This document shows, piece after piece, positions 1-64,000 of a stretch of DNA of 64,000 bases. How positions within the stretch are numbered: position 1 is the stretch's first letter; each line of letters starts with the position of its first letter. The DNA comes from a virus, in IMG/VR virus record IMGVR_UViG_3300031525_000865; one strand, 5' to 3'. The notes under the pieces are model-generated. The model did no database searches and was not told where the DNA came from. It saw only the letters and a list, made by a program, of their open reading frames with translations. The translations under genes were made by a program, and so were the position numbers.

Positions 1-1717
1 TGGGCAGCTCGGGCAGCACCTGCGTGCGGATGCGGCGGAGCATGACGCGCTGCAGGCGCCCGGGGACCTCGTCGCTGATCGCGCCGCCCCACTCCATGCC
101 GTAGTCGCCCTCGGAGCCGCCCATGAGGTTGGCGAAGTTCTTCCAGCCGCCGAACGCCTCCTGGGCGCAGCCGAAAGTCTGGAGGATGGACCAGAGTTCC
201 GGGGGGGAGTTCTCCATGGGGGTGGCGGTGAGGCCCCAGGTCCGGCCCTTCTCCTCGCGCACTTCCTCGGCGAGCGCGCGGCAGATGATCGTGCGCTCGG
301 CTTTGGAGTTCTTGATCTTCTGCGCTTCGTCCGCGATGAAGATCGTGCCGGCGGGCGGGGTCGTCCATCCGCACTTCGGCTTGAAGCCGACCCCGAAGGT
401 GTGGCCGGCGCCCGTGACGTGCCAGGTGACGCGGACGCTCTTGGCGCCCTTGGGCATCTGGACGCGGCGGGCCGAAGCGTCGACATCCAGGCGCGTCTTG
501 GGGTTCCAGGCGGCGCAGCGGCCGTAGTTGCTGCCGTCGTTTGAGACCTCGATGGTCACCGTGAAGGTGCTGGGGACGTTGACGTGCTGTACGCCCTGGC
601 TGCGCCCGAAGTGGCCCAGCGCGGAGAGTCCGGTCTGGAGGGCAGCCGCCGTCTCGACCGTCATCTCGCCCTTTGTCTCGTCGCTGCAGACGAGGAGGCG
701 GTCGGAGCCGGTCAGGCGGATGGCGACACCGCGGCTGGCGTTCTGGTTGTCGAGGACGGCGTAGCGGAAGGCGGAGAGGGCCAGGTCCATGCGAGCGTGG
801 ACGCTGACGGTGGTCCAGTTGCCGTTCTTGGCCTGGCGGACGAGAGCGAAGAGGCCGTCGGGCATGTCTTGCATCAGGCTGACGACGTCGCCCTCGCGAA
901 CGTCGCGCACCACCTGGTGGCCTTCGCTCGTCGTGGGCATCCAGCCCAGCTCCGGAACCAGCTCCTCGACGGAGGCGCGCAGGATGTCGTAGTTCGTGAC
1001 GATGACGTCGCCGTCCTTCTCGGGCCAGCGGAAGCTACCCAGTCCTGACAGGACGGAGACGTTGAGGTCGGGGCGCCAGCGGGCGGCCTCGCGCTGCCAG
1101 ACACCCTTGGCGACGGCGGGGCAGACGATGACGGCGCGCGCGCGCTGTGGGAGGGCCACCAGGGTCTGCAAAGTTTTGCCGAGCCCCATTTCGTCGGCCA
1201 GGAGAGCGCACACGCGGCTGGCGAGCCAGGTGCCGCCGATCTTCTGGAACGGGTAGAGCGAGTGGCCCTTGGCCTTCATGGCCTCGTTGACGATCTCGGC
1301 GTTCGCGGTGGCCGAGGCGACGGCGGTGCGGTTGGAGCCCACGGCGTCGTGGATGGCGGGGATGACGGCGGGATCGAGGTCCACCAGGAAGCCGCCCTCG
1401 TGCAGGCGCGTGACGATCCCCGCCGCCTTGTCCAGCTTGGCGCGGTTGGTCTCGTCGCCCATGTACTTGGCGCCCTCGATGGCTGCCCGGTACGCGCCGA
1501 ACTTGTCCCCCAGCCGCCCCACCGTCTTGATGGCGATCTCCTTGCCCACCAGGGTGATCTGGATGGACACGGGCGCGACGAAGACGCCCGAGCAGGCCTT
1601 GCACTTGACCGTCCAGGGGGGCCCGTAGAGGTAGCCGGCATCGGCCTGGACAAGTTCCCCGCAGGTTTCGCAGGGGGCGGAACGACCGTTTCGACGGGGG
1701 GTGGAAAAAGCGTTCAT
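1..1717 (-). CDS. SNF2/SWI2-family helicase, runs off the window edge; N-terminal Zn-finger and a large internal insertion
   Basis: My translation from ATG 1717 gives LYPFQ (Q motif), LADEMGLGKT (Walker A), VIVTNYDIL, IADEAQKIKN (Walker B) and GLTATPMEN (motif III). The frame is open to position 2. Confidence 0.9.
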   Translation of the reverse strand, partial: MNAFSTPRRNGRSAPCETCGELVQADAGYLYGPPWTVKCKACSGVFVAPVSIQITLVGKEIAIKTVGRLGDKFGAYRAAIEGAKYMGDETNRAKLDKAAGIVTRLHEGGFLVDLDPAVIPAIHDAVGSNRTAVASATANAEIVNEAMKAKGHSLYPFQKIGGTWLASRVCALLADEMGLGKTLQTLVALPQRARAVIVCPAVAKGVWQREAARWRPDLNVSVLSGLGSFRWPEKDGDVIVTNYDILRASVEELVPELGWMPTTSEGHQVVRDVREGDVVSLMQDMPDGLFALVRQAKNGNWTTVSVHARMDLALSAFRYAVLDNQNASRGVAIRLTGSDRLLVCSDETKGEMTVETAAALQTGLSALGHFGRSQGVQHVNVPSTFTVTIEVSNDGSNYGRCAAWNPKTRLDVDASARRVQMPKGAKSVRVTWHVTGAGHTFGVGFKPKCGWTTPPAGTIFIADEAQKIKNSKAERTIICRALAEEVREEKGRTWGLTATPMENSPPELWSILQTFGCAQEAFGGWKNFANLMGGSEGDYGMEWGGAISDEVPGRLQRVMLRRIRTQVLPELP

Positions 1718-1723
1718 GCAGTT

Positions 1724-1752
1724 GTTATACGGCCGGTATAACACGTGCGCAA
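1724..1752 (-). promoter_or_regulatory. sigma70-type promoter TTGCGC-17-TATAAC containing a perfect palindrome GTTATAC-N5-GTATAAC; leaderless start of the SNF2 gene
   Basis: -35 at 1752-1747, -10 at 1729-1724, ATG 6 nt downstream. Confidence 0.8.
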
Positions 1753-1805
1753 GTACGATTTGCGCCGTGCGTAACGTGTCGAAAAGGCGTACGAAAACAG
1801 ACCAT

Positions 1806-2342
1806 CTAACGCAGTGCGTCCCGCATGGAACCGCGGAGATACGCCTGGAGCAGGTGATCCTGGACGGCGCGGGTGGCGGCTCCGAGCGCCTCCTCTGCCT
1901 GGCAGCGAGGCACAGGGAGGGCGAGGCCGCTGGCGACAGCGCCCTCGGCCCGATCCATCTCCACAAACTTCTCCCGCCACGCCCGGACGGCGCCCGGCTC
2001 GTCCTCGCCACGGCATGCGGCCAGGGCTTTGCGGAGATCGCGCTCCTCCTTTTGGAGCCGATGGTAGTTCTCCCAGTTGCGCTTGTTCGTGGCATGGAGA
2101 TCGGCGTACGCGAGGAGGGCGTCGTCGGCGACGACGATGAGGCGCGCCAGCTCGTGGTCGTCGCGCAGCTGGCGGCTGACGTCCGCGATTCTTCCGGCGG
2201 CCAAGCTTCGGTCCATGGCGATCTGCTGGCCGCGGTCCAGCGTGCTCACGGAGCGGTTTCGGTCGAAGCAGCAGGTGTCTCGACCGCGGCACTCCAGAAC
2301 GACGTCGAGCGGGAACTTTTTGACCATCTGGTTCTCCTTCAC
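1806..2342 (-). CDS. hypothetical protein
   Basis: 178-aa ORF, stop/start overlap with the upstream gene. Confidence 0.6.
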   Translation of the reverse strand: MKENQMVKKFPLDVVLECRGRDTCCFDRNRSVSTLDRGQQIAMDRSLAAGRIADVSRQLRDDHELARLIVVADDALLAYADLHATNKRNWENYHRLQKEERDLRKALAACRGEDEPGAVRAWREKFVEMDRAEGAVASGLALPVPRCQAEEALGAATRAVQDHLLQAYLRGSMRDALR

Positions 2343-2881
2343 ATCTCGCCGATGGACTTGATGACGGCGCTCATCAGCTCGCGCCTCTCGGCGCCCACGT
2401 TCGGGGCGTCAGGCGCACCCTTGGCGACGCCGTATTTCGTCCGAAACTTCTCCGCGTGCGCGTCGCAGACGAAGCGCTCGGCGCACGAGACGCGCCCGCG
2501 TCGACCGGTCACGTACGAGTAGAGCGTCACGGACGTGGCCTTGTGCGGACACTTCGAGCCGGTGCACGTCGTGTAGCCGCCCGGGGGGCTCCACTGGGTG
2601 ACGCGTCCGTGGGCGCGCTCGACATCCGCCCGCTCGTGCGCGTCGAGCGGCCGGACCGCGTGTCCCCACGTACGCTCGCACTTGGCGACCGCTGGCTCGT
2701 TGACGGTGATGTTCGTGCCGTCCGGCGTCGCGGCCACGAGGGCGCCGTCGATGAGCTTGTAGATGGCCATGCGTCGGCGGTTCATCTCGCCGGTCTTCGA
2801 GAGACCGGCGAAGGGAGAGCCGGCGCGGATGGCGTTGAGCGCAGCACGCATGGGATCTGTGAGGTGTCGGATCGGGATCAC
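2339..2881 (-). CDS. hypothetical protein with C-terminal Cys/His motifs
   Basis: 180-aa ORF with CxxxxC...CDAH, coupled to its neighbours. Confidence 0.6.
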   Translation of the reverse strand: MIPIRHLTDPMRAALNAIRAGSPFAGLSKTGEMNRRRMAIYKLIDGALVAATPDGTNITVNEPAVAKCERTWGHAVRPLDAHERADVERAHGRVTQWSPPGGYTTCTGSKCPHKATSVTLYSYVTGRRGRVSCAERFVCDAHAEKFRTKYGVAKGAPDAPNVGAERRELMSAVIKSIGEM

Positions 2882-3114
2882 AGGAGGCCTCGTAGAAGAA
2901 GGACGTGCTCTTCGCGTCCGTTGCGCTTGACGACGACGTGGACGTCACCGTCCAGGCTCACGAGGGAGGCGTAGACGGCGATGGCTCGCCGGATCACCTC
3001 CGTGACGCTTTCGGCGTGGGTCGACGCGCGCAGTTCTTCCATCTGTTCGCGCACAGCGGTCGGAAGCTCCAGCGTGAGCCGTTGCTTCGCGTGCGTCGAA
3101 GGCGACCGACTCAT
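2878..3114 (-). CDS. ribbon-helix-helix (CopG-like) protein
   Basis: RLTLELPTAVREQMEELRASTHAESVTEVIRRAIAVY strand-helix-helix pattern; ATG at 3114. Confidence 0.7.
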   Translation of the reverse strand: MSRSPSTHAKQRLTLELPTAVREQMEELRASTHAESVTEVIRRAIAVYASLVSLDGDVHVVVKRNGREEHVLLLRGLL

Positions 3115-3692
3115 GGCCTCTTCTCGGAGAGCGCCGCGCGCCCGTCGGGGTTGGCCTTGGCGACCTTGCGGATGGCAGCGGCGGCGCGCTTGGCCGCGCT
3201 CGTGTTCGGCCTTCGGACGTTGGAGTCTTGCTTGGCCATCTGGGGCAGCTGTTCCTCCAGCCGGTAGAGGAGATCGCTTACCGCTCTCCAGGACGGGATG
3301 TGCAGGAACCGCTGCTCGCTCGCGCGGCCGCTTGTCAGCCGCGGGAGGTCTGAGGTCACGTAGTCGGCGTCGTAGGTCTTGGCCATGTCTTCCATGGCGT
3401 CGAGCGCCCACGCGATGGCTTCGGCCTGGTCCTTCGTGCACGCCACACTGCCCACGGTGTGCGTGAATCCGGTCTCCGTCTTCCCGATGGGACTGGGCGC
3501 CAGGTCGTCCTCTCTCGGCATCGAGACGTAGAGGAGCATGAGCGCTTCGGCGATCAGCTGGTCCTGCGTCTTGCCGCTGTGGTTGGCCATGGCGACGAGC
3601 ATCAGGTGGTCGAGATCGGCCAGCTCGACCGTCATCTTGACCCGCGGCCGCGGGCTCGACTTCTTCACGCCCTTGGGGCCCGAGCGGCTCAT
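3111..3692 (-). CDS. protein with N-terminal RHH-like domain
   Basis: KMTVELADLDHLMLVAMANHSGKTQDQLIAEALMLL; ATG at 3692. Confidence 0.55.
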   Translation of the reverse strand: MSRSGPKGVKKSSPRPRVKMTVELADLDHLMLVAMANHSGKTQDQLIAEALMLLYVSMPREDDLAPSPIGKTETGFTHTVGSVACTKDQAEAIAWALDAMEDMAKTYDADYVTSDLPRLTSGRASEQRFLHIPSWRAVSDLLYRLEEQLPQMAKQDSNVRRPNTSAAKRAAAAIRKVAKANPDGRAALSEKRP

Positions 3693-4234
3693 TCGCCATC
3701 CTCCGTGCCCATGATGATCTCGACTCTCTTGCCGCCCACGAGCTTGTACAGCTCGGGATCGAACGGAGGGACGTAGAAGCCGGGCGGTACGACGAAGTGT
3801 CGCTTCTCGCCCTTGCAAGCGCTGTCCTTGCACACGCACGTCTTGGGATGTGTGCGCAGATCGTAGCCCGGAGTGGGGACGTGAAAGTCCGGTTGACGGA
3901 TGCCACGCGAATCGGGATCGATCCACGCGTGAAACCGGTGCATGTGGTTGTCGGTCCACTCGAATGCCAGGCCGATGAGCGGCAGGCGGAGAGCGAGGCA
4001 GGGGTCGTGCGACGTGTCCACGACGCCCTCGACCATGCGTGCTTCGAGGCGCCACCGGCCGTCTTTGCGGTCGCCCGTGCGAAGCGATCCTTCCCCGAAC
4101 GTGATCCAGGTGAAGCGCTCGCCGTGTGGCTCCAGCTCCAGCTGGACGTACGTCCGACACGTTTTCGTTCTTCGCGTGATCGAGAGCAGGTCGAGCTTGG
4201 GGACGAGCGGCTTCGGCGCAGGCGCGTTCGACAT
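3689..4234 (-). CDS. hypothetical protein, leaderless
   Basis: ATG 4234 lies 6 nt after TATAAC; C-terminal CxC..C motif. Confidence 0.65.
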   Translation of the reverse strand: MSNAPAPKPLVPKLDLLSITRRTKTCRTYVQLELEPHGERFTWITFGEGSLRTGDRKDGRWRLEARMVEGVVDTSHDPCLALRLPLIGLAFEWTDNHMHRFHAWIDPDSRGIRQPDFHVPTPGYDLRTHPKTCVCKDSACKGEKRHFVVPPGFYVPPFDPELYKLVGGKRVEIIMGTEDGE

Positions 4235-4240
4235 GCGAGT

Positions 4241-4269
4241 GTTATACCCGTTGTCGGACACGCGCGCAA
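4241..4269 (-). promoter_or_regulatory. TTGCGC-17-TATAAC promoter with GT-N3-AC-N5-GT-N3-AC box
   Basis: -35 at 4269-4264, -10 at 4246-4241; on + strand reads GTTATAC-CCGTT-GTCGGAC. Confidence 0.8.
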
Positions 4270-4367
4270 GCATGTCGTCTCCGTACGTCATTGCTGACCA
4301 TTTTCAGCAACGCAGAGCGCGCGGACCACATGATACGCTCGATCGAGAAGGCGCAGGAGAACCGACC

Positions 4368-4985
4368 ATGCGAGACCAGGATCTGGAGTACATGGGCGAC
4401 GCCATGCCGGGGTGGGTGAAGGAGCATGTCACCGTCCGGGTGAAGGCTACGCCCGTCATGCGGCGGTTCGGGTTTGACGTGCGCGGTCAGAGCGCAGGCG
4501 ACGAACGCGCATGGCCTGGCGAGGTCGGGGCGCTTCACAAGCGCGTCGGCAACGGCTGGTGGGACTGGGCCGTAGAGTTCTCGCGCGGCCGGCGTGCGGT
4601 GCTCTACGCGAAGGATGTGACGATCGATGGCGATCTCGTTCGCTGTAAGGCGACGACGGCGCCGCATGGCGACATGAAGCTCGGCATCAGTGGTCGTCGT
4701 TCCGGTCAACATGGCAACACAGTCGCGCGATGGGTGAACGCAGGCTCCTCCTCGGGGCGCGGGATGCACGTCCAGTACGCCACGAACGTCGGGTACCCTG
4801 GCGTGCAACGCATCACCGTGCGTTACGAACACGAAGATGACCACGTGGCCTACGTAGTGTCCGGCCAGACGCGCGAATTCAAGACGCCGGAGGCTGCGGC
4901 CACGGCAGCAGCCCGCAGAGACGTGGACTCACGCAGGCACGGCGATCGAAAGTTCGGCGGCGGTCGGCACAGGTCGCGTCGGTAG
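4368..4985 (+). CDS. multi-module hypothetical protein with (H)GD linkers and a basic C-terminal tail ending SRR
   Basis: AGGAG Shine-Dalgarno before ATG 4368; MGDA, PHGDM and RHGDR motifs; ends RKFGGGRHRSRR. Confidence 0.7.
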   Translation: MRDQDLEYMGDAMPGWVKEHVTVRVKATPVMRRFGFDVRGQSAGDERAWPGEVGALHKRVGNGWWDWAVEFSRGRRAVLYAKDVTIDGDLVRCKATTAPHGDMKLGISGRRSGQHGNTVARWVNAGSSSGRGMHVQYATNVGYPGVQRITVRYEHEDDHVAYVVSGQTREFKTPEAAATAAARRDVDSRRHGDRKFGGGRHRSRR

Positions 4986-5202
4986 CAGCCTTACGCTGCG
5001 GATCTTACCGCGCCAGCGCGGCCAGCGACGCAGCTCGTCGCGCAGCATGTTGAGCATCCATCCCAGCTCTTCGGCGTCGGTGTCGCCGCCGGTCTCGACG
5101 TCGACCGACAGGCGCATGGTCACGGTGTTCTCGTCCATGGGCGGGAGCTTCGCCCGGGCGCGGTGTGTGGGCCAAATTTCGTGTACGATGGGTGCGGCAG
5201 TC

Positions 5203-5448
5203 ATGGCTCGCAAGGAGACGTTCTTCATCATCGACGTGCCCGCCGGAACGACGGCGCGTCAGTGGGCTCGCCGCTACTCCGACAAGCTCGGGTTCGACTA
5301 CGACAACGAGTCGAAGAACAGAACGAAGCTCCTGGCGTGGCCGTACGAGATCTCGTCCGTGCGGCTCGCTCTCAACCTCACCGCGAACGGCGTTCGCTTC
5401 GTCACCTACCGCGGCAACCCCGAGAAGATCTTGGGCGTCAGCGGCTGA
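5203..5448 (+). CDS. hypothetical protein
   Basis: 81-aa ORF with GC3 bias; TACGAT upstream. Confidence 0.55.
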   Translation: MARKETFFIIDVPAGTTARQWARRYSDKLGFDYDNESKNRTKLLAWPYEISSVRLALNLTANGVRFVTYRGNPEKILGVSG

Positions 5449-5621
5449 GTGGAACACCATGTGGGTAGCGTCCGAGAGCTAGCCATGAAGCGTCCGAGTC
5501 GTGTTAGCCTTGTTGGATGGAGGTCCGCGATGAGTAGCAAGCTCCTGCGATGGCGCCTGGCCAATCTCGTTCGCCGCTGCCAGGGCGGTTGCATACGATA
5601 GCCGTCGCGGGGGACGCGCTG

Positions 5622-5999
5622 ATGCTTCTTCTTCTCTGGATGCTCGTGACCTACGGGGTTGCGGATGTCGTTGCGAAGTCGAGGGTTGGCGCGCCCCTGC
5701 GGCGGCGATTCCCTGTCCGGGTCGAAGACGGTCCTGGGCCCGACGACAAGCGCGTGACGTTCGCGCACCTCGTTCACTGCCCCAAGTGCGTCGGGTGGTG
5801 GGTGGCGCTCGGGCTGACGCCCTTGCACCTGGGTCCTGCCGAGGCGCTGCCTGCGCAGGTGGTGCTCTCCACCATGGCGCCCATGGCGAGCGCCATCGTG
5901 ATGCTCGCCCTGCGGGGGCTCCTCAACGCCTTTGCGGGCGCCGCTCTCTGCTGGATCATCCACGTGATCCTGTGCAAACTGGGAGCGGAGCAGCTGTGA
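5622..5999 (+). CDS. DUF1360-like membrane protein
   Basis: hydrophobic helices plus LRR...LVHCPKCVGWWVA motif. Confidence 0.6.
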   Translation: MLLLLWMLVTYGVADVVAKSRVGAPLRRRFPVRVEDGPGPDDKRVTFAHLVHCPKCVGWWVALGLTPLHLGPAEALPAQVVLSTMAPMASAIVMLALRGLLNAFAGAALCWIIHVILCKLGAEQL

Positions 6000-6226
6000 A
6001 AAAGATGCCTGGCTACCTCTTCTGCCGGCTCTCGATCCACGACGGCAAGGAGATCGGGAACCTCACCATCGGCGCCGTTGACGAGGATGACGCGATGAAG
6101 CAGGCGCTTCACCGCGCGAAGCAGGAGCACAAGGACGCGATCCTCGGAAAGACGAAGGGCGTGCTCTATCCTCGCGGCCTGATGGGCGGCGAGACCTGGG
6201 TGCTCCTCCGCAAGGTCGGTCGGTAG
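5996..6226 (+). CDS. hypothetical protein
   Basis: GTGA overlap with the upstream gene. Confidence 0.55.
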   Translation: MKKMPGYLFCRLSIHDGKEIGNLTIGAVDEDDAMKQALHRAKQEHKDAILGKTKGVLYPRGLMGGETWVLLRKVGR

Positions 6227-6234
6227 GAGACAGC

Positions 6235-6438
6235 ATGAACAAGGTGCAGAAGTTGGCCGCGGTACAGGTGCACGCGGACGTGAAGCGAGCGCGCGACGAT
6301 CTTCGGAAGATCATCCCCGAGTTTCACGACTTCACTCGAAGCGCGGAAGAGGTCGTGGCCTGGCTTCCTCAGGTGCTGAAGCTGCTCGAACGTGCCGAGG
6401 GCAACATGGACGTCGTGCTGGGGCGCCCGCGCACCTGA
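6235..6438 (+). CDS. hypothetical protein
   Basis: AGGAG SD; 67 aa. Confidence 0.6.
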   Translation: MNKVQKLAAVQVHADVKRARDDLRKIIPEFHDFTRSAEEVVAWLPQVLKLLERAEGNMDVVLGRPRT

Positions 6439-6444
6439 AGCGCG

Positions 6445-6669
6445 ATGCGGATCATCGACGCTCACACGGGTCTCGACGTACGTGTCGGTGACGTCGTTCC
6501 CGGAGGCGCGGCGGGCAAGAACTGGAAGCTCGTGGCGGTGCGCGATCGGTCGCTCTTCGATGTGTACGCGTGCATTCAGCGGGCTGGCCAGCTGTCGTGG
6601 GTGCAGCTCCAGGTGCGGGTGATGCACCCGAAGTACCTGTTTCAGCGCGTCGCGTTCGTTCCGACCTGA
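6445..6669 (+). CDS. hypothetical protein
   Basis: 74-aa beta-rich ORF in an operon. Confidence 0.55.
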   Translation: MRIIDAHTGLDVRVGDVVPGGAAGKNWKLVAVRDRSLFDVYACIQRAGQLSWVQLQVRVMHPKYLFQRVAFVPT

Positions 6670-6676
6670 TCGCCGG

Positions 6677-7627
6677 TCACTTCTGCCAGAACGGAGCGGG
6701 GACGTTTTTCTTGGATCCTCTCTGGAGGACTCCGGTCTTGCTGTAGATGCTTCGCACGGGCTTGCCGGCACGCCAGTCGAGCACCTGGTCGGCGTTGTGA
6801 CCCCAGGCGGCGAGAGCCTCCGTAGGCGTGTCGAACGCGGAGACGTCGAAGCCGATGCCGGTTGGAGGCAGCGGGCCTGACCACACGAGTTCACGAAGCG
6901 AGCCCTGCCAACGCGGCTTGCCGTCCGCTGTCGTCCCGTAGTTCAGGTTGCGCGACAGGCTCCCGGCGGGCTTGCCTTCGTAGAGGATCCGCCACGTGTC
7001 ACTCCAGAAGGAGTCGCGCGGCGGCCGCTCCCTCGAATGTTCCACGCGCCCCAGCGTGAAGATACGCCCGCCGGGCGTCGTGAAATGTGACGGAGGCTTG
7101 ATGCCCTGCCACTGGCGCACGGGCGCGAGCGACTCCATCAGCCTCTCGGCCACGGGCTTGTAGGGCTGCCTCGCTGGCCGGGCGTCCCCGTGGCGGTGAA
7201 CCGACAGAGCCTCGATAACGCGCCTTGCCTGCGCCTTGGTCATGCCGCCCAGGACGCCCGCGATGGCGTCTGGCATTCTCAGCGTGTCCCGGGCGATCTT
7301 CAGCTCGTGTTGTTCGAAGACGTTCAGCTTGCGCGGATCGCGGGCGGGCATGGCGTCTCCGTGGTGTGGTGCGTCGGCCTTTCTGGCTGCGACCAGTACC
7401 TCGTTGGGCACGGCAGACGAGGGGACCTCGCGCCAGAGGTTGAAGTCCAGCTTGGGGTGCACCGACGCGCGCTTGACGTGCGGGTGTCTCCGCGGGTGTT
7501 CCGGGTCGATCTCGATGAGCAGGCCTTGGATCTTGTGGTTCTTCAGGACGACGTCGCCCAGGAAGTACAGGTGCTCCGAGGTGCTCCGGAACGTCTGCAG
7601 ATACCAGCGATTCAGATCCAGGTACAT
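6677..7627 (-). CDS. multi-module (polyvalent-like) hypothetical protein with HGDA linkers
   Basis: ATG 7627 with AAGGA SD and TGaTACCAT upstream; PHHGDAMPAR and HRHGDARPAR separate three modules. Confidence 0.7.
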   Translation of the reverse strand: MYLDLNRWYLQTFRSTSEHLYFLGDVVLKNHKIQGLLIEIDPEHPRRHPHVKRASVHPKLDFNLWREVPSSAVPNEVLVAARKADAPHHGDAMPARDPRKLNVFEQHELKIARDTLRMPDAIAGVLGGMTKAQARRVIEALSVHRHGDARPARQPYKPVAERLMESLAPVRQWQGIKPPSHFTTPGGRIFTLGRVEHSRERPPRDSFWSDTWRILYEGKPAGSLSRNLNYGTTADGKPRWQGSLRELVWSGPLPPTGIGFDVSAFDTPTEALAAWGHNADQVLDWRAGKPVRSIYSKTGVLQRGSKKNVPAPFWQK

Positions 7628-7711
7628 TCGGGCCCGTGTCCTTCGCGAGGTGGTTTCGATGGTATCACGGGCCCAGGCCTCTCTGCCCCTCTTTGGTGTA
7701 GTCTCCTTGGG

Positions 7712-8080
7712 ATGGCCCGCAAGCGTACATCCCGCGGCAAGAAGCGAAGCTCGCGTCGATCCGGCAGCGCCCGCGCGGGCAAGCTTTACATCGAGTTGGG
7801 GGCGGTCCCGAACACGGACTACAGCCACGGGCAGCATCTGGGATCGGTGCAAATCCGCAAGCATCGGCAGCCGATCCGCACGATGCAGGAGGGCTCCGAC
7901 GTGGCGCAGCGGTTCATCGCGGAGCACGGGCTGGGCGGAGGCAACTGGGGTGGCTCCGGCAACATCGTCGACAGCCGCGGTCGCGTCCTCGCGCACGTGA
8001 GCTACAACGGGCGCATCTGGGACGCGAAGGACCAGGAGATCACGGCCGACGATCCCAGGTACAGGAAGATCGGGCCGTGA
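7712..8080 (+). CDS. small protein with Arg/Ser-rich N-terminal tag and a GGGNW..G.....VSYNGRIW domain
   Basis: MARKRTSRGKKRSSRRSGSA; TAGTCT 7 nt before the ATG. Confidence 0.75.
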   Translation: MARKRTSRGKKRSSRRSGSARAGKLYIELGAVPNTDYSHGQHLGSVQIRKHRQPIRTMQEGSDVAQRFIAEHGLGGGNWGGSGNIVDSRGRVLAHVSYNGRIWDAKDQEITADDPRYRKIGP

Positions 8081-8547
8081 GCGTCCGCGCTCCGGCGCGG
8101 AAGTTGGCGCTAAGTTCGTCTGTGTTCGAGCGAATCCTGACGGATGTTCGCGACAGTCTCCTCCACCGGATGCGCACCGATGGGTTCTACTCGGCCCTGC
8201 CCAACAAGCGCTACGACGCCACCGTCTGGGACCTCAACAACGGGCTATGCGACGCCTTCGCGTACGAGGTCGCGAAGGCCGTTGCTGCTCACGTGCGTCG
8301 TCCGGGCGATCCAAGATGGCCGCGGTCCTACGAGAGGATCGCGGACACCGACGCGAACGTCGACGTGGTCGTGCTGGCGGACCAGTTCCAGGACTACGAT
8401 GGCGGCGATCACGTCGTTGTCCGGAGAGACGGACGGCTCTACGACGCGGAGTGTATTGGTGGCGTCAGGAGATGGCGCGACCTCCCCATCGTCCAGAACA
8501 GCGGCCTGACCCGAGAGCAGGCTATTTCCTACGGGAAACGGTGCTGA
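8077..8547 (+). CDS. putative papain-fold (Cys-His-Asp) enzyme
   Basis: NNGLCDAFA...GDHVVV...LYDAEC catalytic-triad spacing. Confidence 0.5.
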   Translation: MSVRAPARKLALSSSVFERILTDVRDSLLHRMRTDGFYSALPNKRYDATVWDLNNGLCDAFAYEVAKAVAAHVRRPGDPRWPRSYERIADTDANVDVVVLADQFQDYDGGDHVVVRRDGRLYDAECIGGVRRWRDLPIVQNSGLTREQAISYGKRC

Positions 8548-8779
8548 ATGTCCGCCGCGCCGGGCAGATCGGGCAGTAGCAGAAGCGCGGTGCGGGCAGA
8601 ATGCGGAAGGGTGCGTAGACCTTGCGTCCGACGCGCCGCTGCGCGGGGTGCCCGCATTCGAGGTCGAGAAGCCAGATGTCGCCGTGGCGCTTCTTGCCCG
8701 TGACGGCGACGCGCGACCGTGATCGAGAGCGGAGCGTCCCCAGAACATGCCGACACGGCTGGACGCGGCACCTACTCAT
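8522..8779 (-). CDS. small Cys-containing hypothetical protein
   Basis: LECGH...FCYCPIC. Confidence 0.45.
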   Translation of the reverse strand: MSRCRVQPCRHVLGTLRSRSRSRVAVTGKKRHGDIWLLDLECGHPAQRRVGRKVYAPFRILPAPRFCYCPICPARRTFSTVSRRK

Positions 8780-9101
8780 TGGGGGGAGGGGGTGGAGCGA
8801 GCCATTCGGTCTGAGAGGCGCCCGTGAACTCGCTCTGGCACGCGCGGCAGCGGAGGACGACGTGAGGCACGCCGCTCATGTGCCGGAAGCCCACGGCCTC
8901 GGGTCGAGTGACGGCGTGGAGGCGTAGCTCCAGCTCGTCCAGGCGAGAGAGCGCGCGGAGCATCTCGCCGGCCGAGAACATCGTCCGCCCGCAGTGCAGG
9001 CCTTGCCGCAGATCGTCGAGGTGGTCGCCCCGCAGTTCGAGCTTCAGCGACGGTCGGACTGCGCCGACGACACTTTCTTCAGAAACACCCGCCGCTCCCA
9101 T
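8772..9101 (-). CDS. hypothetical protein, leaderless
   Basis: TAGGAT 6 nt before ATG 9101; CRAC motif. Confidence 0.5.
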   Translation of the reverse strand: MGAAGVSEESVVGAVRPSLKLELRGDHLDDLRQGLHCGRTMFSAGEMLRALSRLDELELRLHAVTRPEAVGFRHMSGVPHVVLRCRACQSEFTGASQTEWLAPPPPPNE

Positions 9102-9562
9102 CGTGCCATCCTATCGATCATGAGCTTACCGCCCAGGTGATCGACCTCGTGGACGGCGCAGCGCGCCAGGAAGTCCCGGAAGACTTCCTCGCGTACCAGG
9201 CCCTCGACCGTCGTGAAGCGAACTCGCGCGACCGTCGGGGCAGCCAGCTTCCATACCACAGTGCCGAAGGAAAGACAGCCTTCCTCGTGCTCTTCGGAGC
9301 CCTCGGTCGACAGGATCTCCGGGTTGATGAGGACGAGAGCTTCGTCCTCCTCCACGGCCATGACGAAGAGCGACGGGCTGGGGATAGTCTCTCCCGACTG
9401 CTCGACCTGGTTGGCGGCGAGTCCGGCGCCGTCGTACTCGCGCATCCACGCCACAAGCTCCGCCGCAAACTTGCGGATGGCAGGGGTCAACCGCTCGACG
9501 CGCGCGGTGGGCGTGCGTAGCGTCTTCTCGTCGCTAGGGTATGTGCGGAGCCGCTCGATCAC
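9044..9562 (-). CDS. def: peptide deformylase
   Basis: motifs GAGLAANQV, EGCLS and HEVDH; GTG 9562 lies 7 nt after TAGAGT. Confidence 0.92.
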   Translation of the reverse strand: MIERLRTYPSDEKTLRTPTARVERLTPAIRKFAAELVAWMREYDGAGLAANQVEQSGETIPSPSLFVMAVEEDEALVLINPEILSTEGSEEHEEGCLSFGTVVWKLAAPTVARVRFTTVEGLVREEVFRDFLARCAVHEVDHLGGKLMIDRMARWERRVFLKKVSSAQSDRR

Positions 9563-9592
9563 GCGGTCTACTCTAGGGTTCCATCGAGGTTC

Positions 9593-9621
9593 TTGCAAGA
9601 ATGTCCGACGGACCGTATAAC
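9593..9621 (+). promoter_or_regulatory. TTGCAA-17-TATAAC promoter with GTCCGAC-N5-GTATAAC box, between divergent genes
   Basis: read directly from the sequence. Confidence 0.8.
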
Positions 9622-9632
9622 AGCTGCTGCCC

Positions 9633-10250
9633 ATGCACGCGCAGCTCGTTGATGGAATCCGCGTGGAGACGGTCAAGCCGGAGAAGGACAGAAACTGGCT
9701 CGTCAAGTGGCGGAGCAATAGCCAACGCGACGAGGCGTGGAAGCGCATGCAGCCTCAGTGGAGCGCCCTCGGTCGTATCGTAAAGCGCCTGGACGCTGCG
9801 AATCTATTCGGCGAAGGGCTGCCTGCGCTCTACGAGGTCGAGCACGAGGACAAGACGAGGTCGCTGTACGAGGCGAGCGAGCTACGCCCTTGCTGCGAGC
9901 ACGAGGACTACACGCCCGCCGAGCGCCAGGCGATGCTCGCCCGCATGGACGCGGTCATCGATGAGTTCTACAAGAGCGCGGCCAGGGCCGGGTGCCACAC
10001 GCTCATCGAGTTCACGGGCCTGATGGGGGAGTACCTCAACGCGTGCAAGATGGCGCACGAGCGCGGCGAGCAGTTTGCGTTTGCGAGCGCGCATTCGGGC
10101 AGCGCGCTCCCGTTCCAGCCGTACCAGCTGGCGTACCTTGCCGAGAAGCTCAACTGCATCTACGGGCCAGCGCTGCGATCGGAAGCCCACCGCAAGGCGT
10201 TCGTCGATGCGCTCTTCCACGGTGAGTGGAAGCTCACGCCCGCTCGATAG
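9633..10250 (+). CDS. hypothetical protein
   Basis: 205-aa ORF downstream of a promoter. Confidence 0.7.
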   Translation: MHAQLVDGIRVETVKPEKDRNWLVKWRSNSQRDEAWKRMQPQWSALGRIVKRLDAANLFGEGLPALYEVEHEDKTRSLYEASELRPCCEHEDYTPAERQAMLARMDAVIDEFYKSAARAGCHTLIEFTGLMGEYLNACKMAHERGEQFAFASAHSGSALPFQPYQLAYLAEKLNCIYGPALRSEAHRKAFVDALFHGEWKLTPAR

Positions 10251-10295
10251 CCCGGCGCGCGCTGGCAGATGTCGATGCGGAAAAAGGGAAGGATC

Positions 10296-10772
10296 ATGTC
10301 TGAAAACAACAGGAACCGAGGTCTCTACGGCAAGTACCAGGTGCGGCGCACCGACGGCAGCTCGGATGCGGGCGGCAAGCACGAGCACTGCGACTGCTTC
10401 GTGCTGGACCTCACGCACGATCCGTTGGCGCTCATCGCGCTCGAAGCCTACGCGACGGCGTGCTCGTACGACTACCCGATTCTCTTCGACGATCTGAACG
10501 ACAAGCTCGCCAAGCTGGTGATGCACCGCACATGCACGCCGCTCTACAAGCGCGGCGATGGGATCAACGGGCAGCGCCAGGAGTGCTCAGCGCCGGCCGT
10601 CATCCCGCTGGGTAACGGTTGCTGGTTCTGCATCGAGCACGCGCAGGACTGGGAGAGGCGCGCGCACCCGCTGGGTCCTACGGGCAAGGGGACGCTGGAG
10701 CGGAGGCTGAAACGCATATCGGACGAGAAGCTCGCGTTGGCGGCGGCGGAGTTCCAGGAGCCCACGAAGTGA
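10296..10772 (+). CDS. conserved phage hypothetical protein
   Basis: GLYGKYQVRRTDG...FVLDLTHDPLALIALEAYA, a motif I recall as common in phages. Confidence 0.7.
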   Translation: MSENNRNRGLYGKYQVRRTDGSSDAGGKHEHCDCFVLDLTHDPLALIALEAYATACSYDYPILFDDLNDKLAKLVMHRTCTPLYKRGDGINGQRQECSAPAVIPLGNGCWFCIEHAQDWERRAHPLGPTGKGTLERRLKRISDEKLALAAAEFQEPTK

Positions 10773-11524
10773 CCACGCGCAAGGAGGAGCTACTGGAAGC
10801 GATCGCCGACGCCATTCATGGCCCGCGATCTGCGACCGAGCCGTTCCCGGGCATGTACGAGACGGTCCTCCTCCCCAGGTACGAGCGTCTGGCGGACGCC
10901 ATTCTGTCGGTGCAAGGCGAGCCCGTGGCGCCACCGCAACACGGGGAGAACTCGTCGGTGCCGTCGCCCGTCGTGCCGGTGGCCAAGCCGGAGGACCCCG
11001 GCAAGCCGGTGGCGCTTGTCTCACCGGAGGAGATCGAGGCGGTGGCCCATCGGCTCCTGCATCGGCTGTGGACGAAGGCGGTCGGTACGTCGGACTACGA
11101 CAAGAAGGCGTGGCAAGACCTGGAAGCGAGCCTCTTCCGATTGTCGCGAGAAGGCAAGCCGTCGGGCGCCAGCGAAGGCAAGAACCCTGTCTGCGGCGAC
11201 CACTGGCACGGCTTGTCGGGCGCGATGGTCGATGGTTCCACCGGTTGCCCGTGGTGCCACATCGAGACGTTGCAGCAGCAGATCCAGCGTCTGGAGGCCG
11301 ACGGGGACGAGGCCAAGTTTTCACCGACCGAGTGGTTCCGAACCATGCTTCGTCTTCGGCTGCAGGCATTCCCGACAGAAGCCTTTCCGGAGGGACCTCT
11401 TGGCGAGCACGGAGCGACGGTGGACGTGTGCAGCGCGCGGGCGATACGGAGCCTTCTCAAGGATCTCATCGGGGACGTAGAGAAGTTCATCGAGGAGACG
11501 GCGCGAGCCAACCGTAGGAAGTGA
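10769..11524 (+). CDS. hypothetical protein
   Basis: GTGA overlap; CGDH...CPWC motif. Confidence 0.6.
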   Translation: MTTRKEELLEAIADAIHGPRSATEPFPGMYETVLLPRYERLADAILSVQGEPVAPPQHGENSSVPSPVVPVAKPEDPGKPVALVSPEEIEAVAHRLLHRLWTKAVGTSDYDKKAWQDLEASLFRLSREGKPSGASEGKNPVCGDHWHGLSGAMVDGSTGCPWCHIETLQQQIQRLEADGDEAKFSPTEWFRTMLRLRLQAFPTEAFPEGPLGEHGATVDVCSARAIRSLLKDLIGDVEKFIEETARANRRK

Positions 11525-11525
11525 G

Positions 11526-11819
11526 ATGACGCCGAAACAAGTGGAAGCGATCGTCACCGTGTTGACCAACATCGAGGTGTCCCTTGGCAAGCTGGTGGCC
11601 GAGAGGGCCACGCAACCGAAGGAACCGGTCCCTGTGCGGCCGCCAGAACCCATGCGGATCACGTGCGAGAACTGCGGCGAGCTTCACATCGACGTGGGGG
11701 AGTTTGCGACGAAACCTCACCACACGCACACGTGCCAGCACTGCGGTCTCACGTGGCGTCCCGCCATATTTCACACGGTGGGCGTGAGGTTTCTGCCGGG
11801 CTTCCGCAACGGCGCGTGA
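11526..11819 (+). CDS. Zn-ribbon hypothetical protein
   Basis: CENCGELH...HHTHTCQHCG. Confidence 0.65.
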   Translation: MTPKQVEAIVTVLTNIEVSLGKLVAERATQPKEPVPVRPPEPMRITCENCGELHIDVGEFATKPHHTHTCQHCGLTWRPAIFHTVGVRFLPGFRNGA

Positions 11820-11825
11820 TGGGGG

Positions 11826-12707
11826 ATGTTCGTGGCGCACGACGATCCGCGAGTCGAGCTGGCGAGCATTGCTGCGGCGCTGCGCGCGTACGTCGAGTGG
11901 CAGCGCGAGGCGGGTACGATGGGGTTCCCGCGCAAGGCATGGGAACGTCCGGTCGGTGAGGCGTCAGAGGAGGAGCCGATGCCGCAAGATCCGCAGCCAT
12001 CCCAGGCACCACCTCCTCCCGCGGTCCAGGCGCCGCTCGCGCCGCCTCCTGTCGAGCTACCTGTCGTCCCGGTGCCGGTGGTGTCTGACGTCGATCGGCG
12101 CGTGCGCCTTCCGGAGATGGTCAAGGAGGTGGCGGCGTGTCGGAAGTGCGCGCTGTGCAAGGAGCGCAAACGTCCGGCGTTCGCACGGGGCGCGCCCGAG
12201 GCCAGGCTCATGTTCGTGGGGGAGGCTCCTGGCGCGGACGACGACCAGCAGGGGCGGCCGTTCGTGGGGCTGGCCGGTCAGCAGCTCGATCGGATGATCA
12301 CGGCGATGGGGATCTCGGCGACGACCGACGTCTACATCTGCAACGTCATCAAGTGCCGTCCTCCGGGCAACCGCCGTCCCGAGCCCCAGGAGGTGGCGGC
12401 TTGCGCGCCGTACCTGCACGAGCAGATCGCTCTTGTCCGCCCGCGAGTCATCGTGGCGCTGGGCAATGTCGCGACGAGCGCGGTGCTGGAGACCGATCAG
12501 ACAGTCGACCAGCTGCGCGGGGCCTGGAGGCTCTACCGCGGTCAGACCCTGGTGATGCCCACGTACCATCCGTCGAAGCTCTTGCGCGAGGGCCCTGAGC
12601 AGGCCGAGACGCGCAAGAAGGTGTGGGAGGACATCCGGATGGTGATGAAGGAGCTGGACCTGCGCTTGCCCAAGCGTCCCGATCCAAAGCCGGAGGGCGG
12701 CACCTGA
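11826..12707 (+). CDS. uracil-DNA glycosylase, family 4 (4Fe-4S)
   Basis: CRKCALC, VGEAPG, GRPFVG, NVIKCRPPGNR and TYHPS motifs; Pro-rich N-terminal extension. Confidence 0.93.
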   Translation: MFVAHDDPRVELASIAAALRAYVEWQREAGTMGFPRKAWERPVGEASEEEPMPQDPQPSQAPPPPAVQAPLAPPPVELPVVPVPVVSDVDRRVRLPEMVKEVAACRKCALCKERKRPAFARGAPEARLMFVGEAPGADDDQQGRPFVGLAGQQLDRMITAMGISATTDVYICNVIKCRPPGNRRPEPQEVAACAPYLHEQIALVRPRVIVALGNVATSAVLETDQTVDQLRGAWRLYRGQTLVMPTYHPSKLLREGPEQAETRKKVWEDIRMVMKELDLRLPKRPDPKPEGGT

Positions 12708-13270
12708 TGGACGATCTGGAGCGAGTCGTTCGCTATTGCCGTCGGTGGGGCGTGAGCCTCTGCACGAGCCTCGATGTGGTGCCTCCCATGCGGCATGCGG
12801 AATGGAGCCCGGGCCCCATCTTCGGAGGGATCTGGTGGCGTACGGCGACGATCTGGTTTCCATTGACGGGTGTCGTGCCTTCCGACTTGCGAGCGCCATG
12901 CGCGCTGTTGCATGAGCTAGCGCACTGTCTGCAGCGCACGCGTCCAGGGGACGTGGACGAGCAACGTTCGGGCATCCTGGCTTTCGAGGACGCCTCGACG
13001 CGCTGGCTCCGCATGGGCCGAGCCTGGAAGCGCTGGATGGCTGGCTATGGTCTCAAGATGCCCAGCGGGGAGTCGGAGGAGTGGAGGACCGCGCCCAGGG
13101 CGACCAAGAGGTCGGTGCTGCGCGCCTCGTGTCGCCGCGCGGTGGCTCGTGGGCTTCTGACGCCGGAGGGGCGGCCGACGTTCCGGCTCCCCAGCGACGT
13201 GGTGGCGAGGCGTTTGCGGGGCTCACTCGGGGGGCACCCGGACCTGCCGAACGTGGCTCGACGAGGATGA
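12707..13270 (+). CDS. HExxH-motif protein (ImmA/IrrE-like metallopeptidase?)
   Basis: LLHELAHCLQ followed by a downstream Glu. Confidence 0.45.
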   Translation: MDDLERVVRYCRRWGVSLCTSLDVVPPMRHAEWSPGPIFGGIWWRTATIWFPLTGVVPSDLRAPCALLHELAHCLQRTRPGDVDEQRSGILAFEDASTRWLRMGRAWKRWMAGYGLKMPSGESEEWRTAPRATKRSVLRASCRRAVARGLLTPEGRPTFRLPSDVVARRLRGSLGGHPDLPNVARRG

Positions 13271-13444
13271 CCGAGCCAGCTGCACGATGCGGTCGCGTCG
13301 GTTGTCGATGGCTCCGTCGAGTACGTGGACCTCGCACCCGTCGATGTACATGGCGACATCGTCCAAGTTGAGTACGAGAGCGACGACGAAACGCCGGGCC
13401 GAGTGAGGGTCCTCGAACGCGAACAAATACTCCCTCGCCTTCAC
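13223..13444 (-). CDS. hypothetical protein
   Basis: protein-like reverse ORF (EYLFAFEDPHSARRFVVALV...); start uncertain. Confidence 0.4.
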   Translation of the reverse strand: MKAREYLFAFEDPHSARRFVVALVLNLDDVAMYIDGCEVHVLDGAIDNRRDRIVQLARSSSSSHVRQVRVPPE

Positions 13445-13495
13445 GGGCCCCTGTCTTTTGTGCAGTCGTGTTCGGTTGAGGTTATGATGCGAAGC

Positions 13496-13780
13496 ATGTC
13501 TTCTCGGATGGGCGACCTCTATCATCGCGCGGTTCAGGCGACGATGCAGCAAGAGGCGGACGCTCTCTTTCAGCTGTGCGTGCAGTCGTGTGAGCGTCAG
13601 GGTCGAACACGGACGGACGCAGAGCAGATCGCGCGCGACTACATCGGGTACTTCGCGGCGGCGTACTGCGACGAGGCGACGCGCCAGCGGGTCTACCAGC
13701 TCTACGGCACCGAAAATCCGCTCGATCGGTACTACGAGCGCACGAAGGGTCGGGCGCTCGCTGCGCTCGGCGCGACGTAG
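13496..13780 (+). CDS. hypothetical protein, leaderless
   Basis: TATGAT 7 nt before ATG 13496. Confidence 0.65.
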   Translation: MSSRMGDLYHRAVQATMQQEADALFQLCVQSCERQGRTRTDAEQIARDYIGYFAAAYCDEATRQRVYQLYGTENPLDRYYERTKGRALAALGAT

Positions 13781-13796
13781 CGAGGCGGACTCGGTC

Positions 13797-14159
13797 GTGG
13801 ATGGTCCGGTGAAGCTGACCTTGCAGGAGAGCGAGGCGGCGGAGTCGCTCGTCGCACGTCACTATGGCCTCATCGAGGCGGCCTGGGAGCGCTGTCGTCG
13901 CAGCGGCCGGGATCTGCTTGGGGTCCTCGACGTCAACGCCAAGGGCAAGTGGTTCGTGGGGATGAGCGCGCGCACGGAGGCCATCGACGGTACGCCGGCC
14001 ATGCTCCAGCACTTCCCTCAGCTGTCGAAGCCTGCCTGGGAGGCGGATCCGCCGATCGATGAGGGCGGTGCGATCTGGCTGATCGTGCGCTCGCCGGAGG
14101 TGTCAGCGTGTGTCCGCGTTCACCGTCTGATTCGTCTCGCGCCCGGCGGCGAAAGCTGA
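13797..14159 (+). CDS. hypothetical protein
   Basis: GAGG SD before GTG; GC3 bias. Confidence 0.55.
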   Translation: MDGPVKLTLQESEAAESLVARHYGLIEAAWERCRRSGRDLLGVLDVNAKGKWFVGMSARTEAIDGTPAMLQHFPQLSKPAWEADPPIDEGGAIWLIVRSPEVSACVRVHRLIRLAPGGES

Positions 14160-14234
14160 ATGTGCGAGTCTTCCCGGATGCTTCTCGTATGGTAAACCTT
14201 GACAGGTCGAGCCAAGTTGCTGGACCATTCGTAC

Positions 14235-14426
14235 ATGAGCAGTCACAAGGGTCACGTCATCGGCCACATCCATCGCCCGAAGGGCAAGTTCGTGTTCGTC
14301 GAGGCCAACGGCGACATCCGCGCGATGAGCCCGCACCGCTCGCACTCGGGCTCGAAGAAGAAGGGCAGCAGCCGCAAGAGCCGCAAGAAGGGAAGCCGCG
14401 GCAAGAAGAAGAGCAGCCGCCGCTAG
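14235..14426 (+). CDS. small basic protein with Lys/Arg/Ser-rich C-terminal tail (protamine/histone-like)
   Basis: ends SGSKKKGSSRKSRKKGSRGKKKSSRR. Confidence 0.7.
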   Translation: MSSHKGHVIGHIHRPKGKFVFVEANGDIRAMSPHRSHSGSKKKGSSRKSRKKGSRGKKKSSRR

Positions 14427-14660
14427 TCGGCGGCCTTCACCACGCTAGAGGTCGAGCGCAGCTTCGCCCGCAGAGGGTGTGGCTGCGCTTGTCCGTTGAC
14501 TGGAGTGTCGATGGCAGCGATGCGACGGAGCCGTAATCAAGGCGGAGAAGCGCCGGCACGGTGGTTACCCGGCTCTCCACGTCCTGGCGAACGATCAGGG
14601 CTTTCACTACGAGTCCCGGGCTATCGACGTCCCTCGGAAGAAAGACCTCTGAACCAGGCG

Positions 14661-15032
14661 ATGGCCCGCCGCAAGTCGCGTCGCTCCGCAAGCCGCAGCA
14701 GTCGAGGCAGTCGCCGTCGTTCCGGCAACGCGTCTGCGACCGAGGCCGAGGTGTTCACGAGGCTATGGGATGATCCGAAGTACGTCCGCCTGCAGACGCG
14801 CAAGGACGCGGCGCTCAAGGCGCTATCTTACGCGGAGGCGCACTATCGTCAGCCGGATGGTCGTGAGCGGCTGGAGCGGGCGATTCGGTTGGCGCACGGC
14901 GCCATCAAACGGATGCAGGACTACGAGGGGAAGGCGTTCGACGCGGCGGGCTACAGGGACCGCGGGTTGACGGCGCCGTTTTCGGAGATGCGGACGCGCA
15001 TCCTCTCTCGGCTGGGTCTTCCCCCGAGGTAG
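14661..15032 (+). CDS. small helical protein with Arg/Ser-rich N-terminal tag
   Basis: MARRKSRRSASRSSRGSRRRSGNASA. Confidence 0.7.
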   Translation: MARRKSRRSASRSSRGSRRRSGNASATEAEVFTRLWDDPKYVRLQTRKDAALKALSYAEAHYRQPDGRERLERAIRLAHGAIKRMQDYEGKAFDAAGYRDRGLTAPFSEMRTRILSRLGLPPR

Positions 15033-15078
15033 GCCGTCCAATTAGTGGACGCTCCGGGCGGGGCGGTGCGATACTTTC

Positions 15079-15489
15079 GTGATGCCGTTCGGTGCGCTCG
15101 TCCTTGTTGGCGCCGTGCTTGGAGCACTCCTTCTGCGAGCGCGTTCGAAGGGCGCGTCCGTGGTGGGGCAGGTGCAGTCCACCGGGTCCGTCGTGAACCT
15201 CAACCCGATCATGGGCGAGCGCCGGGCGACGGTGAGGTTTGGCCAGCAGGTCCGGGTGAACCTCCCGAACGAGTACCGGCTGGTCGGGAGCATGAGCGAC
15301 GAGGCGGCGTCGCCGCCGCTTCTCCCGCTTCGCGGGGAGGATGGCGGGTTTCAGTTCCGGACCGCGACGGTGGGTCGCCAGCAGCTCACATTCCAGGGCG
15401 ACGGTCGGACCTTCGCGCTCGACTTCGACGTGGTCGGTGACGTGCCGCAGGCGGCTGGCGGATTGCGCTGGCCGTCGCCTCGACGATGA
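15079..15489 (+). CDS. N-terminally membrane-anchored Ig/chagasin-like protein; paralog of 41145..41738
   Basis: TM helix followed by GQQVRVNLPNEY. Confidence 0.65.
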   Translation: MMPFGALVLVGAVLGALLLRARSKGASVVGQVQSTGSVVNLNPIMGERRATVRFGQQVRVNLPNEYRLVGSMSDEAASPPLLPLRGEDGGFQFRTATVGRQQLTFQGDGRTFALDFDVVGDVPQAAGGLRWPSPRR

Positions 15490-15854
15490 CCGCTCGCCGC
15501 GCCCGCCCATCGGCCAGCGCTCCTCTTCCGCCGTGCCAGGCGATCGTGGATGACTGGGATCGCCTGTCCTACTACGCACCTCGGCAGCGTGTGTCTGTGC
15601 CCGGGAACAAACCGTGCTCTCGCCGGTCGACCGAGGCCGTGCAGCACCTGCATCTCTGCGCGACGCACGCTCGCCTGGCGCGCGAGGGGCTCGTCGCGGA
15701 ATCGGGGCGGGTCGCAAACCAACCGGACATCCGCAACGTCCATCGGTATCCCGAGAAGTTTCCCAACGGTCTGTACTCCTGGGTGCAGAACCACAGGCCC
15801 CGTGAGGCAGGCATGAGCGCGCGCAGCTGGCGTCGTCGGAGTTCGCGAAGCTAG
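15486..15854 (+). CDS. hypothetical Cys/His protein
   Basis: ATGA overlap; C...C...LCATH. Confidence 0.5.
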   Translation: MTARRARPSASAPLPPCQAIVDDWDRLSYYAPRQRVSVPGNKPCSRRSTEAVQHLHLCATHARLAREGLVAESGRVANQPDIRNVHRYPEKFPNGLYSWVQNHRPREAGMSARSWRRRSSRS

Positions 15855-15867
15855 GCGTTGCTGCGGG

Positions 15868-16287
15868 TTATAGGTACCCCTGCGCGTCGGCGCTGAGGTT
15901 GATCTCGAACTCCTGGCGAATGATGTCGGCCGCCAGTTTGTCGCCGGCCTTCAGGAGCGCCACGTACTTGTCCTCGTCGTCACCGACCATGTCGATGGCG
16001 AGCTTCTTGATGGGTCCCCAGCGCTTGGCCCACTTCGTCAGGCTGACGAGAACGACGGGCACGCGCCGCAAGGGGGCGCGCTTGGCCGCTGCGAGCCGGT
16101 GCGTGCCGGTCCACGCCTGGTAGCGTCCGGGCCGCACTTGCTCGACGAGCAGCGGGCGTCCTTGCCATCCGTTCTCGCGCATGAGCGCGACCAGCAGCGG
16201 CAGGTGCGTCTTCTTGCGTTTCACCCGGTGGAGCGGCGTGATGCGGCGTGGATCGACCAAGCGCCGCCTCTGCGCGCGCTTCTTCAT
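15868..16287 (-). CDS. ParB/Sulfiredoxin-like N-terminal domain protein
   Basis: LMRENGWQGRPLLV...WTGTHRLAAAK...VPVV. Confidence 0.7.
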   Translation of the reverse strand: MKKRAQRRRLVDPRRITPLHRVKRKKTHLPLLVALMRENGWQGRPLLVEQVRPGRYQAWTGTHRLAAAKRAPLRRVPVVLVSLTKWAKRWGPIKKLAIDMVGDDEDKYVALLKAGDKLAADIIRQEFEINLSADAQGYL

Positions 16288-17396
16288 TGCGACGATGCGT
16301 CTTGGGGAGGGCCCTGCGGAGCGGACGGTGGCGCGTCGATGACGAACGGTCCGGGCGTAGCGGGCGGCAGTGTCCCCGCGGCGGAGCCGTCGGGCAGCGA
16401 CGGCTGTGGCGCGCCCTGGCTTCCGGCGGCGATGGCCATGGCTCGATGCATGTCGGGCATGCCCTGGGGGGCGTGCCCATTCTGGAGCGGCGGCTCCGCG
16501 TAGGGCGGCTGCTGCGGGTAGGGCTGCGCGTAGGCGGGCGCGGGCTGCGGCGGAGGCTGAGGAGCCGATCCCGCGTGAGCGCGCCAGTCGGCCACAGCCT
16601 GACGCGGAGGTCTCGCCGGTGGAGAGACGGGCGCATGCGGCGGCTGGTGAGCTTGCGGCTGCGGAGGGTACGGCTGCTGTTGGGGCTGTGGCCCAGGAGC
16701 CGTGGGGTACGGCATCTGCGGCTGCGGCGCATACCCAGGGGCGTAGCCGGCCGGAGGCGCGTAGCCCGGCTGCGGACCGCCGGGGGGTGGCTGCTGCTGC
16801 GGTGCGTACCCGGGAGGAGGCTCCGCGTATCCCGGCTGCGGGTACGGCTGCTGTTGCTGCTGGGGCGGAGGCTGCTGCGGGTACCCGGCAGGGTACGGCT
16901 GCTGGGGGGGTGGCTGCTGTTGCTGCTGCGCATACGCGGGCAGACTGGGGGGTGGCTGTTGCGGGAAGCCGGGGGGCAGTCCCTGCTGCGGCTGCGCGTA
17001 CGGCATCTGCGGCATGGGGAACCCCGGTGGAAACCCGGGGAAGCCTTGCTGGGGGGGGAAGGCCTGCTGCGGCGCGACGCCGGCCATCTGCGCGAGCGAC
17101 GGGCGCGACTGCTGCGGCATCTGTCCGCCGGAGTTCATGAAGGCGTCCGGATCGTCCTTGCAGAAGTGGCACAGCCACTGCGAGCGGTTGACCTGCACCC
17201 AGCCGATGGCCTTCATCTTTTCGACGCGGAGAGCCGGCGGATCGTTGTTGGCGCCGTGCACGCGGATGATGCGCTGGCACCAGGGGCAGGAGAGGCAGAA
17301 GTCGTTGCCGATCCGGAGGCCCTGCCCCGGAGCGCCGCGTACCCCGAAGTCGTACGTGAACTTCTTGCCGCTGGGCGTCTCGCAGCTCGTTTTCAT
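16284..17396 (-). CDS. Zn-finger protein with a long Pro/Gln/Tyr low-complexity region
   Basis: CPWC and CHFC motifs, then more than 200 aa of PQQ/PGY repeats. Confidence 0.75.
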   Translation of the reverse strand: MKTSCETPSGKKFTYDFGVRGAPGQGLRIGNDFCLSCPWCQRIIRVHGANNDPPALRVEKMKAIGWVQVNRSQWLCHFCKDDPDAFMNSGGQMPQQSRPSLAQMAGVAPQQAFPPQQGFPGFPPGFPMPQMPYAQPQQGLPPGFPQQPPPSLPAYAQQQQQPPPQQPYPAGYPQQPPPQQQQQPYPQPGYAEPPPGYAPQQQPPPGGPQPGYAPPAGYAPGYAPQPQMPYPTAPGPQPQQQPYPPQPQAHQPPHAPVSPPARPPRQAVADWRAHAGSAPQPPPQPAPAYAQPYPQQPPYAEPPLQNGHAPQGMPDMHRAMAIAAGSQGAPQPSLPDGSAAGTLPPATPGPFVIDAPPSAPQGPPQDASSQ

Positions 17397-18157
17397 CGTG
17401 ACCTCAATTCCTGCGACTCGGCGTAGTTGCCCTCGACGAGCATGGGTCCCTCGTGACCGATGGGCGCGTCCGCGAGCAGCCAGATGTCCCCGCCCAGATC
17501 ACGCCAGCGCTGGCAGAAGGACATGTCCTCGCCGTACGCGTGCTCGTCTCGGACGATGGGGTTGTAGAGGCAGAAGCCCGCGGTCTTGTCGGGCGCGCGG
17601 TAGCGAAGCTCGGGATGTGCGGCGCTGAGCTTCTGGAAGACGGACTTGTGGATGAGCGCGAAGGCGAGGCCCGCCGTGTGGATCTTGCCGAAGCCTTCCT
17701 CGTCCAGCTCCAGGCGTCCGTGGCCATCGATCTCGCCCAGGAAGCGTGCCGTGTACTTGCGGCCCAGCCGGGTGGCGTTCGGGGCCTTCTCGGCGGCGGC
17801 GCGTGCGATCTCCCCCAGATCGAGCTGTCTGAGAGGCGGGCACGCGCAGATGAACTCCGCGCCGGTTTTGCGGGCGCGCGCCAGCATGCGGAGGACGGTC
17901 TCGGGCTTCCAGGCCATGTCCGAATCGACGGCGAAGAGGTAGTCCAGATCGTGGAGCTGGAAGACCCGTCCGATCTCGGCTCGGGCGAACGAGATGTTGC
18001 TGTACCCGGCGAGGACGTAGGGGATGCCCTTGACGCCCTGCTCGTGCAGCGCATGGAGCGTCTGCGCCTGCGAGTCCATGTACGCGGCGGTGCAGCCTGT
18101 GTACGCGGGCGTCCCCATGAGGACGGAGATTCCGTTCTCTTCGTTTCCCATGAGCAT
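17393..18157 (-). CDS. GT-A fold glycosyltransferase-like protein
   Basis: TPAY, ISFARAEI, YLFAVDSD (DxD), GEDMSFC and IGH motifs. Confidence 0.75.
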   Translation of the reverse strand: MLMGNEENGISVLMGTPAYTGCTAAYMDSQAQTLHALHEQGVKGIPYVLAGYSNISFARAEIGRVFQLHDLDYLFAVDSDMAWKPETVLRMLARARKTGAEFICACPPLRQLDLGEIARAAAEKAPNATRLGRKYTARFLGEIDGHGRLELDEEGFGKIHTAGLAFALIHKSVFQKLSAAHPELRYRAPDKTAGFCLYNPIVRDEHAYGEDMSFCQRWRDLGGDIWLLADAPIGHEGPMLVEGNYAESQELRSR

Positions 18158-18317
18158 GGGAGCCTACCACGCGACGTTCTCGTTTTGCACTCGGTCCGAA
18201 CAGAAAACTGTGGTCCAGGTACCTGTTATCCAAGTGGGATCTGGTTGCCGGCCGACGCGGGCGCGTGGTCCAGCTGTGAACTGGCTCTCCGAGGCCGCAT
18301 TCGTGTAGACTCACAGC

Positions 18318-18752
18318 ATGCTCGCACCCATCGGCGCCCTCCTCGTCGTCATCGGCGGGATCACGTACCTCACGTACCGCAGCGGTGGCTTCTCGAAGCA
18401 CACGCCGCACGGTGCCCCGCATGGTCCGCCCGGCCCTCCGGGCGTCCCTGGCGCATCCGGCGCTCCGTGGGGCCACGGCGGGCACCACCGTCCCCGGCCC
18501 CCGATGGTCCCCGGCGCGGGCATGCCGCACGCGCAGCCGCTGCCGCCCGTCGTCCCCTGGATGGACCCTGGGATGCCGGTGCCGACCCAGCAGGCGGTGT
18601 GGAACGCTCTCTACTACGAGCGCAACCCGTACGCGCTGCGCGCCTTCGGCGACCACCTGCATCGGCACGGGCACCGTCGGGCGGGCGAAGCGCTGCACGA
18701 GCATGCCGGGCAAGTCGAGCAGCAGCGGCAGCACTACGGCTACAGCACCTGA
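18318..18752 (+). CDS. membrane-anchored Pro/Gly/His-rich protein, leaderless
   Basis: N-terminal TM helix; TAGACT 6 nt before the ATG. Confidence 0.7.
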   Translation: MLAPIGALLVVIGGITYLTYRSGGFSKHTPHGAPHGPPGPPGVPGASGAPWGHGGHHRPRPPMVPGAGMPHAQPLPPVVPWMDPGMPVPTQQAVWNALYYERNPYALRAFGDHLHRHGHRRAGEALHEHAGQVEQQRQHYGYST

Positions 18753-18778
18753 TCGCAGCTGACGCGCGCGAGGCATTC

Positions 18779-19021
18779 ATGGCGAGCACGAGCATCCTGA
18801 GTCGGCTGGAGAAGGTCTCGAAGGATCTGATGGAGATCCGTCAGTCCATGAACGCCCATCCCATCTCGCTGAAGGAAGCGAGCCGGATCGACAACGAGGC
18901 TACGGACATCTGCGCGCAAGGCGCGGCCATCGCGTCGTCGGCTCGTGTGCTGGAGGGGAACAAGTACGCGCTGAAGCTCGTCAAGAGGGTTCGCAAGGCC
19001 CTGGGCTTCACCTACCCCTGA
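18779..19021 (+). CDS. small helical hypothetical protein
   Basis: GAGG SD; 80 aa. Confidence 0.6.
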   Translation: MASTSILSRLEKVSKDLMEIRQSMNAHPISLKEASRIDNEATDICAQGAAIASSARVLEGNKYALKLVKRVRKALGFTYP

Positions 19022-19046
19022 CGTCTCGCACGGTTGGGCAGGCGCG

Positions 19047-19313
19047 ATGCGCGGGCTGACGGATGCCGAGTACGACATACTCGTCTCCTGCTGCGCACCG
19101 CCTCTGACATCAGAGATCCTCGATCACGCAGCCATGACGACCGATGACGACCGGTACGTGTCGGATGGCCTCGTTCGGAGAGGTCTCCTGACGATGGTGC
19201 ATATCGAGAACGTCATGACCGGCCGTTGGCTGATCACATGGGTCGAGTACTACCTCACCACGTCTGCCGGGCGCCTGGTCATGGGCATCCACGAGGCGCT
19301 CAAGGTGGCGTGA
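19047..19313 (+). CDS. hypothetical protein, possibly winged-helix
   Basis: LVRRGLL...YYLTTSAGR pattern. Confidence 0.5.
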   Translation: MRGLTDAEYDILVSCCAPPLTSEILDHAAMTTDDDRYVSDGLVRRGLLTMVHIENVMTGRWLITWVEYYLTTSAGRLVMGIHEALKVA

Positions 19314-19745
19314 CTAGGCCGGGTCCTCGTCGGACTGGTCGGACTCGCACTCGCCGCACGGCGCGTCGTGCAGTCCGTCCGCTGAAGACGTCTGGACGTG
19401 CGGGTGACGTGGACAGCGACGCGGATCGCCGCAGGCGCCCAGCTCGTCGTCGCGCGCCTCTGCGGCCGGGTCGACGTGGGCGTCCCACGAAGTGCGACCA
19501 TCGCCGGTCGACGAGGGATCGTCCAAGCGTCGATCCGTCAGCTCGCTCAGCGTTCGCGCTGCGTGCGCGACCGCGAGAACGCGTACGTTCGGGAGGCGCC
19601 CCTCGGCCGTCTCCTTGTACGCCTGCGCCATGCGCTGCAGGTAGTCGATCTCGGCGACCGCAGAGCCAAGCGCCCTGACCAGCTGGTCGCGCGTGGCGCC
19701 GAGAGGAGCATCGAGCAGCACGCGCTTCACCTCTTCGAGGTTCAC
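19314..19745 (-). CDS. hypothetical protein
   Basis: GTGA-coupled to the upstream gene. Confidence 0.5.
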   Translation of the reverse strand: MNLEEVKRVLLDAPLGATRDQLVRALGSAVAEIDYLQRMAQAYKETAEGRLPNVRVLAVAHAARTLSELTDRRLDDPSSTGDGRTSWDAHVDPAAEARDDELGACGDPRRCPRHPHVQTSSADGLHDAPCGECESDQSDEDPA

Positions 19746-19936
19746 GACGGCTCTCCGTTCAGCGCGCGCCAGGCGTCGTGGATGCGCGTCACGTAGCGCT
19801 CGCGGTCGAGAAAGCCCGTGGACATGACCTCCCCCTTGGAGTTGGCCCACCCCAGCCAGACGCCGGTCGCGTCGTAGACGTCGACCGAGCCGTCGTTCCG
19901 GCGTGTTCCCTGGGTGCTTGCATTGATTTGAACCAT
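19742..19936 (-). CDS. hypothetical protein
   Basis: downstream of a TTGCGC-17-TATAAC promoter. Confidence 0.6.
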   Translation of the reverse strand: MVQINASTQGTRRNDGSVDVYDATGVWLGWANSKGEVMSTGFLDRERYVTRIHDAWRALNGEPS

Positions 19937-19955
19937 GGCGTCACCGATGGTGAGT

Positions 19956-19984
19956 GTTATACCGCAGGTCATACAGCCGCGCAA
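19956..19984 (-). promoter_or_regulatory. TTGCGC-17-TATAAC promoter with GTATGAC-N5-GTATAAC box
   Basis: -35 at 19984-19979, -10 at 19961-19956. Confidence 0.8.
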
Positions 19985-19991
19985 GTGCGCG

Positions 19992-20294
19992 CTACGCTTC
20001 CGGTCCTGAGGCGTCGTTCGTGCCGAAGTAGAAGTTCTCCCGAGTCATGCCGTGGAACCGCTCGTAGTGGCTCGCCCACGACTCCACATCTTCGTGGGTC
20101 ATCGTGCACTGCCCGCGGCAGCCGCCCCAGGCGTACGCCGGGCATCCACGCCCGAACGTGTGTTCGTGGCAGCAGCAGCGGCAGCCCGCGATCTCGTCGA
20201 GCGTGTCGACGTCGCCGGCCCACATGGCCTCTGCGATCGCCCGCGCGAGCGTGGGGCCGTAGAACTCGGGGTCCGGCATCCAGGCGGCGTTCAT
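19992..20294 (-). CDS. Cys/His-rich hypothetical protein
   Basis: GCRCCCHEH...CP...GCRG. Confidence 0.6.
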   Translation of the reverse strand: MNAAWMPDPEFYGPTLARAIAEAMWAGDVDTLDEIAGCRCCCHEHTFGRGCPAYAWGGCRGQCTMTHEDVESWASHYERFHGMTRENFYFGTNDASGPEA

Positions 20295-20440
20295 GCGGAG
20301 GGCTATCGCAAGACGGTGGCCAACGGGCGGGCGCAGTGATCTTGCGAGCTTGCGGCAAGGCCACGGAGAAGATTCCTTCTGGTAGGAGAAGGCCTCTTCC
20401 GGTCGTTGACTCGGTCGGCAGCGCGTGACAGTCCTGAGAG

Positions 20441-20872
20441 ATGGACGAAGCGGAGAGAGACGCGCTCCGGGCGCGTGTCGAGGCGGAGCCGGCGGATGCC
20501 CGTGGAGAGCTGGCGCGCACGCTGATGGTGGAGGTCGACAGGCTCTGCAAGCAGAAGGATGCGCGTGATCGCGCGTCGTTCATCGAGTCGTTGATGGTAG
20601 GCGAGCATCTCTCGCGCGAGGACGCGGAGCGCTACGTCGACATGGGGGGCAAACCGCTGCCTCAGATGGAGATGGGCCCGTGTCGAGCGTGCCGTGGCCA
20701 TGGCAGCGAGCACGAAACCGGTTGCCTGGGCGGGCGATGGGAGAAGTGCAGTTCATGCCAAGGACGCGGCGTCCGCATGCGTCTCCGGTTGCCGTGGGCT
20801 CCTCACGGTGAAGCCATCGAGATCGGGCTGCCGATCTCCCGAAGCGCGGCTACACTCGTTCGCCATGAGTGA
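20441..20872 (+). CDS. hypothetical protein with CxxCxGxG Zn-finger repeats
   Basis: CRACRGHG...CSSCQGRG. Confidence 0.6.
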   Translation: MDEAERDALRARVEAEPADARGELARTLMVEVDRLCKQKDARDRASFIESLMVGEHLSREDAERYVDMGGKPLPQMEMGPCRACRGHGSEHETGCLGGRWEKCSSCQGRGVRMRLRLPWAPHGEAIEIGLPISRSAATLVRHE

Positions 20873-21056
20873 GGCCAAGAAGACCTACGTGTGCGGCGTC
20901 TGCGAGCAGGAGCGCGAGGGATCGCCCACGGGCGGCGCGAGTACGCGCATGGGCGTGATCGTCACGTGTTCGGGCGAGTGCTGGACGAAGGCGATGCAGC
21001 GCGACGACATCGTTCCGCTGGCCGAGATGGCCGCGAACGTCGCGAAGATGTCCTGA
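20865..21056 (+). CDS. small Zn-finger protein
   Basis: CGVC...CSGEC; TACACT 8 nt before the ATG. Confidence 0.55.
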   Translation: MSEAKKTYVCGVCEQEREGSPTGGASTRMGVIVTCSGECWTKAMQRDDIVPLAEMAANVAKMS

Positions 21057-21057
21057 G

Positions 21058-21912
21058 CTACCGCCGTCCGGACATCGCCATGACCGCAACCGCTCCGGTC
21101 AACAGCACCAGAACGGCGGTCGTGCGATTCTCCCGTACCCACCGACCGAGCTTCGCAGCGGGCTGGCTTCCATCGTCACCGGCGATCCAGCCATAGCCGG
21201 CTACGGCGGCGGCAGGTCCGCTGGCGGCCGCGACGGCGTCGGGTCCGACGACCGCCTGCAGCGCCTTCGCCGTCTGGCTTCCGTAGATGCCGTCGACTTT
21301 GAGGTGCCCGTAGGCCTGCTGAAAGCTGTAGGTCGGCCGCCACATCGCGGTGGCCTGTCCGCGGGCGGCCGTCCACACGACGGGCTGCCCTGACGCCGAC
21401 GTCGCACGGATGGCTGCGAGAAGCGCCTGCGCGGCGGCCTGGACGGACGACGTGGCGGCGGAATACACGGGTTGCGGAGGGGGCGCCTGCCTCGCGGCAA
21501 GGGTGGCCTGCGTGGCCTGCAGCACGGTCTGGCGCGCAGCGAGGATGGCTTGCTTGTACGTGTTGAGCATGCGCCAGGCGAGGCCGCGCGCGTTGACGGC
21601 GTCCGAGAAGCCGGGGCCCACGGGTCCCCAGGTGCTGATGTCCGTGTGCAGGCGGCCGTTCAGATCCCACGCCGCGTGCGTCAGGGGCTTCGTGGTCGCG
21701 ACGCCCGCGGCGTCGATGGCGGGACCGACGTTGCTGACGCCGTACTGCCCGGCCTTCTGGTACGCCGCGACCTCGTCCGTGTAGGAGATCTTCCCGAAGG
21801 CCACGTTCGGATCGGTGGCGCTGAGCATCCCTTCCATCGCGTTGGCCTTGGCGTTGGCGACGTCGAGCGACTGCGTATCGACGGCTTGTCCCGTGGCGTA
21901 GTACGCGTTCAT
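21058..21912 (-). CDS. protein with a peptidoglycan-binding-like domain and a C-terminal membrane anchor
   Basis: FQQAYGHLKVDGIYGSQTAKALQ (PG_binding_1-like); C-terminal hydrophobic helix. Confidence 0.65.
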   Translation of the reverse strand: MNAYYATGQAVDTQSLDVANAKANAMEGMLSATDPNVAFGKISYTDEVAAYQKAGQYGVSNVGPAIDAAGVATTKPLTHAAWDLNGRLHTDISTWGPVGPGFSDAVNARGLAWRMLNTYKQAILAARQTVLQATQATLAARQAPPPQPVYSAATSSVQAAAQALLAAIRATSASGQPVVWTAARGQATAMWRPTYSFQQAYGHLKVDGIYGSQTAKALQAVVGPDAVAAASGPAAAVAGYGWIAGDDGSQPAAKLGRWVRENRTTAVLVLLTGAVAVMAMSGRR

Positions 21913-21929
21913 CCGATCTCCGGCGCGGA

Positions 21930-23240
21930 AACCCCGTCCTTCAGGGCGGGGAGGAAGCGCCGTCTCCGCGTTGCGCCTCCACGTAGCGTTTGACGAGCGG
22001 TGCTAAGCTTCGATCCGTGAATATCCGCAAGGGGTTTCGCTACCGCGTGTACCCGAGCGCTTCTCAGATTGCGCGCACCGGACAGTGGGAAGGCGCGCTT
22101 CGGTTTCTCTGGAACCTCGCGCTGGAGCAGAAGCGCATGGGGCTCGCCCGTCCGCGAGGCGAGAAGGTCTACCCGTCGGCGTTCGACCAGATCAAGGAGC
22201 TGACGGAGCTGCGCGCGGCCTTGCCATGGCTGGCCGACGTCCCTCGCAACGTCTGCGCCCAGCTTCTGGTCGAACTCGACAAGTCGTGGCAGCGCTGCTT
22301 CAAGAAGCTCGCCCGTGTGCCACGCTGGAAGCGCAAAGGCCGCGACTCGCTCTCCTTCAGCGAGCCGCACCCCAAGGCGTGGCGCCTCGACGGCTCCACG
22401 CTGCGCTTTCCCAAGCTGGGCAACCTGCGAACGGTCGTGCACAGGCCACTCGAAGGCAAGCCGAAGAGCTGCACGCTCCGCCAGGAAGCCGGCCAGTGGT
22501 TTGCGTCGATCGTATGCGATGTCGAGATGGCCGACCCCGTGCCTCGTGCCGGACCCGTCGTCGCGATCGACCGCGGCGTGGTCAACGTCGTCGGCGACTC
22601 GGACGGTCGTCTGGTCCCGTCGCCACGTTTCTACAAGGAGGCCATGTCGCGCCTCGCCCGTGCTCAACGCAGCGTCTCCCGCAAGAAGAAAGGGTCCAAG
22701 AACCGAGAAAAGGCCAAGGCTCGCGTCGCCGTGCTGCATCGCAAGATCGGCCGAAGGCGCGACCACTTCCTGCATGGTCTCTCGAACGACTACGCCAAGA
22801 GCCACGGCGTCGTCGTCCTGGAGAAGCTCACGATCGGCAACATGGTCCAGGCGAGCCGCGGTCTTGCCCGAGGCATCCTCGATGCGGGGTGGGGCCAGAT
22901 GGCCTGGATGCTCGACTACAAGCTCACGTGGAAAGGCGGCAGGGTCGAGTACGAGTCGGCCGCCTTCTCCTCGCAGACGTGCAGCGAGTGCGGACACGTC
23001 GACGCGAAGAGTCGCGTCTCGCAGTCCGTCTTTCGCTGCACCGCTTGTGGTCACACCGAACATGCCGACACCAATGCACCCAAGGTGCTCAAGAAGCGTT
23101 ACGAATCCCGTGCGAGTCGCTCGGGCAAGCCTGTGGACGGGACCGCGCCTGAGGCGGCCGGAAGAAGCAGGAAACGAGTTGGTCTACGTGTTCCACGTCG
23201 TCCTCTCGAAAGCTCCGGCCTTTAGGCCGGGGTTGATTAC
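21930..23240 (+). mobile_element. IS200/IS605-family non-autonomous (tnpB-only, IS1341-like) element; ends approximate
   Basis: matching subterminal hairpins CCCCGTCC-TTCA-GGGCGGGG (21932-21951) and CTCCGGCC-TTTA-GGCCGGGG (23213-23232) flank tnpB; no tnpA in the window. Confidence 0.8.
22017..23225 (+). CDS. tnpB: RNA-guided endonuclease TnpB
   Basis: FRYRVYP HTH, VAIDRG (RuvC-I D), VLEKL (E), CSECG..CTACG Zn ribbon, HADTNA (D); GTG 7 nt after TGcTAAGCT. Confidence 0.93.
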   Translation: MNIRKGFRYRVYPSASQIARTGQWEGALRFLWNLALEQKRMGLARPRGEKVYPSAFDQIKELTELRAALPWLADVPRNVCAQLLVELDKSWQRCFKKLARVPRWKRKGRDSLSFSEPHPKAWRLDGSTLRFPKLGNLRTVVHRPLEGKPKSCTLRQEAGQWFASIVCDVEMADPVPRAGPVVAIDRGVVNVVGDSDGRLVPSPRFYKEAMSRLARAQRSVSRKKKGSKNREKAKARVAVLHRKIGRRRDHFLHGLSNDYAKSHGVVVLEKLTIGNMVQASRGLARGILDAGWGQMAWMLDYKLTWKGGRVEYESAAFSSQTCSECGHVDAKSRVSQSVFRCTACGHTEHADTNAPKVLKKRYESRASRSGKPVDGTAPEAAGRSRKRVGLRVPRRPLESSGL

Positions 23241-23312
23241 GTGTGGGCTCGCCTTCGAGGCTATCACAGAACGGCCCAAGCGGATCCGACTCGGATGGCA
23301 AGCGCCATGATC

Positions 23313-23936
23313 TCATGTGCTTTTCGGCTTCGGCCGGACCCAATAATCGAGCCTTCCGCGGTCCTCGCCCACCCGCAGCTCCGAGAGAGACATGGGCACG
23401 ACGATCGCGCCGCGTGAATGGGAGATGGTGCGCGCGTACGCTTCGGCGGCTTCCCGGCCTTGGAAGACGGTGCGAGTCGCCAGCATGTAGTCGCCGTCCG
23501 AGCCGTCGTGCTTCCTGTCGTCGCGGCAGACGACGACGTGGGCTTCGTAGGAGTGGCGCTTCTCGGGCGGGATTGGGTGCGCGGTGACGCTGATCTCGAC
23601 CGTACCGCCGTTGACGAGCCGCATCTGCCCCTCTTCGAGCTTCTTCAGGCACCGGGTGACGAGAGCGTCGCGCGCTTCGTAGTGCTCGTTGGGGTTGGCC
23701 GGGAAGTGGCGCCGGACGCGCTCGCCGTAGTGCGAGTCGATTGCTCGGTTCAGGTCGCTCCGCGCAGCATCGAACACGGCCTGATGCATCTGCTCGGTCG
23801 TGAAGTCATGTCGGCCGTCGGAGTACTCGTTGCGACGCCAGTCGGCGATGCGCTCGATCTCGGACTCCGGCACGGGGAAGTCGTCAGGCACTTCGACCTC
23901 GACGGGCACCGTGTAGCGGAGGAGGAGAGTCTTCAT
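23313..23936 (-). CDS. hypothetical protein
   Basis: 207-aa ORF with GC3 bias. Confidence 0.65.
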   Translation of the reverse strand: MKTLLLRYTVPVEVEVPDDFPVPESEIERIADWRRNEYSDGRHDFTTEQMHQAVFDAARSDLNRAIDSHYGERVRRHFPANPNEHYEARDALVTRCLKKLEEGQMRLVNGGTVEISVTAHPIPPEKRHSYEAHVVVCRDDRKHDGSDGDYMLATRTVFQGREAAEAYARTISHSRGAIVVPMSLSELRVGEDRGRLDYWVRPKPKST

Positions 23937-24070
23937 GGTTGCCCCCCCATCGCAAGACGGCGGCCAGGGCCACGGCGGACGCAGAAACCGCTAGTTACGC
24001 GTGCTTTGTGCTCTTTGGACCAGAAGAAACCTTACGGTGGCGGAAGGATTCTTGTGGTCCACGAACCTGC

Positions 24071-24099
24071 TTGCGCACGTGTTAGACCGGGCGTATAAC
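24071..24099 (+). promoter_or_regulatory. TTGCGC-17-TATAAC promoter with GTTAGAC-N5-GTATAAC box
   Basis: read directly; lies in a divergent intergenic region. Confidence 0.8.
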
Positions 24100-24179
24100 A
24101 ACAGCGTACGCCCGCGCCTAGCAGGAGACGCCAAGTCGTCGCTGCGCGCGCGTCAACCGAAGCCGAAGGGAGTCTCCAC

Positions 24180-24413
24180 ATGAACACGAACGAGAGCCAG
24201 AACTCACACGCGCCCCGCGATCCGCGCGAGGATGCACCGGTCATCGGCATGGACCTGTCTCGCCCGACCAAGAAGATCGAGCGCGATCTCATCGCTCGCT
24301 TTCACCCGCGTTCCTTCTGGTGGGAGCTGGAGACGGACGAGAAGTCCGGATGGGTCTACACGCCGTCGAGCCACATCCTGGCGAAACTCGTTCACGTGGC
24401 CAAGGGGGCGTAG
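24180..24413 (+). CDS. hypothetical protein
   Basis: GGGAG SD; first gene of an operon. Confidence 0.6.
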   Translation: MNTNESQNSHAPRDPREDAPVIGMDLSRPTKKIERDLIARFHPRSFWWELETDEKSGWVYTPSSHILAKLVHVAKGA

Positions 24414-25109
24414 ATGAGCGGCCGCTCGGGCAGCGCGGTCGCCGCGCACACGAAGCTCGTCCACCACGACGGGACCAATTTCGCTGTATCGCCCGCGCAG
24501 TACCGCCTGCTGCAGCGGGCCGGCAGAGCAGGCGGCGGATGCTACGTGCAAGGCTCGCAGGAGCGTTCCGCGGCGAAGCTCGTCAACCTGAAGCTGGGTA
24601 CGACGGAAGCCGAGTGCGGCCCGAATGTCGAGCGCGTGTTCTTCATGCTGGCGGACGGTGTGCTTGGGTTTCGGCGCCATGTGAAGGTCGAAGAGCCGAG
24701 CGCCATGGCGCCCAAAGAGAAGGTGCCTGTTGCCGTGGAACGCGCCGAGCTTCGTGCGCTGTTGGCGCACGACAAGACGGGCGAATGGTCCGACGACGCG
24801 GGAGACGAATCGATCGGTTCGGTCGTGGCGGTGACCGGGCACGCCGCGATCGCGCAGGTCATGCAGCGGGGGCCGGTGCGCCGGGCCGAGGATCTCATCG
24901 AGCGCAAGCGGCTGACGCGCCAGATCGCAATGCTGCATAACTTGACGCCGGGCATCCTGTCGGAGCTGGATGGCCTGCGGGATGTCCTGACTGAGACGCG
25001 CAAGCTCCTGGCGAGCATTCTGGTGACGTTGGCGGCTGGTCCCGCTCGGGAGCACCGACGCGTGAAGCAGACGATCGACCTCATCGACTACGCGCTCCGC
25101 GATAGGTGA
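24414..25109 (+). CDS. hypothetical protein
   Basis: 231 aa, directly adjacent to the upstream stop. Confidence 0.65.
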   Translation: MSGRSGSAVAAHTKLVHHDGTNFAVSPAQYRLLQRAGRAGGGCYVQGSQERSAAKLVNLKLGTTEAECGPNVERVFFMLADGVLGFRRHVKVEEPSAMAPKEKVPVAVERAELRALLAHDKTGEWSDDAGDESIGSVVAVTGHAAIAQVMQRGPVRRAEDLIERKRLTRQIAMLHNLTPGILSELDGLRDVLTETRKLLASILVTLAAGPAREHRRVKQTIDLIDYALRDR

Positions 25110-25112
25110 CCC

Positions 25113-25373
25113 ATGTTTCGATTCGTAGATCTGACGGACTTCTACTGGGTGATGACGCGCGCGGAAGACGACGAGATCCGAGCGCGCACGGGCGGCGAGC
25201 CCACAGTCTCACCGGTCTGCGCGTTCGTGGACACCGGGACCGACAAGTTCATTGCGGACGCCCAGGGGCAGCACGTGTGCTTCGACGCCGACGATGTGCG
25301 CGCTCTCGACGGGCGGGACATCGGTCGATGCGCGGATCTCGTTCCCACGGGGTTCTGGGAGCGCAAAGGGTGA
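25113..25373 (+). CDS. hypothetical protein
   Basis: 86-aa ORF in the operon. Confidence 0.55.
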   Translation: MFRFVDLTDFYWVMTRAEDDEIRARTGGEPTVSPVCAFVDTGTDKFIADAQGQHVCFDADDVRALDGRDIGRCADLVPTGFWERKG

Positions 25374-27400
25374 CCATCAACGATCTCGTCAACGCGGCGC
25401 TCGTCCGGTGGATTGCGCTGACGGGCCTGGTCGATGAGGGCGGCAGGACCAAGGTGGCGCCGAACTGCCCGTGGGAACCATGGACGGTCCGGTCGTACGC
25501 CGAGACGCTGAACGAGAGCCGGACGCTCGACAAGACCGGGCTGACGACCTTCATGCTCGTGCGCGGTCTCACCGAGGCGTACCTCAAGGACATCAAGGTG
25601 AGCGCGCACGATCTCATCCTCGATCCGGCGGCCATCGAGGCGCAGCTGGGGCCCATGCGCGCCCTGCGGGATGCTCTGGAGGAGCCGGAGGTCGTCCAGA
25701 TGATCGCGGACTTCCAGAAACAGCTTCGCGACGGGGCGGTGCACTACGGCGTCGAGCCGGGCGAGCCCATGGCCAAGCTGGAGGAACTTGTGGCATCGCG
25801 GTACGCGCTGGCGCGCGTGAGGCGTGACGCGCTCATCAGCATGGAGCGGCTCCAGGCGCATCAGTTCACGCAAGGGGTGAAGGAGGAGAAGCCGCCCAAG
25901 TACAGCCCGGATGTCTTCGAGTTCTGGAACATCAACTCGATGCTGTCGGCGATGCGCAGCCAGAAGAGCGGCGGGATCTCCTTGTGTCTCATACGGGATC
26001 CGGAGCAACCGCTCCGGTCGTACTTCGCGTTTGCAATCCGCAACGGTGGGACGCTCACGGTGCTGACGGACAAGAGCGACGAGCCTCATCCGGCGTTCAA
26101 GCGCATGACTCGTCGTCCCGATCGCGCACTCGAAACCCGCGCGTCGCAGCACTGGTTCCCCTACCAGCTGCTCGATCTGACGACGCTGGGCAAGGGAGCG
26201 GAGGAGCGCGTCGTGGCCGCGAGACGCACGCAGCTGGTTCCGATGAACGTCGAGGCGGTGCCGCTGTCGAGGCTGTCGGCGCTGGAGCCCGAGCAGTTCG
26301 TGTGGCTCATGCTGGTGTTCGACATGATCCGGGAGCGGTTCTGGGCCGAGGACAAGAGGCTGCCGGAGATCTCGTACACGGGCCAGATGATCGCCGAGCC
26401 GCAGGCGCTGGTGGGCGCGTCGGGGGCGCTGGTGAAGGACGGCCTCTACAAACCGCTGGAGTTGCCTTCGTTGAAGGCGGCCGATCTGACCGACAAGGTG
26501 TTGCGCTCGCAGTGGGGCCGGACGCCGACGCATTTCAACCGGTGGTTGGTCGAGAGGTACAAGGACCAGGTGCCGGAGGAGGCTCTGAACCCGGTAGGCG
26601 AGTCGGCGAAGGCTCTGCTGACGGCCCGGAGCCAGGAGCCAGGCTTTCTGCCGACGGTCGTGCGGACCAAGCGGACGCTGATGAAGCGTTGGGAAGAACG
26701 CCAGCAGCCGCGGTTCGAGACGATGGATGCGACGGCGTTCGGTACGAAGAAGGAGCTGGTACGCGACCGTCTCTGGGTAGGGCGCATGAACCAGTGCGCC
26801 ATCGTCCAACAGCTTGCCGACGCAGAGTTCGAGAAGGATAAGGACAGCGTTTGCGCGTGGTACACGGCCGCGATCCGCAAGAACAAGAAAGCGATCTTCG
26901 ATGCGTGCGCGCGGGGCGAATGGATGATGCCCCGGTGGCTGCCCAGCCAGTTCGCGATGCCGGGTCGATCGAAGAGCGTCATCGCGACGAAAAACGTCGT
27001 CGACCAGTGGATGTCAAAGCGTGGCTACTCGGCACGGACGACGTTTCGTTTCGGGGAGACGAGAACGTCGCCTCGTTACTGGGTGGCGTGCGCGGAGAAG
27101 CCCAATCTCAAGGCGTCGATCATCACGTCCATCGACGTGACCTGCCCTCAGGCTCTGGCGGTCGTGTGCGGTGTCGATGTCGAGGAGCTTCCGTGGCCGC
27201 TCCAGAACTGGTTTGACGAGGAGCCGTACGTCGGCAACTCGATTCTCGATCGCATCGAGCCCTCGGACTGGAAGATCAAGAACCCGTGGCGCGAGATCGA
27301 CTTCTCGGTCGTTGTGGCGCAGAGCAAGACGGCCTACCACGCGCGCCGGCAGGCCCTTGGGCTTGCCCGTCAGGATGTGTCGAAGCTGCGAGCCAAGTAG
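25370..27400 (+). CDS. large hypothetical protein (676 aa)
   Basis: GTG 25370 overlaps the upstream stop; strong codon bias; no motif recognised. Confidence 0.75.
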   Translation: MTINDLVNAALVRWIALTGLVDEGGRTKVAPNCPWEPWTVRSYAETLNESRTLDKTGLTTFMLVRGLTEAYLKDIKVSAHDLILDPAAIEAQLGPMRALRDALEEPEVVQMIADFQKQLRDGAVHYGVEPGEPMAKLEELVASRYALARVRRDALISMERLQAHQFTQGVKEEKPPKYSPDVFEFWNINSMLSAMRSQKSGGISLCLIRDPEQPLRSYFAFAIRNGGTLTVLTDKSDEPHPAFKRMTRRPDRALETRASQHWFPYQLLDLTTLGKGAEERVVAARRTQLVPMNVEAVPLSRLSALEPEQFVWLMLVFDMIRERFWAEDKRLPEISYTGQMIAEPQALVGASGALVKDGLYKPLELPSLKAADLTDKVLRSQWGRTPTHFNRWLVERYKDQVPEEALNPVGESAKALLTARSQEPGFLPTVVRTKRTLMKRWEERQQPRFETMDATAFGTKKELVRDRLWVGRMNQCAIVQQLADAEFEKDKDSVCAWYTAAIRKNKKAIFDACARGEWMMPRWLPSQFAMPGRSKSVIATKNVVDQWMSKRGYSARTTFRFGETRTSPRYWVACAEKPNLKASIITSIDVTCPQALAVVCGVDVEELPWPLQNWFDEEPYVGNSILDRIEPSDWKIKNPWREIDFSVVVAQSKTAYHARRQALGLARQDVSKLRAK

Positions 27401-27415
27401 CGCTAGACGCGCCCA

Positions 27416-27646
27416 TCACGCCGAACGTCGCGTCATGACGTCCGAATCGCGCGACGCGCGCACCATGCTCTTGTCCAGCGTCAATACAGCCCTGGTCTTG
27501 CCTGTCGGGGCAATGAACTCGACTTCGAACGCGGCACCGCCACCGTAGACCTCGACGATGGCACCGAAGTCACCGGCGCGCAGTCGGTGAGAGGGCACAT
27601 CTTTCGTCAGCACTACAACCTGATGAAGTCTCATGGTCGTGTTCAT
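27416..27646 (-). CDS. DUF4926-like protein
   Basis: VVVLTKDVP..LRAGDFGAIVEVY...FEVEF....TRAVLTL. Confidence 0.75.
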   Translation of the reverse strand: MNTTMRLHQVVVLTKDVPSHRLRAGDFGAIVEVYGGGAAFEVEFIAPTGKTRAVLTLDKSMVRASRDSDVMTRRSA

Positions 27647-27756
27647 CAGTCGCTGCTCGCCGTGGCGGACTAGCCATAGTGACATGACGTGAAGTGTCCG
27701 GCCATGGCACGGCGTCGCGTGGGCCAGGCCCTCATCCGGCGGGAGCTGTCGAGCCC

Positions 27757-28284
27757 CTAGCCGCCGCCGTGGACCTGCGCGCGCGCCGTTTCTGTCGCGA
27801 TCGTGTAAGCGTTGTTCCACGCCTTCACCAGGTCCCGCGGCCAGTCGGCGAACCGGTGGCCGTACTGGGCGTAAATGTCCTCCATCCGTTTCGGCCCGAA
27901 ACCTTCACGGGCCATGACGGACCTCTCGATCTGGGCCCATCGCGCGCTGCGTTTGCGTTGCGCCTTGACCCCGGCCCGCGCGGCCGCGGCGTCCTCTGCC
28001 GGGACGATGTGCACGCCCGCGGTCGCGAAGTCCCCGAACGGTGTGTGGAATAGAAGCTCGCCGTTTCGCTTGAACTCGGCCTCCAGCTCGTCGCTCGTTT
28101 GCCAGAGATCGTAGAGCGCGCGGTGCATTTTCTCCGCGTTCTCGATCCTGCTGGTGACCTCCGGCCACTCGGTCTCCGGGTACGGGATGTGGAGGTACAG
28201 GTGAAGAGGTCCGCTCTTCAAGCCGGTGATGACCCACTCGCGGTCGTGGTGGACGACGTCCAGTTTTTTGCCACGCGTTCGCAT
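27757..28284 (-). CDS. hypothetical protein, leaderless
   Basis: TAAACT 7 nt before ATG 28284. Confidence 0.65.
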   Translation of the reverse strand: MRTRGKKLDVVHHDREWVITGLKSGPLHLYLHIPYPETEWPEVTSRIENAEKMHRALYDLWQTSDELEAEFKRNGELLFHTPFGDFATAGVHIVPAEDAAAARAGVKAQRKRSARWAQIERSVMAREGFGPKRMEDIYAQYGHRFADWPRDLVKAWNNAYTIATETARAQVHGGG

Positions 28285-28325
28285 GGCGTTCAGTTTACTA
28301 CGGCCACAGGCTCGCAGTCCAAGAG

Positions 28326-28685
28326 CTAGGGCGCGTAGGGCATGCCGGCAGGTCGGCCGAAGCGCGCCCACCACCAGTCGTACGATCCGCCCACGTGGCC
28401 AGCGGGCTGCCCGAATGGGGGCGATGCGGCGTCCGAGGCGTAGAAGTCGCCGACCACGTCGATGAGGACGGGCACGCCCAGGATCGATTCGCCCAGAAGG
28501 CGTCGCGCGATGGCGACGTGCTCCTGCCTCTGGACGCCAAGCCGAACGGCAGGTACGCAGACGCCGCCCGCGTCGACCCACGCCTCATTCAGGCAGCCGA
28601 GGCCGATGCCGCGTCCCCAAGGGGGACGGTTCAGGATCTGTCGAGCGATGTTCTTGGCGGCGCGTGCTTGCTGCTGGGTGGGCAT
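28326..28685 (-). CDS. hypothetical protein
   Basis: 119-aa ORF. Confidence 0.5.
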   Translation of the reverse strand: MPTQQQARAAKNIARQILNRPPWGRGIGLGCLNEAWVDAGGVCVPAVRLGVQRQEHVAIARRLLGESILGVPVLIDVVGDFYASDAASPPFGQPAGHVGGSYDWWWARFGRPAGMPYAP

Positions 28686-28688
28686 GGC

Positions 28689-29723
28689 TCAGTCTTCCTC
28701 GGCTTCGATCTCGTCGGGCTCCTCGATGGGATCGAGATCGGCGCCCGCGATGGCGGGCAACGCGCTGAGTGGCAGAGGGTTCTCGACGACGCGCAGCTGC
28801 TGGCGTCGGCCGCTGACCAGGCCCAGCTCACGCAGCGAACGCATGATGGAGGACGCGTTCTGGCGTTTGGAGGCGGGCGAGCGGCCGGTGGCGCCGATGG
28901 CGTCGGCGATCTCCATGAGCGAGGGTGAGCGTTTCTTGGTCTTCCAGCTTTTTCGGATGGCGTCCATGGCGCGCACGTGGCGGTCGCTGACGTAACGTCC
29001 GGCGACGACGTTGAGTTCACCGCGGGCCTCAGCGTCCCGGTCGCGCTGCCAGCGGTCCCACAGGCTGCGGATGGCGATGGCGTACTGGTCGTCGGTCACC
29101 GAGAGGTCGGCGATGTGCGGCAATTCCGGCACGTGCATGCGCGCGTCGTCGCTGTCCTCCTCCTCGCCGGTGGTCGAGTCGCTCATCTCCTCGGCGAGGG
29201 GGGACTGACCGTGACTCGACTGGTGCCCGGCGAAGCTGTGTAGTACTCGCGCTTGCGCACCGTCTTCGCTCAGCCGTGGATTGCGTAGCTTGTCGAGGCC
29301 GGCGGCTTCCACCTGGCGGATGCGCTCGCGGGTGAGGTTGATGTACGTGCCCGCCTGCTCCAGGGTGACGCTGCCTTCGTCGGTGACGTCGAGCACGCAG
29401 CTGCCGTTCTTGGGCATCTGTTCCGGCTCGCGGTCGGGGAAGTTGATGCGGATGTTGCCGGTGTCCTTGTTGACGTCCAGGTAGAGGTGGTGCTTGCAGC
29501 CTACGTAGGGGCACGGCCGGACGATGTCAGCGCAGTCGGCGCGCGTGAGAGGCCGCTCGTAGGGCTCGACATCTTCGCCCAGGAGTCGGAGGTGGACGAT
29601 CTCGGAGGCCTTGGCGGTCTTGGCGTTGCCGAGAGAACGAGCGCGAAGCTTGCGTCCGTTTTCATCTCGCGGTCGCCCATCGGGAGGGTGCATGGCCAGC
29701 CGATGGGTGATGAGTTGAGGCAT
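28689..29723 (-). CDS. Cys/His + sigma70 region-4 HTH DNA-binding protein (myxobacterial type) fused to a C-terminal LexA-like winged HTH
   Basis: [20 protein letters not shown]...[18 protein letters not shown]; C-terminal [12 protein letters not shown]...SLRELGLV. Confidence 0.7.
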
Positions 29724-29774
29724 GACCGTTCTCGCTCTTTGCCGGACATCATCGCACGAAAACGACCGAGTTCA

Positions 29775-30605
29775 CTACGATTTGGATCCGTGTCGGATCT
29801 GTGTCTCTTCGACGAGCGCGGCGAAGATCTTACGCAGATCTGCGTACAGCTCTTTTTCGATCTGGCGAACCCGCTCCCGGGTGAAACCGACGAGGTCGCC
29901 GACGTCCCTCAACGTGCGGCCTTCCAGGAGGCGTTCGCGGAGGATGACACGCCGCGTGAACGGCAGGGTGGAGCCATAGTTGGCGATGAGGGAACGGCAG
30001 TAGGCGAGCTTCTTCTCGTCGCCAAGGACTTCCTCGACCGAGATGTCGGCCGAGGCGAGGACGTCGTGCAGCGTCAGATCGGGTGAGAAGTCGAGCGGCT
30101 TGTCCATGGAGGACGGGCTGGCGTGAATTGACTCGGCGGCCAGCAGCGTGGAATGCGACATGCCGTGGCTCTTGGCGACGGCGTCATCCTCTGCCTGGGC
30201 GCTCAGGTGTTTCTTCGCCAGGTCTTCCCGGTCCCGTTGGTACCGGTGAGTCCAGGCTTTCGACAGGATCTCGATGGGGCCCGAGACGCGGATGACGGTC
30301 TGGACGAGCAGCTCCTTCATGCGGAGTCGCACCCAGTAGCGCGCGTAGGTGAGGAAGGAGGATCCGCGCTCCGCGTCGAATTTCTTGAGCGCCTGCAGGA
30401 GACCGATGACGCCCACGGCGACGTAGTCGTTCAGTTCGAGGAGGGGTGTCTTGCGTACGAAGCGCCTGGCCTGGGTTCCGATGAACCCCAGGTTGCTCTC
30501 GACGAGCAGGTGCCTGGCGTGTTCGTCGCCGTTCTGGGCGCGCACGGCGAGATCGATCTGCTCTTGCTGCGGCAGGTGCTTTGGTTTGCGATTCGGGCGC
30601 TTCAC
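29775..30605 (-). CDS. sigma70-family RNA polymerase sigma factor; start uncertain
   Basis: LVESNLGFI, GVIGLLQALKKFDAERGSSFLTYARYWVR (region 2), TLRDVGDLVGFTRERVRQIE (region 4). Confidence 0.88.
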   Translation of the reverse strand: MKRPNRKPKHLPQQEQIDLAVRAQNGDEHARHLLVESNLGFIGTQARRFVRKTPLLELNDYVAVGVIGLLQALKKFDAERGSSFLTYARYWVRLRMKELLVQTVIRVSGPIEILSKAWTHRYQRDREDLAKKHLSAQAEDDAVAKSHGMSHSTLLAAESIHASPSSMDKPLDFSPDLTLHDVLASADISVEEVLGDEKKLAYCRSLIANYGSTLPFTRRVILRERLLEGRTLRDVGDLVGFTRERVRQIEKELYADLRKIFAALVEETQIRHGSKS

Positions 30606-30738
30606 GGACGAAAGCAAGCGTAGTCGGTCGGGACGCGGAGCGTACTGGCTGCGGGTAGCGACTGTCACGAACGCGTCACAAGTGAACTTTCGCACGCGAG
30701 GCCTGCAAGAACAGCCTTCCTGGCGCACATGACAGAGC

Positions 30739-30954
30739 ATGGAACCTCCGAAATGCCGTCAGTGCAAGGCGAAACTCCGGCCAAACAAGAGGAGCGCTTC
30801 GCGGACCGTTCAGACGCCCAACTTGGTTGGTTCTCTCGACACGAAGACGGTGACGGTCGATGAGCCGGACGGTACGTACGGGCACAACGACGCCTTCTGC
30901 ACGATCATGTGCGGGTACTGGTACGGCATACGCTGCGCCAAGGAGCACGGGTAG
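30739..30954 (+). CDS. small Zn-binding protein
   Basis: CRQC...FCTIMC. Confidence 0.55.
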   Translation: MEPPKCRQCKAKLRPNKRSASRTVQTPNLVGSLDTKTVTVDEPDGTYGHNDAFCTIMCGYWYGIRCAKEHG

Positions 30955-31068
30955 CCGCGCCATGTTTGCCAAGGCGCCGTGTGGGACGAGGAGCGAATGT
31001 CGGCCGTGGCGTCGGTGGCTCTCGACGCGAGCTGACGCAGCGCGGCCGGAGCGGTCACCACAAGATCC

Positions 31069-31098
31069 TTGCGCATGTGTTAGACCGCGTGTTATAAC
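31069..31098 (+). promoter_or_regulatory. TTGCGC-18-TATAAC promoter, variant box
   Basis: TTGCGCATGTGTTAGACCGCGTGTTATAAC. Confidence 0.75.
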
Positions 31099-31161
31099 CG
31101 AATCTCTTTCGCGAAAGGCGGCCGAACCATGGGGGCCGCGAGAGGAGCCGGTCGCCGGTCG

Positions 31162-32076
31162 ATGGCAACGAAGCAGAAGTCCAGCAAGTCGAGCGTCGTG
31201 GCCCTGGGGGCCAACGGCAAGGGAGACAGGTTTCACTTCGACCCGGAGAAGCTCACGATCGTCAAGGACGAAGAGTCCCCGATCTTCGACGACCGCGGGC
31301 TGACTCCGGCCCAGGAGCGCCTGGTCAAGAGCATCATGCACTTCGGGGTGATCAAGCCGATCATCATCCACAAGAACCCGGAGACGGGCGACATCGAGGT
31401 GGTCGACGGGCGCAAGCGCACGCTGGCGTGTCGGGAGGCCAACCGGCGTCTCGTGGCGGCCGGACAGGAGCCGAAGGAGATCGACGCGATCGTGAGGCGC
31501 GGCGACGACGACACGCTCATGGGCGTGATGATCGCCGCGAACATCTACGAGCCCGAGACGTTCATGAACCGCGCGAAGAAGATGCAGGCCTACCTGGGTC
31601 GCGGGATGACCGAGGAGCAGACGAGCGTCACCTTCGGTTGCTCGGTTGCGGTCGTGAAGAGCACGGTCGCCGTCCTGGACGCGACGGCAGCGGTGAGGCA
31701 GGCGGCGGAGCGCGAGCAGATCAGCCTGACCGAGGCGGGTCGTCTGGCGAAGATGGAGCCCGAGGAGCAGCGCAAGAAGCTGGCGAAGCTCCTGGTGGAG
31801 GCGCCGCGCGCGAAGGGCAAGACGCGTCGCCAGGACAGCGCGAGGGCGAGGGAGATCCTGGGTGGGGGCGAGCCCGTCGCCCGCAAGAAGTCGGAGCTGA
31901 CCGAAAAGCTCAAGGAGATGGAAGCGACGGGTGCGCGGGGCGATCGCGCCGTCCTGGCGCTTCGCTGGGCTCTGGGGCAGGTGGCCACGCTCGATCCCGC
32001 GACCGAGGCGGACGTGGGTCCGGAGGGCGAGGCAGCGTCCTCCACGCCCGCTCTGCGGGTGGCTGGCACGGGATGA
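31162..32076 (+). CDS. ParB-like protein
   Basis: LVKSIMHFGVIKPIII...VVDGRKRTLAC; downstream HTH and ISLTEA region. Confidence 0.8.
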   Translation: MATKQKSSKSSVVALGANGKGDRFHFDPEKLTIVKDEESPIFDDRGLTPAQERLVKSIMHFGVIKPIIIHKNPETGDIEVVDGRKRTLACREANRRLVAAGQEPKEIDAIVRRGDDDTLMGVMIAANIYEPETFMNRAKKMQAYLGRGMTEEQTSVTFGCSVAVVKSTVAVLDATAAVRQAAEREQISLTEAGRLAKMEPEEQRKKLAKLLVEAPRAKGKTRRQDSARAREILGGGEPVARKKSELTEKLKEMEATGARGDRAVLALRWALGQVATLDPATEADVGPEGEAASSTPALRVAGTG

Positions 32077-32264
32077 CCTGGACGACGAAAGAAGCACGAG
32101 CGTGGGTCGCGCACCAGGCGGCTGCGTTCGTGCGTCGCGAGCTGGAGGAGGATGCGCGGTGGCTCACGCATGACGCGAACGACACGCCGCTCGACGAGTT
32201 TGCGGTGCGCCGGGTGCGTCGAGCCGCCAGCGACTTCGTGAAGAAGAATACGCTCGATATCTGA
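32073..32264 (+). CDS. hypothetical protein
   Basis: ATGA overlap. Confidence 0.5.
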   Translation: MTWTTKEARAWVAHQAAAFVRRELEEDARWLTHDANDTPLDEFAVRRVRRAASDFVKKNTLDI

Positions 32265-32265
32265 G

Positions 32266-32550
32266 TCAGCCCGGCGCGACGTCGCCGCTGGTGATGTTGA
32301 CGTGCCAGCCGCAGCTGGGGTGGCGTGGGCCGTGCGTGTGGAAGTGGATGCTTGGGACCAGCGTGAGCGCGTGGAGATCGGGTACGTCGCCAGGCGACGT
32401 CCACGTCCAAACGCCTTCCTGCCGTTCTCCGCGGTGAAAGAGAACGTGGATCCGATACGGATGACCGCAGCGGGCGCAGTCGAACGCCAGGAGGTACCGA
32501 TCGGTGCCTTGGATGCGGGTGCATTCAGGACGGAGACTGATCAGCTTCAT
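32266..32550 (-). CDS. DUF6527-like Cys/His protein
   Basis: CARCGH...LTLVPSIH......CGWH.NI..G. Confidence 0.55.
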   Translation of the reverse strand: MKLISLRPECTRIQGTDRYLLAFDCARCGHPYRIHVLFHRGERQEGVWTWTSPGDVPDLHALTLVPSIHFHTHGPRHPSCGWHVNITSGDVAPG

Positions 32551-32743
32551 CGGTCGCGACGGTGGTGAGAGCGCGATGCTCTTCGATCTCGTCGTCGCGG
32601 CGGCGGGCAGCCAGGGCGTGGCGGTCGATCTCTTCCTGGGTGCCGGTAGTGCACCGAATGGACCAGTCCGCCTTTCGACCGCGCCCGAAGGATCCACGCA
32701 TTTCGCATGGGGAGCGACTGTACCATACCTTTTTTAGGCCCAC

Positions 32744-32772
32744 TTGCGCACGTGTCCGACAAGTTGTATAAC
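32744..32772 (+). promoter_or_regulatory. TTGCGC-17-TATAAC promoter with GTCCGAC-N5-GTATAAC box
   Basis: ATG 6 nt downstream (leaderless). Confidence 0.82.
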
Positions 32773-32778
32773 AACGGC

Positions 32779-33267
32779 ATGATAGTCGCGCGCGCCAACA
32801 GTGGACCACTCCTTCTCCTCGTCGACGACAGCGAGATGATCCGTCGCACGGTTCGCCGCCAGCTCCGAGACGGCCTCATGGACGGCGGTCCAGCGGAGGA
32901 GCGGCGGAGAAGCTTGGCGGCGCAGGAGGACGGCCCGGCACTCTTCCACACGGAGTTCATCGAGGCTGCCGACGGAAAGGAGGCTCTTCGCATCCTGACC
33001 GGCCGCGCGCAGGCTTGCCTGTCGCTCCCGGATCTTATCATCTCGGATCTCGACATGGCTCCCGGGATGGGCGGTGAGGAGTTCATCGGCGAGATCCGGG
33101 CGCTCCCGTCGCTGCGCGCGATCCCGGTGGTTCTGTGCTCGGGCGAGCATGACGTGCACGAGAGAGCTGCCAGGTTGGAGGTGCTGTCCTTCCGGAAGGG
33201 CGACAACCCTCGTGGGCTCCTCGGCATCGTTCGCGCCGCGTTGAAGGCGCTGTCGGTGGTAGCCTGA
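32779..33267 (+). CDS. single-domain CheY-like response regulator
   Basis: LLLVDDS, PDLIISDLDM (phospho-Asp), PVVLCSG, FRKG. Confidence 0.85.
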   Translation: MIVARANSGPLLLLVDDSEMIRRTVRRQLRDGLMDGGPAEERRRSLAAQEDGPALFHTEFIEAADGKEALRILTGRAQACLSLPDLIISDLDMAPGMGGEEFIGEIRALPSLRAIPVVLCSGEHDVHERAARLEVLSFRKGDNPRGLLGIVRAALKALSVVA

Positions 33268-33277
33268 GAGGCGCCGC

Positions 33278-33553
33278 ATGAGCGCCGTCAGCCCCTTCAT
33301 CGTGTACGCGATGCCCGCTCCCGATTCGGCGCGGCAGATGCGTCCGGTCAATCCAATGCGTGACGAGCGGATGTCGGAGGCCTTCGAGCGCAAGGCCTCG
33401 GAGGGAGAGCTGGCCGTCATCATGCAAGGCGGCAAGTACCTGGGACGCGTGCTCGCGCGTGACGAGGTGCATGCGAAGGAAGAGGCGATGCAGTGTTGGC
33501 CTCGCGAGCCGCGCTTTTACATCGAGTCGGTCGAGAGAGGAGCGTCCCCGTGA
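33278..33553 (+). CDS. hypothetical protein
   Basis: 91-aa ORF with GAGG SD. Confidence 0.55.
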   Translation: MSAVSPFIVYAMPAPDSARQMRPVNPMRDERMSEAFERKASEGELAVIMQGGKYLGRVLARDEVHAKEEAMQCWPREPRFYIESVERGASP

Positions 33554-33975
33554 ACCGTAAGGAAGCCCAGCTTCTGGTGGGCAAGTCGGTCTCGGCCTGG
33601 ACGGCCATGAACGGCGTCTACGTGGGGCGACTGGTGTCGATCTCGGGCAGTCCGTGGCGCGGTACCGTGGCGATCACGGGCGTCGTCCAGCCGGTGGCGA
33701 TCGAGCTGTCGCGCGGCGACCGTCAACGAAAAGGGTTTCGGCCTGGGGACACCATCGAGGTGGGTGGCTCCAGCATCCAGCCGGTAGAGAACGACTTCGT
33801 CGGCCACCGCACCTACCTGGACGCGCTCGTTGCGGCGGAGGAGTCGTTGCGGTCGAATCTCGAACACCCGGCGGCCGCGAGCGATCGGAATCGAGGCACG
33901 CTCGAACGGGTGCTGGAGTACCGGCGCAAGCAGATTGCTCAGGAGCGCGGTCCACGGCACGCGGACTCGCGGTAG
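33550..33975 (+). CDS. hypothetical protein, SH3-like N-terminus
   Basis: GTGA overlap; beta-rich N-terminal half. Confidence 0.55.
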   Translation: MNRKEAQLLVGKSVSAWTAMNGVYVGRLVSISGSPWRGTVAITGVVQPVAIELSRGDRQRKGFRPGDTIEVGGSSIQPVENDFVGHRTYLDALVAAEESLRSNLEHPAAASDRNRGTLERVLEYRRKQIAQERGPRHADSR

Positions 33976-34020
33976 GGAATCTTGCTGGGCGTGGAACCTT
34001 CACGTATCATCGGAGACGAG

Positions 34021-34485
34021 ATGTCTACCAAGAAGCGTACGAGTCGCCGCGCGTCCAGTCGTCGGGGCAAGTCGCGCAGCGGCAACGCGTCCCGGATCGT
34101 GCAGGGCACGTACAACCCGGGCATGAACCCGTTCCAGCCGCCGCCGGAACTTCGTTTCAGCAGCCAGTGGAAGCTGGGGGATGCCGGGGCGGTCTACGAA
34201 TTCTACGCGAAGATCATGCGCATCGAGGCGGACATCTCCGAGGACGACTGGGAGCACGAAGCTCGGATGGCGTTCAAGGAGTTCGAGCAGAAGCTTCGCA
34301 AGAAGTACCCGTGGGTTGGGCGCGTCTACTTCACCGGTCGCAGCGGCGGCTGGATCGCGGTCGATGATCCGCAGGGCAAGATGACGGAGTCCAGGCTGCT
34401 GGCGATCTCGAAGATGGTGCAGTCGGCTCTGGCGCAATTCAAGAAGGACATCGTGCGGGCGTACCCAAGGCGCTCGAAGCGCTGA
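34021..34485 (+). CDS. protein with Arg/Ser-rich N-terminal tag
   Basis: MSTKKRTSRRASSRRGKSRSGNASR; GGAG SD. Confidence 0.75.
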   Translation: MSTKKRTSRRASSRRGKSRSGNASRIVQGTYNPGMNPFQPPPELRFSSQWKLGDAGAVYEFYAKIMRIEADISEDDWEHEARMAFKEFEQKLRKKYPWVGRVYFTGRSGGWIAVDDPQGKMTESRLLAISKMVQSALAQFKKDIVRAYPRRSKR

Positions 34486-34502
34486 ATCCAGGGTCGCGCG
34501 CC

Positions 34503-35348
34503 ATGAGCACGACGACCACGCGCTCACTCGGCCACTGCCAGGTGTACGGGCACGAGCAGAAGATCGTGCGTGGGCGCCTGGTGCGTCATGGCTACCGGCG
34601 TCCGGGTCACGGCCAGATCCATGGGCGCTGCAAGGGCACGGACGCGTCTCCGTACGAGGTGTCCTGCGACAGGCTCCGCCAGCTGCGCGAGGATCGTCAG
34701 GAGGCGCTGGCGGATCACGAGAGCTACCTCACGAAGATCAAGCGCGGTCAGGTGGCGAGTTTCACGCAGCTGGTGAGGACGAAGAAGGGCATGGAGCAGA
34801 AGGAGTACAGCGCGAGGGCGATGGATCCGGTGGCGTTTCAGCACGCGCTGGATGTCCTACGCAGCAGCGTCGAGCGCGAGATCGCCAGCGACCGCAACGA
34901 CATCGTGTCCATGACCATGCGCATCGACGCGTGGCGTCCAAGGGATGTGCGCACGGTGAGCGAGCACGAGCAGGAGCGCCGGACGACGGAGGAGAGGGAG
35001 GAGCGCGTCCGTCTCAAGCAAGAGCAGGAGGCTCAGCGCACGTCGCGCGCCGTCGAGGCGGAGGGAAAGCGTGTGACGACGGAGGCGCGCCGAGTCGTCG
35101 AGGCGGCCGACATCCTCCAGCAGCTTCGAGAGCTGGCGGCGAGGCCCGATCATCAGGGCGAGGCGGTTCGCGGGCAGGCGTCGCGTCTGATGAAGAAGTT
35201 GCGGACGCCGCGCTACTACTGGTTCTGGAGCATGAACGTCGATCGCGATCCGGCGTTCAACGAGGCGCTACTCCGGCTTGGGCTTGCAGAGATCCGCGAT
35301 CACGCCGAGTACGGCGGCAAGGGCACGTACGTGCACTGGCTGTTCTAG
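34503..35348 (+). CDS. hypothetical protein with C..HG..C..P(Y/F)EVS domain; paralog of 47072..48232
   Basis: GHCQVYG...RHGYRRPGHG..GRCKG...PYEVS. Confidence 0.7.
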   Translation: MSTTTTRSLGHCQVYGHEQKIVRGRLVRHGYRRPGHGQIHGRCKGTDASPYEVSCDRLRQLREDRQEALADHESYLTKIKRGQVASFTQLVRTKKGMEQKEYSARAMDPVAFQHALDVLRSSVEREIASDRNDIVSMTMRIDAWRPRDVRTVSEHEQERRTTEEREERVRLKQEQEAQRTSRAVEAEGKRVTTEARRVVEAADILQQLRELAARPDHQGEAVRGQASRLMKKLRTPRYYWFWSMNVDRDPAFNEALLRLGLAEIRDHAEYGGKGTYVHWLF

Positions 35349-36145
35349 CGGTACTGGGGCGTTGGCGAGCCCGTGGCGGGCGTCCACTGGGTTTCGGTGC
35401 GGAGCATGGCGTTCTCGTACTCGGCGCCCCAGTTTCCGGTGGGGGCGTGCTGGCCGGGCTGCAGACCCCAGCCTGGGCTGGTTTGTTGGTCGGCGATGGT
35501 CTTGTGGTCAGCCGCTTGCTGCGCCTGCTGCTTGTGCATGGCGGCTGCGATGACGTCGAGGAGCCCGGATGCGGAAGCATCGGGCGGTCCGGGGGGCGTG
35601 GCCTGCACGGAGGCGGTTACGTTCAGGTGCGGGGCGATGGTCTGCGCGATGGTCTGGATGGGATCGCCCCGCATGGCGCCCTCGGCGATCTGGGCAGCGA
35701 CGTGCGGCATGCCGCTCTGGATGGCCAGGTGCGCCGCCGACTGCAGACCTTCTGGGAGGTTCGGCAGGTGGAGATGAAGGTGGTGGTGATGCGGATGCTC
35801 GGGGCGACCGGGCGTGGCTCCCGGTGGTGGCGGCGTGGGCCTGGGAGGCGGTGGGGCTGGCCGGTGGGTGCGTTTCCATGTCTCCAGCCAGCCCGGGGGG
35901 GCGTGGTCGAGGTCGACGGCCGACACGTGGCTGGTGGGACCGATGGGACGCGGCGCCGCCGGAGACATGACGAACGGCGCCTCCAGTCTCTCGCCTGGAA
36001 TAGGCACGGGGCCCTCCGTGTAGGTGGGCGCGTACTGCGGCGGGAGCGGCGGCGGCGGCGCCTGGCCCGAGACGTGGGCCTGGGAGCGGTCGCGTGTGAA
36101 CAGGAGGATCCCCAGACCGATGCCGACGAAGACCAGAGGGCCCAT
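35345..36145 (-). CDS. membrane-anchored Pro/His-rich protein, leaderless
   Basis: MGPLVFVGIGLGILLF; TACACT 7 nt before the ATG. Confidence 0.7.
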   Translation of the reverse strand: MGPLVFVGIGLGILLFTRDRSQAHVSGQAPPPPLPPQYAPTYTEGPVPIPGERLEAPFVMSPAAPRPIGPTSHVSAVDLDHAPPGWLETWKRTHRPAPPPPRPTPPPPGATPGRPEHPHHHHLHLHLPNLPEGLQSAAHLAIQSGMPHVAAQIAEGAMRGDPIQTIAQTIAPHLNVTASVQATPPGPPDASASGLLDVIAAAMHKQQAQQAADHKTIADQQTSPGWGLQPGQHAPTGNWGAEYENAMLRTETQWTPATGSPTPQYR

Positions 36146-36229
36146 GCGTGTGAGTGTAGCCGAGGTCCATCCGAAATGGAAAAAGTCGACTCTTGTGAGG
36201 CCGAACGCGTGTGATACGGTTCGTCGGAC

Positions 36230-37321
36230 ATGATGAACGATCCGAGTCCTGTCCAGGTTCCTGCAGCAGTGAACGGCGCGTCCCACATAGCCGCGGTTAC
36301 CGCCGAGCCCATCGCAACACCGACGACACCTTCGTGGAAGGCTCCGCTCTCGATGGTCTGGGAGAAGGTCGAGAACGAGTCTGGTGTCGACGGGGAGATG
36401 ACGATCCTCTGGAACGCGAAGACGCAGCGGATCAGTGCGGGCAAGGAAGCTTTCGTGCACAACGGCGTGCCTACGACGTCGTGCAGCGCGGCGGTTGTGA
36501 GGCTGCTCTTGGCGGCCTCGGCACCCACTGTGGCGTGGCGGCCGGTGGGGAGCGAATCGGACGTGCGCGTGGCGGAGTTTCACGCCGCCATCATGGAGAT
36601 GTTCCTGGACATGGCGTTCCTATCGCACGAGCGTCAGCTTCCGCCCGAGAACATCCCCAGCCAGATCGCCGAGGCGAGCGACTGGCTGGTGACGACGATG
36701 CAGCCGTTCCCGTCGACCGCGCGCGACGCGGTGGCGCAGCTGATGTCGGCGATGGACGACCAGGCGCTGGCGCGCCTCTCGCCGCTCTTCTTTGCCCGGC
36801 GCAAGATCGACAAGCGCGGATTCGATCCGGACGCATCGGTGTCGTTCAAGTTCGCGGTGAGCGACTCGATCGATGGCATGGCGGGGCTGCAGGGCATCAT
36901 CTCGACGCAGCTGGGGCGGTTGCGGGAGATGGCGATCCGGCCCAAAGATCTGTCCGAGCTGACGAACGACGAGCTGATCTTGCGGGCGTTCGCGCAGCCG
37001 GACGAGGCGACGCAGATCCTGGCGCGCGACGAGGTGATCGCGCGGCTTCGCCGCATGGATGCGCTGGGCCCGCAGTCCAACCAGTCTGCGGTGCAGCAGC
37101 TTGGCGACATGGCCCGGCTGATCGCTCACCTCTACCACCTGGTCAAGCCGGCCTGCCGTCTGTGCGGGCGCGCGGCGACAGCGTACGTGAATGCCTCAGG
37201 TGGGGCGCTCTACGCGTGTGATGGTCATCGCGGACCGGCGGCGCAGGATCTACCCAGCGCGGGTGTCGTGCGCGCGGCGGCGTTCATTGCGGGGCAGGCC
37301 GACCAGCTGAGAAGCGCATGA
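36230..37321 (+). CDS. hypothetical protein with a C-terminal Zn-finger
   Basis: 363 aa; CRLC...YACDGH. Confidence 0.7.
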   Translation: MMNDPSPVQVPAAVNGASHIAAVTAEPIATPTTPSWKAPLSMVWEKVENESGVDGEMTILWNAKTQRISAGKEAFVHNGVPTTSCSAAVVRLLLAASAPTVAWRPVGSESDVRVAEFHAAIMEMFLDMAFLSHERQLPPENIPSQIAEASDWLVTTMQPFPSTARDAVAQLMSAMDDQALARLSPLFFARRKIDKRGFDPDASVSFKFAVSDSIDGMAGLQGIISTQLGRLREMAIRPKDLSELTNDELILRAFAQPDEATQILARDEVIARLRRMDALGPQSNQSAVQQLGDMARLIAHLYHLVKPACRLCGRAATAYVNASGGALYACDGHRGPAAQDLPSAGVVRAAAFIAGQADQLRSA

Positions 37322-37382
37322 TAGTCGTCTGAGAGCCGCCTGAGTTCGCCTGCCCTGCGGTTCAGGGGCAGCCACCAGCCTG

Positions 37383-38075
37383 ATGGGCTATGCTGTTCTG
37401 GTGGCGGACGTGAATTTCCTCCAGCAGCTCCAGCAGATTGGTAGCGCGCTAGGTCCGCTCGCCGCGGGAGGTGTGGGTCTTCTCCTTCGCGCCGTGAAGC
37501 AGGTGGCCACGGGAGTGGACGAGGCGAAGAAGGCGGCGTCGACGGCCGCGACGGCTTCGCTAGATGCGGAGAAGGCATCCAAAACGGCGGTGAACAGCTT
37601 CGAAACTGTGAGCCGCGCGATGCGGATGGAACTCGACGGCTTCAAGCAGGATGTCGAACAGAAGTTGCGGATGGGGATCGACGGCGTGCCGCCCGTGCTG
37701 GCTACAGCCCTCGCTCGTTTTCGCCGTGACGTCGTGGAATCGCTGGAGGAGCGCCTGGCGACGATGGAGCTAAATCTACGCAATCTCGACAGGATGCGCC
37801 GTAGTAGTCGACCCGAATTCAGCGAGGAAGAAGAAACAACCGGTCGCTACCGTGGACTTAGTAGTACTCTTGCACAAGAGCAAGGCGAACGTCGCGCGCT
37901 GCAGGGGACCCTCAGCGAGCACATGAAGGACGAGGCGCAGCGATGGATGACACTCGAAAGAACTCTGGGCCGGTTCGAGGGTCTGATTGGGATCTGGGAG
38001 AACGACCGGAAGGGGATCGAGGCTCAGATCCAGACGCTGAGGCAGGAGCTTCAGTCGTGGACTCGGAACCAGTGA
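37383..38075 (+). CDS. N-terminal TM plus coiled-coil protein; start may be the GTG near 37401
   Basis: hydrophobic segment ALGPLAAGGVGLLL followed by heptad-rich helices. Confidence 0.65.
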   Translation: MGYAVLVADVNFLQQLQQIGSALGPLAAGGVGLLLRAVKQVATGVDEAKKAASTAATASLDAEKASKTAVNSFETVSRAMRMELDGFKQDVEQKLRMGIDGVPPVLATALARFRRDVVESLEERLATMELNLRNLDRMRRSSRPEFSEEEETTGRYRGLSSTLAQEQGERRALQGTLSEHMKDEAQRWMTLERTLGRFEGLIGIWENDRKGIEAQIQTLRQELQSWTRNQ

Positions 38076-38196
38076 GTGAGGCGCGCGAGGTCGCGCAGCT
38101 CGCGGCCGAGTTGAGTGCGATCCAGAAACGCACGGTGGAAACGGCCGAGCGGCTGATGGACCGTCTGTCGACACCTCCGCCCCCGTTCCTGGCGCG

Positions 38197-38439
38197 ATGA
38201 CCAAGGTCGAGATCGCACTGCTCAATTCCGAGTGGGTGGAGCACGTTAGCCTTGCCGGGGTGCAGTGGATCTGTCCCAGCTGCGGGGCGAGCCGCGAGCG
38301 CGACGCAGAGCACGCCATGAACTGCGAGCACGACCTGGGCTTGGCCGAGCTAGGGATCTCGACGCAGAAGGAGCGGGACATGTTTCGTGCGCAGATTGCC
38401 AGTGCTGCGCGCGTAACGGATCCCCCGGCGGAAGACTGA
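38197..38439 (+). CDS. small Zn-ribbon protein
   Basis: WICPSCG...HAMNC. Confidence 0.55.
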   Translation: MTKVEIALLNSEWVEHVSLAGVQWICPSCGASRERDAEHAMNCEHDLGLAELGISTQKERDMFRAQIASAARVTDPPAED

Positions 38440-38633
38440 TGCTGGAGAAGGAACGGGAGTACGCGCTGCGCATGGCCAAGTCGGCCAGGTCCGTCGCGCA
38501 GTCCGCTCGGGACGAATGTGACCGAAGGCGAACGCCGTCCACGGAGATGGGGATGGTGCGTGGGCTGGCCCAGGCCGTCGACCAGCTTGCCGATGTCGTG
38601 ACGCTTCTGGTCGAGGATCATCGCTCTAGCTGA
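38439..38633 (+). CDS. small helical protein
   Basis: TGATG overlap. Confidence 0.5.
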   Translation: MLEKEREYALRMAKSARSVAQSARDECDRRRTPSTEMGMVRGLAQAVDQLADVVTLLVEDHRSS

Positions 38634-38669
38634 CCACTGGCATCGGGCGTTCGAGCGATCTACGATTCC

Positions 38670-39161
38670 ATGGTTGCGATGAAGGCCTCCCGGGCGACAG
38701 CCGTCACGATTGCCCGCCCGTCGCTCCTCGTGGGTCTGCGTCCGAGGGCGGCGCGTCTGGCGCGTCGGAAGGAGAGCCATTCGCTCGCTGTAGCGCAGGT
38801 ACAGCTTCAGGAGATCAAGCTAGAGCAGATGCGTATCGCGGCCGAGCAGCGCAACATGGACCGTGAGCTGGAGCTTCTGAAGATCGACGAGCGTCGTCGT
38901 GCGCGCGAGGACCGTGAGCGTAGGCGCGGCGTGCAGTCCGAGGACGAAGCGACCGACGCGCAACTGGAAGAAATCATGGTGCGGGCGAAGGCTCGCCGAG
39001 AGAAAAAGGAATCAGCCGAGGCTACCGAGGAGTCCGTCGAGACAACGAGTACGGTGACCTCACCAGAGGTGGCGCCGCAAGACGATTCACGTCGTCAGAT
39101 GCTGACCGAGCTGGCGGCGCAGCTCCTCTCCGGTCAGTGGAAGCCGCCGGAGCGCGCATGA
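38670..39161 (+). CDS. coiled-coil hypothetical protein
   Basis: charged helical ORF. Confidence 0.55.
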   Translation: MVAMKASRATAVTIARPSLLVGLRPRAARLARRKESHSLAVAQVQLQEIKLEQMRIAAEQRNMDRELELLKIDERRRAREDRERRRGVQSEDEATDAQLEEIMVRAKARREKKESAEATEESVETTSTVTSPEVAPQDDSRRQMLTELAAQLLSGQWKPPERA

Positions 39162-39343
39162 GACCGTCGAGCCGTCGCGTTGACCTCAAAGAACACGCGC
39201 GCATGCGAGAGGCGCAGAAATCCTGCGCTCGCTGTCAGCTACTTCGAGGCCCATGCGCCCGTCACACTCCAAGCTCACACAGGCGACCGACCATGGAAGA
39301 ACTTGGTCTGACGAGCAGGCCGTCGCGTTCCTAGCCGACGATC

Positions 39344-39532
39344 ATGCCTTCCAGGCAGCACGCTACCCTGGTTGAAGCCGCCGCAGTCGCTGCGGGAGTC
39401 GTGGCGACTTTTGGCGTGGTCGCTCTTTCGCTGTTCCATGTGTTTGGCAGACTGGTCGTCGTCGGGACGGCGCTACTGACTGTGGTCTCGGTGCTGACGG
39501 TGACGGTTCGTGGCTCTCAGCCGCGCTCGTAG
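39344..39532 (+). CDS. small two-TM membrane protein
   Basis: two hydrophobic stretches in 62 aa. Confidence 0.45.
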   Translation: MPSRQHATLVEAAAVAAGVVATFGVVALSLFHVFGRLVVVGTALLTVVSVLTVTVRGSQPRS

Positions 39533-40158
39533 AGCGCGCGCAGCTGGAGTTCTTCGGCGGAGCCCTTCTTGGGGATGTTCAGGCCTCCGTAGCGCTTGAT
39601 CTTGGCGCGCCCGTACGTCCACCGTCGGTCACGGCTCATGAGGAGCTTCCCTCCCTCTTTCACCTTCTTCTCGACGATGGCCAAGGCCTCGGGCGACAGG
39701 CGCGCGGCCCATGCGTAGCCCAGGGTGTCGCCGTAGGCCGGCGCGATGAGCAGGTAGAAATCGCGTTCGGGGGCGCTCTGCACAGTTTCTTGGTCGGACG
39801 TGACGGTGACGAAGTCGGGCCCCATGACGGCGTTGATGATGGCGGCTCCTTGCCGGAAGGAAGGACCGTGTCCCTCGGGCTTGATGGCCATTTTGATCAG
39901 GGCGATCTCGGGCGGAGTGAGGTTCAGAAGATCGCGGTGATGCACCATCTCATGTGCAAGGATGCGTTCGAGCGTCCGAGGGTCGCCGACGATGCTGCGG
40001 TCGAGCGTGATGGTCGTCGTGTGCGGTAGCTTCTCGGACCATCGGCAGAGGCCGAGCCACCGAGACCCGATTCGCGTCTTGACGTGGACGATAGGTCGGG
40101 CGCCGCGGATCGACAGGACGCCCATGTACTTGTCGACAAGGTCGTCGATCGTGCTCAT
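39517..40158 (-). CDS. SprT-like zinc metalloprotease
   Basis: WLGLC...ILAHEMVHH...GHGPSF. Confidence 0.8.
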   Translation of the reverse strand: MSTIDDLVDKYMGVLSIRGARPIVHVKTRIGSRWLGLCRWSEKLPHTTTITLDRSIVGDPRTLERILAHEMVHHRDLLNLTPPEIALIKMAIKPEGHGPSFRQGAAIINAVMGPDFVTVTSDQETVQSAPERDFYLLIAPAYGDTLGYAWAARLSPEALAIVEKKVKEGGKLLMSRDRRWTYGRAKIKRYGGLNIPKKGSAEELQLRALYERG

Positions 40159-40199
40159 GAGCCCTTGCAGCAGTTCTCACACTTGTAGCAAGAGTCCCG

Positions 40200-40826
40200 T
40201 TACTGGTCTCCTACGGGGCCACCATCAGCCGATTCGTCGAGCGCGCCAGGCACGTCGGTGCACGCCATCGGCGCTCCCCCATCATCCCACGGTCGGTCGG
40301 CTTGGTACTGAGATACGTCGAGGCAACCGACGTGGTCTTCGCCGTTCCTGTAGGTAGGGTTCATCACTGCGTATGTCGTGCACGGCGCCGTGCACGGATG
40401 CAGGAGACCAAGCGCGTGCCCCCACTCGTGAATCATCGTGTCTTGCATCTCGTCGTACGACGTCAGTGTGTTCGAGATGAAGACGAAGTACGGTACGGTG
40501 TACCCGATGTAGTCGCCATCGACGAGCGTATCGAAATCCGCGAAGCTGACCTCGTGGACCGCGAAGCACCCGGGGTCGACGCAACCGAGGTCTCCGTGGA
40601 GCACGGTGATCTGAACGTCGGTGAACTCGGTCCATTGCCGCAACGCCTCGGCGACGGCGGCCTCGCCATCCGCGTCGACGTCGGTGGAGACATAGAACGT
40701 GTAGCTCTGGAGCGCCGGGAGGTGGAGGCCAGCGTCGCCAGAATCGATCTCGTCGACCGTCGTGCATGCGACGACGCAGACAAGTGCCGCAGTGAGGAGG
40801 AAGAGGAAGGCGCGTTTCAGGGCCAT
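40200..40826 (-). CDS. secreted or lipoprotein matrixin-like (metzincin) metalloprotease
   Basis: signal ending VVAC; HEWGHALGLLH; Met-turn AVMNP. Confidence 0.85.
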   Translation of the reverse strand: MALKRAFLFLLTAALVCVVACTTVDEIDSGDAGLHLPALQSYTFYVSTDVDADGEAAVAEALRQWTEFTDVQITVLHGDLGCVDPGCFAVHEVSFADFDTLVDGDYIGYTVPYFVFISNTLTSYDEMQDTMIHEWGHALGLLHPCTAPCTTYAVMNPTYRNGEDHVGCLDVSQYQADRPWDDGGAPMACTDVPGALDESADGGPVGDQ

Positions 40827-40829
40827 TGC

Positions 40830-41051
40830 TTAGTCTCCGCTGCCGGCGTCCGAGTCGCGCCGAAGGAACATGGGCTGCGGCCCGTTGGGGTCGTCGGAGC
40901 CAGGTACGAGGTCGTGTATGGGCGGCCCGTTGTTGGGCGTGCCGCTGAAGCTGTAGGTGGGACCGCTCCCGAACAGTGGATGCGTGAAGCACGCGCCGAT
41001 TGCGAGAACGAGCGCGAGGCCAGCGGGGACCACGATGCGAAGCGTCATCAC
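40830..41051 (-). CDS. small exported or lipoprotein
   Basis: hydrophobic N-terminus ending IGAC. Confidence 0.55.
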   Translation of the reverse strand: MMTLRIVVPAGLALVLAIGACFTHPLFGSGPTYSFSGTPNNGPPIHDLVPGSDDPNGPQPMFLRRDSDAGSGD

Positions 41052-41144
41052 ACGGCGCCCATGCGACGCCGTGAGCTAGCTTCCGTCCAGACAGGAGCTG
41101 TCCAGGAACGAGTTGTCCAGGAACTACGGCTGGCCATCGTGGGC

Positions 41145-41738
41145 TCAGACGGAAGCGTCGGCCGTCACGGTCGCGTCGACGACATCGGCGACGGGATCTG
41201 CGGGCGGCGGGGGCGGGGGTCCCCAGGCCGGCTGCCAGTGACGGTGCAGGCGCCACTGCTCTTCGCGCCAGCGCCACCACGGGTTGGCCTGCTGGCGGCT
41301 CCAGTACTCGCGGTACGGGAGGGGGCGTGCGACGCGCCACGCACCGGCCGCGTGATCCGCCATCATGGGGGAGATGTCGAAGGTGACATCGAACGTGTCG
41401 GTCGAACCCTGCTTGGCGAAGGTGACGGTCTCCTTGCCGGGCATGGCCGCCGTGAACACGAGGCCACCCAGGTGGCGCGCGGGCACGGGCTGCATTGGGA
41501 GGTTGGCCTGGTTGATGATCTCTCCGCTGGGCCCGACGGCGCTGAGGATGATCCACTCACGTGGCAGGTTGACGCGGACGGTCTGTCCGGCGGAGATCTG
41601 GACGTGCTTGACGCCCAGCATGGGGCTGACGTCGACGATGGTGCCCGGGGGACCTCCGGCGACGACGGTGCCCTGGTGTCGACGCAGGAGCCACAGGGCA
41701 GTGGCGCCGAGGGCGATGATGGCGAGCGGGGGCAGCAT
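41145..41738 (-). CDS. membrane-anchored Ig/chagasin-like protein; paralog of 15079..15489
   Basis: MLPPLAIIALGATALWLLRR; GQTVRVNLPREW. Confidence 0.7.
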   Translation of the reverse strand: MLPPLAIIALGATALWLLRRHQGTVVAGGPPGTIVDVSPMLGVKHVQISAGQTVRVNLPREWIILSAVGPSGEIINQANLPMQPVPARHLGGLVFTAAMPGKETVTFAKQGSTDTFDVTFDISPMMADHAAGAWRVARPLPYREYWSRQQANPWWRWREEQWRLHRHWQPAWGPPPPPPADPVADVVDATVTADASV

Positions 41739-41769
41739 GGTGGGTCTCTTCCTTCCGAATCGGGTGGGA

Positions 41770-42117
41770 TCAGTGTCCGAGGTAGCCGTACCGGGGAGGC
41801 CAGTACAAGTCGTAGCCGGCGGCAGCATCGGCGCCGGGCATGGGCGGGGCCGCGGGCTGGACGAGCGTCTGCTGGTTCAGGAGCGAGGCCACGTGCTGCA
41901 GCTCGTCATGGCGCGACGGGCTGAACATCGCGATGACCTCCTCGGCCGAGAGGGTGTTGAGGGCGTCGTCGAACTCCGCTTGCGCGGCGGGGCTGAGCTT
42001 GGCGCGGACGGCAGCGGCCGCCGCGACGGCGACGCCCAGGGTGACGGTCTTGCTGACGCGCGAGCTGACATACGCCCCGACGGCGCCACCCAGAAAGAAC
42101 CAGACGAAGGGCATCAT
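41770..42117 (-). CDS. membrane-anchored hypothetical protein
   Basis: MMPFVWFFLGGAVGAY. Confidence 0.65.
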   Translation of the reverse strand: MMPFVWFFLGGAVGAYVSSRVSKTVTLGVAVAAAAAVRAKLSPAAQAEFDDALNTLSAEEVIAMFSPSRHDELQHVASLLNQQTLVQPAAPPMPGADAAAGYDLYWPPRYGYLGH

Positions 42118-42887
42118 GTGGAGCCTGCGGGCGGAGCGGTGAGGACGGCCAGGACGAGGTGGAGCTGCTGCGCGAGCTTGGGCCCCAGCGAGCCGGCCTG
42201 CGGCTGACTGAGCATGCCGACGGTGGCGTGCAGCTGGTCGACGGTGGGGGTGGCGGCCAGCTGGTTGATGGCTCCCAGGACGGTGTCCAGCTGCTGGAGC
42301 AGGGGCTTCATCTGGATGTCGACGGCGGGCGCCAGGGCGGCGTTCGGGTCGGCCTGTTTTGCGTAGGCCTCCGCGACCGGCCCCCAGAGTTTGGCGACGG
42401 TGTTGGCGAAGATGCCGCTTGTGGGTTGCGCCAGAAACGCGACGACGCTGCGGAGGGTGGTCAGCGTGGGATCGCCGATGACGTGCCGGAGGGATTGCGA
42501 TACGGCCTCGACGCCGATGTCGCGCAGCTCCTGCAGTGCGCGGAGGGCCTGCTCGCGGATCTGCGCGGACCGGTCGACGATGGGGATTGGAGCGTCGGCG
42601 AGGGCGCCCGTGGTGAAGGCAGGTGCGAATGCGGCGAAGCCGATCTGTCCCAGGGCGACAGCGATCCGCTCGCGGGTGGGCTGGTCGGGCTTGCCGGTGG
42701 GCGGGAGCATCTGTCCCCGCTGGAAGGCCATGATGGCTTGCTGCGTGGCGTGGTCGAGCGTCCCTGTGTCCGGGAGGGAGGCGACGCCCAGAGCAGTGAG
42801 GGCCCGCTGCACATCGGCCAGGCTGCCCACGGTCGTCAGGGCGCCCCGGTAACCAGCGGCAGCGCCAGGCACAGGCATCATGGACAT
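42114..42887 (-). CDS. peptidoglycan-binding-domain protein
   Basis: VQRALTALG...DTGTLDHATQQAIMAFQRGQMLPPTGKPDQPT. Confidence 0.75.
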   Translation of the reverse strand: MSMMPVPGAAAGYRGALTTVGSLADVQRALTALGVASLPDTGTLDHATQQAIMAFQRGQMLPPTGKPDQPTRERIAVALGQIGFAAFAPAFTTGALADAPIPIVDRSAQIREQALRALQELRDIGVEAVSQSLRHVIGDPTLTTLRSVVAFLAQPTSGIFANTVAKLWGPVAEAYAKQADPNAALAPAVDIQMKPLLQQLDTVLGAINQLAATPTVDQLHATVGMLSQPQAGSLGPKLAQQLHLVLAVLTAPPAGST

Positions 42888-43024
42888 GAATGCTACCACG
42901 ACCTTAGGTCGCCATGACCTACTAAGATCGCAGTCGGCTGGCACACGGATGCAAGTCAGATGGAACCGGCGAGTGCGGGTCGTCGCGGGCAGGATCTGGC
43001 CTCGCGGAGGCGTTCCGCGGTAGG

Positions 43025-43621
43025 ATGGCAGACACCATGGCTGGAGCCGTCGAGCAGATCCTGCGTCGGATGAAGGACAACAGCACGCGGGATGTGCTGG
43101 GTCGCAAGGTCCGGAGGGTGAACCACAGCCTCTTCATGATCGACGGAGAGGCCTTTCTGTCGGTGCGGTCGGCGGCCGCGCTCTTCGGCGAAGGCGCGCT
43201 GGGTGAAGGCCGCTACTACGAGCCGCAGCGTGTGCCCAAGTGGTCAGGGCGACCCAGCGTGCTCAAGGTGCGCGGTGGCCCGTTGACGCGTCGCGTGTTT
43301 CACGAGCTGACCAAGGAGCAGCACCTGGAACGTGCCTACGAGATGGCCCGCAAGGCGGCCGAGCAAAGAATGGCGTACCGCCGCGCGCTGGACAGCGCGA
43401 TCTCTCGCTACGGGGACATCCCTCGGGGCACCCAGCCGATCTCGGGCATCTACAACCAGGCCTTCCCCGCGAAGGTCAAGGAACGCCTGCGGGCGATCCT
43501 GGCGGACGTCAACGACTTCACGGACGCGTCGGTGGCGCACTACGAAGCGTCGGGCAAGAGAACGCCGTGGCGCGACTCACCTCTCCGGGCGATCGCCGTT
43601 CCCGAGGGCAGCTACTATTGA
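43025..43621 (+). CDS. hypothetical protein
   Basis: 198-aa ORF; TAGGAT upstream. Confidence 0.65.
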   Translation: MADTMAGAVEQILRRMKDNSTRDVLGRKVRRVNHSLFMIDGEAFLSVRSAAALFGEGALGEGRYYEPQRVPKWSGRPSVLKVRGGPLTRRVFHELTKEQHLERAYEMARKAAEQRMAYRRALDSAISRYGDIPRGTQPISGIYNQAFPAKVKERLRAILADVNDFTDASVAHYEASGKRTPWRDSPLRAIAVPEGSYY

Positions 43622-43628
43622 CGGAGTG

Positions 43629-44615
43629 TCAGCCCGGGTTCGGGTTTTCGACGTAGAGGGCCTGTCCGTTGGTGAAGCCGGTTTGGATCCTGGGTCCTCG
43701 CGGTTTGCGGAGCCCCAGCAGGCGCTCGCCGATGTCCCTCGTGAACATCGAGTCGGGCACGCCGTCGCCTCCGCCACCGAAGGGATTCTTGAAGATGTCC
43801 GTGAAGGATCCCAGGCAGGTGGCCTCGTTGCGGAGCCACGGCTCGCGATGACCCAGGATGAGCATGGCGGCGAGCACTTCCTCTTCGGGCGGCACGGTCC
43901 AGTCGTGGAAGTGGAGGGTCTGCCGGTCGTCGAGATCGTGAGCGATGCGCGTGTTGTCCGCGGCGATGGGGCTGTGGCGGTGCGCGATGAGGTAGCGGTG
44001 GCCGCTGAGACCTCCATGCACGATGACGAAGCGATCCTTGGCCCAGGTGCGGTGCTGCTCGTCGTCCAGGAATGAGAGGAGGACTTCGGTCGATGGCTTG
44101 ATCGCGTCGACGTAGCAGTCCGGACAACACGGTGTCGGTCGACGCACGGTGGCAGCGACTTTGGCGTCGGGCTTGGCGGCGATCTCCTTGGCCTTGTCGG
44201 AAGGCTCGCTCTTGGGTTCTTCGGGCTTCGCGTCCGTGGGCTTGTCGCTCACGGTATCGACGGGCGCTGTCAGCTTGTTGGTCTGGCAGACCTCGATGCG
44301 TCCGTCGTCCATGCGCACGGCGGTCAGCACGTTCTCGCCGGGCTTGGCGATGGAGCTGATGAGGAGGCCGATGTCAGCGACGGGGGCGAGGATGGTGACG
44401 CCCTCGGTGTTCCAGAAGCGTCGCTTCTTCGCGAGGGCGTTCTTGTTGGCGGGCGAGAGCCAGCCGCGTTCGTTGAACGTCTCTTGCAGCTGAAGGAGGA
44501 GCTGCTTCTCGGCGGCGGTGGGCCGGACGATGGACAAGAGGCTCTTGCCGCTGTCCTTGGGATCGGGCGTCAGTCGGAGATCGCCGTTCCAGCTGGGGAT
44601 GTACCAGGCGCGCAT
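43629..44615 (-). CDS. hypothetical protein
   Basis: ATG 44615; PCCPDC motif; strong codon bias. Confidence 0.7.
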   Translation of the reverse strand: MRAWYIPSWNGDLRLTPDPKDSGKSLLSIVRPTAAEKQLLLQLQETFNERGWLSPANKNALAKKRRFWNTEGVTILAPVADIGLLISSIAKPGENVLTAVRMDDGRIEVCQTNKLTAPVDTVSDKPTDAKPEEPKSEPSDKAKEIAAKPDAKVAATVRRPTPCCPDCYVDAIKPSTEVLLSFLDDEQHRTWAKDRFVIVHGGLSGHRYLIAHRHSPIAADNTRIAHDLDDRQTLHFHDWTVPPEEEVLAAMLILGHREPWLRNEATCLGSFTDIFKNPFGGGGDGVPDSMFTRDIGERLLGLRKPRGPRIQTGFTNGQALYVENPNPG

Positions 44616-44617
44616 GG

Positions 44618-45259
44618 CTACACAGTCTCCGGGGCCGTGGCGGCGTGGCTGACGCCGTTGGTGGTCGATCCGTTCGTTGTGGGTGTCGGGAGCGCAGGCG
44701 CGTCGGACGTGGGCGTGGCTTTCGTCGTGCCGCCTTCGAGGAGCCTCTGGCGGAGCGATTCGGCGACGTCGTGCAGGCCACTCTCCTCGGCCTTCGCGAG
44801 GGCGGAGACCAGGTGATCGGGCCGGTTGGCGAGGGCGTCGGCGACGGTTTGGGCGGCATCGGGGATCGCGTTGACGATCTGCCGAACCATGCTGGCCCCA
44901 AACTGCTCGGGGTTGGGCATGGGGGACGGCATCATGGTTGCGTCGGATCCGTAGGAGCCGATCGAATTGTTGCTCACCAGGAAGCCGCCTCCCACGTTGC
45001 CCCACCCGGCGGTGCCGTGCCGGCGCATCACCTGCGGATCGCCCACGCGCAGCGTGAGGCACAGCTGGTGGGCGGCGGCGGCCACCTGCTGGATCTGCGG
45101 CAGGTTGCGTACGAACTCGTCGCCGTCGATGAGGCGTCGCATCTCGGCGCGCAGCGCATCCCGGAGAGCCTCCGAAAGCGGCGCCGGCTCGTGTTCGTGA
45201 GCCGGTCGTGGCGCCGTGGGTTGGGCCTGTGGATCGGCGTTTTCGTTTTCCATTATCAT
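44618..45259 (-). CDS. hypothetical protein
   Basis: 213-aa ORF downstream of a boxed promoter. Confidence 0.65.
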   Translation of the reverse strand: MIMENENADPQAQPTAPRPAHEHEPAPLSEALRDALRAEMRRLIDGDEFVRNLPQIQQVAAAAHQLCLTLRVGDPQVMRRHGTAGWGNVGGGFLVSNNSIGSYGSDATMMPSPMPNPEQFGASMVRQIVNAIPDAAQTVADALANRPDHLVSALAKAEESGLHDVAESLRQRLLEGGTTKATPTSDAPALPTPTTNGSTTNGVSHAATAPETV

Positions 45260-45261
45260 GT

Positions 45262-45280
45262 GTCCGACGCTACGTCATAC
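45262..45280. promoter_or_regulatory. GTCCGAC-N5-GTCATAC operator-like box between divergent genes
   Basis: same geometry as the other boxes; TTGCGG-17-TAGCGT on the minus strand overlaps it. Confidence 0.6.
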
Positions 45281-45361
45281 GCGTGCGCGCCGCAAGACTG
45301 CGCCGTCGTCCGTCATGTTATTGGCCACATCGTTCGTGTTCGCGTAGTCTCGCGCTGCACG

Positions 45362-45550
45362 ATGCTTCCCGGCGGAACGTACCGAGAGGAGTACCTGTCG
45401 GAGGCTCTCAGCTACGGATGGCGTTGTCGCAACCAGGCGTGCGGCGTATGGAACGGGGACGACAAGGAGTTTCGGATCACGTGCCGATGCTGCGAGGCTC
45501 CTCGACCACGCAAGGAGAGCGTCGTACGCGGCACGAAGGGCAAGCGTTAG
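45362..45550 (+). CDS. small Zn-finger protein
   Basis: WRCRNQACG...CRCC. Confidence 0.5.
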   Translation: MLPGGTYREEYLSEALSYGWRCRNQACGVWNGDDKEFRITCRCCEAPRPRKESVVRGTKGKR

Positions 45551-45580
45551 CTTGAGCGCGATGCTACCTTCGTGACCATC

Positions 45581-46247
45581 ATGAGTGTGATCGTCGAGAT
45601 CCGGGCGGCCGAAGGTGGCCTCGATGCAAAAGACCTCGTTCGCGAGCAGTTCACGGTGTACGCGCGCCGCGCTGCTCGTCACGGTCTTTGACCTCGAACT
45701 CATCGAGGACCGTCCGGGGCTGATGGTCTTTCGCGCGCTGGGGGATGCTGCGGCGCACGATTTCCATGACGAGGCGGGAGGGCATCGTTGGCAGCGCGTC
45801 CCTCCGACGGAGAAGCGCGGCCGGGTACAGACCAGCACGGTGACGGTGGCGGTGCTGGAAGAGCCCACACCGCTGCAGGTGCGCCTGGACGATCGGGATC
45901 TGGAATGGCAGACGTGTCGGGCGTCGGGCAGCGGCGGTCAGAAGGTCAACAAAACCGAGAGCGCGGTGCAGCTGCGGCACGTGCCCACGGGGCTGACGGT
46001 CCGGGTTGAGACGGAGCGTTCGCAGCACCAGAACCGTGCGACGGCGCGCACGCTTCTGGGGGCGAGGATCTGGGAGCGCGAGCGTCAGCGGATCCAGAAC
46101 GAGCGGGACGCGAGCCGCCGTGAGCAGGTGGGGGCTGGGCAGCGCGGCGACAAGCGGCGGACGATCGCTGTGCAGCGCGGTACGGTGGTCGACCACGTGA
46201 CGGGTCGAGCCTGGTCACTACGTGACTACCTGCGTGGGGCCTGGTAG
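45581..46247 (+). CDS. short class-I peptide chain release factor (RF1-type PxT, GGQ; lacks domain 1), encoded across a +1 frameshift: join(45581..45688,45690..46247), 221 aa
   Basis: Frame 0 gives MSVIVEIRAAEGG..YARRAARHGL, stopping at CTT-TGA-C (45686-45692). The +1 frame continues DLELIE..GGHRWQRVPPTEKRGRVQTS..GSGGQKVNKTESAV..ERSQHQN. Confidence 0.85.
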
Positions 46248-46742
46248 GCCGGCAGCGGCAGCTTGGCGAGCTGCGCGCTCGCGTGCAAATTGCGCCGTCT
46301 TGGCGCGCTGCTGTCCATCGTACGCCAGCCACACGGCCTGGTACCCGACGGGATCTCGCGGCATAGCGACCTGCTTGATTTGCATGAGGTCACGCAGATC
46401 GGCGACGAGGATCGAGAGATCGTCGAACGAGAGGGTGAGCGCACGGACGCGAAGCTTGTCGAAGGTCTTGACGCCCGGGACGGCGAAGAGGAAGTCCACC
46501 TGGACGCGCGAGCTGCGAATGTGCCTGCCGGTGGCCGAGCGGGAGTCCTGTCCGCGGAGGTCCATGGCGATCTGCCGGATCGTGCGGGCGTTCATGCCCT
46601 GCCGCACGAAGAACGTGAATGGCCCTCTCGGAGTGATCTCCGCGCCTTGCAGTGCTCCGGCGGCATCGCCAAAGAGGACGGCTTCCAGGTGCGCGCGCTG
46701 GATGGCCTTGGCGACGCGCAGGAGTTCCGGGCTGGGATCCAT
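46218..46742 (-). CDS. degenerate nucleotidyltransferase-fold (MNT/AbiEii-like) protein, leaderless
   Basis: VLFGDAAGALQG, VDFL, LSILVADLRDLMQIK pattern, but no DxD; TATCCT 6 nt before the ATG. Confidence 0.5.
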   Translation of the reverse strand: MDPSPELLRVAKAIQRAHLEAVLFGDAAGALQGAEITPRGPFTFFVRQGMNARTIRQIAMDLRGQDSRSATGRHIRSSRVQVDFLFAVPGVKTFDKLRVRALTLSFDDLSILVADLRDLMQIKQVAMPRDPVGYQAVWLAYDGQQRAKTAQFARERAARQAAAAGLPGPTQVVT

Positions 46743-46818
46743 CCGCAAAGGATACACGCACCGGCCCCTGCCGGCCAAAAGCTTGCCGGCCCGGGTGCAT
46801 GGGCCGTATTCTCGTGGC

Positions 46819-47064
46819 ATGGCCGCTCGTCGCACCAAGGGTCGCAGTTCCCGTCGATCTATCCGTCGATCCGGCAACGGGGAGGGCAGCGACGAGAAGG
46901 CCCTCGTGAGCGCCAAGGCGTACATCGCCGGGCTGATGGGGCGCGCAACGAGCGCACTTCGCGAGCTGGATACGCGTGGCGAGCCGGGTACGGACATGGG
47001 CTCCCTCGTGGGCTACATGAATCGGTACCGCAACGAAGACTGGTACGAGCGCTACTACCGCTGA
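46819..47064 (+). CDS. small protein with Arg/Ser-rich N-terminal tag, leaderless
   Basis: MAARRTKGRSSRRSIRRSGNG; TATTCT 6 nt before the ATG. Confidence 0.7.
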   Translation: MAARRTKGRSSRRSIRRSGNGEGSDEKALVSAKAYIAGLMGRATSALRELDTRGEPGTDMGSLVGYMNRYRNEDWYERYYR

Positions 47065-47071
47065 TCCACTG

Positions 47072-48232
47072 ATGGCCCAGCTGACCGATCCGCTAGCGCT
47101 CGGCTTTCTGACGAAAGCCACGAAGGGCATCAAGGGGATGTTCACGCCGGACGTGCTGGCCCAGGTGGCGCCGCTCTTCGGCTGGTCGATTCGGTCGCAT
47201 GTCGTGGCGGCGCCGCTGGATGGCGAGCAGTTTTCGGGTGTCCTCAAGAAGCTGACGCCCGGCGTCCCAGGTGACCACCTTTTTGGCAGCGCGCGCGAGC
47301 GAAAGTCGATGCGCATCTTCGAGCCAGCGACCGGTCCGGCCAAGGTGGAAGCGATCCGCAAGCACGTCGTCGAGGTCGGCAAGGACGGTCCGGCACATCC
47401 CGAGCCAGGGCGGCTCTACGCGCACGGGTTGAGTGCGGGGATGGAGGTTGCGTACGGCCACAGCAGCTACATGCTTGGGGTCGATTCGGTGTGGTACGGC
47501 ATGCCGGGCTGGACGATCACGACGCCCAAAGGAAGCGTGACATTCACGCAGAAGATCTCCTACAACGGCAGACCGATCCCGTTCTCAGAGAGCGCGCCCG
47601 ATAAGGTCTGGTCGCTGCTCTACAAGTCGGGTCTGAAGGAGGACGCGAAGCGCGTTCTCGACTCCGTCGGCCATGAGGCGGTGGAGCGTGCGCTACGGCC
47701 TGCCGCATTCCGCGAGCTGGCGGGCACGGGGACGTGCTCGTGGTGCTTCAAGAACGTGAAGCTCCTGGGGGGCCGCGGAAAGGTGATGCGCCACGGCTGG
47801 TCGGTGAGCGGTCGCCGGCAGCGTGGCGCGTACGGTCTCACGTGGCACACGGGGCCCTGCGGGGGCTTCGGATGGCCGCCTTTCGAGGTGAGCGTCGAGG
47901 GGACGACGGCGTTTCGGATCTACGTGATGAATGCGCTGGATCGCATGAAGGAAGGTCTGGCGAAATTGCGCTCGCGACCCGACCAGCTCCTGGTCGGCGT
48001 GGAAAGTGGCACGACCAAGCTCACCTATGTCTCCAAGGACACGACCAAGAGGGTGTACTCCAGCGCGCGGGACTCACGTGGCGCGCCGATGTACGTCTCC
48101 GAGTACGAGGTTGTCCTGAAGGACAAGATCGACGAGGCCGAGCGCGAGATCGCCGCCGCCAAGGAAGAGATTGAATTTCTGACGCAGAAGATCAAGACAT
48201 GGAAGCCGCAGCCTCTTCCCGGAACGAGGTAG
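47072..48232 (+). CDS. hypothetical protein with C..C..HG..C..PFEVS domain and a C-terminal coiled coil
   Basis: GTCSWC...RHGW...TGPCGG...PFEVS. Confidence 0.75.
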   Translation: MAQLTDPLALGFLTKATKGIKGMFTPDVLAQVAPLFGWSIRSHVVAAPLDGEQFSGVLKKLTPGVPGDHLFGSARERKSMRIFEPATGPAKVEAIRKHVVEVGKDGPAHPEPGRLYAHGLSAGMEVAYGHSSYMLGVDSVWYGMPGWTITTPKGSVTFTQKISYNGRPIPFSESAPDKVWSLLYKSGLKEDAKRVLDSVGHEAVERALRPAAFRELAGTGTCSWCFKNVKLLGGRGKVMRHGWSVSGRRQRGAYGLTWHTGPCGGFGWPPFEVSVEGTTAFRIYVMNALDRMKEGLAKLRSRPDQLLVGVESGTTKLTYVSKDTTKRVYSSARDSRGAPMYVSEYEVVLKDKIDEAEREIAAAKEEIEFLTQKIKTWKPQPLPGTR

Positions 48233-48267
48233 GTCTCGTCGTCGTGTCGATGTAAGCTGGCCGTCCG

Positions 48268-48513
48268 ATGCTGACCGCCAAGCGCCGCGCGAAGATCGAG
48301 AAGCTCCTGACCGAGATCCGCAGCCGGCATCCTCATGGAGCGTGCTGGGTCTGCGGGACTCACAGAGGCATGAAGACTTCGCGCGCCTCGTACGGGCTTC
48401 GCTGCAGGAAGTGCTTCGAGGGCGGGAGAACGATCCCGGACGTCGGTCTATTCGAACAGTGCAGCGCAGAGATCGAGCTTGGGCACAAGCCGCGCGACCA
48501 TGCCGCAGGCTGA
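48268..48513 (+). CDS. Zn-finger hypothetical protein
   Basis: CWVC...CRKC. Confidence 0.55.
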   Translation: MLTAKRRAKIEKLLTEIRSRHPHGACWVCGTHRGMKTSRASYGLRCRKCFEGGRTIPDVGLFEQCSAEIELGHKPRDHAAG

Positions 48514-48866
48514 GTATGTTCTTCTCTACTACGTTGCCGATCCGTACACGGGAGGTCGCGTGGTCATCGGGGCGCTGGTTGACGCCGACGGTGTCGTGGC
48601 GCTCGTGCGCGGCAAGACTCCATGCGGTCACTGCCTCCGCAAGTCCGGGGGTGCGGCTCATCGAGATGGCGTTGCAGGACGTGGAACGACGGATGGCTTC
48701 GGGATGGAATCGACTCGCGCTTCCAGGCTCGGTGGGACCGCAGATTGTGGCGAGCGAATCGCGCTGGACGCCAGGCGGTGCACGAAGCGCTACGGCGTGG
48801 GTCGCCTCGCTTCTAGTTCGTGGTCGAGAACCGGACCAAGTAGAGGACGCTGTCGAACGGCAATAG
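48500..48866 (+). pseudogene. DUF3037-like gene split by a +1 frameshift near the G-run at about 48645-48652
   Basis: The N-part AEYVLLYYVADPYTGGRVVIGALV and the C-part LPGSVGPQIV..WVASLL are in different frames. Confidence 0.45.
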
Positions 48867-49157
48867 TCGGACGGCGTCGCTCGTTCGGCGGTCCGGTTTG
48901 ATGCGTCCGGCGAGGACGTCCTGCAGGCACTCGTCCCAGACTGACTTCGGCGCAGGAGAGAGCAGGCTACGGATCTTTGCCTCCTTTTGCGCCTCGCTGT
49001 CGCCCGTGGTGTTCAGCAGCACGGTGCTCATGAGCCCGCGCTCGAAGTGCTCCTGGGCTTGCGCCAGCGTGGTGCCTTCCGAGGCGTAGTCGAGTTCGAG
49101 ACCTTGCGCGAACCACGCGCCGTCATCGTAGACGACGTGCACCCGCAAACTGCCCAT
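48813..49157 (-). CDS. HicB-like antitoxin-fold protein
   Basis: VHVVYDDGAWFAQGLELDYASEGTTLAQAQEHF. Confidence 0.65.
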   Translation of the reverse strand: MGSLRVHVVYDDGAWFAQGLELDYASEGTTLAQAQEHFERGLMSTVLLNTTGDSEAQKEAKIRSLLSPAPKSVWDECLQDVLAGRIKPDRRTSDAVRLLPFDSVLYLVRFSTTN

Positions 49158-49216
49158 GTGAGAGGCGCCGCGCATTTGCTTGACAGCCGGTATAACATGC
49201 GTCACCTTGCCTCGCT

Positions 49217-49726
49217 ATGGCGGACAAACAGACGGTGTCGGACGCGCTTCGTCGCATCGCTTCGCTCAAGGGTCTCATCGGCGAGCACCGCAAGCGCGCA
49301 GCGGCTTCGGTGACGTACGAGGAGAGCGCGAAGCCCTCCTTCGACTTCGAGGAGACGGCAGCCAAGGCCAACGCGGCGCGTGACGAGCTGGTCGCGCTCC
49401 AGACGGCGGTGCAGCTGGCGAACGCCAAGGCGGAGATCGAGTGGCATGGCAAGACGATGGCGGTCATGCACGCCGTGCGACTGCGCGAGGAGTACAAGAG
49501 CGAGATCGCCTGGTACAAGGAGCTTCACTGCCTGGCGCAGGCGGTCGTCACGACCGAGGAGTTCTCGTACGACGACGACGGCAAGCGCGTGCGCGTGGCC
49601 AAGAAGAACAACTGTGCGCTGCCCGATGGCAAGCGCGCGGAGACGGTCGACCGCCTGCAAGGCGAGCACGACAAGATCAACATGCTCATCGAGAAGAGCA
49701 ACGGCCGCACGGAGATCGCTCTCTAG
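49217..49726 (+). CDS. DIP1984/DUF6847-like all-helical protein
   Basis: TVSDALRRIASLKGLI, LQTAVQLANAKAEI, AVRLRE and DRLQ...INMLIEKSNGRTEI match the family helix pattern as I recall it. Confidence 0.65.
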   Translation: MADKQTVSDALRRIASLKGLIGEHRKRAAASVTYEESAKPSFDFEETAAKANAARDELVALQTAVQLANAKAEIEWHGKTMAVMHAVRLREEYKSEIAWYKELHCLAQAVVTTEEFSYDDDGKRVRVAKKNNCALPDGKRAETVDRLQGEHDKINMLIEKSNGRTEIAL

Positions 49727-49743
49727 CGCGCCACAAGACTTCA

Positions 49744-49952
49744 GTGGGGTGGGAGGAAAGCAGACGAGAGGACGCGCAGGGAAAAAATAAGGTGCCCTCG
49801 AACCGACGCCGATTCCGAGATTCAGCCTTCAGCGTTCAGATTTTGCGTCAGCCTTGAGCGGTCAGCGATGAGCTTCCAGCTCTGAGCACTTGTCCTTTCC
49901 TTCGTTACTCTCCGGGCGGGCCCCAAAGGCCAGCCGGGCTCTCCTACCCCGC
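49744..49952 (+). ncRNA. candidate structured RNA with a heptamer-repeat loop; strand inferred from G-U pairs and the upstream gene
   Basis: 12-bp closing stem 49744-49755/49941-49952; nested stems; about 9 T(C/G)AG-N3 units at 49822-49889; GC hairpin at 49915-49935. Confidence 0.7.
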
Positions 49953-49978
49953 TGGGGATCATCGAACGAGGTTTCGCC

Positions 49979-50179
49979 GTGAGCCGCAAGCGTGTGGAGG
50001 AGACGCGAAAGAGTGCGCGACGTCCTCTATGCCCGTCCTGCCGCGTGGGCGGTTACACACAGAGCGAGGCACTGGATGGCCGGCCGCGTTTTCACTGCGG
50101 CCAGTGCGGCAGCACGTGGACGTGTGGTCGTGATGGTGGCGAGTACGCGGGCCGCGCGCAGCCGGGCGTTGGCGGATGA
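49979..50179 (+). CDS. Zn-ribbon protein
   Basis: CPSC...FHCGQC. Confidence 0.55.
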   Translation: MSRKRVEETRKSARRPLCPSCRVGGYTQSEALDGRPRFHCGQCGSTWTCGRDGGEYAGRAQPGVGG

Positions 50180-50496
50180 CGACCTCGGACGAGTGGATGG
50201 GAGCGCACGGTTGGCGCGTGCTGGTGCAGCCCAACGGGCTCCTCGCCATTTTCAGCATGGTGACCGACGAGATGCTTCTCGTGAACGCGACGGACGAGGA
50301 AGTCGCAGCGTGTGTCGTGACCGCCGAGCGCGAGCGCGCGGAGCGTGGTGCGACAGGTCTCGCGCGGCAGATGGTCGCGGAGGCGCGCGAGGACAGCCGG
50401 GCGCCGTGGGCCACGCGATGGGAGCGGACGCTCGCGATGCTGGGCGGCTGGCGAGGGATGGCGTACGTGGACCACCTGACGAAGCGGTGCGCGTGA
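50176..50496 (+). CDS. hypothetical protein
   Basis: ATGA overlap. Confidence 0.55.
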   Translation: MTTSDEWMGAHGWRVLVQPNGLLAIFSMVTDEMLLVNATDEEVAACVVTAERERAERGATGLARQMVAEAREDSRAPWATRWERTLAMLGGWRGMAYVDHLTKRCA

Positions 50497-51038
50497 TGGC
50501 GCAGTGCAACCGTTGCCACAAGGAAAAGTCGGTTCCACGCGCGATGGCGGATCGCCGGGCGTGGTGCATGTGCCCAACGGAGCTTCTCGTGGTGGAGGAG
50601 ATCTGCGACGGGTGCGGCGCGAAGAGCGGAGGTTTTTCGTTCCAGACGGGTGATGAGGCCGCGCCGGGTACGGCGGCGTGGACCGCGCCGCCGGCAGGTT
50701 GGCTGTCTTCCTCGGGTCCGGACGGACGCGAGTCCATTGCCTGCTCGGTGGCGTGCGCCAGGAAGGTGGACACGGCCCGACGGGCGGAGGAAGTGCTCAC
50801 GAACGAGGGGCTGGCCATCGTCAAGACGCCGGGGGTGTGTGGCGGCTACGCGCGTTTGCATCAGACTCGGATCCCCGTGTCGTGCCTGGAGTCCTGGCGT
50901 CGCCAGGGAGCTGGGGTCTATGGCCTTCAGAGGTCCTACCCGCATCTCACCCGAGCGCAGATCGAGGCCGCCTGGGCGTACGCGGACGCCCACAAGGACG
51001 AGATGGACCGGGAGATCGCGGAGAACGAGAACGCCTAG
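50496..51038 (+). CDS. Zn-finger plus DUF433 domain protein
   Basis: C-terminal IVKTPGVCGG..RL..TRIPV....YPHLTRAQIEAA..Y. Confidence 0.75.
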   Translation: MAQCNRCHKEKSVPRAMADRRAWCMCPTELLVVEEICDGCGAKSGGFSFQTGDEAAPGTAAWTAPPAGWLSSSGPDGRESIACSVACARKVDTARRAEEVLTNEGLAIVKTPGVCGGYARLHQTRIPVSCLESWRRQGAGVYGLQRSYPHLTRAQIEAAWAYADAHKDEMDREIAENENA

Positions 51039-51106
51039 GTTGCTTCGGACGTCACGCGACTTAGGTTGCGCGGCGGCGCTCCGGCGCAGAAAGAGTGGGG
51101 TAGCGG

Positions 51107-53740
<2,634 letters not shown>

Positions 53741-53931
53741 GGGACTTCGCCGAGGGTCATCGCCGAGAATTCGCTGCACTTTCTCGTCACCGATCTCGGC
53801 TACACGCAGGTCGCTCCCGACACGCAGACGGCGCACCGTGAAGACGCTCCGGCCGCGCTCTAGGACTGCGCGGTCGGCGTCTGGAAAAAGCTCTTGCCTG
53901 AATCGGTAGCGAGTAGTAAACACTACTCACA

Positions 53932-54273
53932 TTGAAGGCCTTCGGGAAGCGGCTACGGACGTTGCGGCTGGAGAGGCATCCCGACCTCTCGATGAGGCAG
54001 TTGGCGCGGAAGGCCGGCATCGAGCCGGGGTACCTGAGCAAGATTGAGCGCGGGGTCGAGCGCGCGTCGGAGGACACGATCGTGCTGCTGGCGGATGCGC
54101 TGGGCGAGAGCCGCGACGTTCTTCTGGCGATGGATGGGCGCATGTCGAAGCGGCTCCTGGCCATCGTGATCAAGCGTCCGGATCTTCTCGCATCCTGGAT
54201 TGAAGCGGTTGAGAAGATGCCCGACGACGCGGTCCTGCGTGTCGTGCGCGAGGTACGGGACGGCAAGTGGTGA
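53932..54273 (+). CDS. XRE-family HTH regulator
   Basis: FGKRLRTLR...SMRQLARKAGIEPGYLSKIERG. Confidence 0.88.
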   Translation: MKAFGKRLRTLRLERHPDLSMRQLARKAGIEPGYLSKIERGVERASEDTIVLLADALGESRDVLLAMDGRMSKRLLAIVIKRPDLLASWIEAVEKMPDDAVLRVVREVRDGKW

Positions 54274-54286
54274 AAGGAAGGCGATC

Positions 54287-55384
54287 ATGCTGGAGCTAAG
54301 TGGAGATGTCCTGGTGTTCAACTTCCCCCACGTGCACCCAAGGGCGAGCGTGCGGGTTGGCTTTCAACGCACGCTGCGGATCCCGGACGACGACAAGACG
54401 TACCCGTTGCCGCCCGGCCTGGGAAACTTCCCCGTCCGGCACATCGAGGACTTCAAGAAGCGCTTGCCCGAGCGGTGGCTGAAGCGCGGCGGGGTCATGG
54501 TGCCCATGTACCAGAGCGAGGCCCTGTGGCTCCAGTTTCAGGGAACGTACGACTCCGAGCGGGAGCACCACTACCCGTTCGCGATCAAGGTCGCGACAGG
54601 GAAGATGAGCGCGCTGACGGGCAAGCCGTGGTCGAAGAAGCTGAAGGGCAAGGACTACTGCGTGGTGCCCGAGCAGCCGTGGCTCGACGGCTACGTCGTC
54701 GAAGACGGCCTTGTCAGGCAGTTCGTGGCGATGCCGCTGGGCGGCGGGTTCACGGTCGAGGAGCAGCTGACGGGCAAGGCGGAGTTCGGGGGGATTCAGA
54801 TCGAGGTCATCCCGATGAAGCGCTCGGAGTACGAGAAGCGCTTCCCCAAGGTCGAGCGCAGACCCAGGCTTCGCATGCTGCGAAGCATGAGCCTGGGATC
54901 GGCGGGAGGAGGTGGCTACGGGACGATGTCATACAGCGCCACGGCGTCCGCCTCCGCAGGCGACGCCATGATGAACATGTGCGAGATGGACAGCATGGGT
55001 CTGGGGGCGGGCGGCCGGATGAAGCAGCAGGTGTTCGACGATCCGTACGGCCTCGATCGGTGGGACACGGGGCACAAGAGCCGGTGCTTCGTCCACCTGG
55101 CGAACTCCATGATGTGGCGCCGGATCACGGGCGACGAGCCCCCGACAGTCCCATTCACAGCGGCGGAGTACAGGCGCAACGGGATGCCTTGGTTCGACTT
55201 CTACGCCGACGCGCCGGCCCTGGAAGGCACGTCCAAGCTGAAGGGCGTGAAGACGGTCAAGCAGGTGGGCAAGCAGAAGGGTGTCAGCGCCCTTCCGGAG
55301 AACACGTCCCTCTCGATCGACCCGAAGCACATTCACGCGATCATGTCGCATGGCAAGCAGGTGAAAGACGGCGTCTGGAAGTAG
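54287..55384 (+). CDS. conserved protein of unknown function (FQRTLRIPDD...LPPGLG.FP family)
   Basis: FQRTLRIPDD, PMYQSEALW, QPWLDG and QFVAMPLG motifs; I recall them in bacteria and fungi; GGAAGG SD. Confidence 0.8.
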   Translation: MLELSGDVLVFNFPHVHPRASVRVGFQRTLRIPDDDKTYPLPPGLGNFPVRHIEDFKKRLPERWLKRGGVMVPMYQSEALWLQFQGTYDSEREHHYPFAIKVATGKMSALTGKPWSKKLKGKDYCVVPEQPWLDGYVVEDGLVRQFVAMPLGGGFTVEEQLTGKAEFGGIQIEVIPMKRSEYEKRFPKVERRPRLRMLRSMSLGSAGGGGYGTMSYSATASASAGDAMMNMCEMDSMGLGAGGRMKQQVFDDPYGLDRWDTGHKSRCFVHLANSMMWRRITGDEPPTVPFTAAEYRRNGMPWFDFYADAPALEGTSKLKGVKTVKQVGKQKGVSALPENTSLSIDPKHIHAIMSHGKQVKDGVWK

Positions 55385-55397
55385 TAGGATCACGCGC

Positions 55398-56132
55398 ATG
55401 GACGACGACACACCCGAGCAAGTGAGGCGCCGCCTCGTCAACACGGCCGCAGCGGAGAGGTGCGACCGCTGTCGATTTTGGACGAACGAAGGCGCCAAGG
55501 AGACGGGCGTCTACCGGATCCATCCCGAGCAGCACTCGTTTCACAGGCGCACGGTGCAGTACGGACAGTGCGTGCGCCACGACGCGGGAACGTTCCCCGA
55601 TCTCAATGCAGCGCGAGACCACGCCCGAGAGTCCGTGATGCTGCGAGGTCGCGTGGAGACGCGCAACGACTTCGCGTGCAGCGCGTTCGAGGCGGCCCGC
55701 AGCGAGCCGTCGACGTGCCGCGTGTGCAAGCGCGTGACCGCGAAGAAAGTACGCAACTGTCCGTGCTCTTGTTACGTGTGCCGCCGAGGCGACGCGTGCG
55801 GCGTGTTCTTCTGGGCATGCTCGCACTGCGGCAGCGGCGTGGACGAGGACAAGCGCTGGCCGTGGTCGCTTCGGCTCGCAGATCCGGAGACGTTGCACTG
55901 CGCGGAGCTTCGTGCGCGCGCGAAGCTGCCCGAGAAGATGCAGCTCGTCTGCCCACGGTGCGACGTGATGATGCAGCGGCGGGAGGAGCCCACGGGCAGC
56001 TGGATGATGTCAGGCCCGACGGGGCATGGCGCTCCGCCGCCTGCGGCGCCCATGAAGCTCGCGCCACCGACGGGTGCTGGCACATCGCTCTGTCCCGTCT
56101 GCGGCTGGATGAACGTCGGCGTGACCGGATGA
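55398..56132 (+). CDS. multi-Zn-finger hypothetical protein
   Basis: several CxxC pairs. Confidence 0.6.
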   Translation: MDDDTPEQVRRRLVNTAAAERCDRCRFWTNEGAKETGVYRIHPEQHSFHRRTVQYGQCVRHDAGTFPDLNAARDHARESVMLRGRVETRNDFACSAFEAARSEPSTCRVCKRVTAKKVRNCPCSCYVCRRGDACGVFFWACSHCGSGVDEDKRWPWSLRLADPETLHCAELRARAKLPEKMQLVCPRCDVMMQRREEPTGSWMMSGPTGHGAPPPAAPMKLAPPTGAGTSLCPVCGWMNVGVTG

Positions 56133-56366
56133 CCGGCCACAAGAAGCAGGACACGATCGACGCGGCGCTGGCACTGCTCGACGAAGAGAAGAGCAAGCTG
56201 CGGCGCATCTTCCGCCAGCCGACGCGCTCGTCCTCCATTCACTGGCTCCTTCCGATGCTGCAGTCGGGATGACCCGCCGTTGGCACGAGGAGCTGTCGAA
56301 CATCCAGCACGAGGCGCAAGGTCGTCGGCTCGCCAGCAGCGACACTCTCTGGTACAAAATGCGCCC

Positions 56367-57710
56367 ATGGAAAGCGACAGCTTCGACATCATCGAGAGCC
56401 AGGGAGGTGTGCCCATCAAGGCCTGGACGCGAGGCGTTCCGGTGGAGGATGGCGCGAAGGCGCAGCTCCGCTACACCTCGCAGCTTCCCATCGTGTGGCC
56501 GCACATCGCCGTCATGCCCGACGTACACCACGGCTTCGGCTCGACGGTGGGCAGTGTCATCCCGACCGTAGGAGCGATCATTCCCGCCGCGGTCGGGGTC
56601 GATATTGGCTGCGGCATGGTGGCAGCGCGCACGACGTTGACGAGCCATCAACTGGGCGACAGCGCAAAGGCGCTCTTCGATTCGATCTCGCATGCGGTGC
56701 CGCACGGCCGTTCGGACGAAGGTGGCAACAACGACCGTGGCGCGTGGGGCCAGCCGCCGGAGGTGGTGACGGCAGCGTGGGCGGGGCTGGAGGAGCGGTT
56801 CAAGCGGATTGTGGACAAGTACCCGCGCCTGGAGACGCGCCGGCAGGTCAAGCAGCTGGGGACGCTGGGTACGGGCAACCACTTCATCGAGGTGTGCATC
56901 GACACCGAGGACCGCATCTGGGTGATGCTGCACTCGGGCAGTCGTGGCATCGGCAACCGCATCGGGAGCTACTTCATCGCGATCGCGAAGGACGAGATGG
57001 ATCGCCTTGGGATCTCCATGCCCAACCGGGACCTCGCGTACCTGTCGGAGGGGACCGAGCATCTGCCAGACTACATGGAGGCGGTGGGCTGGGCGCAGGA
57101 CTACGCGCGCACGAATCGCGAGCTGATGCTGGAGCGCACGCTGTCGGCGCTGCGCAAGGCGGGGCTGCCGAAGTTCGAGGTGACCGGGCAGGTGGTCAAC
57201 TGCCACCACAACTACGTGCAGAAGGAGGAGCACTTCGGCCGCGAGGTCTACCTGACGCGCAAGGGTGCGGTGAGTGCTCGTGTCGGAGAGATGGGCATCA
57301 TCCCCGGTAGCATGGGAGCCCGGAGCTTCATCGTGCGTGGCAAGGGCAACGCGGAGTCCTTCCACACGTGCAGCCACGGGGCTGGCCGGGTGATGAGCCG
57401 TACGGCGGCGCGGCAGACGATCACGCTGGCGCAGCACCGCGAGGACACGGCGCACGTCGTGTGCTGCAAGGACAAGGACGTCGTTGACGAGAGCCCTCGG
57501 GCCTACAAGTCCATCGAGGCGGTGATGGCGGCGCAGTCGGATCTCGTGGAGATCGTCCACGAGCTTCGGCAGATTGTCTGCGTCAAGGGTCTTGGTGACG
57601 GCGACGGGCACAAGGGCAAGAAGGAGCGGAGGAGGAACGACAGGCGTCAGGAGGCGAGTCTCTACGGGCACGGCGAGCCGGACGACGACGAGAGCGGTCC
57701 CGACGCGTGA
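56367..57710 (+). CDS. rtcB: RNA ligase RtcB
   Basis: MPDVH, VGVDIGCG, LGTLGTGNHFIE, HSGSRG, CHHNY, PGSMG, SHGAGR, DESP.AYK. Confidence 0.96.
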   Translation: MESDSFDIIESQGGVPIKAWTRGVPVEDGAKAQLRYTSQLPIVWPHIAVMPDVHHGFGSTVGSVIPTVGAIIPAAVGVDIGCGMVAARTTLTSHQLGDSAKALFDSISHAVPHGRSDEGGNNDRGAWGQPPEVVTAAWAGLEERFKRIVDKYPRLETRRQVKQLGTLGTGNHFIEVCIDTEDRIWVMLHSGSRGIGNRIGSYFIAIAKDEMDRLGISMPNRDLAYLSEGTEHLPDYMEAVGWAQDYARTNRELMLERTLSALRKAGLPKFEVTGQVVNCHHNYVQKEEHFGREVYLTRKGAVSARVGEMGIIPGSMGARSFIVRGKGNAESFHTCSHGAGRVMSRTAARQTITLAQHREDTAHVVCCKDKDVVDESPRAYKSIEAVMAAQSDLVEIVHELRQIVCVKGLGDGDGHKGKKERRRNDRRQEASLYGHGEPDDDESGPDA

Positions 57711-57727
57711 GCGCGGGACCATGAAGG

Positions 57728-58654
57728 TCAGCGGTAGCCAGAGCTGGTCTTGCGGGTGGTGTCGACGGCGGGGACATCGTCCACGTCGGCTTCCATCTCG
57801 ATCTCCATGTGACGCATACTGTCGCTCGTGTTGCGCATGACGAAGTCGAAGTCTTGTGCGACGACGCATGCATCGAAAACGATAGCGAGGCCGTTCTCGA
57901 ACGCTTCGACCGCGATGGGCATCTCGGAGATGAGCTGGTCTCGGTTGCCGATCTTCACGGCGAGAAGGTCGAGATCTCCGCGGCTGTCGGAGTGGATCCA
58001 CAGACGCCTGGTCCGCATGTGCCACGGTGAGCGCCAGATGATGTGCTCCTCCGGCGTGGGCGGCACGCCAAACCGACGCGTCTTCGAGCACGGCCTCGGA
58101 TCGGGCGCGAGTGGGTACGGCCGTGAGTCGTCATTGGAGTGACCTTCGTACGCGAGCTTGACGAGAACGGGCTTCTTGGAAGTGTTCTCCACGACGCAGT
58201 ACATGACCTCGGCGACCTGAAGAGTGCGGATGTTCTTGCCGGCGAGAGGGACGCCGCCGCGACCTTCCTGGCCTGGAGTGAAGCCAATGCCTCCCATTCG
58301 GTGGGTGGCGTTGTCCTTCTCGTCGAAGGTGACGACGTGTCCGCCCAGATGGATCTCGCGCAAGCAGACGGGATGCTCCAAGCCTGCGCCGCGGTCCGTG
58401 ACCGCCGTGCTGCCCTGGAGCCTCTCGCCGTTTTTGGAGAACGCGAGGATCGTCAGCGCGTCGGGCGTCCAGCAAGAGATGAGGGGCCGCATCGCGAACA
58501 TCAGCTTCTCGCCCGGAGGCGCGATGGCCGGCTTGTCCGAGTAGACAGTGTCCTCCAGAAAGAACTTTTTCTTCTTGCCCGTAGTCTCGGGCGCGGACGG
58601 TGATGTGTTTCCCTGGTAGCCTGTCTGTACGCGAGTTACGCCGGTCCGCACCAT
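57728..58654 (-). CDS. beta-rich protein with two internally repeated domains (jelly-roll candidate)
   Basis: TLQVAEVMYCVVENTS versus ACVVAQDFDFVMRNTS; alternating beta-strand patterns in both halves. Confidence 0.6.
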   Translation of the reverse strand: MVRTGVTRVQTGYQGNTSPSAPETTGKKKKFFLEDTVYSDKPAIAPPGEKLMFAMRPLISCWTPDALTILAFSKNGERLQGSTAVTDRGAGLEHPVCLREIHLGGHVVTFDEKDNATHRMGGIGFTPGQEGRGGVPLAGKNIRTLQVAEVMYCVVENTSKKPVLVKLAYEGHSNDDSRPYPLAPDPRPCSKTRRFGVPPTPEEHIIWRSPWHMRTRRLWIHSDSRGDLDLLAVKIGNRDQLISEMPIAVEAFENGLAIVFDACVVAQDFDFVMRNTSDSMRHMEIEMEADVDDVPAVDTTRKTSSGYR

Positions 58655-58749
58655 GCAGCCATGGTGCATCCGTCATCGATCCAAGTCCAAGCCAAATCGC
58701 GACGTCGTCGAGGTCGTGGCTGTGGTCCAGGTAGGGTCGCGCGCGCATC

Positions 58750-58778
58750 TTGCGTGAGCGGCGGCCAGGTCTTAGCCT
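58750..58778 (+). promoter_or_regulatory. TTGCGT-17-TAGCCT promoter of dnaJ
   Basis: canonical spacing; GGAGG follows. Confidence 0.55.
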
Positions 58779-58788
58779 GGAGGCTCGG

Positions 58789-59952
58789 ATGGGCAAACGA
58801 GACTACTACGACGTCCTGGGGATCACGCAGGACGCGTCCTCGGACGACATCCGTCAGGCCTTCCGTCGCGAGGCGGCCAAGAGTCATCCGGACCGAAACC
58901 AAGGGGACGAGAAGGCCGAGGCTCGGTTCAAGGAGATCAACGAGGCCTTCCAGGTGCTCTCCGACGACGGCAAGCGCCGGATCTACGATCGGTTCGGGCA
59001 TGCGGGGCTCGATCCGGGGGGAGCGGGCGCGAGCGATGGGGACGGCTTCCACGGGGTCCAGGACGTGTTCGCGCACATGCAGGAGCTGTTCGCGGACATG
59101 TTCGGGGCGACGGTACCACCGGAGGAGCAGCGACGCCGGCACCGCCACAACGGCGCACCACCGCGGCAGGCCAAGAGCGGACAGGACATCCGGGTCGAGA
59201 TCCCGATCACGATCCGCGAGGCCGTGTACGGGTGCACGCATACGGTGACGGTGCGGTCGACGGCGGTGTGCTTGGAATGCGGCGGGACGGGCGCCCGACG
59301 CGGCACGAAGCCCGAGGTCTGCTCGGGGTGCGGAGGGGGCGGCCAGGTGTCGGTGCCGCGTGGGTTCATTGCGTTCTCGCAGCCCTGCGGGATGTGTCAC
59401 GGCGTGGGGCAGCTCATCCACCATCCGTGTGGCGCATGCCGTGGCCAGGGGGCGTCGGAGACGACCCGCCAGGTCCCGGTCAACTTCCCTCCGGGGATCG
59501 CCGAAGGTCAGCGTCTGCGCGTACGTGGCTACGGGATGCCCGGGCGCGACGGAGCGCCGTCCGGTGATCTGCAGGTGGAGATCGTCCTCAAGCCCGACGA
59601 GAGATTCGAGCGGCACGGTGCCGATCTCCAGACGCATGTGCACGTGCTGTTCACCCAGGCGATCCTGGGTGCCGAGCTGAGGGTACCGGTGCCCGACGCC
59701 ACGCGCGACGACGTGACGGTGCCGATGTTCTTGCCGCCGGGCACGCAGAACGGGGCGGCCCTCCGCGTGGCGGGCCATGGACTTGGGCGCACCGGGGCGC
59801 GAGGTGTGCTCATCGTCGTCATCCATGTCGATGTGCCCGTGAAGCTGTCGGAGCGGGCGCTGGCTCTGGTCGCGGAGTTGAACGCCGAGCTGGTTTCTCC
59901 GCAGAAGAAGCCGCAGCTCTCGCCGGGAGCCGAGCCGCCGCCGCCCGGGTGA
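58789..59952 (+). CDS. dnaJ: chaperone DnaJ (class A)
   Basis: J-domain with HPD, G/F region, four CxxCxGxG repeats, C-terminal domain. Confidence 0.95.
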   Translation: MGKRDYYDVLGITQDASSDDIRQAFRREAAKSHPDRNQGDEKAEARFKEINEAFQVLSDDGKRRIYDRFGHAGLDPGGAGASDGDGFHGVQDVFAHMQELFADMFGATVPPEEQRRRHRHNGAPPRQAKSGQDIRVEIPITIREAVYGCTHTVTVRSTAVCLECGGTGARRGTKPEVCSGCGGGGQVSVPRGFIAFSQPCGMCHGVGQLIHHPCGACRGQGASETTRQVPVNFPPGIAEGQRLRVRGYGMPGRDGAPSGDLQVEIVLKPDERFERHGADLQTHVHVLFTQAILGAELRVPVPDATRDDVTVPMFLPPGTQNGAALRVAGHGLGRTGARGVLIVVIHVDVPVKLSERALALVAELNAELVSPQKKPQLSPGAEPPPPG

Positions 59953-59974
59953 GTCGTGGTACGCTCGCGGAGTC

Positions 59975-60436
59975 GTGCGTCGTGACAGCTCGATCCTGAC
60001 CGCGGGCCTGGCGAACGTGACCGAGAGCGGCGCGCACTTCGAGACGTGCGTCCCTGTTCGGTTTCGTTTCGTCCGCAATACTGTGCCCGCCCCGCGCCGG
60101 TCGGTGGACCCGAGGATGTACAGCCAGGACGTCGAGCCGGCTGGGATGTACATGCTCCACGTGCCTGGGGACGGAAAGCTGCCCACGGGCTGGGAGGAGG
60201 GGACGGCGGAGTTTCGTTGCCCGCTGGTGCTGGAGTTCAATACGGATCCGGGTGCGACCTATGGCCCGAACGATTGGAAGCGGCGTCTCTACCGCGCAGT
60301 GAAGCGCAAGAACCTGAGGTTGAGCCACAGCCTGCTCGACGCGGGCTACGACGGGATCGTGACCGTGCGCGATGGGGGGACAAGCGAGATCGTCGATCTG
60401 CGCCCCGCCCGCGGATGGACCCGTCACAGGCGCTGA
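59975..60436 (+). CDS. hypothetical protein, possibly an ART-like fold
   Basis: QDVEPAGMY...F.CPLVL...LLDAGYDGIVTV...SEIVDL. Confidence 0.55.
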   Translation: MRRDSSILTAGLANVTESGAHFETCVPVRFRFVRNTVPAPRRSVDPRMYSQDVEPAGMYMLHVPGDGKLPTGWEEGTAEFRCPLVLEFNTDPGATYGPNDWKRRLYRAVKRKNLRLSHSLLDAGYDGIVTVRDGGTSEIVDLRPARGWTRHRR

Positions 60437-60474
60437 TTGGCAAGCGCCGTGCGTCTCGTGGTATTCTCGAACGC

Positions 60475-60786
60475 ATGTCGCGGATCTCCAAGTCGAACGT
60501 CGTTGGGCTCTTCGAGCACCTGGTGAAGGCGCTGGGCGGCCGCATGGCCACCTCGTACAAGGACGTGGGGGGCTACCGGCTCGACTACAACGGCGGCTAC
60601 GGCGGCTACAACATCGAGCGCATCTCCAACGAAGGCGGGGCGGTGAGCCAGCCATTCGGGAGCGAGCGGCATGCGGCGACGCCGTTCTGGTACATGATGC
60701 GGTTCGCGCTCATGGCGATCGAGGAGGCCCAGAAAAAGCACAAGGGTTCGTTCCGACGGTCGAGTCGCGGCGGGTCTCGACGCTAG
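60475..60786 (+). CDS. small protein with an Arg/Ser-rich C-terminal tail, leaderless
   Basis: ends KKHKGSFRRSSRGGSRR; TGgTATTCT 7 nt before the ATG. Confidence 0.7.
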   Translation: MSRISKSNVVGLFEHLVKALGGRMATSYKDVGGYRLDYNGGYGGYNIERISNEGGAVSQPFGSERHAATPFWYMMRFALMAIEEAQKKHKGSFRRSSRGGSRR

Positions 60787-60844
60787 TCGGGCACGTCTCC
60801 TGGTCGTAGGATGTAGTAGTCGCTCATCATCCCTCGCGTGGTGG

Positions 60845-61243
60845 TCATGGTGTTGCGCTCGCGGTCTGCGTGCCTGGAGCCGCACCGGTTCCAGCACACC
60901 GCGGACACGTCTTGTAGGTGATGCCCTCGGCCGCACTCCACTTCTGGAAGACACGGCAGGTGCCTGTGCACTTGTGGCACTTGCCGGTCTCCTTTTCCCA
61001 CGCGAGCTGGAACTGTTTGATCTGTGCGCCGGACAGAGCGATCTCGCGCCGCGTGCTCTTGTCGAGCTTCGACCAGTTGGGCAGGCCTTTGCGCGGGCCG
61101 CTCTTGAAGAGCGTCGTGCAGACGGCCCCTTCGACGAGGACGGTGTCGGGAGGGACGGCGCGCCACTTGAAGGCTTGCCACCCGGGGATGTCGAGGATGC
61201 GCGAGCCCTGCTCGCTGTAGAGATCGACCGGCTTGCTCGACAT
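60845..61243 (-). CDS. hypothetical protein with a CxxCxG Zn-finger
   Basis: CHKCTG...CPRCAGTG; AAGGAG SD. Confidence 0.65.
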   Translation of the reverse strand: MSSKPVDLYSEQGSRILDIPGWQAFKWRAVPPDTVLVEGAVCTTLFKSGPRKGLPNWSKLDKSTRREIALSGAQIKQFQLAWEKETGKCHKCTGTCRVFQKWSAAEGITYKTCPRCAGTGAAPGTQTASATP

Positions 61244-61254
61244 GCTTCACTCCT

Positions 61255-61878
61255 TTAGTCGATGTGCATGGGGCGCCACTCGACGAGCTGCGAGGCCCTA
61301 TCCTCGCGCAGCGAGTAGACGGCGGTCACCTGCTGGTCGTTCCGGAACTGGTACGAGCGGTACATGGTCCGCGCGCTCTCGCCCGGTCGAGCGTACACAG
61401 GTCGAATCTTGTGGTCCTTGTCGCGGACGACGAGCAGGTGCGTTGCGCCCTCAGCAAGGCCTTGGTCAAACCAAAGGCCGATGTCCTGGCGGTCCTTGTC
61501 GGCCGGCGGATCGATGGGCTTCTGGAACATCCCGGAGACCATGGCTGGGAGCGAAGCTCGCAAGAAGAGCGACTCGCCCAGCGCTCGGATCTGGTTGCCG
61601 TCGAGCGGGACCTGGCGTCCGTCTTCCGTACTGAGCTTGGTTTTGGCCGAGCGTGGTGTGAAGAGGGCCATGAGGCCCCCGACGAGGATGCTCACGCCGG
61701 AGGGCGTGATGGCGCCTCCAAGCTTCGCGGACAGGGTTTCCGCAGCGGATTCGATGTGGGCGCGCACGTCCGTGAAGTCCGAGGAGGCGCTTGGTGCAGC
61801 GACCGGCGCGACGGGGCGAGAGCGCTGCGCCTTGCGTGTGGCTTTGCGTCGGGCCGCGCGCCGGTCGGTGGTCTTCAC
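61255..61878 (-). CDS. hypothetical protein
   Basis: 207 aa, coupled to the upstream gene. Confidence 0.6.
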   Translation of the reverse strand: MKTTDRRAARRKATRKAQRSRPVAPVAAPSASSDFTDVRAHIESAAETLSAKLGGAITPSGVSILVGGLMALFTPRSAKTKLSTEDGRQVPLDGNQIRALGESLFLRASLPAMVSGMFQKPIDPPADKDRQDIGLWFDQGLAEGATHLLVVRDKDHKIRPVYARPGESARTMYRSYQFRNDQQVTAVYSLREDRASQLVEWRPMHID

Positions 61879-62462
61879 GCGTGGAGATCCCGATCGGATT
61901 TGCTGTCGCGGAGGCCAAGCTGTCGGGCCAGCTCGCGCTCGGGCTGAACGTCCTCCTCGTAGGCGTGTGCGCCGATCTCGCCCAGCTTGGTGCAGCGGTC
62001 CCAGAGCACGACGGAGACCGCGGTGGCGAGGTTGAGGCAGTGCCTGGTGGGGATGACGACGAAGCGGTAGCAGGCACTGAGGACGGATTGCGGCAGGCTG
62101 CCGTCCTCGGGACCGAAGACGTAGACGGCGTTCTTGGGGTGCTCGAAGAGGTGGAGGCGCTCGGCGTTTGGGCGCATCTCGACGGCGACGGGCACGGCGG
62201 CGGGGAATTGTTCGAGCGGCCGGTCGTAGGAGAAGAGGTCGACGTCCTTGTAGCCGCGCATTCGTTCCTCGCGCGGGATGCGGCCTCGGGCTTCGATGTC
62301 GAGTCGTACGCGGTCACCAGTGAACCACACCTGCCGAACGCCAAAGCAGCTGGCGAGCCGTAGCGTCCCCGCGACGTTGTGCGAGTACTTTGGGTTGGTG
62401 AGAACGATCGCGGGTGACGATCCCGCGGGAGGCGCGTGCTTGCCGATGATCAGGCGGTCCAT
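61875..62462 (-). CDS. SpoU/TrmH-family (SPOUT) RNA 2'-O-methyltransferase
   Basis: NPKYSHNVAGTLR, YVFGPEDG, FVVIP...CLNLATAVSVVLWDR. Confidence 0.88.
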   Translation of the reverse strand: MDRLIIGKHAPPAGSSPAIVLTNPKYSHNVAGTLRLASCFGVRQVWFTGDRVRLDIEARGRIPREERMRGYKDVDLFSYDRPLEQFPAAVPVAVEMRPNAERLHLFEHPKNAVYVFGPEDGSLPQSVLSACYRFVVIPTRHCLNLATAVSVVLWDRCTKLGEIGAHAYEEDVQPERELARQLGLRDSKSDRDLHA

Positions 62463-62482
62463 GGTCGCAGTCCTCCCGCTTC

Positions 62483-62511
62483 TTGCGGTGTCAGACGTCA
62501 TGTCATACATT
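62483..62511 (+). promoter_or_regulatory. TTGCGG-17-TACATT promoter with GTCAGAC-N5-GTCATAC box
   Basis: lies in a divergent intergenic region. Confidence 0.65.
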
Positions 62512-62544
62512 CAACCGGCATCGCACGCAACGATCGGAGAGCCC

Positions 62545-62862
62545 ATGTGTTACTGCGACGCCGAGACGGCCTCGTTTCAGTCGACGACCTACCCGCGAAG
62601 CGCGAAGGAACGCCACTGCTACGAGTGCGAGTCGCTCATCCCCGTGGGCGAGAGGTACGCGCGCGTGGCGGGCAAGTGGGACTATCGGGTCGAGAGCTAC
62701 GCCATGTGTCTTGGGTGCGACGCGTGGGGAGACGCGCTGTCGGTGGCGCAGCGGCGGGAGTGTGGCGAGGCGTGCTGGCAGCTGGGAGCGATGTGGAGCG
62801 CGGTGGTCGAGTTCTGCGAGGAGCACCTGGGCTACCGCCCGATCGCGCGAGCTACCGCGTGA
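62545..62862 (+). CDS. Cys-rich phage hypothetical protein
   Basis: MCYCD...HCYEC...I..GE.Y...CLGC. Confidence 0.65.
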   Translation: MCYCDAETASFQSTTYPRSAKERHCYECESLIPVGERYARVAGKWDYRVESYAMCLGCDAWGDALSVAQRRECGEACWQLGAMWSAVVEFCEEHLGYRPIARATA

Positions 62863-63650
62863 GCGTCTGGGGTTACCGCCTGCTGGCGGTGCTGGTGGGC
62901 GTGCTTCTGGCCCTGCTGATCTCCCGGCGGCGTGCATCCAAGCGGTCGCCGCGCGCGCCGCGCGACGAGGAGCGTACGGCCAAAGAGGACCAGCGGATCG
63001 CTGTTCACGAGGCCGGGCATGCGGTTCTCACCTGGTCGTGCGCTACGGTGTCCGACTTCACGGAGGTGTCCATCGATCCGCGTAGCGCGGACGCCGACGC
63101 GGACGGATTCGTGATCTACAAGGTGCTCCAGGTCTACGACGACACGCCTCACGGCCAGTGGTGCCGGACCGTCATGAATCTTGGCGGTCTGGCCGCCGAG
63201 GTGATGGTCTACGGCAAGATGCGATCGGGTACGTCCTACACGGATCTGAACGGCGCTCGTCGCCGCGCGGCGTGGCTCGTCGCGTGTGGAGAGACCACGC
63301 CTCCCTGGAAGAACCTGCGCGATGACGCGCCCACTCCTCCTTTCGCGAAGATGTTCGAGGAGCCACCGACCGAGGAGGAGGTGGCCGTGCTGGCTGCGTG
63401 TTGGCGCATGGCGCGGGCGGTTCTGTCCGCGCACCGGGCCGGGCACGGCACGCTGGCGGAAAGCCTCGTCCGCGAGCGAAAGCTGGACAGTCGTGGGGTA
63501 GCGCTGGTGCTGGGGCGCCGTCTCTACTTCGACCACCCGGTGGTGCACGCGCTGCGGCGGCTGGTTCTGAGGGAGTGGTTCTACGTGCCTACGTTGGGGG
63601 CGGCTGGCGCTACGGAAACGAGCGAAACGTCCTCGTCTCGTCCTTCTTGA
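62859..63650 (+). CDS. membrane-anchored peptidase M41 (FtsH protease-like) domain without an AAA module
   Basis: N-terminal TM; IAVHEAGHAV; LGGLAAE; G...DL. Confidence 0.8.
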   Translation: MSVWGYRLLAVLVGVLLALLISRRRASKRSPRAPRDEERTAKEDQRIAVHEAGHAVLTWSCATVSDFTEVSIDPRSADADADGFVIYKVLQVYDDTPHGQWCRTVMNLGGLAAEVMVYGKMRSGTSYTDLNGARRRAAWLVACGETTPPWKNLRDDAPTPPFAKMFEEPPTEEEVAVLAACWRMARAVLSAHRAGHGTLAESLVRERKLDSRGVALVLGRRLYFDHPVVHALRRLVLREWFYVPTLGAAGATETSETSSSRPS

Positions 63651-64000
63651 GCCAGCGCTGGATCCATAGGCGTGGCTCGTCCGGGTGCGCGCATTCGGCG
63701 GCAACGCGCCAGAGGCTCGTGTCGATCTCGGGGGCTTTGACGACGTCCGGCGCGTCCGGGACGACGTCGGGCACGAGGGTGACGTCCAGCATGTCGACGT
63801 GCGCCATGGCCTCGGCGTAGACGCGCGCCCCTCCGATGAACCACACGTCCCGTCCCGGACGGCTGCTAGCGGCGGACGCGATGGCCAACTCGACGCTTCG
63901 CGCTGTGCCCACGCTGGTGGCCTCCCCGCCGGAGGCCGAAGCGGAGACGGCGATGCGTTGTGAGGTCACGACGATGTTGGCTCGACCGGGTAGGCCCTTG
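63610..64000 (-). CDS. folA: dihydrofolate reductase (5' part outside the window)
   Basis: LPGRANIVVT and VWFIGGARVY motifs. Confidence 0.85.
   Translation of the reverse strand, partial: KGLPGRANIVVTSQRIAVSASASGGEATSVGTARSVELAIASAASSRPGRDVWFIGGARVYAEAMAHVDMLDVTLVPDVVPDAPDVVKAPEIDTSLWRVAAECAHPDEPRLWIQRWLKKDETRTFRSFP

What the first reader, a model, noticed from the sequence alone, without database searches (positions are those of the whole stretch)
7712..60786. Shared Arg/Ser-rich terminal tag on unrelated small proteins: candidate packaging or delivery signal
Seen: four dispersed genes have the same style of N-terminus on different cargo domains: 7712 MARKRTSRGKKRSSRRSGSA, 14661 MARRKSRRSASRSSRGSRRRSGNA, 34021 MSTKKRTSRRASSRRGKSRSGNA and 46819 MAARRTKGRSSRRSIRRSGNG. 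The consensus is K/R-rich-SSRR-..-RSG(N/S)(A/G). Three others end in a similar basic tail finishing SRR-stop: 4985, 14426 and 60786. These read in GC3-biased frames and several have their own promoter, so they are unlikely to be shadow ORFs. Established: T4 internal proteins use a cleavable capsid-targeting peptide. Inference: a protamine-like DNA-binding tag loads diverse effectors into the virion for co-injection and is removed at SG(N/S). I know of no description of this tag.
Basis: partly seen in the sequence, partly recalled or inferred. Interest (0 to 1): 0.75.

Follow-up and report, generated by a model that had tools for sequence, protein, structure and literature searches.

The report
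Shared polybasic N-terminal tag, huge phage
Four unrelated small proteins of an uncultivated, very large high-GC phage-like genome from peat start with the same 20-24-residue arginine/serine-rich peptide ending in Arg-Ser-Gly-Asn-Ala; the tag is real, conserved in relatives and portable between proteins, but whether it loads them into the virus particle remains untested.

Summary
ATG-started genes at 7712, 14661, 34021 and 46819 begin with a disordered peptide of 20-24 residues. It has net charge +8 to +10 and no acidic residues, and it ends in R-S-G-(N/S)-(A/G). A rule describing the tag picks exactly these four out of 3487 candidate starts in the window, and none out of 14,451 in 303 kb of comparable high-GC phage DNA.

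The cargo domains are unrelated to each other. Orthologues at 48-62% identity in sister metagenome contigs keep the tag. More distant homologues lack it. A fifth, unrelated cargo carries it in a related contig. The serine before the glycine uses both codon families, so selection acts on the protein.

The element is at least 224 kb, most likely a huge tailed phage; no virion genes lie in or near the window.

The three C-terminal '...SRR-stop' tails are present, but their statistics are weaker and no orthologues were available.

An uncleaved tail that binds nucleic acid is about as likely.

Earlier notes of this scan report polybasic tags in other uncultivated viruses on other DNA. I used them only as leads.

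The parts
7712..7771 (+). Tag 1: 20 residues, net +9, ends RRSGSA
   Evidence: The orthologue P0020 (60% identical, 224,530-bp ENA contig) keeps ...SSRRSGSA.
7772..8080 (+). Cargo 1, about 100 residues, unknown function
   Evidence: No Pfam or PHROG hit. The Atlas model of residues 22-111 matches clusters of about 86-aa untagged hypothetical proteins, mostly Uroviricota, at TM about 0.8 by the hit.
7699..7704 (+). -10-like hexamer TAGTCT, 7 nt before the ATG (leaderless type)
14661..14732 (+). Tag 2: 24 residues, net +10, ends RRSGNA
   Evidence: No homologue other than itself. No clear promoter or Shine-Dalgarno site.
14733..15032 (+). Cargo 2, about 99 residues, unknown
34021..34089 (+). Tag 3: 23 residues, net +9, ends SRSGNA. 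The Ser before Gly is AGC here and TCC in the other three tags.
   Evidence: AF2 pLDDT is 50-64 over residues 1-40, i.e. disordered.
34090..34485 (+). Cargo 3: alpha/beta domain of a metagenomic family with a GRSGGW motif
   Evidence: Alignment A1. AF2 model with mean pLDDT 84. No PDB or AFDB match.
33982..34010 (+). Promoter-like TTGCTG-17-TATCAT, 10 nt before the ATG
46819..46881 (+). Tag 4: 21 residues, net +8, ends RRSGNG. Its last Gly is already the first residue of the cargo family's conserved GEG motif.
   Evidence: The orthologue P0022 (62% identical, 549,902-bp ENA contig) keeps ...RRRSGAG.
46882..47064 (+). Cargo 4: 60-residue helical family ending in EDWYE..Y
   Evidence: Alignment A3. 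Ten more distant homologues have non-basic N-termini of similar length.
46783..46812 (+). Promoter-like TTGCCG-18-TATTCT, 6 nt before the ATG
14331..14426 (+). C-terminal polybasic tail (31 residues, net +15, ends SRR-stop) of the small gene 14217/14235-14426
60733..60786 (+). C-terminal polybasic tail (17 residues, net +8, ends SRR-stop) of gene 60475-60786
   Evidence: TATTCT lies 7 nt before the ATG at 60475.
4926..4985 (+). C-terminal basic tail (19 residues, net +6, ends SRR-stop) of gene 4368-4985. This is the weakest of the three.

Best explanation
The tag is a lineage-specific, portable, intrinsically disordered address peptide. It has a fixed design: Met-Ala/Ser, then 20-26 residues rich in Arg, Lys and Ser with net charge about +9, then a short conserved end R-(S/H/R)-G-(N/D/S)-(A/V/G) at the boundary of the folded cargo domain. 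It has been placed on at least five unrelated small proteins in a group of very large high-GC phages.

Most likely mechanism (inferred, not shown): the polycationic stretch binds a polyanion in the assembling particle, either the acidic scaffold/core or the DNA. The tagged proteins are therefore enclosed in the capsid and delivered with the genome. The conserved G-N-A end would be the site where a maturation protease releases the cargo, leaving a protamine-like peptide on the DNA.

Shown here: the tag exists, it is under protein-level selection, it is modular, and it is restricted to one lineage.

Inferred: polyanion binding, encapsidation and cleavage.
For: The tag is specific and non-random. 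It is conserved in orthologues at 48-62% cargo identity. The basic stretch drifts and takes indels, while length (20-26 residues), net charge (+7 to +10) and the ...R-x-G-N/D/S-A/V/G end are kept.

Both Ser codon families occur at the conserved Ser.

The same tag sits on five unrelated cargoes, including L028:2013, whose neighbouring homologue of the 34021 cargo family (alignment A1) is untagged.

Distant homologues of three cargo families lack the tag, and they begin where the tag ends.

Presence in the 34021 cargo family is patchy, so the tag is gained or lost readily.

The tag is predicted to be disordered next to a confidently folded cargo.

The element looks like a huge tailed phage. Its own contigs reach 223,939 bp. 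Most genes have no family. Nearest Atlas clusters are mostly Uroviricota, and there are PHROG hits and relatives in IMG/VR.

Precedents: T4 internal proteins are diverse proteins that share only an N-terminal capsid-targeting sequence (PMC3012670). The giant phage SPN3US removes N-terminal propeptides of 20 and 24 residues from two head proteins (PMC10052503).
Against: There is no virion, scaffold or prohead-protease gene in the window or in the flanking gene tables, from about -13 kb to +7 kb.

The tagged genes are scattered among non-structural genes. They use the same leaderless TAnnCT promoter type as many housekeeping-like genes, so nothing marks them as late genes.

In the complete related phage G1, the untagged homologue of the 34021 cargo family lies between integrases and a primase-helicase.

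Known capsid-targeting peptides are not polybasic and end in Glu-type cleavage motifs. Here no cleavage is shown.

In the 46819 family, part of the 'SGNG' end belongs to the cargo's own conserved motif.
Confidence: 0.35

Rival explanations
1. An uncleaved nucleic-acid or polyanion tether. The polybasic Arg/Ser tail stays on the protein and holds it on DNA, RNA, ribosomes or a replication compartment inside the infected cell. In this it resembles protamine, SR or RGG tails, or the arginine-rich N-terminal motifs of lambdoid N proteins. The proteins are ordinary intracellular accessory proteins.
For: The composition is protamine-like (38-45% Arg+Lys, 24-35% Ser+Thr, no acidic residues in the four window tags). 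The tag is disordered. The genes lie among non-structural genes behind general promoters. The same genome has C-terminal polybasic tails on other small proteins, which suits a position-independent electrostatic function better than an N-terminal propeptide. Three of five cargoes are themselves basic. The untagged homologue in G1 lies in an early/replication region.
Against: This does not explain why the end R-x-G-N/D/S-A/V/G is the best conserved part, or why it sits exactly at the domain boundary. It also does not explain the narrow range of length and charge.
Confidence: 0.3
2. A regulatory or turnover tag. The Arg/Ser-rich N-terminus would be a degron or a phosphorylation-controlled switch (RRxS-type sites), read by a host or phage protease/unfoldase system to time the activity of these proteins.
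For: RR-S motifs recur. The element encodes a full ClpB, a DnaJ and an FtsH-type M41 peptidase domain protein.
Against: ClpB is a disaggregase and is not known to act as a degron reader. No kinase and no ClpP partner was seen in the window. There is no precedent for this motif. This is pure inference.
Confidence: 0.1
3. An mRNA-level feature. The 5' coding region of these leaderless mRNAs would be selected for a nucleotide signal (initiation, structure, operator), and the peptide would be a by-product.
For: Three tags start leaderless-type mRNAs. The tags use A/T-ending Arg and Ser codons about 2-3 times more often than gene bodies do. Three tags share the stretch CGTCG(A/T)TCCGGCA.
Against: The fourth tag encodes the same residues with different codons (AGC for TCC, CGC for CGA). 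Orthologues keep the peptide and its charge, not the nucleotides. Other leaderless genes in the window have ordinary N-termini.
Confidence: 0.05
4. Chance or annotation artefact: R/S-rich peptides are simply what high-GC DNA encodes, and the true starts lie downstream.
For: Codon-usage scoring and some public gene calls prefer downstream starts for 14661, 34021 and 46819.
Against: There are 0 hits in 303 kb of control DNA against 4 in 64 kb. Orthologues conserve the tag. Conserved cargo residues lie upstream of the alternative starts.
Confidence: 0.03

Closest known systems
Capsid-targeting sequence (CTS) of phage T4 internal proteins (IPI, IPII, IPIII, Alt)
   Same: A short N-terminal peptide is the only thing shared by otherwise diverse small proteins of one phage. 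It ends in a conserved short motif at the junction with the mature protein. The genes are dispersed (PMC3012670).
   Different: By my own knowledge, the T4 CTS is not polybasic and is cut after Glu by gp21. Here the peptide is protamine-like and ends in G-N-A. No protease, scaffold or virion evidence is available.
Short N-terminal propeptides of giant-phage head proteins (SPN3US gp45 and gp225; phiKZ-like phages)
   Same: The genome size class is the same (about 240 kb). The propeptides are 20 and 24 residues long and are removed from head proteins (PMC10052503).
   Different: The cleavage motif there is A-X-E. Those propeptides are not described as a shared polybasic tag.
Adenovirus core precursors pVII and pre-mu, and protamine-like viral core proteins (baculovirus P6.9)
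   Same: Arg-rich, Ser-containing peptides that neutralise packaged DNA. In adenovirus they are trimmed by the virion protease (own knowledge; titles retrieved).
   Different: Those are dedicated DNA-condensing proteins of eukaryotic viruses. Here the basic peptide is a small appendage on globular proteins of a bacterial virus, and its end motif differs from the adenain consensus.
Arginine-rich N-terminal motifs of lambdoid N proteins
   Same: N-terminal position, about 20 residues, strongly basic, on small phage proteins (own knowledge).
   Different: The N-protein motifs are helix-forming and poor in Ser and Gly, and each is specific to one RNA hairpin. They are not shared by unrelated proteins.

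Membership tests
T4-type capsid-targeting sequence on internal head proteins | Short N-terminal peptide shared by otherwise unrelated proteins of one phage | tested here: met
   Four cargoes in the window and a fifth in L028 show no pairwise similarity.
T4-type capsid-targeting sequence on internal head proteins | Peptide ends in the prohead-protease site (after Glu in T4, A-X-E in SPN3US) | tested here: not met
   The four window tags contain no Glu or Asp. The end is R-x-G-N/D/S-A/V/G (motifs and own knowledge).
T4-type capsid-targeting sequence on internal head proteins | Proteins are present in proheads or virions and the peptide is removed | not testable with these tools
   The element is uncultivated and known only from metagenomes. 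No proteome is available.
T4-type capsid-targeting sequence on internal head proteins | Genome encodes a prohead protease and a scaffold core | tested here: inconclusive
   None was found in the 64-kb window or in about 20 kb of flanks. About 140 kb or more of the genome could not be read.
Protamine-like or adenovirus-type DNA-condensing core peptides | Very high Arg/Lys content with Ser/Thr and no acidic residues | tested here: met
   R+K is 8-11 of 20-26 residues and net charge is +7 to +10.
Protamine-like or adenovirus-type DNA-condensing core peptides | Adenain-type site (M/I/L)-X-G-X-G or (M/I/L)-X-G-G-X | tested here: not met
   No hydrophobic P4 residue. The end is R-S-G-N-A (consensus from own knowledge).
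Sec or Tat signal peptide | Hydrophobic h-region after the basic n-region | tested here: not met
   The tags have at most 1-2 hydrophobic residues and are followed directly by a soluble domain.
Lambdoid N-type arginine-rich RNA-binding motif | Cognate RNA hairpin (boxB-like) in the genome and a helix-prone Arg/Ala/Gln/Glu-rich peptide | not tested
   The composition is rich in Ser and Gly, which makes a helix unlikely. No hairpin search was done.

The most novel reading that the evidence does not exclude
A natural polycationic 'ride-along' signal. A 20-26-residue protamine-like N-terminal peptide with a G-N-A processing site would be sufficient to load arbitrary small proteins into the capsid of a huge phage by binding the DNA or an acidic core. 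Such phages could then turn ordinary early proteins into pre-packaged, co-injected effectors simply by acquiring the tag.
Probability: 0.3. Interest if true: 0.8.

Novelty: new variant of a known kind. Interest (0 to 1): 0.55.

Why it matters
If the tag is a packaging or delivery signal, it would be a second, chemically different solution to the problem that T4 solves with its capsid-targeting sequence. It would also give a sequence rule for predicting injected proteins in uncultivated huge phages, and a simple portable handle for loading foreign proteins into capsids. If instead it is an intracellular nucleic-acid tether, it still marks a set of unknown small phage proteins that act at the same place. 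That narrows the search for their functions. Either way it is a clear case of a short linear module moving between unrelated phage proteins.

Tried and rejected
- Near and protein-level searches of the phage and plasmid collections found no relatives.
- No whole genome is held for this window.
- Pfam and PHROGs gave nothing for any tagged or tailed protein.
- A PDB sequence search with one tag found nothing.
- Fold searches of the 34021 cargo model in PDB and AFDB clusters gave no significant match.
- The Atlas had no usable hit for the 14661 protein.
- The IMG/VR scan for the M-A-x-K-K-R-T-S-R pattern returned 20 loci, none a true tag.
- An HMM built from the non-window tags recovered only the 34021 tag. 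HMMER's correction for biased composition suppresses the others, so this test was uninformative.
- The IMG/VR relatives G1 and G2 share only 2-5 genes with the window and carry no tags. They served as controls.
- The genome-contig scan found only the G1-type contig, binned in a Gemmatimonadaceae MAG. This is at most a weak host hint for that distant relative.
- Walking out of the window gave gene tables but almost no DNA, because the sample files are too large.
- RNA runs: none was listed for the 8-kb stretch. One peat metatranscriptome holds short contigs at 34746-34981, 40811-41013 and 45619-45819 but none over a tag. Contigs cannot show starts, so this says nothing about the tags.
- The x-G-(D/N)-A 'linker' idea: 7 matches in 18,400 residues. 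Three are tags and two are an internal repeat of the protein at 6677-7627. There is no evidence for a genome-wide cleavage motif.
- Acidic-cargo masking: rejected, because three of five cargoes are basic.
- The downstream paralogue domain does not travel with the 34021 cargo family in other loci.


Full report
WHAT THE WINDOW IS. The window is 65-69% GC with genes on both strands. My codon-usage gene call gives 98 genes.

Recognisable genes include:
- a SNF2 helicase;
- a ClpB that meets the TIGR03346 equivalog cut-off;
- DnaJ and RtcB;
- peptide deformylase;
- an RF-1 domain protein;
- UDG, ParB and a sigma factor;
- a TnpB;
- proteins with peptidoglycan-binding domains;
- an FtsH-type M41 peptidase domain.

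Most genes match no family.

There is no near match in the phage or plasmid collections, and no whole genome is held. The window's own proteins occur on metagenome contigs of up to 165,821 and 223,939 bp. They also occur on many short JGI, ENA and Logan contigs that are 99.8-100% identical to the window.

Sister contigs of 224,530 and 549,902 bp in another ENA sample are syntenic with the window. Distant relatives of single genes lie on IMG/VR viral contigs. The nearest ESM-Atlas clusters of two window proteins are mostly Uroviricota.

I read the element as a huge tailed phage, with a probability of about 0.85. This is not proven. No capsid, portal, terminase or protease gene was seen in the window or in gene tables reaching about 13 kb to the left and 7 kb to the right.

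THE OBSERVATION.

The end motif [RK]SG[NS][AG] occurs nine times in all six frames. Four of these are the tags, each 15-20 residues after an ATG. A fifth is the very N-terminus of the gene at 24414.

I wrote a rule for the tag: a start codon, then 18-28 residues with net charge at least +7, at most two hydrophobic residues, at least four Ser/Thr, ending in [RK][SHR]G[NDSA][AVG]. It selects 4 of 3487 candidate starts in the window, exactly the four reported genes. It selects 0 of 14,451 candidate starts in 303 kb of phage DNA of similar GC content. The rule was written after seeing the tags, so the control count is the informative part.

The four N-termini are clear outliers in charge among the 98 genes. 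The cargo parts have coding-type base composition and no detectable similarity to each other.

IS THE TAG TRANSLATED AND SELECTED? For 7712 there is no later in-frame start before residue 58, and public gene calls use this ATG. For 34021 and 46819, residues conserved across the cargo families lie upstream of every alternative start.

Three of the four tagged genes, and the C-tailed gene at 60475, have a TAnnnT hexamer 6-10 nt before the ATG, mostly with a TTGnnn 17-19 nt further up. This is the leaderless arrangement that many genes in the window share.

The fourth gene, 14661, has no clear expression signal and no homologue. Public gene calls disagree on its start. Its tag rests on likeness to the other three; it shares the seven residues R-S-G-N-A-S at the junction with 34021.

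Three tags encode the end with CGT CG(A/T) TCC GGC. The fourth uses TCG CGC AGC GGC. Orthologous tags use still other codons. The constraint is therefore on the peptide, not the nucleotides.

CONSERVATION AND MODULARITY.
- The 7712 orthologue P0020 (60% identical) keeps ...S-S-R-R-S-G-S-A, although the basic stretch before it differs and is five residues longer.
- The 46819 orthologue P0022 (62% identical) keeps a basic tag ending R-R-R-S-G-A-G. Ten more distant homologues have non-basic N-termini of the same length before the family's conserved A-G-E-G-D motif.
- In the 34021 cargo family (alignment A1), tags ending G-N-A, G-N-V or G-D-V occur on P0005/L027, L026, L032 and L033. L025, L028, L030 and many other members have none.
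- On a tree of this family's cargo domain, tagged members fall only in one half and are interspersed with untagged ones. The tree needs about four changes, and a single origin is not excluded.
- In L028 the homologue of this family is untagged, but the next gene, an unrelated 156-residue protein, carries a full tag ending R-R-S-G-D-A.
- The 7712 cargo matches clusters of about 86-residue untagged phage proteins by structure.

Across ten tags, length is 20-26 residues and net charge is +7 to +10. Acidic residues are absent, except for the Asp that replaces Asn in two end motifs. In the alignment of eleven tags, Met1, one Arg and the Gly of the end motif are invariant. AlphaFold gives low confidence for the tag and high confidence for the cargo.

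WHAT IT PROBABLY DOES. The architecture is that of an address peptide with a processing or boundary motif. The same disordered peptide sits on unrelated small proteins, and its best-conserved part lies exactly at the junction with the folded domain.

The closest described systems are:
- the capsid-targeting sequence shared by the otherwise diverse internal proteins of T4 (PMC3012670);
- the 20- and 24-residue N-terminal propeptides removed from two head proteins of the 240-kb phage SPN3US (PMC10052503).

A polycationic version could work by binding an acidic scaffold core or the DNA. After cleavage it could leave a protamine-like peptide, as adenovirus does with pVII and pre-mu (own knowledge). 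I give this reading 0.35.

Several points weigh against it:
- No virion or protease genes were seen.
- The tagged genes sit among non-structural genes behind a general promoter type.
- An untagged homologue lies in the integrase/replication region of the complete relative G1.
- Known targeting peptides are not basic and end in Glu.
- Part of the 'SGNG' end in 46819 belongs to the cargo's own conserved motif.

The main rival, at 0.30, is an uncleaved electrostatic tether to DNA, RNA or ribosomes inside the cell. It fits the C-terminal tails better, but it leaves the conserved end motif unexplained. A degron or phospho-switch, an mRNA-level signal, and chance are less likely, for the reasons given under the rivals.

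THE C-TERMINAL TAILS. The three sequences are correct. Two of them, at 14426 (net +15 over 31 residues) and 60786 (net +8 over 17 residues), are striking. The third, at 4985, is weaker. 'SRR-stop' occurs in 3 of 98 genes against 1 of 510 other ORFs. I had no searches left to find orthologues, so their conservation and their link to the N-terminal tag remain open.

NOVELTY. I found no description of this tag in Pfam, PHROGs, PDB sequences or the paper library. It is best seen as a new variant of a known kind: a portable terminal address or polybasic tail on phage proteins. Earlier notes of this scan describe polybasic tags in other uncultivated viruses on other DNA. I did not test those and do not count them as support.

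Noticed in passing
window 34503-35348 (+) and 47072-48232 (+): The genes immediately downstream of two tagged genes (gaps of 17 and 7 nt) share a homologous Cys-rich plus coiled-coil domain (BLASTP E 8e-9). Both weakly hit phrog_28271, and the nearest Atlas clusters of the 47072 protein are mostly Uroviricota. This may be a conserved 'small tagged protein + partner' operon. The domain was not found next to homologues of the 34021 cargo family in other loci.
   Followed up: partly
window tags at 7712, 14661, 34021, 46819 and related loci: The tags use A/T-ending codons far more than gene bodies do. CGT+CGA make up 45% of Arg codons against 22% in gene bodies. AGT+TCT+TCA make up 35% of Ser codons against 11%. 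Other genes' first 25 codons show no such shift. This could be avoidance of GC-rich structure or repeats at the 5' end of leaderless mRNAs.
   Followed up: partly
window, many gene starts (e.g. 9562-, 18318+, 20865+, 27757-28284-, 35345-36145-, 37401+, 59975+, 60475+): A large class of genes has a TAnnCT-type -10 hexamer only 6-10 nt before the start codon, which suggests widespread leaderless transcription. A second class has TATAAC promoters with longer leaders.
   Followed up: partly
window 24414-25109 (+): This 231-residue protein of unknown family starts M-S-G-R-S-G-S-A, i.e. the tag's end motif without the basic stretch. The chance of such a placement is about 0.04.
   Followed up: no
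window 6677-7627 (-): This protein, divergently transcribed from the tagged gene 7712, has an internal repeat H-x-H-G-D-A-x-P-A-R-x-P at residues 88 and 145. It resembles the G-D-A tag ends seen in related loci, but there is no evidence of cleavage.
   Followed up: partly
window 61255-61878 (-) and 15868-16287 (-): Two further proteins have strongly basic N-termini (net +8) of a different style: few Ser residues and no G-N-A end. One of them is ParB-like.
   Followed up: no
window 50215-50291 (+): ARAGORN calls a tRNA-SeC (anticodon TCA) inside a predicted 106-residue ORF. Rfam finds no tRNA at gathering threshold, so this is probably a false positive. It lies about 4 kb from an RF-1 domain gene.
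   Followed up: partly
window 51122-53740, 58789-59952, 56367-57710, 45615-46247, 9044-9562, 62859-63650: The window carries a chaperone and translation-repair set unusual for a phage: a full ClpB (equivalog score), DnaJ, RtcB, a short RF-1/PCRF protein, peptide deformylase and a stand-alone M41 peptidase domain. The sister contig also has PTH2.
   Followed up: partly
L017:10247 (-), L042:14126 (+), L043:5875 (+): G2-type phages encode proteins of 347-362 residues whose N-terminus is a repeated S-N-R-R-R-H-R-R-N-G arginine block followed by a hydrophobic segment. This is a different polybasic N-terminal design in a distant phage group.
   Followed up: no
L070 / G1 (L012-L015): The 79.8-kb IMG/VR phage with direct terminal repeats also appears, almost full length, as a contig of a Gemmatimonadaceae MAG. 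It is either mis-binned or a host hint for that distant relative.
   Followed up: no
L071:10916-13281 (left of the window): A run of small (45-109 residue) same-strand ORFs rich in Cys-x-x-Cys pairs, typical of a phage early region. None carries a tag.
   Followed up: partly

Follow-up and report, generated by a model that had tools for sequence, protein, structure and literature searches.

How a release factor gene whose reading frame closes after 36 codons might still yield a complete product, and what its interruption might sense, are the questions raised by a locus in the IMG/VR record IMGVR_UViG_3300031525_000865. The gene occupies positions 45581-46247 on the forward strand of the window, by which we mean the entire stretch of 64,000 nucleotides that was analyzed. 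As the preliminary description of the locus had recognized, the automatic ORF track opens the protein in the wrong frame, at a GTG at position 45615 (product P0002), while the true start is the ATG at 45581 and the frame beginning there ends at the sequence CTT TGA C (45686-45692). This frame-0 segment (45581-45688, + strand) comprises 36 codons that specify the N-terminus of the factor (MSVIVEIRAAEGG...RRAARHGL), namely the beginning of release factor domain 2 with helix alpha-5 and its AAEGG tip, and it is conserved in all homologs in the family alignments. It closes in the context CAC GGT CTT TGA C, where the CTT (45686-45688), which is its last codon, corresponds to the P-site leucine, the TGA (45689-45691) is an in-frame stop, and a C (45692) follows. 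The +1 frame is open from 45591 to a TAG terminator at 46245-46247, and the part of it lying beyond the site (45690-46247, + strand) extends from GAC, the codon for Asp37, to residue 221, providing the remainder of domain 2/4 and domain 3.

The joined product is a short RF1-type factor

When CTT-T is read as one step the two segments join into a product of 221 residues (P0001). This product matches the NCBIfam RF1 profile over positions 105-318 of 347 in a single stretch (198 bits), and Pfam recovers in it the C-terminal part of the PCRF domain and the RF-1 domain. Residues 88-309 of Thermotoga maritima RF1 (1rq0) align with it without a gap at the junction, and the same structure is its best match in the PDB (151 bits), followed by E. 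coli RF1 (135 bits), and then by RF2 (96 bits) and PrfH (58 bits). Thus, the profile, domain and structure-based alignments all cross the junction unbroken, and the +1 shift regains the register of domain 2 exactly as had been proposed. Homologs with a continuous frame display the sequence ...RRGL-DVELVE... at this place, which is an exact fit to the L36|D37 junction. In an AlphaFold2 model of the joined protein (mean pLDDT 82, about 90 for residues 1-70), L36|D37 is situated between a helix (residues 13-33) and a strand (residues 37-44) of one compact domain and is well packed, and Foldseek searches with this model return RF1 and RF2 chains first.

A PPT tripeptide (45801-45809, + strand), inside the segment QRVPPTEKRGRVQTS, takes the position of the PxT 'anticodon' motif of RF1, and the catalytic GGQ (45933-45941, + strand) is invariant in the family. 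As the profile match begins at position 105 of RF1, domain 1 is absent and the site lies in domain 2; these points, together with the RF1-like PPT and the intact GGQ, stand as first described. Judged by its sequence, the product is a class-I release factor of the RF1 type that lacks domain 1 and the last helix. A Cys-rich ORF (CxxC...CxxC, about 66 residues; 45352-45550, + strand) ends 30 nt before the ATG at 45581 and is conserved only within the same element (L003, L004).

Error, decay and division of the gene

An interrupted frame, and nothing more, favors the view that the locus reflects faulty sequencing or assembly, or a pseudogene of recent origin. Assembly error is excluded because 12 contigs, drawn from ENA, JGI and Logan samples, encode exactly the P0002 sequence, and because two further contigs span the site unchanged: one from an independent DNA run (X4, 45648-45849) and one from a metatranscriptome (X24, 45619-45819), each with no differences and no gaps over the site. 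The indel that the preliminary description had considered as an explanation is therefore contradicted by independent DNA assemblies and by an RNA-library contig, all of which are identical at the site. The stretch itself is present in 24 listed runs, nearly all of which are peat metagenomes. The RNA-library contig also speaks weakly against an edited or slipped transcript, given that contigs drop rare variants and that DNA may contaminate RNA libraries. With respect to decay, 186 distinct homologs retain the site, and Nei-Gojobori dN/dS values over 104 close pairs come to 0.13 in each of the two segments, frame-0 and +1, indicating that purifying selection acts on both. Error or recent inactivation thus has a negligible probability.

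Alternatively, the gene might be genuinely split, with a 36-residue peptide and a separately initiated C-terminal protein being produced by termination and re-initiation without any frameshift. Gene callers indeed begin the +1 ORF at GTG 45615, and in some relatives with an in-frame stop (see below) an ATG directly follows that stop (TGA ATG). Against this, the +1 frame has no conserved start codon at or after the site, where it reads TTT GAC CTC GAA..., the TTG contained in CTTTGA is in the wrong frame, and upstream of the site the +1 frame shows no conservation. Furthermore, a division at this point would separate a helix from a strand of one compact domain and would leave the presence of an exact prfB cassette without explanation. 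We hence regard a split gene as very improbable.

Two other routes past the stop were considered and set aside. Recoding of TGA as a sense codon does not restore the homology, since the frame must change. A suppressor tRNA was likewise rejected, the call of a tRNA-SeC(tca) by ARAGORN being doubtful and 56-61% of the genes in the window ending in TGA. The call in question, a 77-nt tRNA-SeC with anticodon TCA at 50215-50291 (+ strand), lies inside an ORF (50176-50496) and is probably false; Rfam detected no tRNA anywhere in the window.

A conserved prfB-like cassette across the family

Protein searches with the factor recovered two length classes of relatives, one of about 222 residues covering the whole query and the other of about 192-210 residues covering 84% of it. 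The products of the shorter class begin with ...TVF-D or ...GGVF-D, as results from translating GTC TTT GAC in the +1 frame. A homolog with about 52% identity in the 485-kb INPHARED huge phage LR745208.1 has CGG AGG GGT CTT TGA CCT at the same place. To survey the site we fetched the loci of 80 of the 357 relatives in IMG/VR, 80 of at least 488 in metagenomes and 80 of 153 in species genomes. In the IMG/VR and metagenome sets (164 loci) the +1 shift is needed in 129, 16 are continuous, 11 have an in-frame stop at the same codon, and in eight the N-terminus is missing; in the species-genome set the shift is needed in 75 of 76 loci.

Pooling of these sets yielded 186 distinct 37-nt contexts from IMG/VR contigs, metagenomes and Myxococcota genomes. 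CTT directly precedes the stop in every one of them (186/186), at protein identities to the window copy reaching down to about 47%, and since CTT accounts for only 14.5% of the leucine codons elsewhere in the same genes, its recurrence in front of a stop at one and the same codon excludes chance. The stop itself, which we term the gate, is TGA in 129 contexts (69%), TAG in 52 (28%) and TAA in five (3%), and the base after it is C in 159 (85%), G in 24, A in two and T in one, the commonest heptamers being CTTTGAC (103) and CTTTAGC (51). A Shine-Dalgarno (SD) sequence of the form GGAGG is found exactly 3 nt before the CTT in 114 of the 186 contexts (61%), and at least four of its five bases are found in 143 (77%), giving the family consensus C-GGAGG-NGT-CTT-T[GA][AG]-C. 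The conservation of CTT and of the C after the stop, combined with a low dN/dS in each segment, bears out the suspicion that CTT-TGA-C is a maintained signal.

In two respects the family differs from what the window copy alone had suggested. The region in which the internal SD of the family lies (consensus C-GGAGG-NGT, 3 nt before the CTT) corresponds to 45674-45685 (+ strand) in the window, where the sequence is CGT CAC GGT, and an SD-like run is absent from the 15 nt preceding the CTT of this copy. The statement that there is no internal SD is accordingly correct for the window copy and a few lineages, but not for the family, in which GGAGG at a 3-nt spacing characterizes 61% of the sites; the window copy is an SD-less variant of a prfB-type cassette. 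In the same way, the description of the gate as UGA holds for the window copy but does not extend to the 28% of the family with UAG and the 3% with UAA.

Fourteen continuous genes have CTC, CTA, CTG, CCG, TTT or TAC at this codon, and CTT in only two cases. One continuous gene (L084) is the cassette minus one T (CGG AGG TGT CTT GAC), and another (L278; P0006), whose product is 70% identical to the window factor, reads CAC GGT TTG ACC and still resembles the site. These two are natural 'repaired' alleles that would be useful controls.

Relatives with an in-frame stop and relatives without the loop

The loci with an in-frame stop at the very codon of the frameshift (L086-L091, L110, L123, L008, L022 and L025) have this site about 110 nt into the gene. 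In L086-L091, L110 and L008 the sequence is CTC TGA followed by ATG, CTG or CTC, in L025 it is CTA TGA CTG, and in L022 it is TAT TAG ATG; L123 and L090 contain one additional in-frame stop each. None of these readthrough-class relatives has an upstream SD, and they include two clades that are nested among the frameshifted ones. Their dN/dS values of 0.1-0.3 imply that they are not decaying, and an alternative genetic code was rejected for these loci, in which the standard code already gives an ORF coverage of 0.75-0.99 without any sign of reassignment, at the level of a crude test. As this codon is still a stop, now in frame, in both clades, it is the stop itself that evolution preserves, and comparison of these contexts suggests that passage past it can be by either +1 slippage or readthrough.

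In a further set of copies (L001, L041, L047, L008 and two others) the PPT loop has been lost by a deletion of 2-4 residues, as exemplified by the sequences QRT----SNGRIHSS and QE----KSGGRMQTS, with L041 and L047 standing beside close sisters that keep the loop. Such loop-less copies may no longer be codon-reading.

Carriers and genomic context

The five IMG/VR records with the gene that were checked are all rated 100% complete by CheckV, with lengths of 191-436 kb, and four of them have direct terminal repeats; these four complete phages establish that genuine huge phages are among the carriers. The gene also occurs on the chromosomes of the cultured Myxococcota Minicystis rosea DSM 24000, Archangium gephyra SDU49 and Nannocystaceae ST9, on a contig of Pyxidicoccus fallax DSM 14698, and in many MAGs of Polyangia, Kofleriaceae and Sandaracinaceae. 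In Minicystis and Archangium the 40 kb around the gene consist of ordinary chromosomal genes, and in a sample of 120 other genomes of the phylum of Archangium the short factor was not detected. No conserved neighbors emerged among about 230 loci, the biggest neighbor cluster comprising 11 loci. The gene is hence an accessory, mobile one with a patchy distribution. One of the two 40-kb neighborhoods in Minicystis rosea and Archangium gephyra (L274-L277) has genes for EF-Ts, a member of the amino-acid-kinase family and RRF, and also includes three VgrG-like (Phage_GPD/Gp5_C) genes.

The window itself is part of an ORFan-rich, virus-like 166-kb contig from peat with a GC content of 66%. Structural phage hallmark genes were not detected among the 52 proteins of the 64-kb window, a megablast search of the window against INPHARED phages gave no match, one window ORFan had no match in the five complete huge phages, and Terminase_6N was not found in those five phages. 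The window contains a proteostasis/RNA-repair cluster (51107-59952) with genes for ClpB (51107-53740), RtcB (56280-57710; 406 bits) and DnaJ (58750-59952), and Pfam further identifies a SNF2 helicase (2-2095), a TnpB/IS605 OrfB (21990-23225) and a ParB (31129-32076), as well as, elsewhere, Pdf, a SpoU methylase, UDG, DHFR and sigma factors.

What the gate might sense

In the established mechanism of prfB, the peptidyl-tRNA(Leu) slips from CUU to UUU while the stop codon in the A site awaits its release factor. The prfB genes of five myxobacterial carriers have the classical cassette near codon 25 (e.g. CGGAGG TTG CTT TGA C), and as this is the arrangement SD-N3-CTT-TGA-C, their ribosomes must shift on it in order to make an essential gene product. 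Recoding at the site studied here is supported with high confidence, and we consider it probable that a programmed +1 frameshift ties the synthesis of the factor to weak termination at the gate, which in the window copy is UGA and thus implicates RF2. The ribosome would pause when its P site is occupied by peptidyl-tRNA(Leu) paired to CUU and UGA has entered the A site. Reading of the UGA by a release factor would liberate a 36-residue dead-end peptide, while if the UGA were left unread the tRNA would re-pair on UUU, GAC would be read as Asp37 and the full factor would be made. Pairing of the SD with the anti-SD at the 3-nt spacing and the C after the stop would favor the slip, and slow termination at the gate codon would raise the yield, making the output inversely tied to termination efficiency. 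In the window copy, with no SD, expression should be lower or more dependent on a shortage of RF2, and the efficiency of the site may be low. The recoding signal, its conservation, the purifying selection on both frames and the fold are documented by the analyses above; by analogy with prfB we infer the slip itself and its dependence on release factor concentration, and sensing of termination capacity by the gene is plausible.

With regard to which factor is sensed, the residues of the product that bear on decoding are informative. The family keeps RF1-like reading elements, namely a Gly and an Asp/Glu at the tip of alpha-5, a Gln before the loop and a Thr after the His/Gln, and its decoding loop has the form PP[T/N/S]E...GR[V/I][Q/H]TS, some relatives having PPN or PPS in place of PPT. 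Since the UGA gate is read by RF2, whereas the decoding elements of the factor are RF1-like, cross-regulation by host RF2 activity is favored and is the most likely arrangement for the UGA-gated copies. The UAG-gated relatives (28%) can constitute a true RF1-type feedback loop. It is not obvious that an RF1-type factor induced by a shortage of RF2 would relieve that shortage.

True autoregulation would demand that the short factor have a broadened specificity (UGA in addition to UAA/UAG, or any stop) and limit its own synthesis as RF2 does. The unusual loop, in which PPT, PPN or PPS replaces P[A/V]T and a Gln often takes the place of the stacking His, is compatible with this, as are the use of all three stops as gates and the gene's own terminator, which is TAA in about 55% of copies despite a GC content of 57%. 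On the other hand, the RF1-type reading residues are retained, and a factor that accepted either purine at the second as well as the third codon position would recognize UGG too. Moreover, well-supported branches require at least eight switches of the gate between TGA and TAG, and parsimony allows up to about 22, with sisters of 90% identity differing in some cases, and no position in the loop or elsewhere changes consistently between TGA- and TAG-gated sisters. The suggestion of the preliminary description that an altered specificity might account for the UGA gate is consequently not borne out, as the decoding loop does not covary with TGA versus TAG. Autoregulation of this kind is possible, though unlikely.

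Repeated switching of the gate without a change in the loop fits poorly with a strictly factor-specific feedback and leaves room for a general or fixed attenuator. Such a device would set a low and constant proportion of full-length product, or couple its output to host prfB, and any sensing would be without a physiological role. In line with this, the proportions of the gate stops (69%, 28% and 3%) roughly mirror general stop usage in the GC-rich genomes of the carriers (TGA 54-71%, TAG 24-34% and TAA 5-12%, from crude gene calls), and overproduction of release factors is toxic (PMC12421855). A promoter or a weak ribosome-binding site would nevertheless have an equal effect, the device belongs specifically to a release factor gene, the readthrough clades still hold a stop at the same codon after losing the frameshift, and the C that makes for weak termination is conserved after 85% of the stops. 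We consider a fixed attenuator quite unlikely. The lack of loop changes upon gate switching, together with the absence of TAG from the gates of prfB, is what keeps both this reading and that of broadened specificity alive.

Stop usage around the gene adds a related consideration. TAG terminates 24 of the 70 complete genes (34%) in a first gene call of the window and 41% of 66 genes in a stricter one, against 24% in 300 kb of a myxobacterial chromosome (p = 0.03, on crude calls), and TAA terminates 3-4% of the window genes. In the flanks on MAG contigs the proportion of TAG terminators is 34% (p = 8e-5, likewise on crude calls), and there is a weak trend between the gate codon and the terminators of neighboring genes (TAG 41% versus 31%, p = 0.03, with crude gene calls). 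A UAG-rich element would profit from extra RF1-type activity.

Taking these observations together, we tentatively put forward, as a possibility of rather low probability, that the family represents a putative stop-codon-gated back-up release factor. Its synthesis would be confined to failures of canonical termination, such as might follow the depletion or trapping of RF2 or RF1, or an attack on either, in phage-host or inter-bacterial conflict, and the factor would then free stalled ribosomes with relaxed or codon-independent specificity. A back-up role of this type would fit the family because the gate has three interchangeable forms (+1 at UGA, +1 at UAG and plain readthrough), because the codon-reading loop is entirely gone from several members and because huge phages and myxobacterial chromosomes exchange the gene.

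Significance of the family

A switch so far described only for RF2 occurs in an RF1-type factor, and about 190 of its relatives, from huge phages and myxobacteria, have kept it. This should be of high interest to the fields of recoding and termination. The UGA, UAG, UAA, SD-less, readthrough and 'repaired' variants together form a comparative series on the contribution of each element of the cassette, and the same series asks whether one factor can be wired to the status of another. Archangium gephyra, Minicystis rosea and Pyxidicoccus fallax offer a cultivable entry to a gene that is mostly seen in uncultured huge phages. In practical terms, several hundred database entries of the family are mis-called, with a wrong-frame start and about 84% of the true length.

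Comparison with known systems

The best sequence match of the factor is RF1 (prfA; NF001859/TIGR00019), with which it shares the QRxPxTE...GRxxTS loop, the GGQ motif and the domain 2/3/4 architecture. It differs from RF1 in that it lacks ~104 N-terminal residues (domain 1) and ~25 C-terminal ones and its loop is PPT rather than P[A/V]T, and its scores lie below the RF1 cut-offs (198 versus 400 bits for NF001859 and 190 versus 423 bits for TIGR00019). PrfH (RFH), which is not known to have the codon-reading loop that the window factor keeps, is similarly a short class-I factor without domain 1, and rtcB is present in the window. PrfH acts with RtcB2 in the rescue of ribosomes damaged by colicin E3 (PMC1586002, PMC9304027). 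A PrfH-like pairing with RtcB is ruled out by the score of the factor against the PrfH profile (TIGR03072; 93 bits, cut-off 166.65) and by the position of rtcB, which adjoins the factor gene in one of about 160 loci and is 10 kb away in the window; a full-text search of the RFH/PrfH paper found no mention of a frameshift in prfH. Likewise, the ArfB profile (NF006718) matches residues 99-133 only (48 bits, cut-off 100), and the presence of domain 2/4 indicates that the product is not ArfB.

Another virus-borne termination factor gene with internal stop codons is the eRF1-type gene of Mimivirus/Megavirus, which is expressed via a frameshift and readthrough (Jeudy et al. 2012, PMC3521657) and therefore parallels the present family in displaying both recoding modes. 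However, that gene encodes a factor of the eukaryotic/archaeal type in viruses of amoebae, whereas the family described here is of the bacterial RF1 type and is distributed over phages and bacteria, and the two are unrelated in sequence and site. In our full-text literature searches, frameshifting was not described for any RF1-type release factor or any bacterial-type release factor of phages. The passages searched in the GeneTack survey name prfB alone among release factor genes, and a preprint on stop-codon recoding in phages mentions phage RF1 and RF2 and, in the passages searched, describes no frameshift in them.

The closest parallel to the cassette itself is that of prfB, the RF2 frameshift being the textbook case of autoregulatory recoding. 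The two have in common the heptamer CUU UGA C, the +1 direction, the C after the stop, the location in a class-I release factor gene and, in the family consensus, a GGAGG-type internal SD at the same 3-nt spacing. The factor is nonetheless not an RF2: it scores 138 bits against the RF2 profile TIGR00020 (cut-off 370), has PPT instead of SPF, and the true prfB genes of the carriers are separate. The site of the family is at codon 36/37 in domain 2 of an RF1-type factor without domain 1, whereas that of prfB is near codon 25 in domain 1; in addition, the window copy lacks the SD, and sister clades have an in-frame stop instead of the frameshift. A 2025 survey in mBio of more than 12,000 genomes reported autoregulatory frameshifting for prfB and not for prfA, for which there was no convincing case (PMC12421855). 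The stop of the prfB motif was UGA in 98.6% and TAG in none of 8,164 motif-bearing genomes (PMC12421855), whereas UAG gates 28% of the present family, implying that the selective logic differs. In a tree with host RF1 and RF2 the short family forms one clade (SH-aLRT 99), whose path length to RF1 is about 0.57 and to RF2 about 0.98, with the continuous genes in a basal position of weak support. As the family is devoid of domain 1, its site cannot be homologous to that of prfB. The independent evolution proposed at the outset is in agreement with a separate clade that is nearer to RF1 than to RF2 and with the basal continuous members, which favor an independent gain. Thus, the cassette was probably acquired separately, by convergence or by copying of the motif, and would represent a second, independent origin of the switch.

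What the first reader, a model, noticed from the sequence alone, without database searches (positions are those of the whole stretch)
49217..49952. DIP1984-like protein gene followed by a ~210-nt structured RNA presenting a heptamer-repeat loop
Seen: starting 18 nt after the stop, GUGGGGUGGGAG (49744-55) pairs fully, with two G-U pairs, with CUCCUACCCCGC (49941-52). Inside it a long interrupted stem forms: GAGAG/CUCUC, GACG/CGUU, AGGGAAA/UUUCCUU and AUAAGGUGC/GCACUUGU. This stem closes a loop of about 90 nt holding TCAGCCT TCAGCGT TCAGATT (TTGCG) TCAGCCT TGAGCGG TCAGCGA TGAGCTT CCAGCTC TGAGCAC. A GC hairpin (49915-35) completes a three-way junction. The region is non-coding and the gene has its own boxed TATAAC promoter. 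Established: regularly spaced short repeats in single-stranded RNA are how oligomeric proteins such as TRAP and CsrA are bound. Inference: an undescribed ribonucleoprotein system in which the helical protein oligomerises on the 7-nt register, acting as an RNA antitoxin (type III-like), an assembly scaffold or a sponge for a host RNA-binding defence protein.
Basis: partly seen in the sequence, partly recalled or inferred. Interest (0 to 1): 0.86.

Follow-up and report, generated by a model that had tools for sequence, protein, structure and literature searches.

The report
Huge-phage small RNA with heptad array
The stretch after this gene encodes a real, abundant small RNA of about 210 bases that belongs to an undescribed RNA family: in every huge-phage relative examined it lies directly behind the same small protein gene and carries a conserved row of UNAGC motifs spaced exactly seven bases apart, so it is most likely one half of a new RNA-protein particle.

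Summary

**What is there**
- Window 49742-49954 (+) is a discrete small RNA.
- In four peat metatranscriptome studies, contigs cover only 49750-49949 and none of 2 kb of flanks.
- Rfam 15 has no match.

**How widespread it is**
- The upstream 169-aa protein has the DIP1984 fold (3KDQ, Z 14.5). It has 260 relatives at the 50% cluster level.
- All 27 related loci with usable downstream DNA carry the RNA directly after the stop codon on the same strand. Protein identity runs from 31 to 78%, GC from 30 to 67%, and many loci lie on 180-436 kb phage contigs.

**Conserved features of the RNA**
- A closing stem whose sequence changes while pairing is kept.
- A GAYNCYGAUAYC motif.
- Three plus six to eight UNAGCNN heptads in fixed register, with A 98% and G 88% conserved.
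- One copy per genome.
- Frequent neighbours: RNase P RNA, tRNAs, RNA ligase or RtcB, and once Ro60.

**Interpretation**
- Physical binding of the protein to the heptads is inferred, not shown. The protein is predicted to self-associate (0.71 against 0.02 for controls).
- Toxin-antitoxin or sponge roles have no support so far.
- Other agents of this scan had noted generic TCAGC heptad arrays on other DNA. This single-copy family is distinct from those arrays.

The parts
49168..49196 (+). Promoter-like site CCGCGC-17-TATAAC upstream of the protein gene. It is a variant of the window's recurrent TTGCGC-17-TATAAC motif. No such site precedes the RNA.
   Evidence: motif scan: 11 sites in the window, this one with 2 mismatches. 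The generic sigma-70 scan found nothing.
49217..49726 (+). Gene for a 169-aa DIP1984-fold (DUF6847-like) protein, the invariable upstream partner of the RNA.
   Evidence: GC3 0.91. Pfam and NCBIfam matches just below cut-off. AF2 pLDDT 97. 3KDQ match at TM 0.76/0.84 and Z 14.5. 260 clusters of relatives. Predicted self-association 0.71 against 0.02 for the best control.
49742..49954 (+). The small RNA, about 213 nt, delimited by the closing stem P1.
   Evidence: Metatranscriptome contigs cover 49750-49949 only. A homologous RNA of 205-314 nt is present in 24 loci. The core model gives one hit in the window, E = 1e-17.
49742..49755 (+). P1 5' arm, CAGUGGGGUGGGAG.
   Evidence: Each RNA's own 3' arm pairs far better than other loci's arms: -26.7 against -14.6 kcal/mol.
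49941..49954 (+). P1 3' arm, CUCCUACCCCGCUG.
   Evidence: In L001, U:A becomes U:G and G:U becomes G:C.
49766..49795 (+). P2 5' strand: purine-rich, interrupted, variable, with an insertion or deletion in relatives.
   Evidence: Relatives keep purine/pyrimidine complementarity although the sequence differs.
49805..49816 (+). GACGCCGAUUCC, the window's version of the family motif GAYNCYGAUAYC.
   Evidence: Alignments A6 and A7.
49822..49842 (+). First heptad set: UCAGCCU UCAGCGU UCAGAUU.
   Evidence: The A is invariant at 49824 and 49831 and kept in 16 of 19 sequences at 49838.
49848..49889 (+). Second heptad set: six UNAGCNN units, with A at 49850, 49857, 49864, 49871, 49878 and 49885.
   Evidence: The AGC core is invariant in the three close relatives while the NN positions vary (Fisher p = 0.002).
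49886..49912 (+). P2 3' strand, pyrimidine-rich (GCACUUGU..UUUCCUU CGUU..CUCUC). The AGCAYUUGU at its start is conserved in the family.
49913..49938 (+). P3 GC hairpin between P2 and P1, completing the three-way junction.
   Evidence: L001, L145, L146 and L147 have a hairpin of different sequence at this place.
49979..50179 (+). Next gene: a 66-aa zinc-ribbon-like ORF. It is not part of the module and is conserved only in the closest relative.
   Evidence: The alignment with L001 shows in-frame indels and conserved Cys pairs. Weak Zn-ribbon Pfam hits.

Best explanation
**Shown.** Window 49742-49954 (+) encodes a stable, abundant, structured small RNA of about 210 nt. It belongs to an undescribed RNA family of huge (jumbo) phages. 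In every genome examined the family occurs once, on the same strand, 7-25 nt after the stop codon of a gene for a roughly 170-aa DIP1984-fold protein (one locus, L158, has a ~160-nt insertion there).

The RNA has three parts:
- a long closing stem (P1);
- a second interrupted stem (P2);
- a conserved core between them, made of a GAYNCYGAUAYC motif followed by 3 + 6-8 UNAGCNN heptads in fixed register.

**Inferred.**
- The two genes form one ribonucleoprotein module.
- The RNA is cut from, or transcribed with, the protein's mRNA and outlives it.
- Copies of the self-associating protein bind the single-stranded heptads, one A-G per 7 nt, much as TRAP and HutP read spaced NAG triplets.
- The particle acts in RNA maintenance or translation takeover during infection. 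This rests on its usual neighbours: RNase P RNA, tRNAs, RNA ligase or RtcB, a PrfH-like release factor, and once Ro60.
For: **Expression.**
- Four metatranscriptome studies hold 42-84% of the words of 49735-49960 but only 7-13% of 49100-50300.
- Their contigs lie at 49755-49949 (depth 156), 49765-49930, 49750-49889 and 49780-49886. Nothing lies on 48800-49749 or 49950-51000, which excludes DNA carry-over.

**Strand.**
- Adapter orientation in two runs puts read 1 on the minus strand.
- P1 is more stable on the plus strand in 19 of 24 RNAs, with 37 G-U pairs among 403 (p = 0.0009).

**Family.**
- The RNA follows the protein gene in the window, L001, L002, L145 and L146. The same holds in 19 distinct IMG/VR loci and in L184 and L185.
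- The P1 sequence differs between loci while pairing is kept. Own-arm duplexes average -26.7 kcal/mol and foreign-arm duplexes -14.6. The own arm ranks first or second in 20 of 24.
- Pooled heptad consensus: U 82%, N, A 98%, G 88%, C 73%, N, N.
- Phase-locked AG exceeds shuffles in 25 of 26 RNAs.
- Among close relatives, 0 of 24 AGC columns vary against 6 of 16 NN columns.

**One-to-one linkage.**
- There is one protein gene and one RNA core hit per phage record G001-G004, always adjacent. This includes two loci not used to build the model.
- There is one hit in the 64-kb window.

**Protein.**
- Predicted self-association scores 0.71 against 0.02 for the best of 3 controls. Runs agree in at least 73% of contacts and partner pLDDT is at least 85. 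In calibration, 20 of 30 solved homo-pairs reached the mark against 1 of 23 single chains. The calibration used two copies and this job used four, with my own alignment.
- Conserved basic residues R12, R13, K16, K18 and R27 lie outside that interface.

**Context.** RNase P RNA follows in 9 loci, with RNA ligase beyond it and tRNAs nearby. Ro60 is adjacent in L185. RtcB and a PrfH-like gene lie in the window.
Against: - No binding data exist, and the tools cannot model protein-RNA complexes.
- The protein is near neutral (median pI 6.6).
- Its fold resembles no known RNA-binding protein. Only 3KDQ, of unknown function, stands out.
- The predicted interface is a two-fold symmetric dimer, not the head-to-tail interface expected for a ring or filament that reads a 7-nt register.
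- The heptad unit is the same as in widespread generic TCAGC arrays that have no such gene nearby.
- Adjacency could reflect co-transcription only.
- Apart from P1, and one hairpin and P2 in the low-GC group, helices rest on few sequences.
- Folding energy alone is not exceptional.
Confidence: 0.55

Rival explanations
1. The RNA is a decoy or sponge for another factor. That factor would be a host (or phage) RNA-binding protein or ribonuclease that recognises UNAGC heptads, the same unit that fills intergenic hairpin arrays in many bacteria and phages. The neighbouring DIP1984-fold protein would work in the same pathway without being the heptad reader.
For: The heptad part of the core model also matches generic TSAGCNN arrays in 80 IMG/VR loci, but only over model positions 21 and above. 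Such arrays are widespread and unexplained. The RNA is very abundant relative to flanking mRNA, as sponges are. The protein is not basic and has no known RNA-binding fold.
Against: The strict one-to-one adjacency with the protein gene holds from 30 to 67% GC, and so probably across very different hosts. A host-specific target would not easily explain this. The window's own genome has no other heptad array. No candidate host factor is known.
Confidence: 0.2
2. The RNA is a Y-RNA-like or repair-associated cofactor. It would work with Ro60, RtcB or RNA-ligase-type RNA quality-control enzymes. The closing stem would be the docking site and the heptad loop an effector or tether module. The DIP1984-fold protein would be an adaptor.
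For: Ro60 (TROVE plus vWA_Ro60) ends 167 nt before the protein gene in L185. TROVE-like ORFs occur in 2 of 4 phage records. RtcB and a PrfH-like factor lie in the window and in L001. RNA ligase follows in 9 loci. The architecture, terminal stem plus large internal module, resembles Y RNA.
Against: There is no match to Rfam Y RNA or YrlA models. The P1 sequence is not conserved, whereas Ro sites are (from memory). There is no tRNA-like domain. Ro60 is absent from the complete 436-kb genome G001 and from the window.
Confidence: 0.1
3. The RNA is a cis-acting element only: a 3' UTR stabiliser, processing site or terminator for the protein mRNA, or a leader for the next genes. Its stable fragment accumulates without any function in trans.
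For: It starts 7-25 nt after the stop codon in nearly every locus. No separate promoter is recognisable. A U-rich tract follows P1 in many low-GC members.
Against: A core of about 100 nt with an invariant 7-nt register, kept from 30 to 67% GC, is far more than a terminator or stabiliser needs. Downstream genes differ between lineages: a Zn-ribbon ORF, RNase P RNA or tRNAs. The window's P1 is not followed by a U-tract.
Confidence: 0.08
4. The pair is a type III-like toxin-antitoxin system. The protein would be toxic and the repeat RNA would neutralise it.
For: A repeat-containing RNA lies next to a small protein gene in a mobile genome. The RNA is in large excess over the mRNA.
Against: Known type III antitoxins are tandem repeats of about 34-40 nt upstream of an endoribonuclease toxin that cuts them into units (from memory). 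Here the units are 7 nt, lie downstream and are enclosed in one folded RNA. There is no PADLOC hit and no nuclease-like fold. The module is a conserved single-copy core-like gene pair of huge phages.
Confidence: 0.04
5. The heptads act at the DNA level, as iterons or an origin-like binding array for a replication or recombination protein. The protein's fold neighbours include Siphovirus Gp157.
For: The ESM Atlas lists the Gp157 family as a structural neighbour at TM 0.74. An ERF recombinase lies upstream of one relative.
Against: A discrete abundant transcript exists. The long-range stem covaries with G-U pairs and shows strand asymmetry. A DNA site does not need these features.
Confidence: 0.03

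Closest known systems
TRAP-trp leader and HutP-hut leader RNA recognition (Bacillus)
   Same: Both use several NAG-type triplets at a fixed short spacing in single-stranded RNA. From memory, HutP reads UAG-N4-UAG-N4-UAG, which is also a 7-nt period, in two sets, and TRAP reads 11 (G/U)AG. Here A and G are the invariant bases of each unit, and the units come in two sets (3 plus 6-8).
   Different: The protein has the DIP1984 fold, not the TRAP or HutP fold. The RNA is a closed, stand-alone small RNA downstream of the gene, not a 5' leader with competing terminator structures. Binding is not shown.
CsrB/RsmZ-type protein-sequestering small RNAs
   Same: An abundant small RNA displays many copies of a short motif. 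It would plausibly titrate or assemble many copies of one protein.
   Different: Csr motifs are GGA in hairpin loops at irregular spacing, and the partner is CsrA. Here the motifs are UNAGC in strict 7-nt register inside one large loop, and the gene pair is always adjacent.
Heptamer-repeat arrays of bacteria
   Same: Same 7-nt unit with a TCAGC/TNAGC core. The heptad part of the RNA model cross-matches such arrays.
   Different: Generic arrays are dispersed and multi-copy, vary in number, and are usually paired with an inverted copy. This RNA occurs once per genome in one orientation. The number and register of units are conserved across distant phages. It is embedded in a covarying fold and tied to one gene.
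Bacterial Ro60-Y RNA (rsr-yrlA-rtcBA) modules
   Same: A small RNA closed by its paired 5' and 3' ends, encoded next to RNA-repair genes. One relative lies directly beside Ro60.
   Different: There is no Rfam Y RNA or YrlA match and no tRNA-like domain. The stem sequence is not conserved. Ro60 is absent from most loci.
DIP1984 family / DUF6847 (PDB 3KDQ, Corynebacterium diphtheriae)
   Same: Same fold over the whole protein: Z 14.5, rmsd 2.6 A over 150 residues.
   Different: Sequence identity is 14%. The window protein scores below both curated thresholds. No function is known for the family, and no RNA partner has been reported in the papers searched.

Membership tests
DIP1984 family (NCBIfam NF038048) / Pfam DUF6847 (PF20935) | Whole-protein score at or above the curated cut-off | tested here: not met
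   NCBIfam 29.5 bits against 70. Pfam 26.7 bits against 27. Relatives L150 (41.2 bits) and L185 (precomputed hit) do pass Pfam.
DIP1984 family (NCBIfam NF038048) / Pfam DUF6847 (PF20935) | Fold of the solved family member (3KDQ) | tested here: met
   AF2 model with pLDDT 97. Foldseek TM 0.76/0.84. VIA-align Z 14.5, well above the next hit at 8.4.
TRAP / HutP-type NAG-repeat RNA recognition | Regularly spaced NAG-type triplets in RNA, conserved while the spacers vary | tested here: met
   UNAGCNN units with A 98% and G 88% conserved and positions 2, 6 and 7 free. There are 9 units in the window.
TRAP / HutP-type NAG-repeat RNA recognition | Partner protein of the TRAP or HutP family or fold | tested here: not met
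   No such Pfam hit even at E up to 10. Neither appears among the fold matches.
TRAP / HutP-type NAG-repeat RNA recognition | Site lies in a 5' leader and controls a terminator/antiterminator choice | tested here: not met
   The RNA follows the gene, is closed by P1, and accumulates as a separate species.
TRAP / HutP-type NAG-repeat RNA recognition | Direct binding of an oligomer to the repeats | not testable with these tools
   Only protein self-association could be predicted: 0.71 against 0.02 for the best control.
Type III toxin-antitoxin (ToxIN-like) | Tandem RNA repeats of about 34-40 nt upstream of an endoribonuclease toxin gene | tested here: not met
   The repeat unit is 7 nt and lies downstream of the gene. 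No PADLOC family matched. The fold is unrelated to nucleases.
Y RNA (Ro60 partner) | Match to Rfam Y RNA or YrlA models; tRNA-like module | tested here: not met
   No such hit at permissive thresholds or at gathering thresholds on 20 loci.
Y RNA (Ro60 partner) | Encoded next to a Ro60 (TROVE) gene | tested here: inconclusive
   Adjacent in L185/L186. Present 9-25 kb away in 2 of 4 phage records and absent from 2, including the complete G001. None was found among the large ORFs of the window that were scanned.
Generic bacterial heptamer-repeat arrays (STRR-like, TCAGC arrays) | Tandem 7-nt units with a conserved core | tested here: met
Generic bacterial heptamer-repeat arrays (STRR-like, TCAGC arrays) | Dispersed multi-copy elements, usually as inverted pairs, with variable copy number | tested here: not met
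   One array in the 64-kb window. One per phage record. All units have one orientation, and the number and register are conserved.
Any Rfam 15 family (including C/D-box sRNA, 6S, tmRNA, SRP, RNase P) | Score at or above the family's gathering threshold | tested here: not met
   No hit in the window. The best sub-threshold hit is the C/D-box family sR47 at 20.7 against 40 bits, in L001 only. It rests on GAUGA/CUGA strings that the window itself lacks.

The most novel reading that the evidence does not exclude
This is a new class of ribonucleoprotein of huge phages. DIP1984-fold proteins would assemble on an RNA ruler of 9-11 UNAGC heptads. The same protein-heptad recognition, or its mimicry by the phage RNA, would explain the long-unexplained TCAGC-type heptamer arrays that fill intergenic spaces in many bacterial phyla. 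The phage particle would then either hijack or titrate the cellular machinery that reads those arrays.
Probability: 0.2. Interest if true: 0.92.

Novelty: new variant of a known kind. Interest (0 to 1): 0.82.

Why it matters
- It adds a conserved non-coding RNA family, seen expressed in natural samples, to huge phages. Their RNA biology is barely charted.
- It gives a domain of unknown function (DUF6847/DIP1984, with a solved structure but no role) a concrete, testable partner.
- The strict 7-nt register of invariant A-G is a rare, clean signature of repeated recognition of an RNA. It could reveal a new way for proteins to read RNA.
- The unit is the same as in the widespread, unexplained bacterial heptamer repeats. 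A binding partner found here would make that old question directly testable.
- The recurrent company of RNase P RNA, tRNAs, RNA ligases, RtcB and Ro60 points to a role in RNA repair or translation takeover during infection.

Tried and rejected
**Rfam**
- No known family matched at permissive thresholds or at gathering thresholds on the window and 20 loci.
- C/D-box look-alikes (sR47, snoZ6) were rejected. They are sub-threshold and are not conserved between the window and L001.

**Other RNA classes**
- ARAGORN called no tmRNA and no tRNA inside the RNA. Its only call in the window, a tRNA-SeC at 50215-50291 inside an ORF, is probably false.

**Coding region**
- Rejected. Conservation has period 7, not 3, and the indels are not multiples of three.

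**Pattern scans for close RNA relatives**
- Two exact blocks were absent from viral contigs.
- An 18-mer in metagenome contigs gave 18 chance hits and no relative.
- Two heptad-register patterns found only L147's contig plus unrelated (GGTTAGN)n arrays. The question 'RNA without the gene' therefore stayed open.

**Protein searches that gave nothing**
- Genome contigs, twice.
- GenBank phages by tblastn with two family members.
- Plasmids.
- PDB by sequence.

**Alignment and genome access**
- Alignment A4, and A5 for genome contigs, were too diverse for the search for related loci.
- The whole genome of the window and the records of L001 and L003 are not held.

**Sarcin-ricin-loop resemblance**
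- ACGAGAGGAC at 49764-49773 resembles that loop (from memory). L001 and L002 lack one G, and the segment is paired in P2, so I judged it chance.

**Protein links**
- No link to the '23S IVS / Avd' four-helix-bundle protein of generic arrays: no fold or sequence match.
- No DIP1984-like gene lies in 120 generic-array loci, 1.07 Mb in total.

**Formal covariation**
- A covariance model of the full-length RNA was not built because it exceeds the size that can be calibrated. Formal per-pair covariation counts were therefore replaced by own-arm against foreign-arm duplex tests.
Full report
**1. The observation**

The sequence is as described.
- The 169-aa gene (49217-49726) ends with TAG.
- Eighteen bases later GUGGGGUGGGAG (49744-55) begins. 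It pairs with CUCCUACCCCGC (49941-52), and the helix extends to 49742/49954.
- ViennaRNA recovers this stem, the interrupted purine/pyrimidine stem inside it and the GC hairpin.
- The energy is only moderately better than that of shuffles: z = -2.1 for 49741-49955 and -0.67 with flanks. Folding energy alone would not have been convincing.
- The nine heptamers are there (49822-42 and 49848-89). TRF detects them.
- They are the only such run in the 64-kb window.

**2. It is a real RNA**

- No whole genome is held for the window. The window is identical to a 166-kb peat metagenome contig.
- Four peat metatranscriptome runs from four studies hold 42-84% of the sampled words of 49735-49960. They hold only 7-13% of the words of the surrounding 1.2 kb.
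- Laid on 48800-51000, their contigs lie at 49755-49949 (word depth 156), 49765-49930, 49750-49889 and 49780-49886. Nothing lies on either flank.
- DNA contamination would cover the flanks, so this is a discrete RNA, far more abundant than the neighbouring mRNAs. Its observed limits fall inside the closing stem.
- Adapter remnants on two contigs place read 1 on the minus strand. In the usual dUTP libraries that means a plus-sense RNA (inference).
- Across the family the closing stem is more stable on the gene's strand in 19 of 24 cases, with 37 G-U pairs among 403 (p = 0.0009).

**3. It is a family tied to one gene**

- Word-based searches found only two close relatives of the protein (78% and 72% identity).
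- In these relatives the RNA shows a mosaic pattern. Blocks are 95-100% identical, more conserved than the coding sequence at 80-83%. Variable stems with indels lie beside them.
- A full HMMER search then found 260 clusters of relatives.
- Fetching their DNA gave L145, L146, L184 and L185 and 29 IMG/VR loci. Many of the IMG/VR loci lie on contigs of 180-436 kb, one of them complete with terminal repeats. GC ranges from 30 to 67%.
- Every locus with enough downstream DNA has the element, usually starting 7-25 nt after the stop codon (after a ~160-nt insertion in L158). Its parts are:
  - a 5' arm and a matching 3' arm 205-314 nt apart;
  - a GAYNCYGAUAYC motif;
  - a run of heptads (alignments A6 and A7).
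- The arms differ completely between lineages, for example GUGGGGUGGGAG/CUCCUACCCCGC, UAGAAUACGC/GCGUAUUCUA and UAGAGUAC/GUACUCUA. Each 5' arm nevertheless pairs best with its own 3' arm:
  - own-arm duplexes average -26.7 kcal/mol and foreign-arm duplexes -14.6;
  - the own arm ranks first or second in 20 of 24.
- In the low-GC group, a hairpin before the array (CCAGC/GCUGG, CCAAC/GUUGG, UCAGC/GCUGA) and the enclosing stem P2 also change in a compensatory way.
- A sequence-only model of the core (R1) finds exactly one hit in the window (E = 1e-17).
- R1 also finds one hit in each of four huge-phage records, always next to their single copy of the gene. Two of these loci were left out of model training.
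- The distant member L184 keeps the design with UNAGG units.

**4. The heptads**

- Pooled over nine units and 19 sequences, the consensus is U 82%, N, A 98%, G 88%, C 73%, N, N.
- The number of units (three, a spacer of variable length, then six to eight) and their register are conserved. This is a fixed ruler, not a slippage product.
- Among the three close relatives no AGC column varies (0 of 24), while 6 of 16 NN columns do (p = 0.002).
- Phase-locked AG exceeds shuffles in 25 of 26 RNAs.

**5. The protein**

- Sequence models place it just under the DUF6847 and DIP1984 thresholds.
- The AlphaFold model (pLDDT 97) matches 3KDQ, the C. diphtheriae protein of unknown function, over its whole length: TM 0.76/0.84 and Z 14.5, with the next hit at 8.4.
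- It is near neutral. It has a conserved basic stripe on helix 1 and conserved aromatic residues.
- Four copies are predicted to associate:
  - the score is 0.71 against 0.02 for the best of three controls;
  - runs agree in at least 73% of contacts and partner pLDDT is at least 85;
  - in calibration, 20 of 30 solved homo-pairs reached the mark against 1 of 23 single chains;
  - the calibration used two copies, and my own alignment was used here.
- The interface is symmetric and leaves the basic stripe free.
- There was no PADLOC hit. One PHROG hit carries a doubtful 'tail fiber' label.
- The papers searched do not mention the family.

**6. Context**

- The only universally conserved neighbour of the RNA is this gene.
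- Recurrent but not universal neighbours:
  - a class-A RNase P RNA directly after the RNA in nine loci, then an RNA ligase, with an HNH gene upstream and tRNA clusters nearby;
  - Ro60 directly upstream in L185, and TROVE-like ORFs elsewhere in two of four records;
  - in the window and L001, a PrfH-like release factor, ClpB, RtcB and DnaJ.
- The theme is RNA processing or repair and translation.

**7. Explanation**

- Shown: a conserved, expressed, structured small RNA, one per genome, always behind one protein gene.
- Inferred: the two form a particle in which the protein reads the A-G of each heptad. A promoter-like site precedes the gene but none precedes the RNA, so the RNA is probably released from the 3' end of the gene's transcript.
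- The closest working analogies are TRAP and HutP (spaced NAG triplets) and CsrB-type multi-site RNAs. Membership of those families fails on protein fold and on RNA location.
- Rivals are given with odds: a decoy for another heptad reader, a Y-RNA-like cofactor, a purely cis element, a type III toxin-antitoxin pair, or DNA iterons.

**8. Relation to generic heptamer arrays**

- A loose TSAGCNN pattern hits more than 120 IMG/VR contigs with dispersed arrays, often inverted.
- Earlier notes of this scan describe such arrays in many phyla. The literature treats heptamer repeats as unexplained, possibly read by an RNA-binding protein (PMC4679880).
- R1 cross-matches these arrays only in its heptad part.
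- None of 120 such loci encodes the protein.
- The family is therefore distinct from the generic arrays but shares their unit. This is the basis of the more novel reading.

**9. Verdict**

- This is a new RNA family and a new RNA-protein gene pair. The function is unknown but testable.

Noticed in passing
L157:3734-4077, L160:3314-3653, L168:3295-3633, L169:3300-3629 and five more loci: Huge-phage contigs encode a full class-A RNase P RNA (252-308 bits) just after the new RNA. An RNA ligase (PF09414) follows it and an HNH gene lies upstream.
   Followed up: partly
L185:1-1333 (also L186): A Ro60 orthologue (TROVE plus vWA_Ro60, 530 aa) ends 167 nt before the DUF6847 gene, and tRNAs follow the RNA. 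TROVE-like ORFs also occur in phage records G004 and, weakly, G002. The control genome Deinococcus radiodurans matches both TROVE and DUF6847.
   Followed up: partly
L056, L057, L069, L041, L007 (IMG/VR contigs, about 60% GC): Dispersed intergenic arrays (TCAGCNN)n, often followed by an inverted (NNGCTGA)n, with up to 14 per 9 kb. These are the widespread unexplained heptamer hairpins. No DIP1984-like gene lies nearby.
   Followed up: partly
L184:2064-2400: The most distant relative checked (31% identity; neighbours TrmB and STIV_B116-like, suggesting an archaeal virus) keeps the RNA design but with UNAGG heptads. The core model misses it.
   Followed up: partly
window 49979-50179: A 66-aa zinc-ribbon-like ORF (two Cys pairs) is conserved in L001 with in-frame indels. 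It is absent from the public gene calls of the identical contig.
   Followed up: partly
window 50215-50291: ARAGORN calls a tRNA-SeC here. It lies inside the conserved 106-aa ORF and Rfam does not confirm it, so it is probably a false positive.
   Followed up: partly
window 45615-46247, 51107-53740, 56280-57710, 58750-59952: A short RF1/PrfH-like release factor, ClpB, RtcB and DnaJ cluster around the module. This looks like an RNA-repair and proteostasis island in a phage-like genome.
   Followed up: no
window 49764-49773: ACGAGAGGAC is identical to the core of the 23S sarcin-ricin loop (from memory). The closest relatives lack one G and the segment is paired in P2, so this is probably chance.
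   Followed up: partly
window 21990-23225: A TnpB (OrfB_IS605 plus Cas12f1-like TNB) gene lies in the phage-like genome.
   Followed up: no
L192:6000-6182, L195:4060-4200, L196:1600-1800: Long tandem (GGTTAGA/GGTTAGC)n arrays occur directly upstream of a conserved gene start in three related 42-44% GC viral contigs. They are unrelated to the RNA family.
   Followed up: no
L160:2501-3007: This family member matches PHROG 1491, labelled 'tail fiber protein' (E = 1e-7). The ESM Atlas lists the Siphovirus Gp157 family and 'putative septicolysin' as structural neighbours. These labels are probably propagated annotations rather than functions.
   Followed up: no
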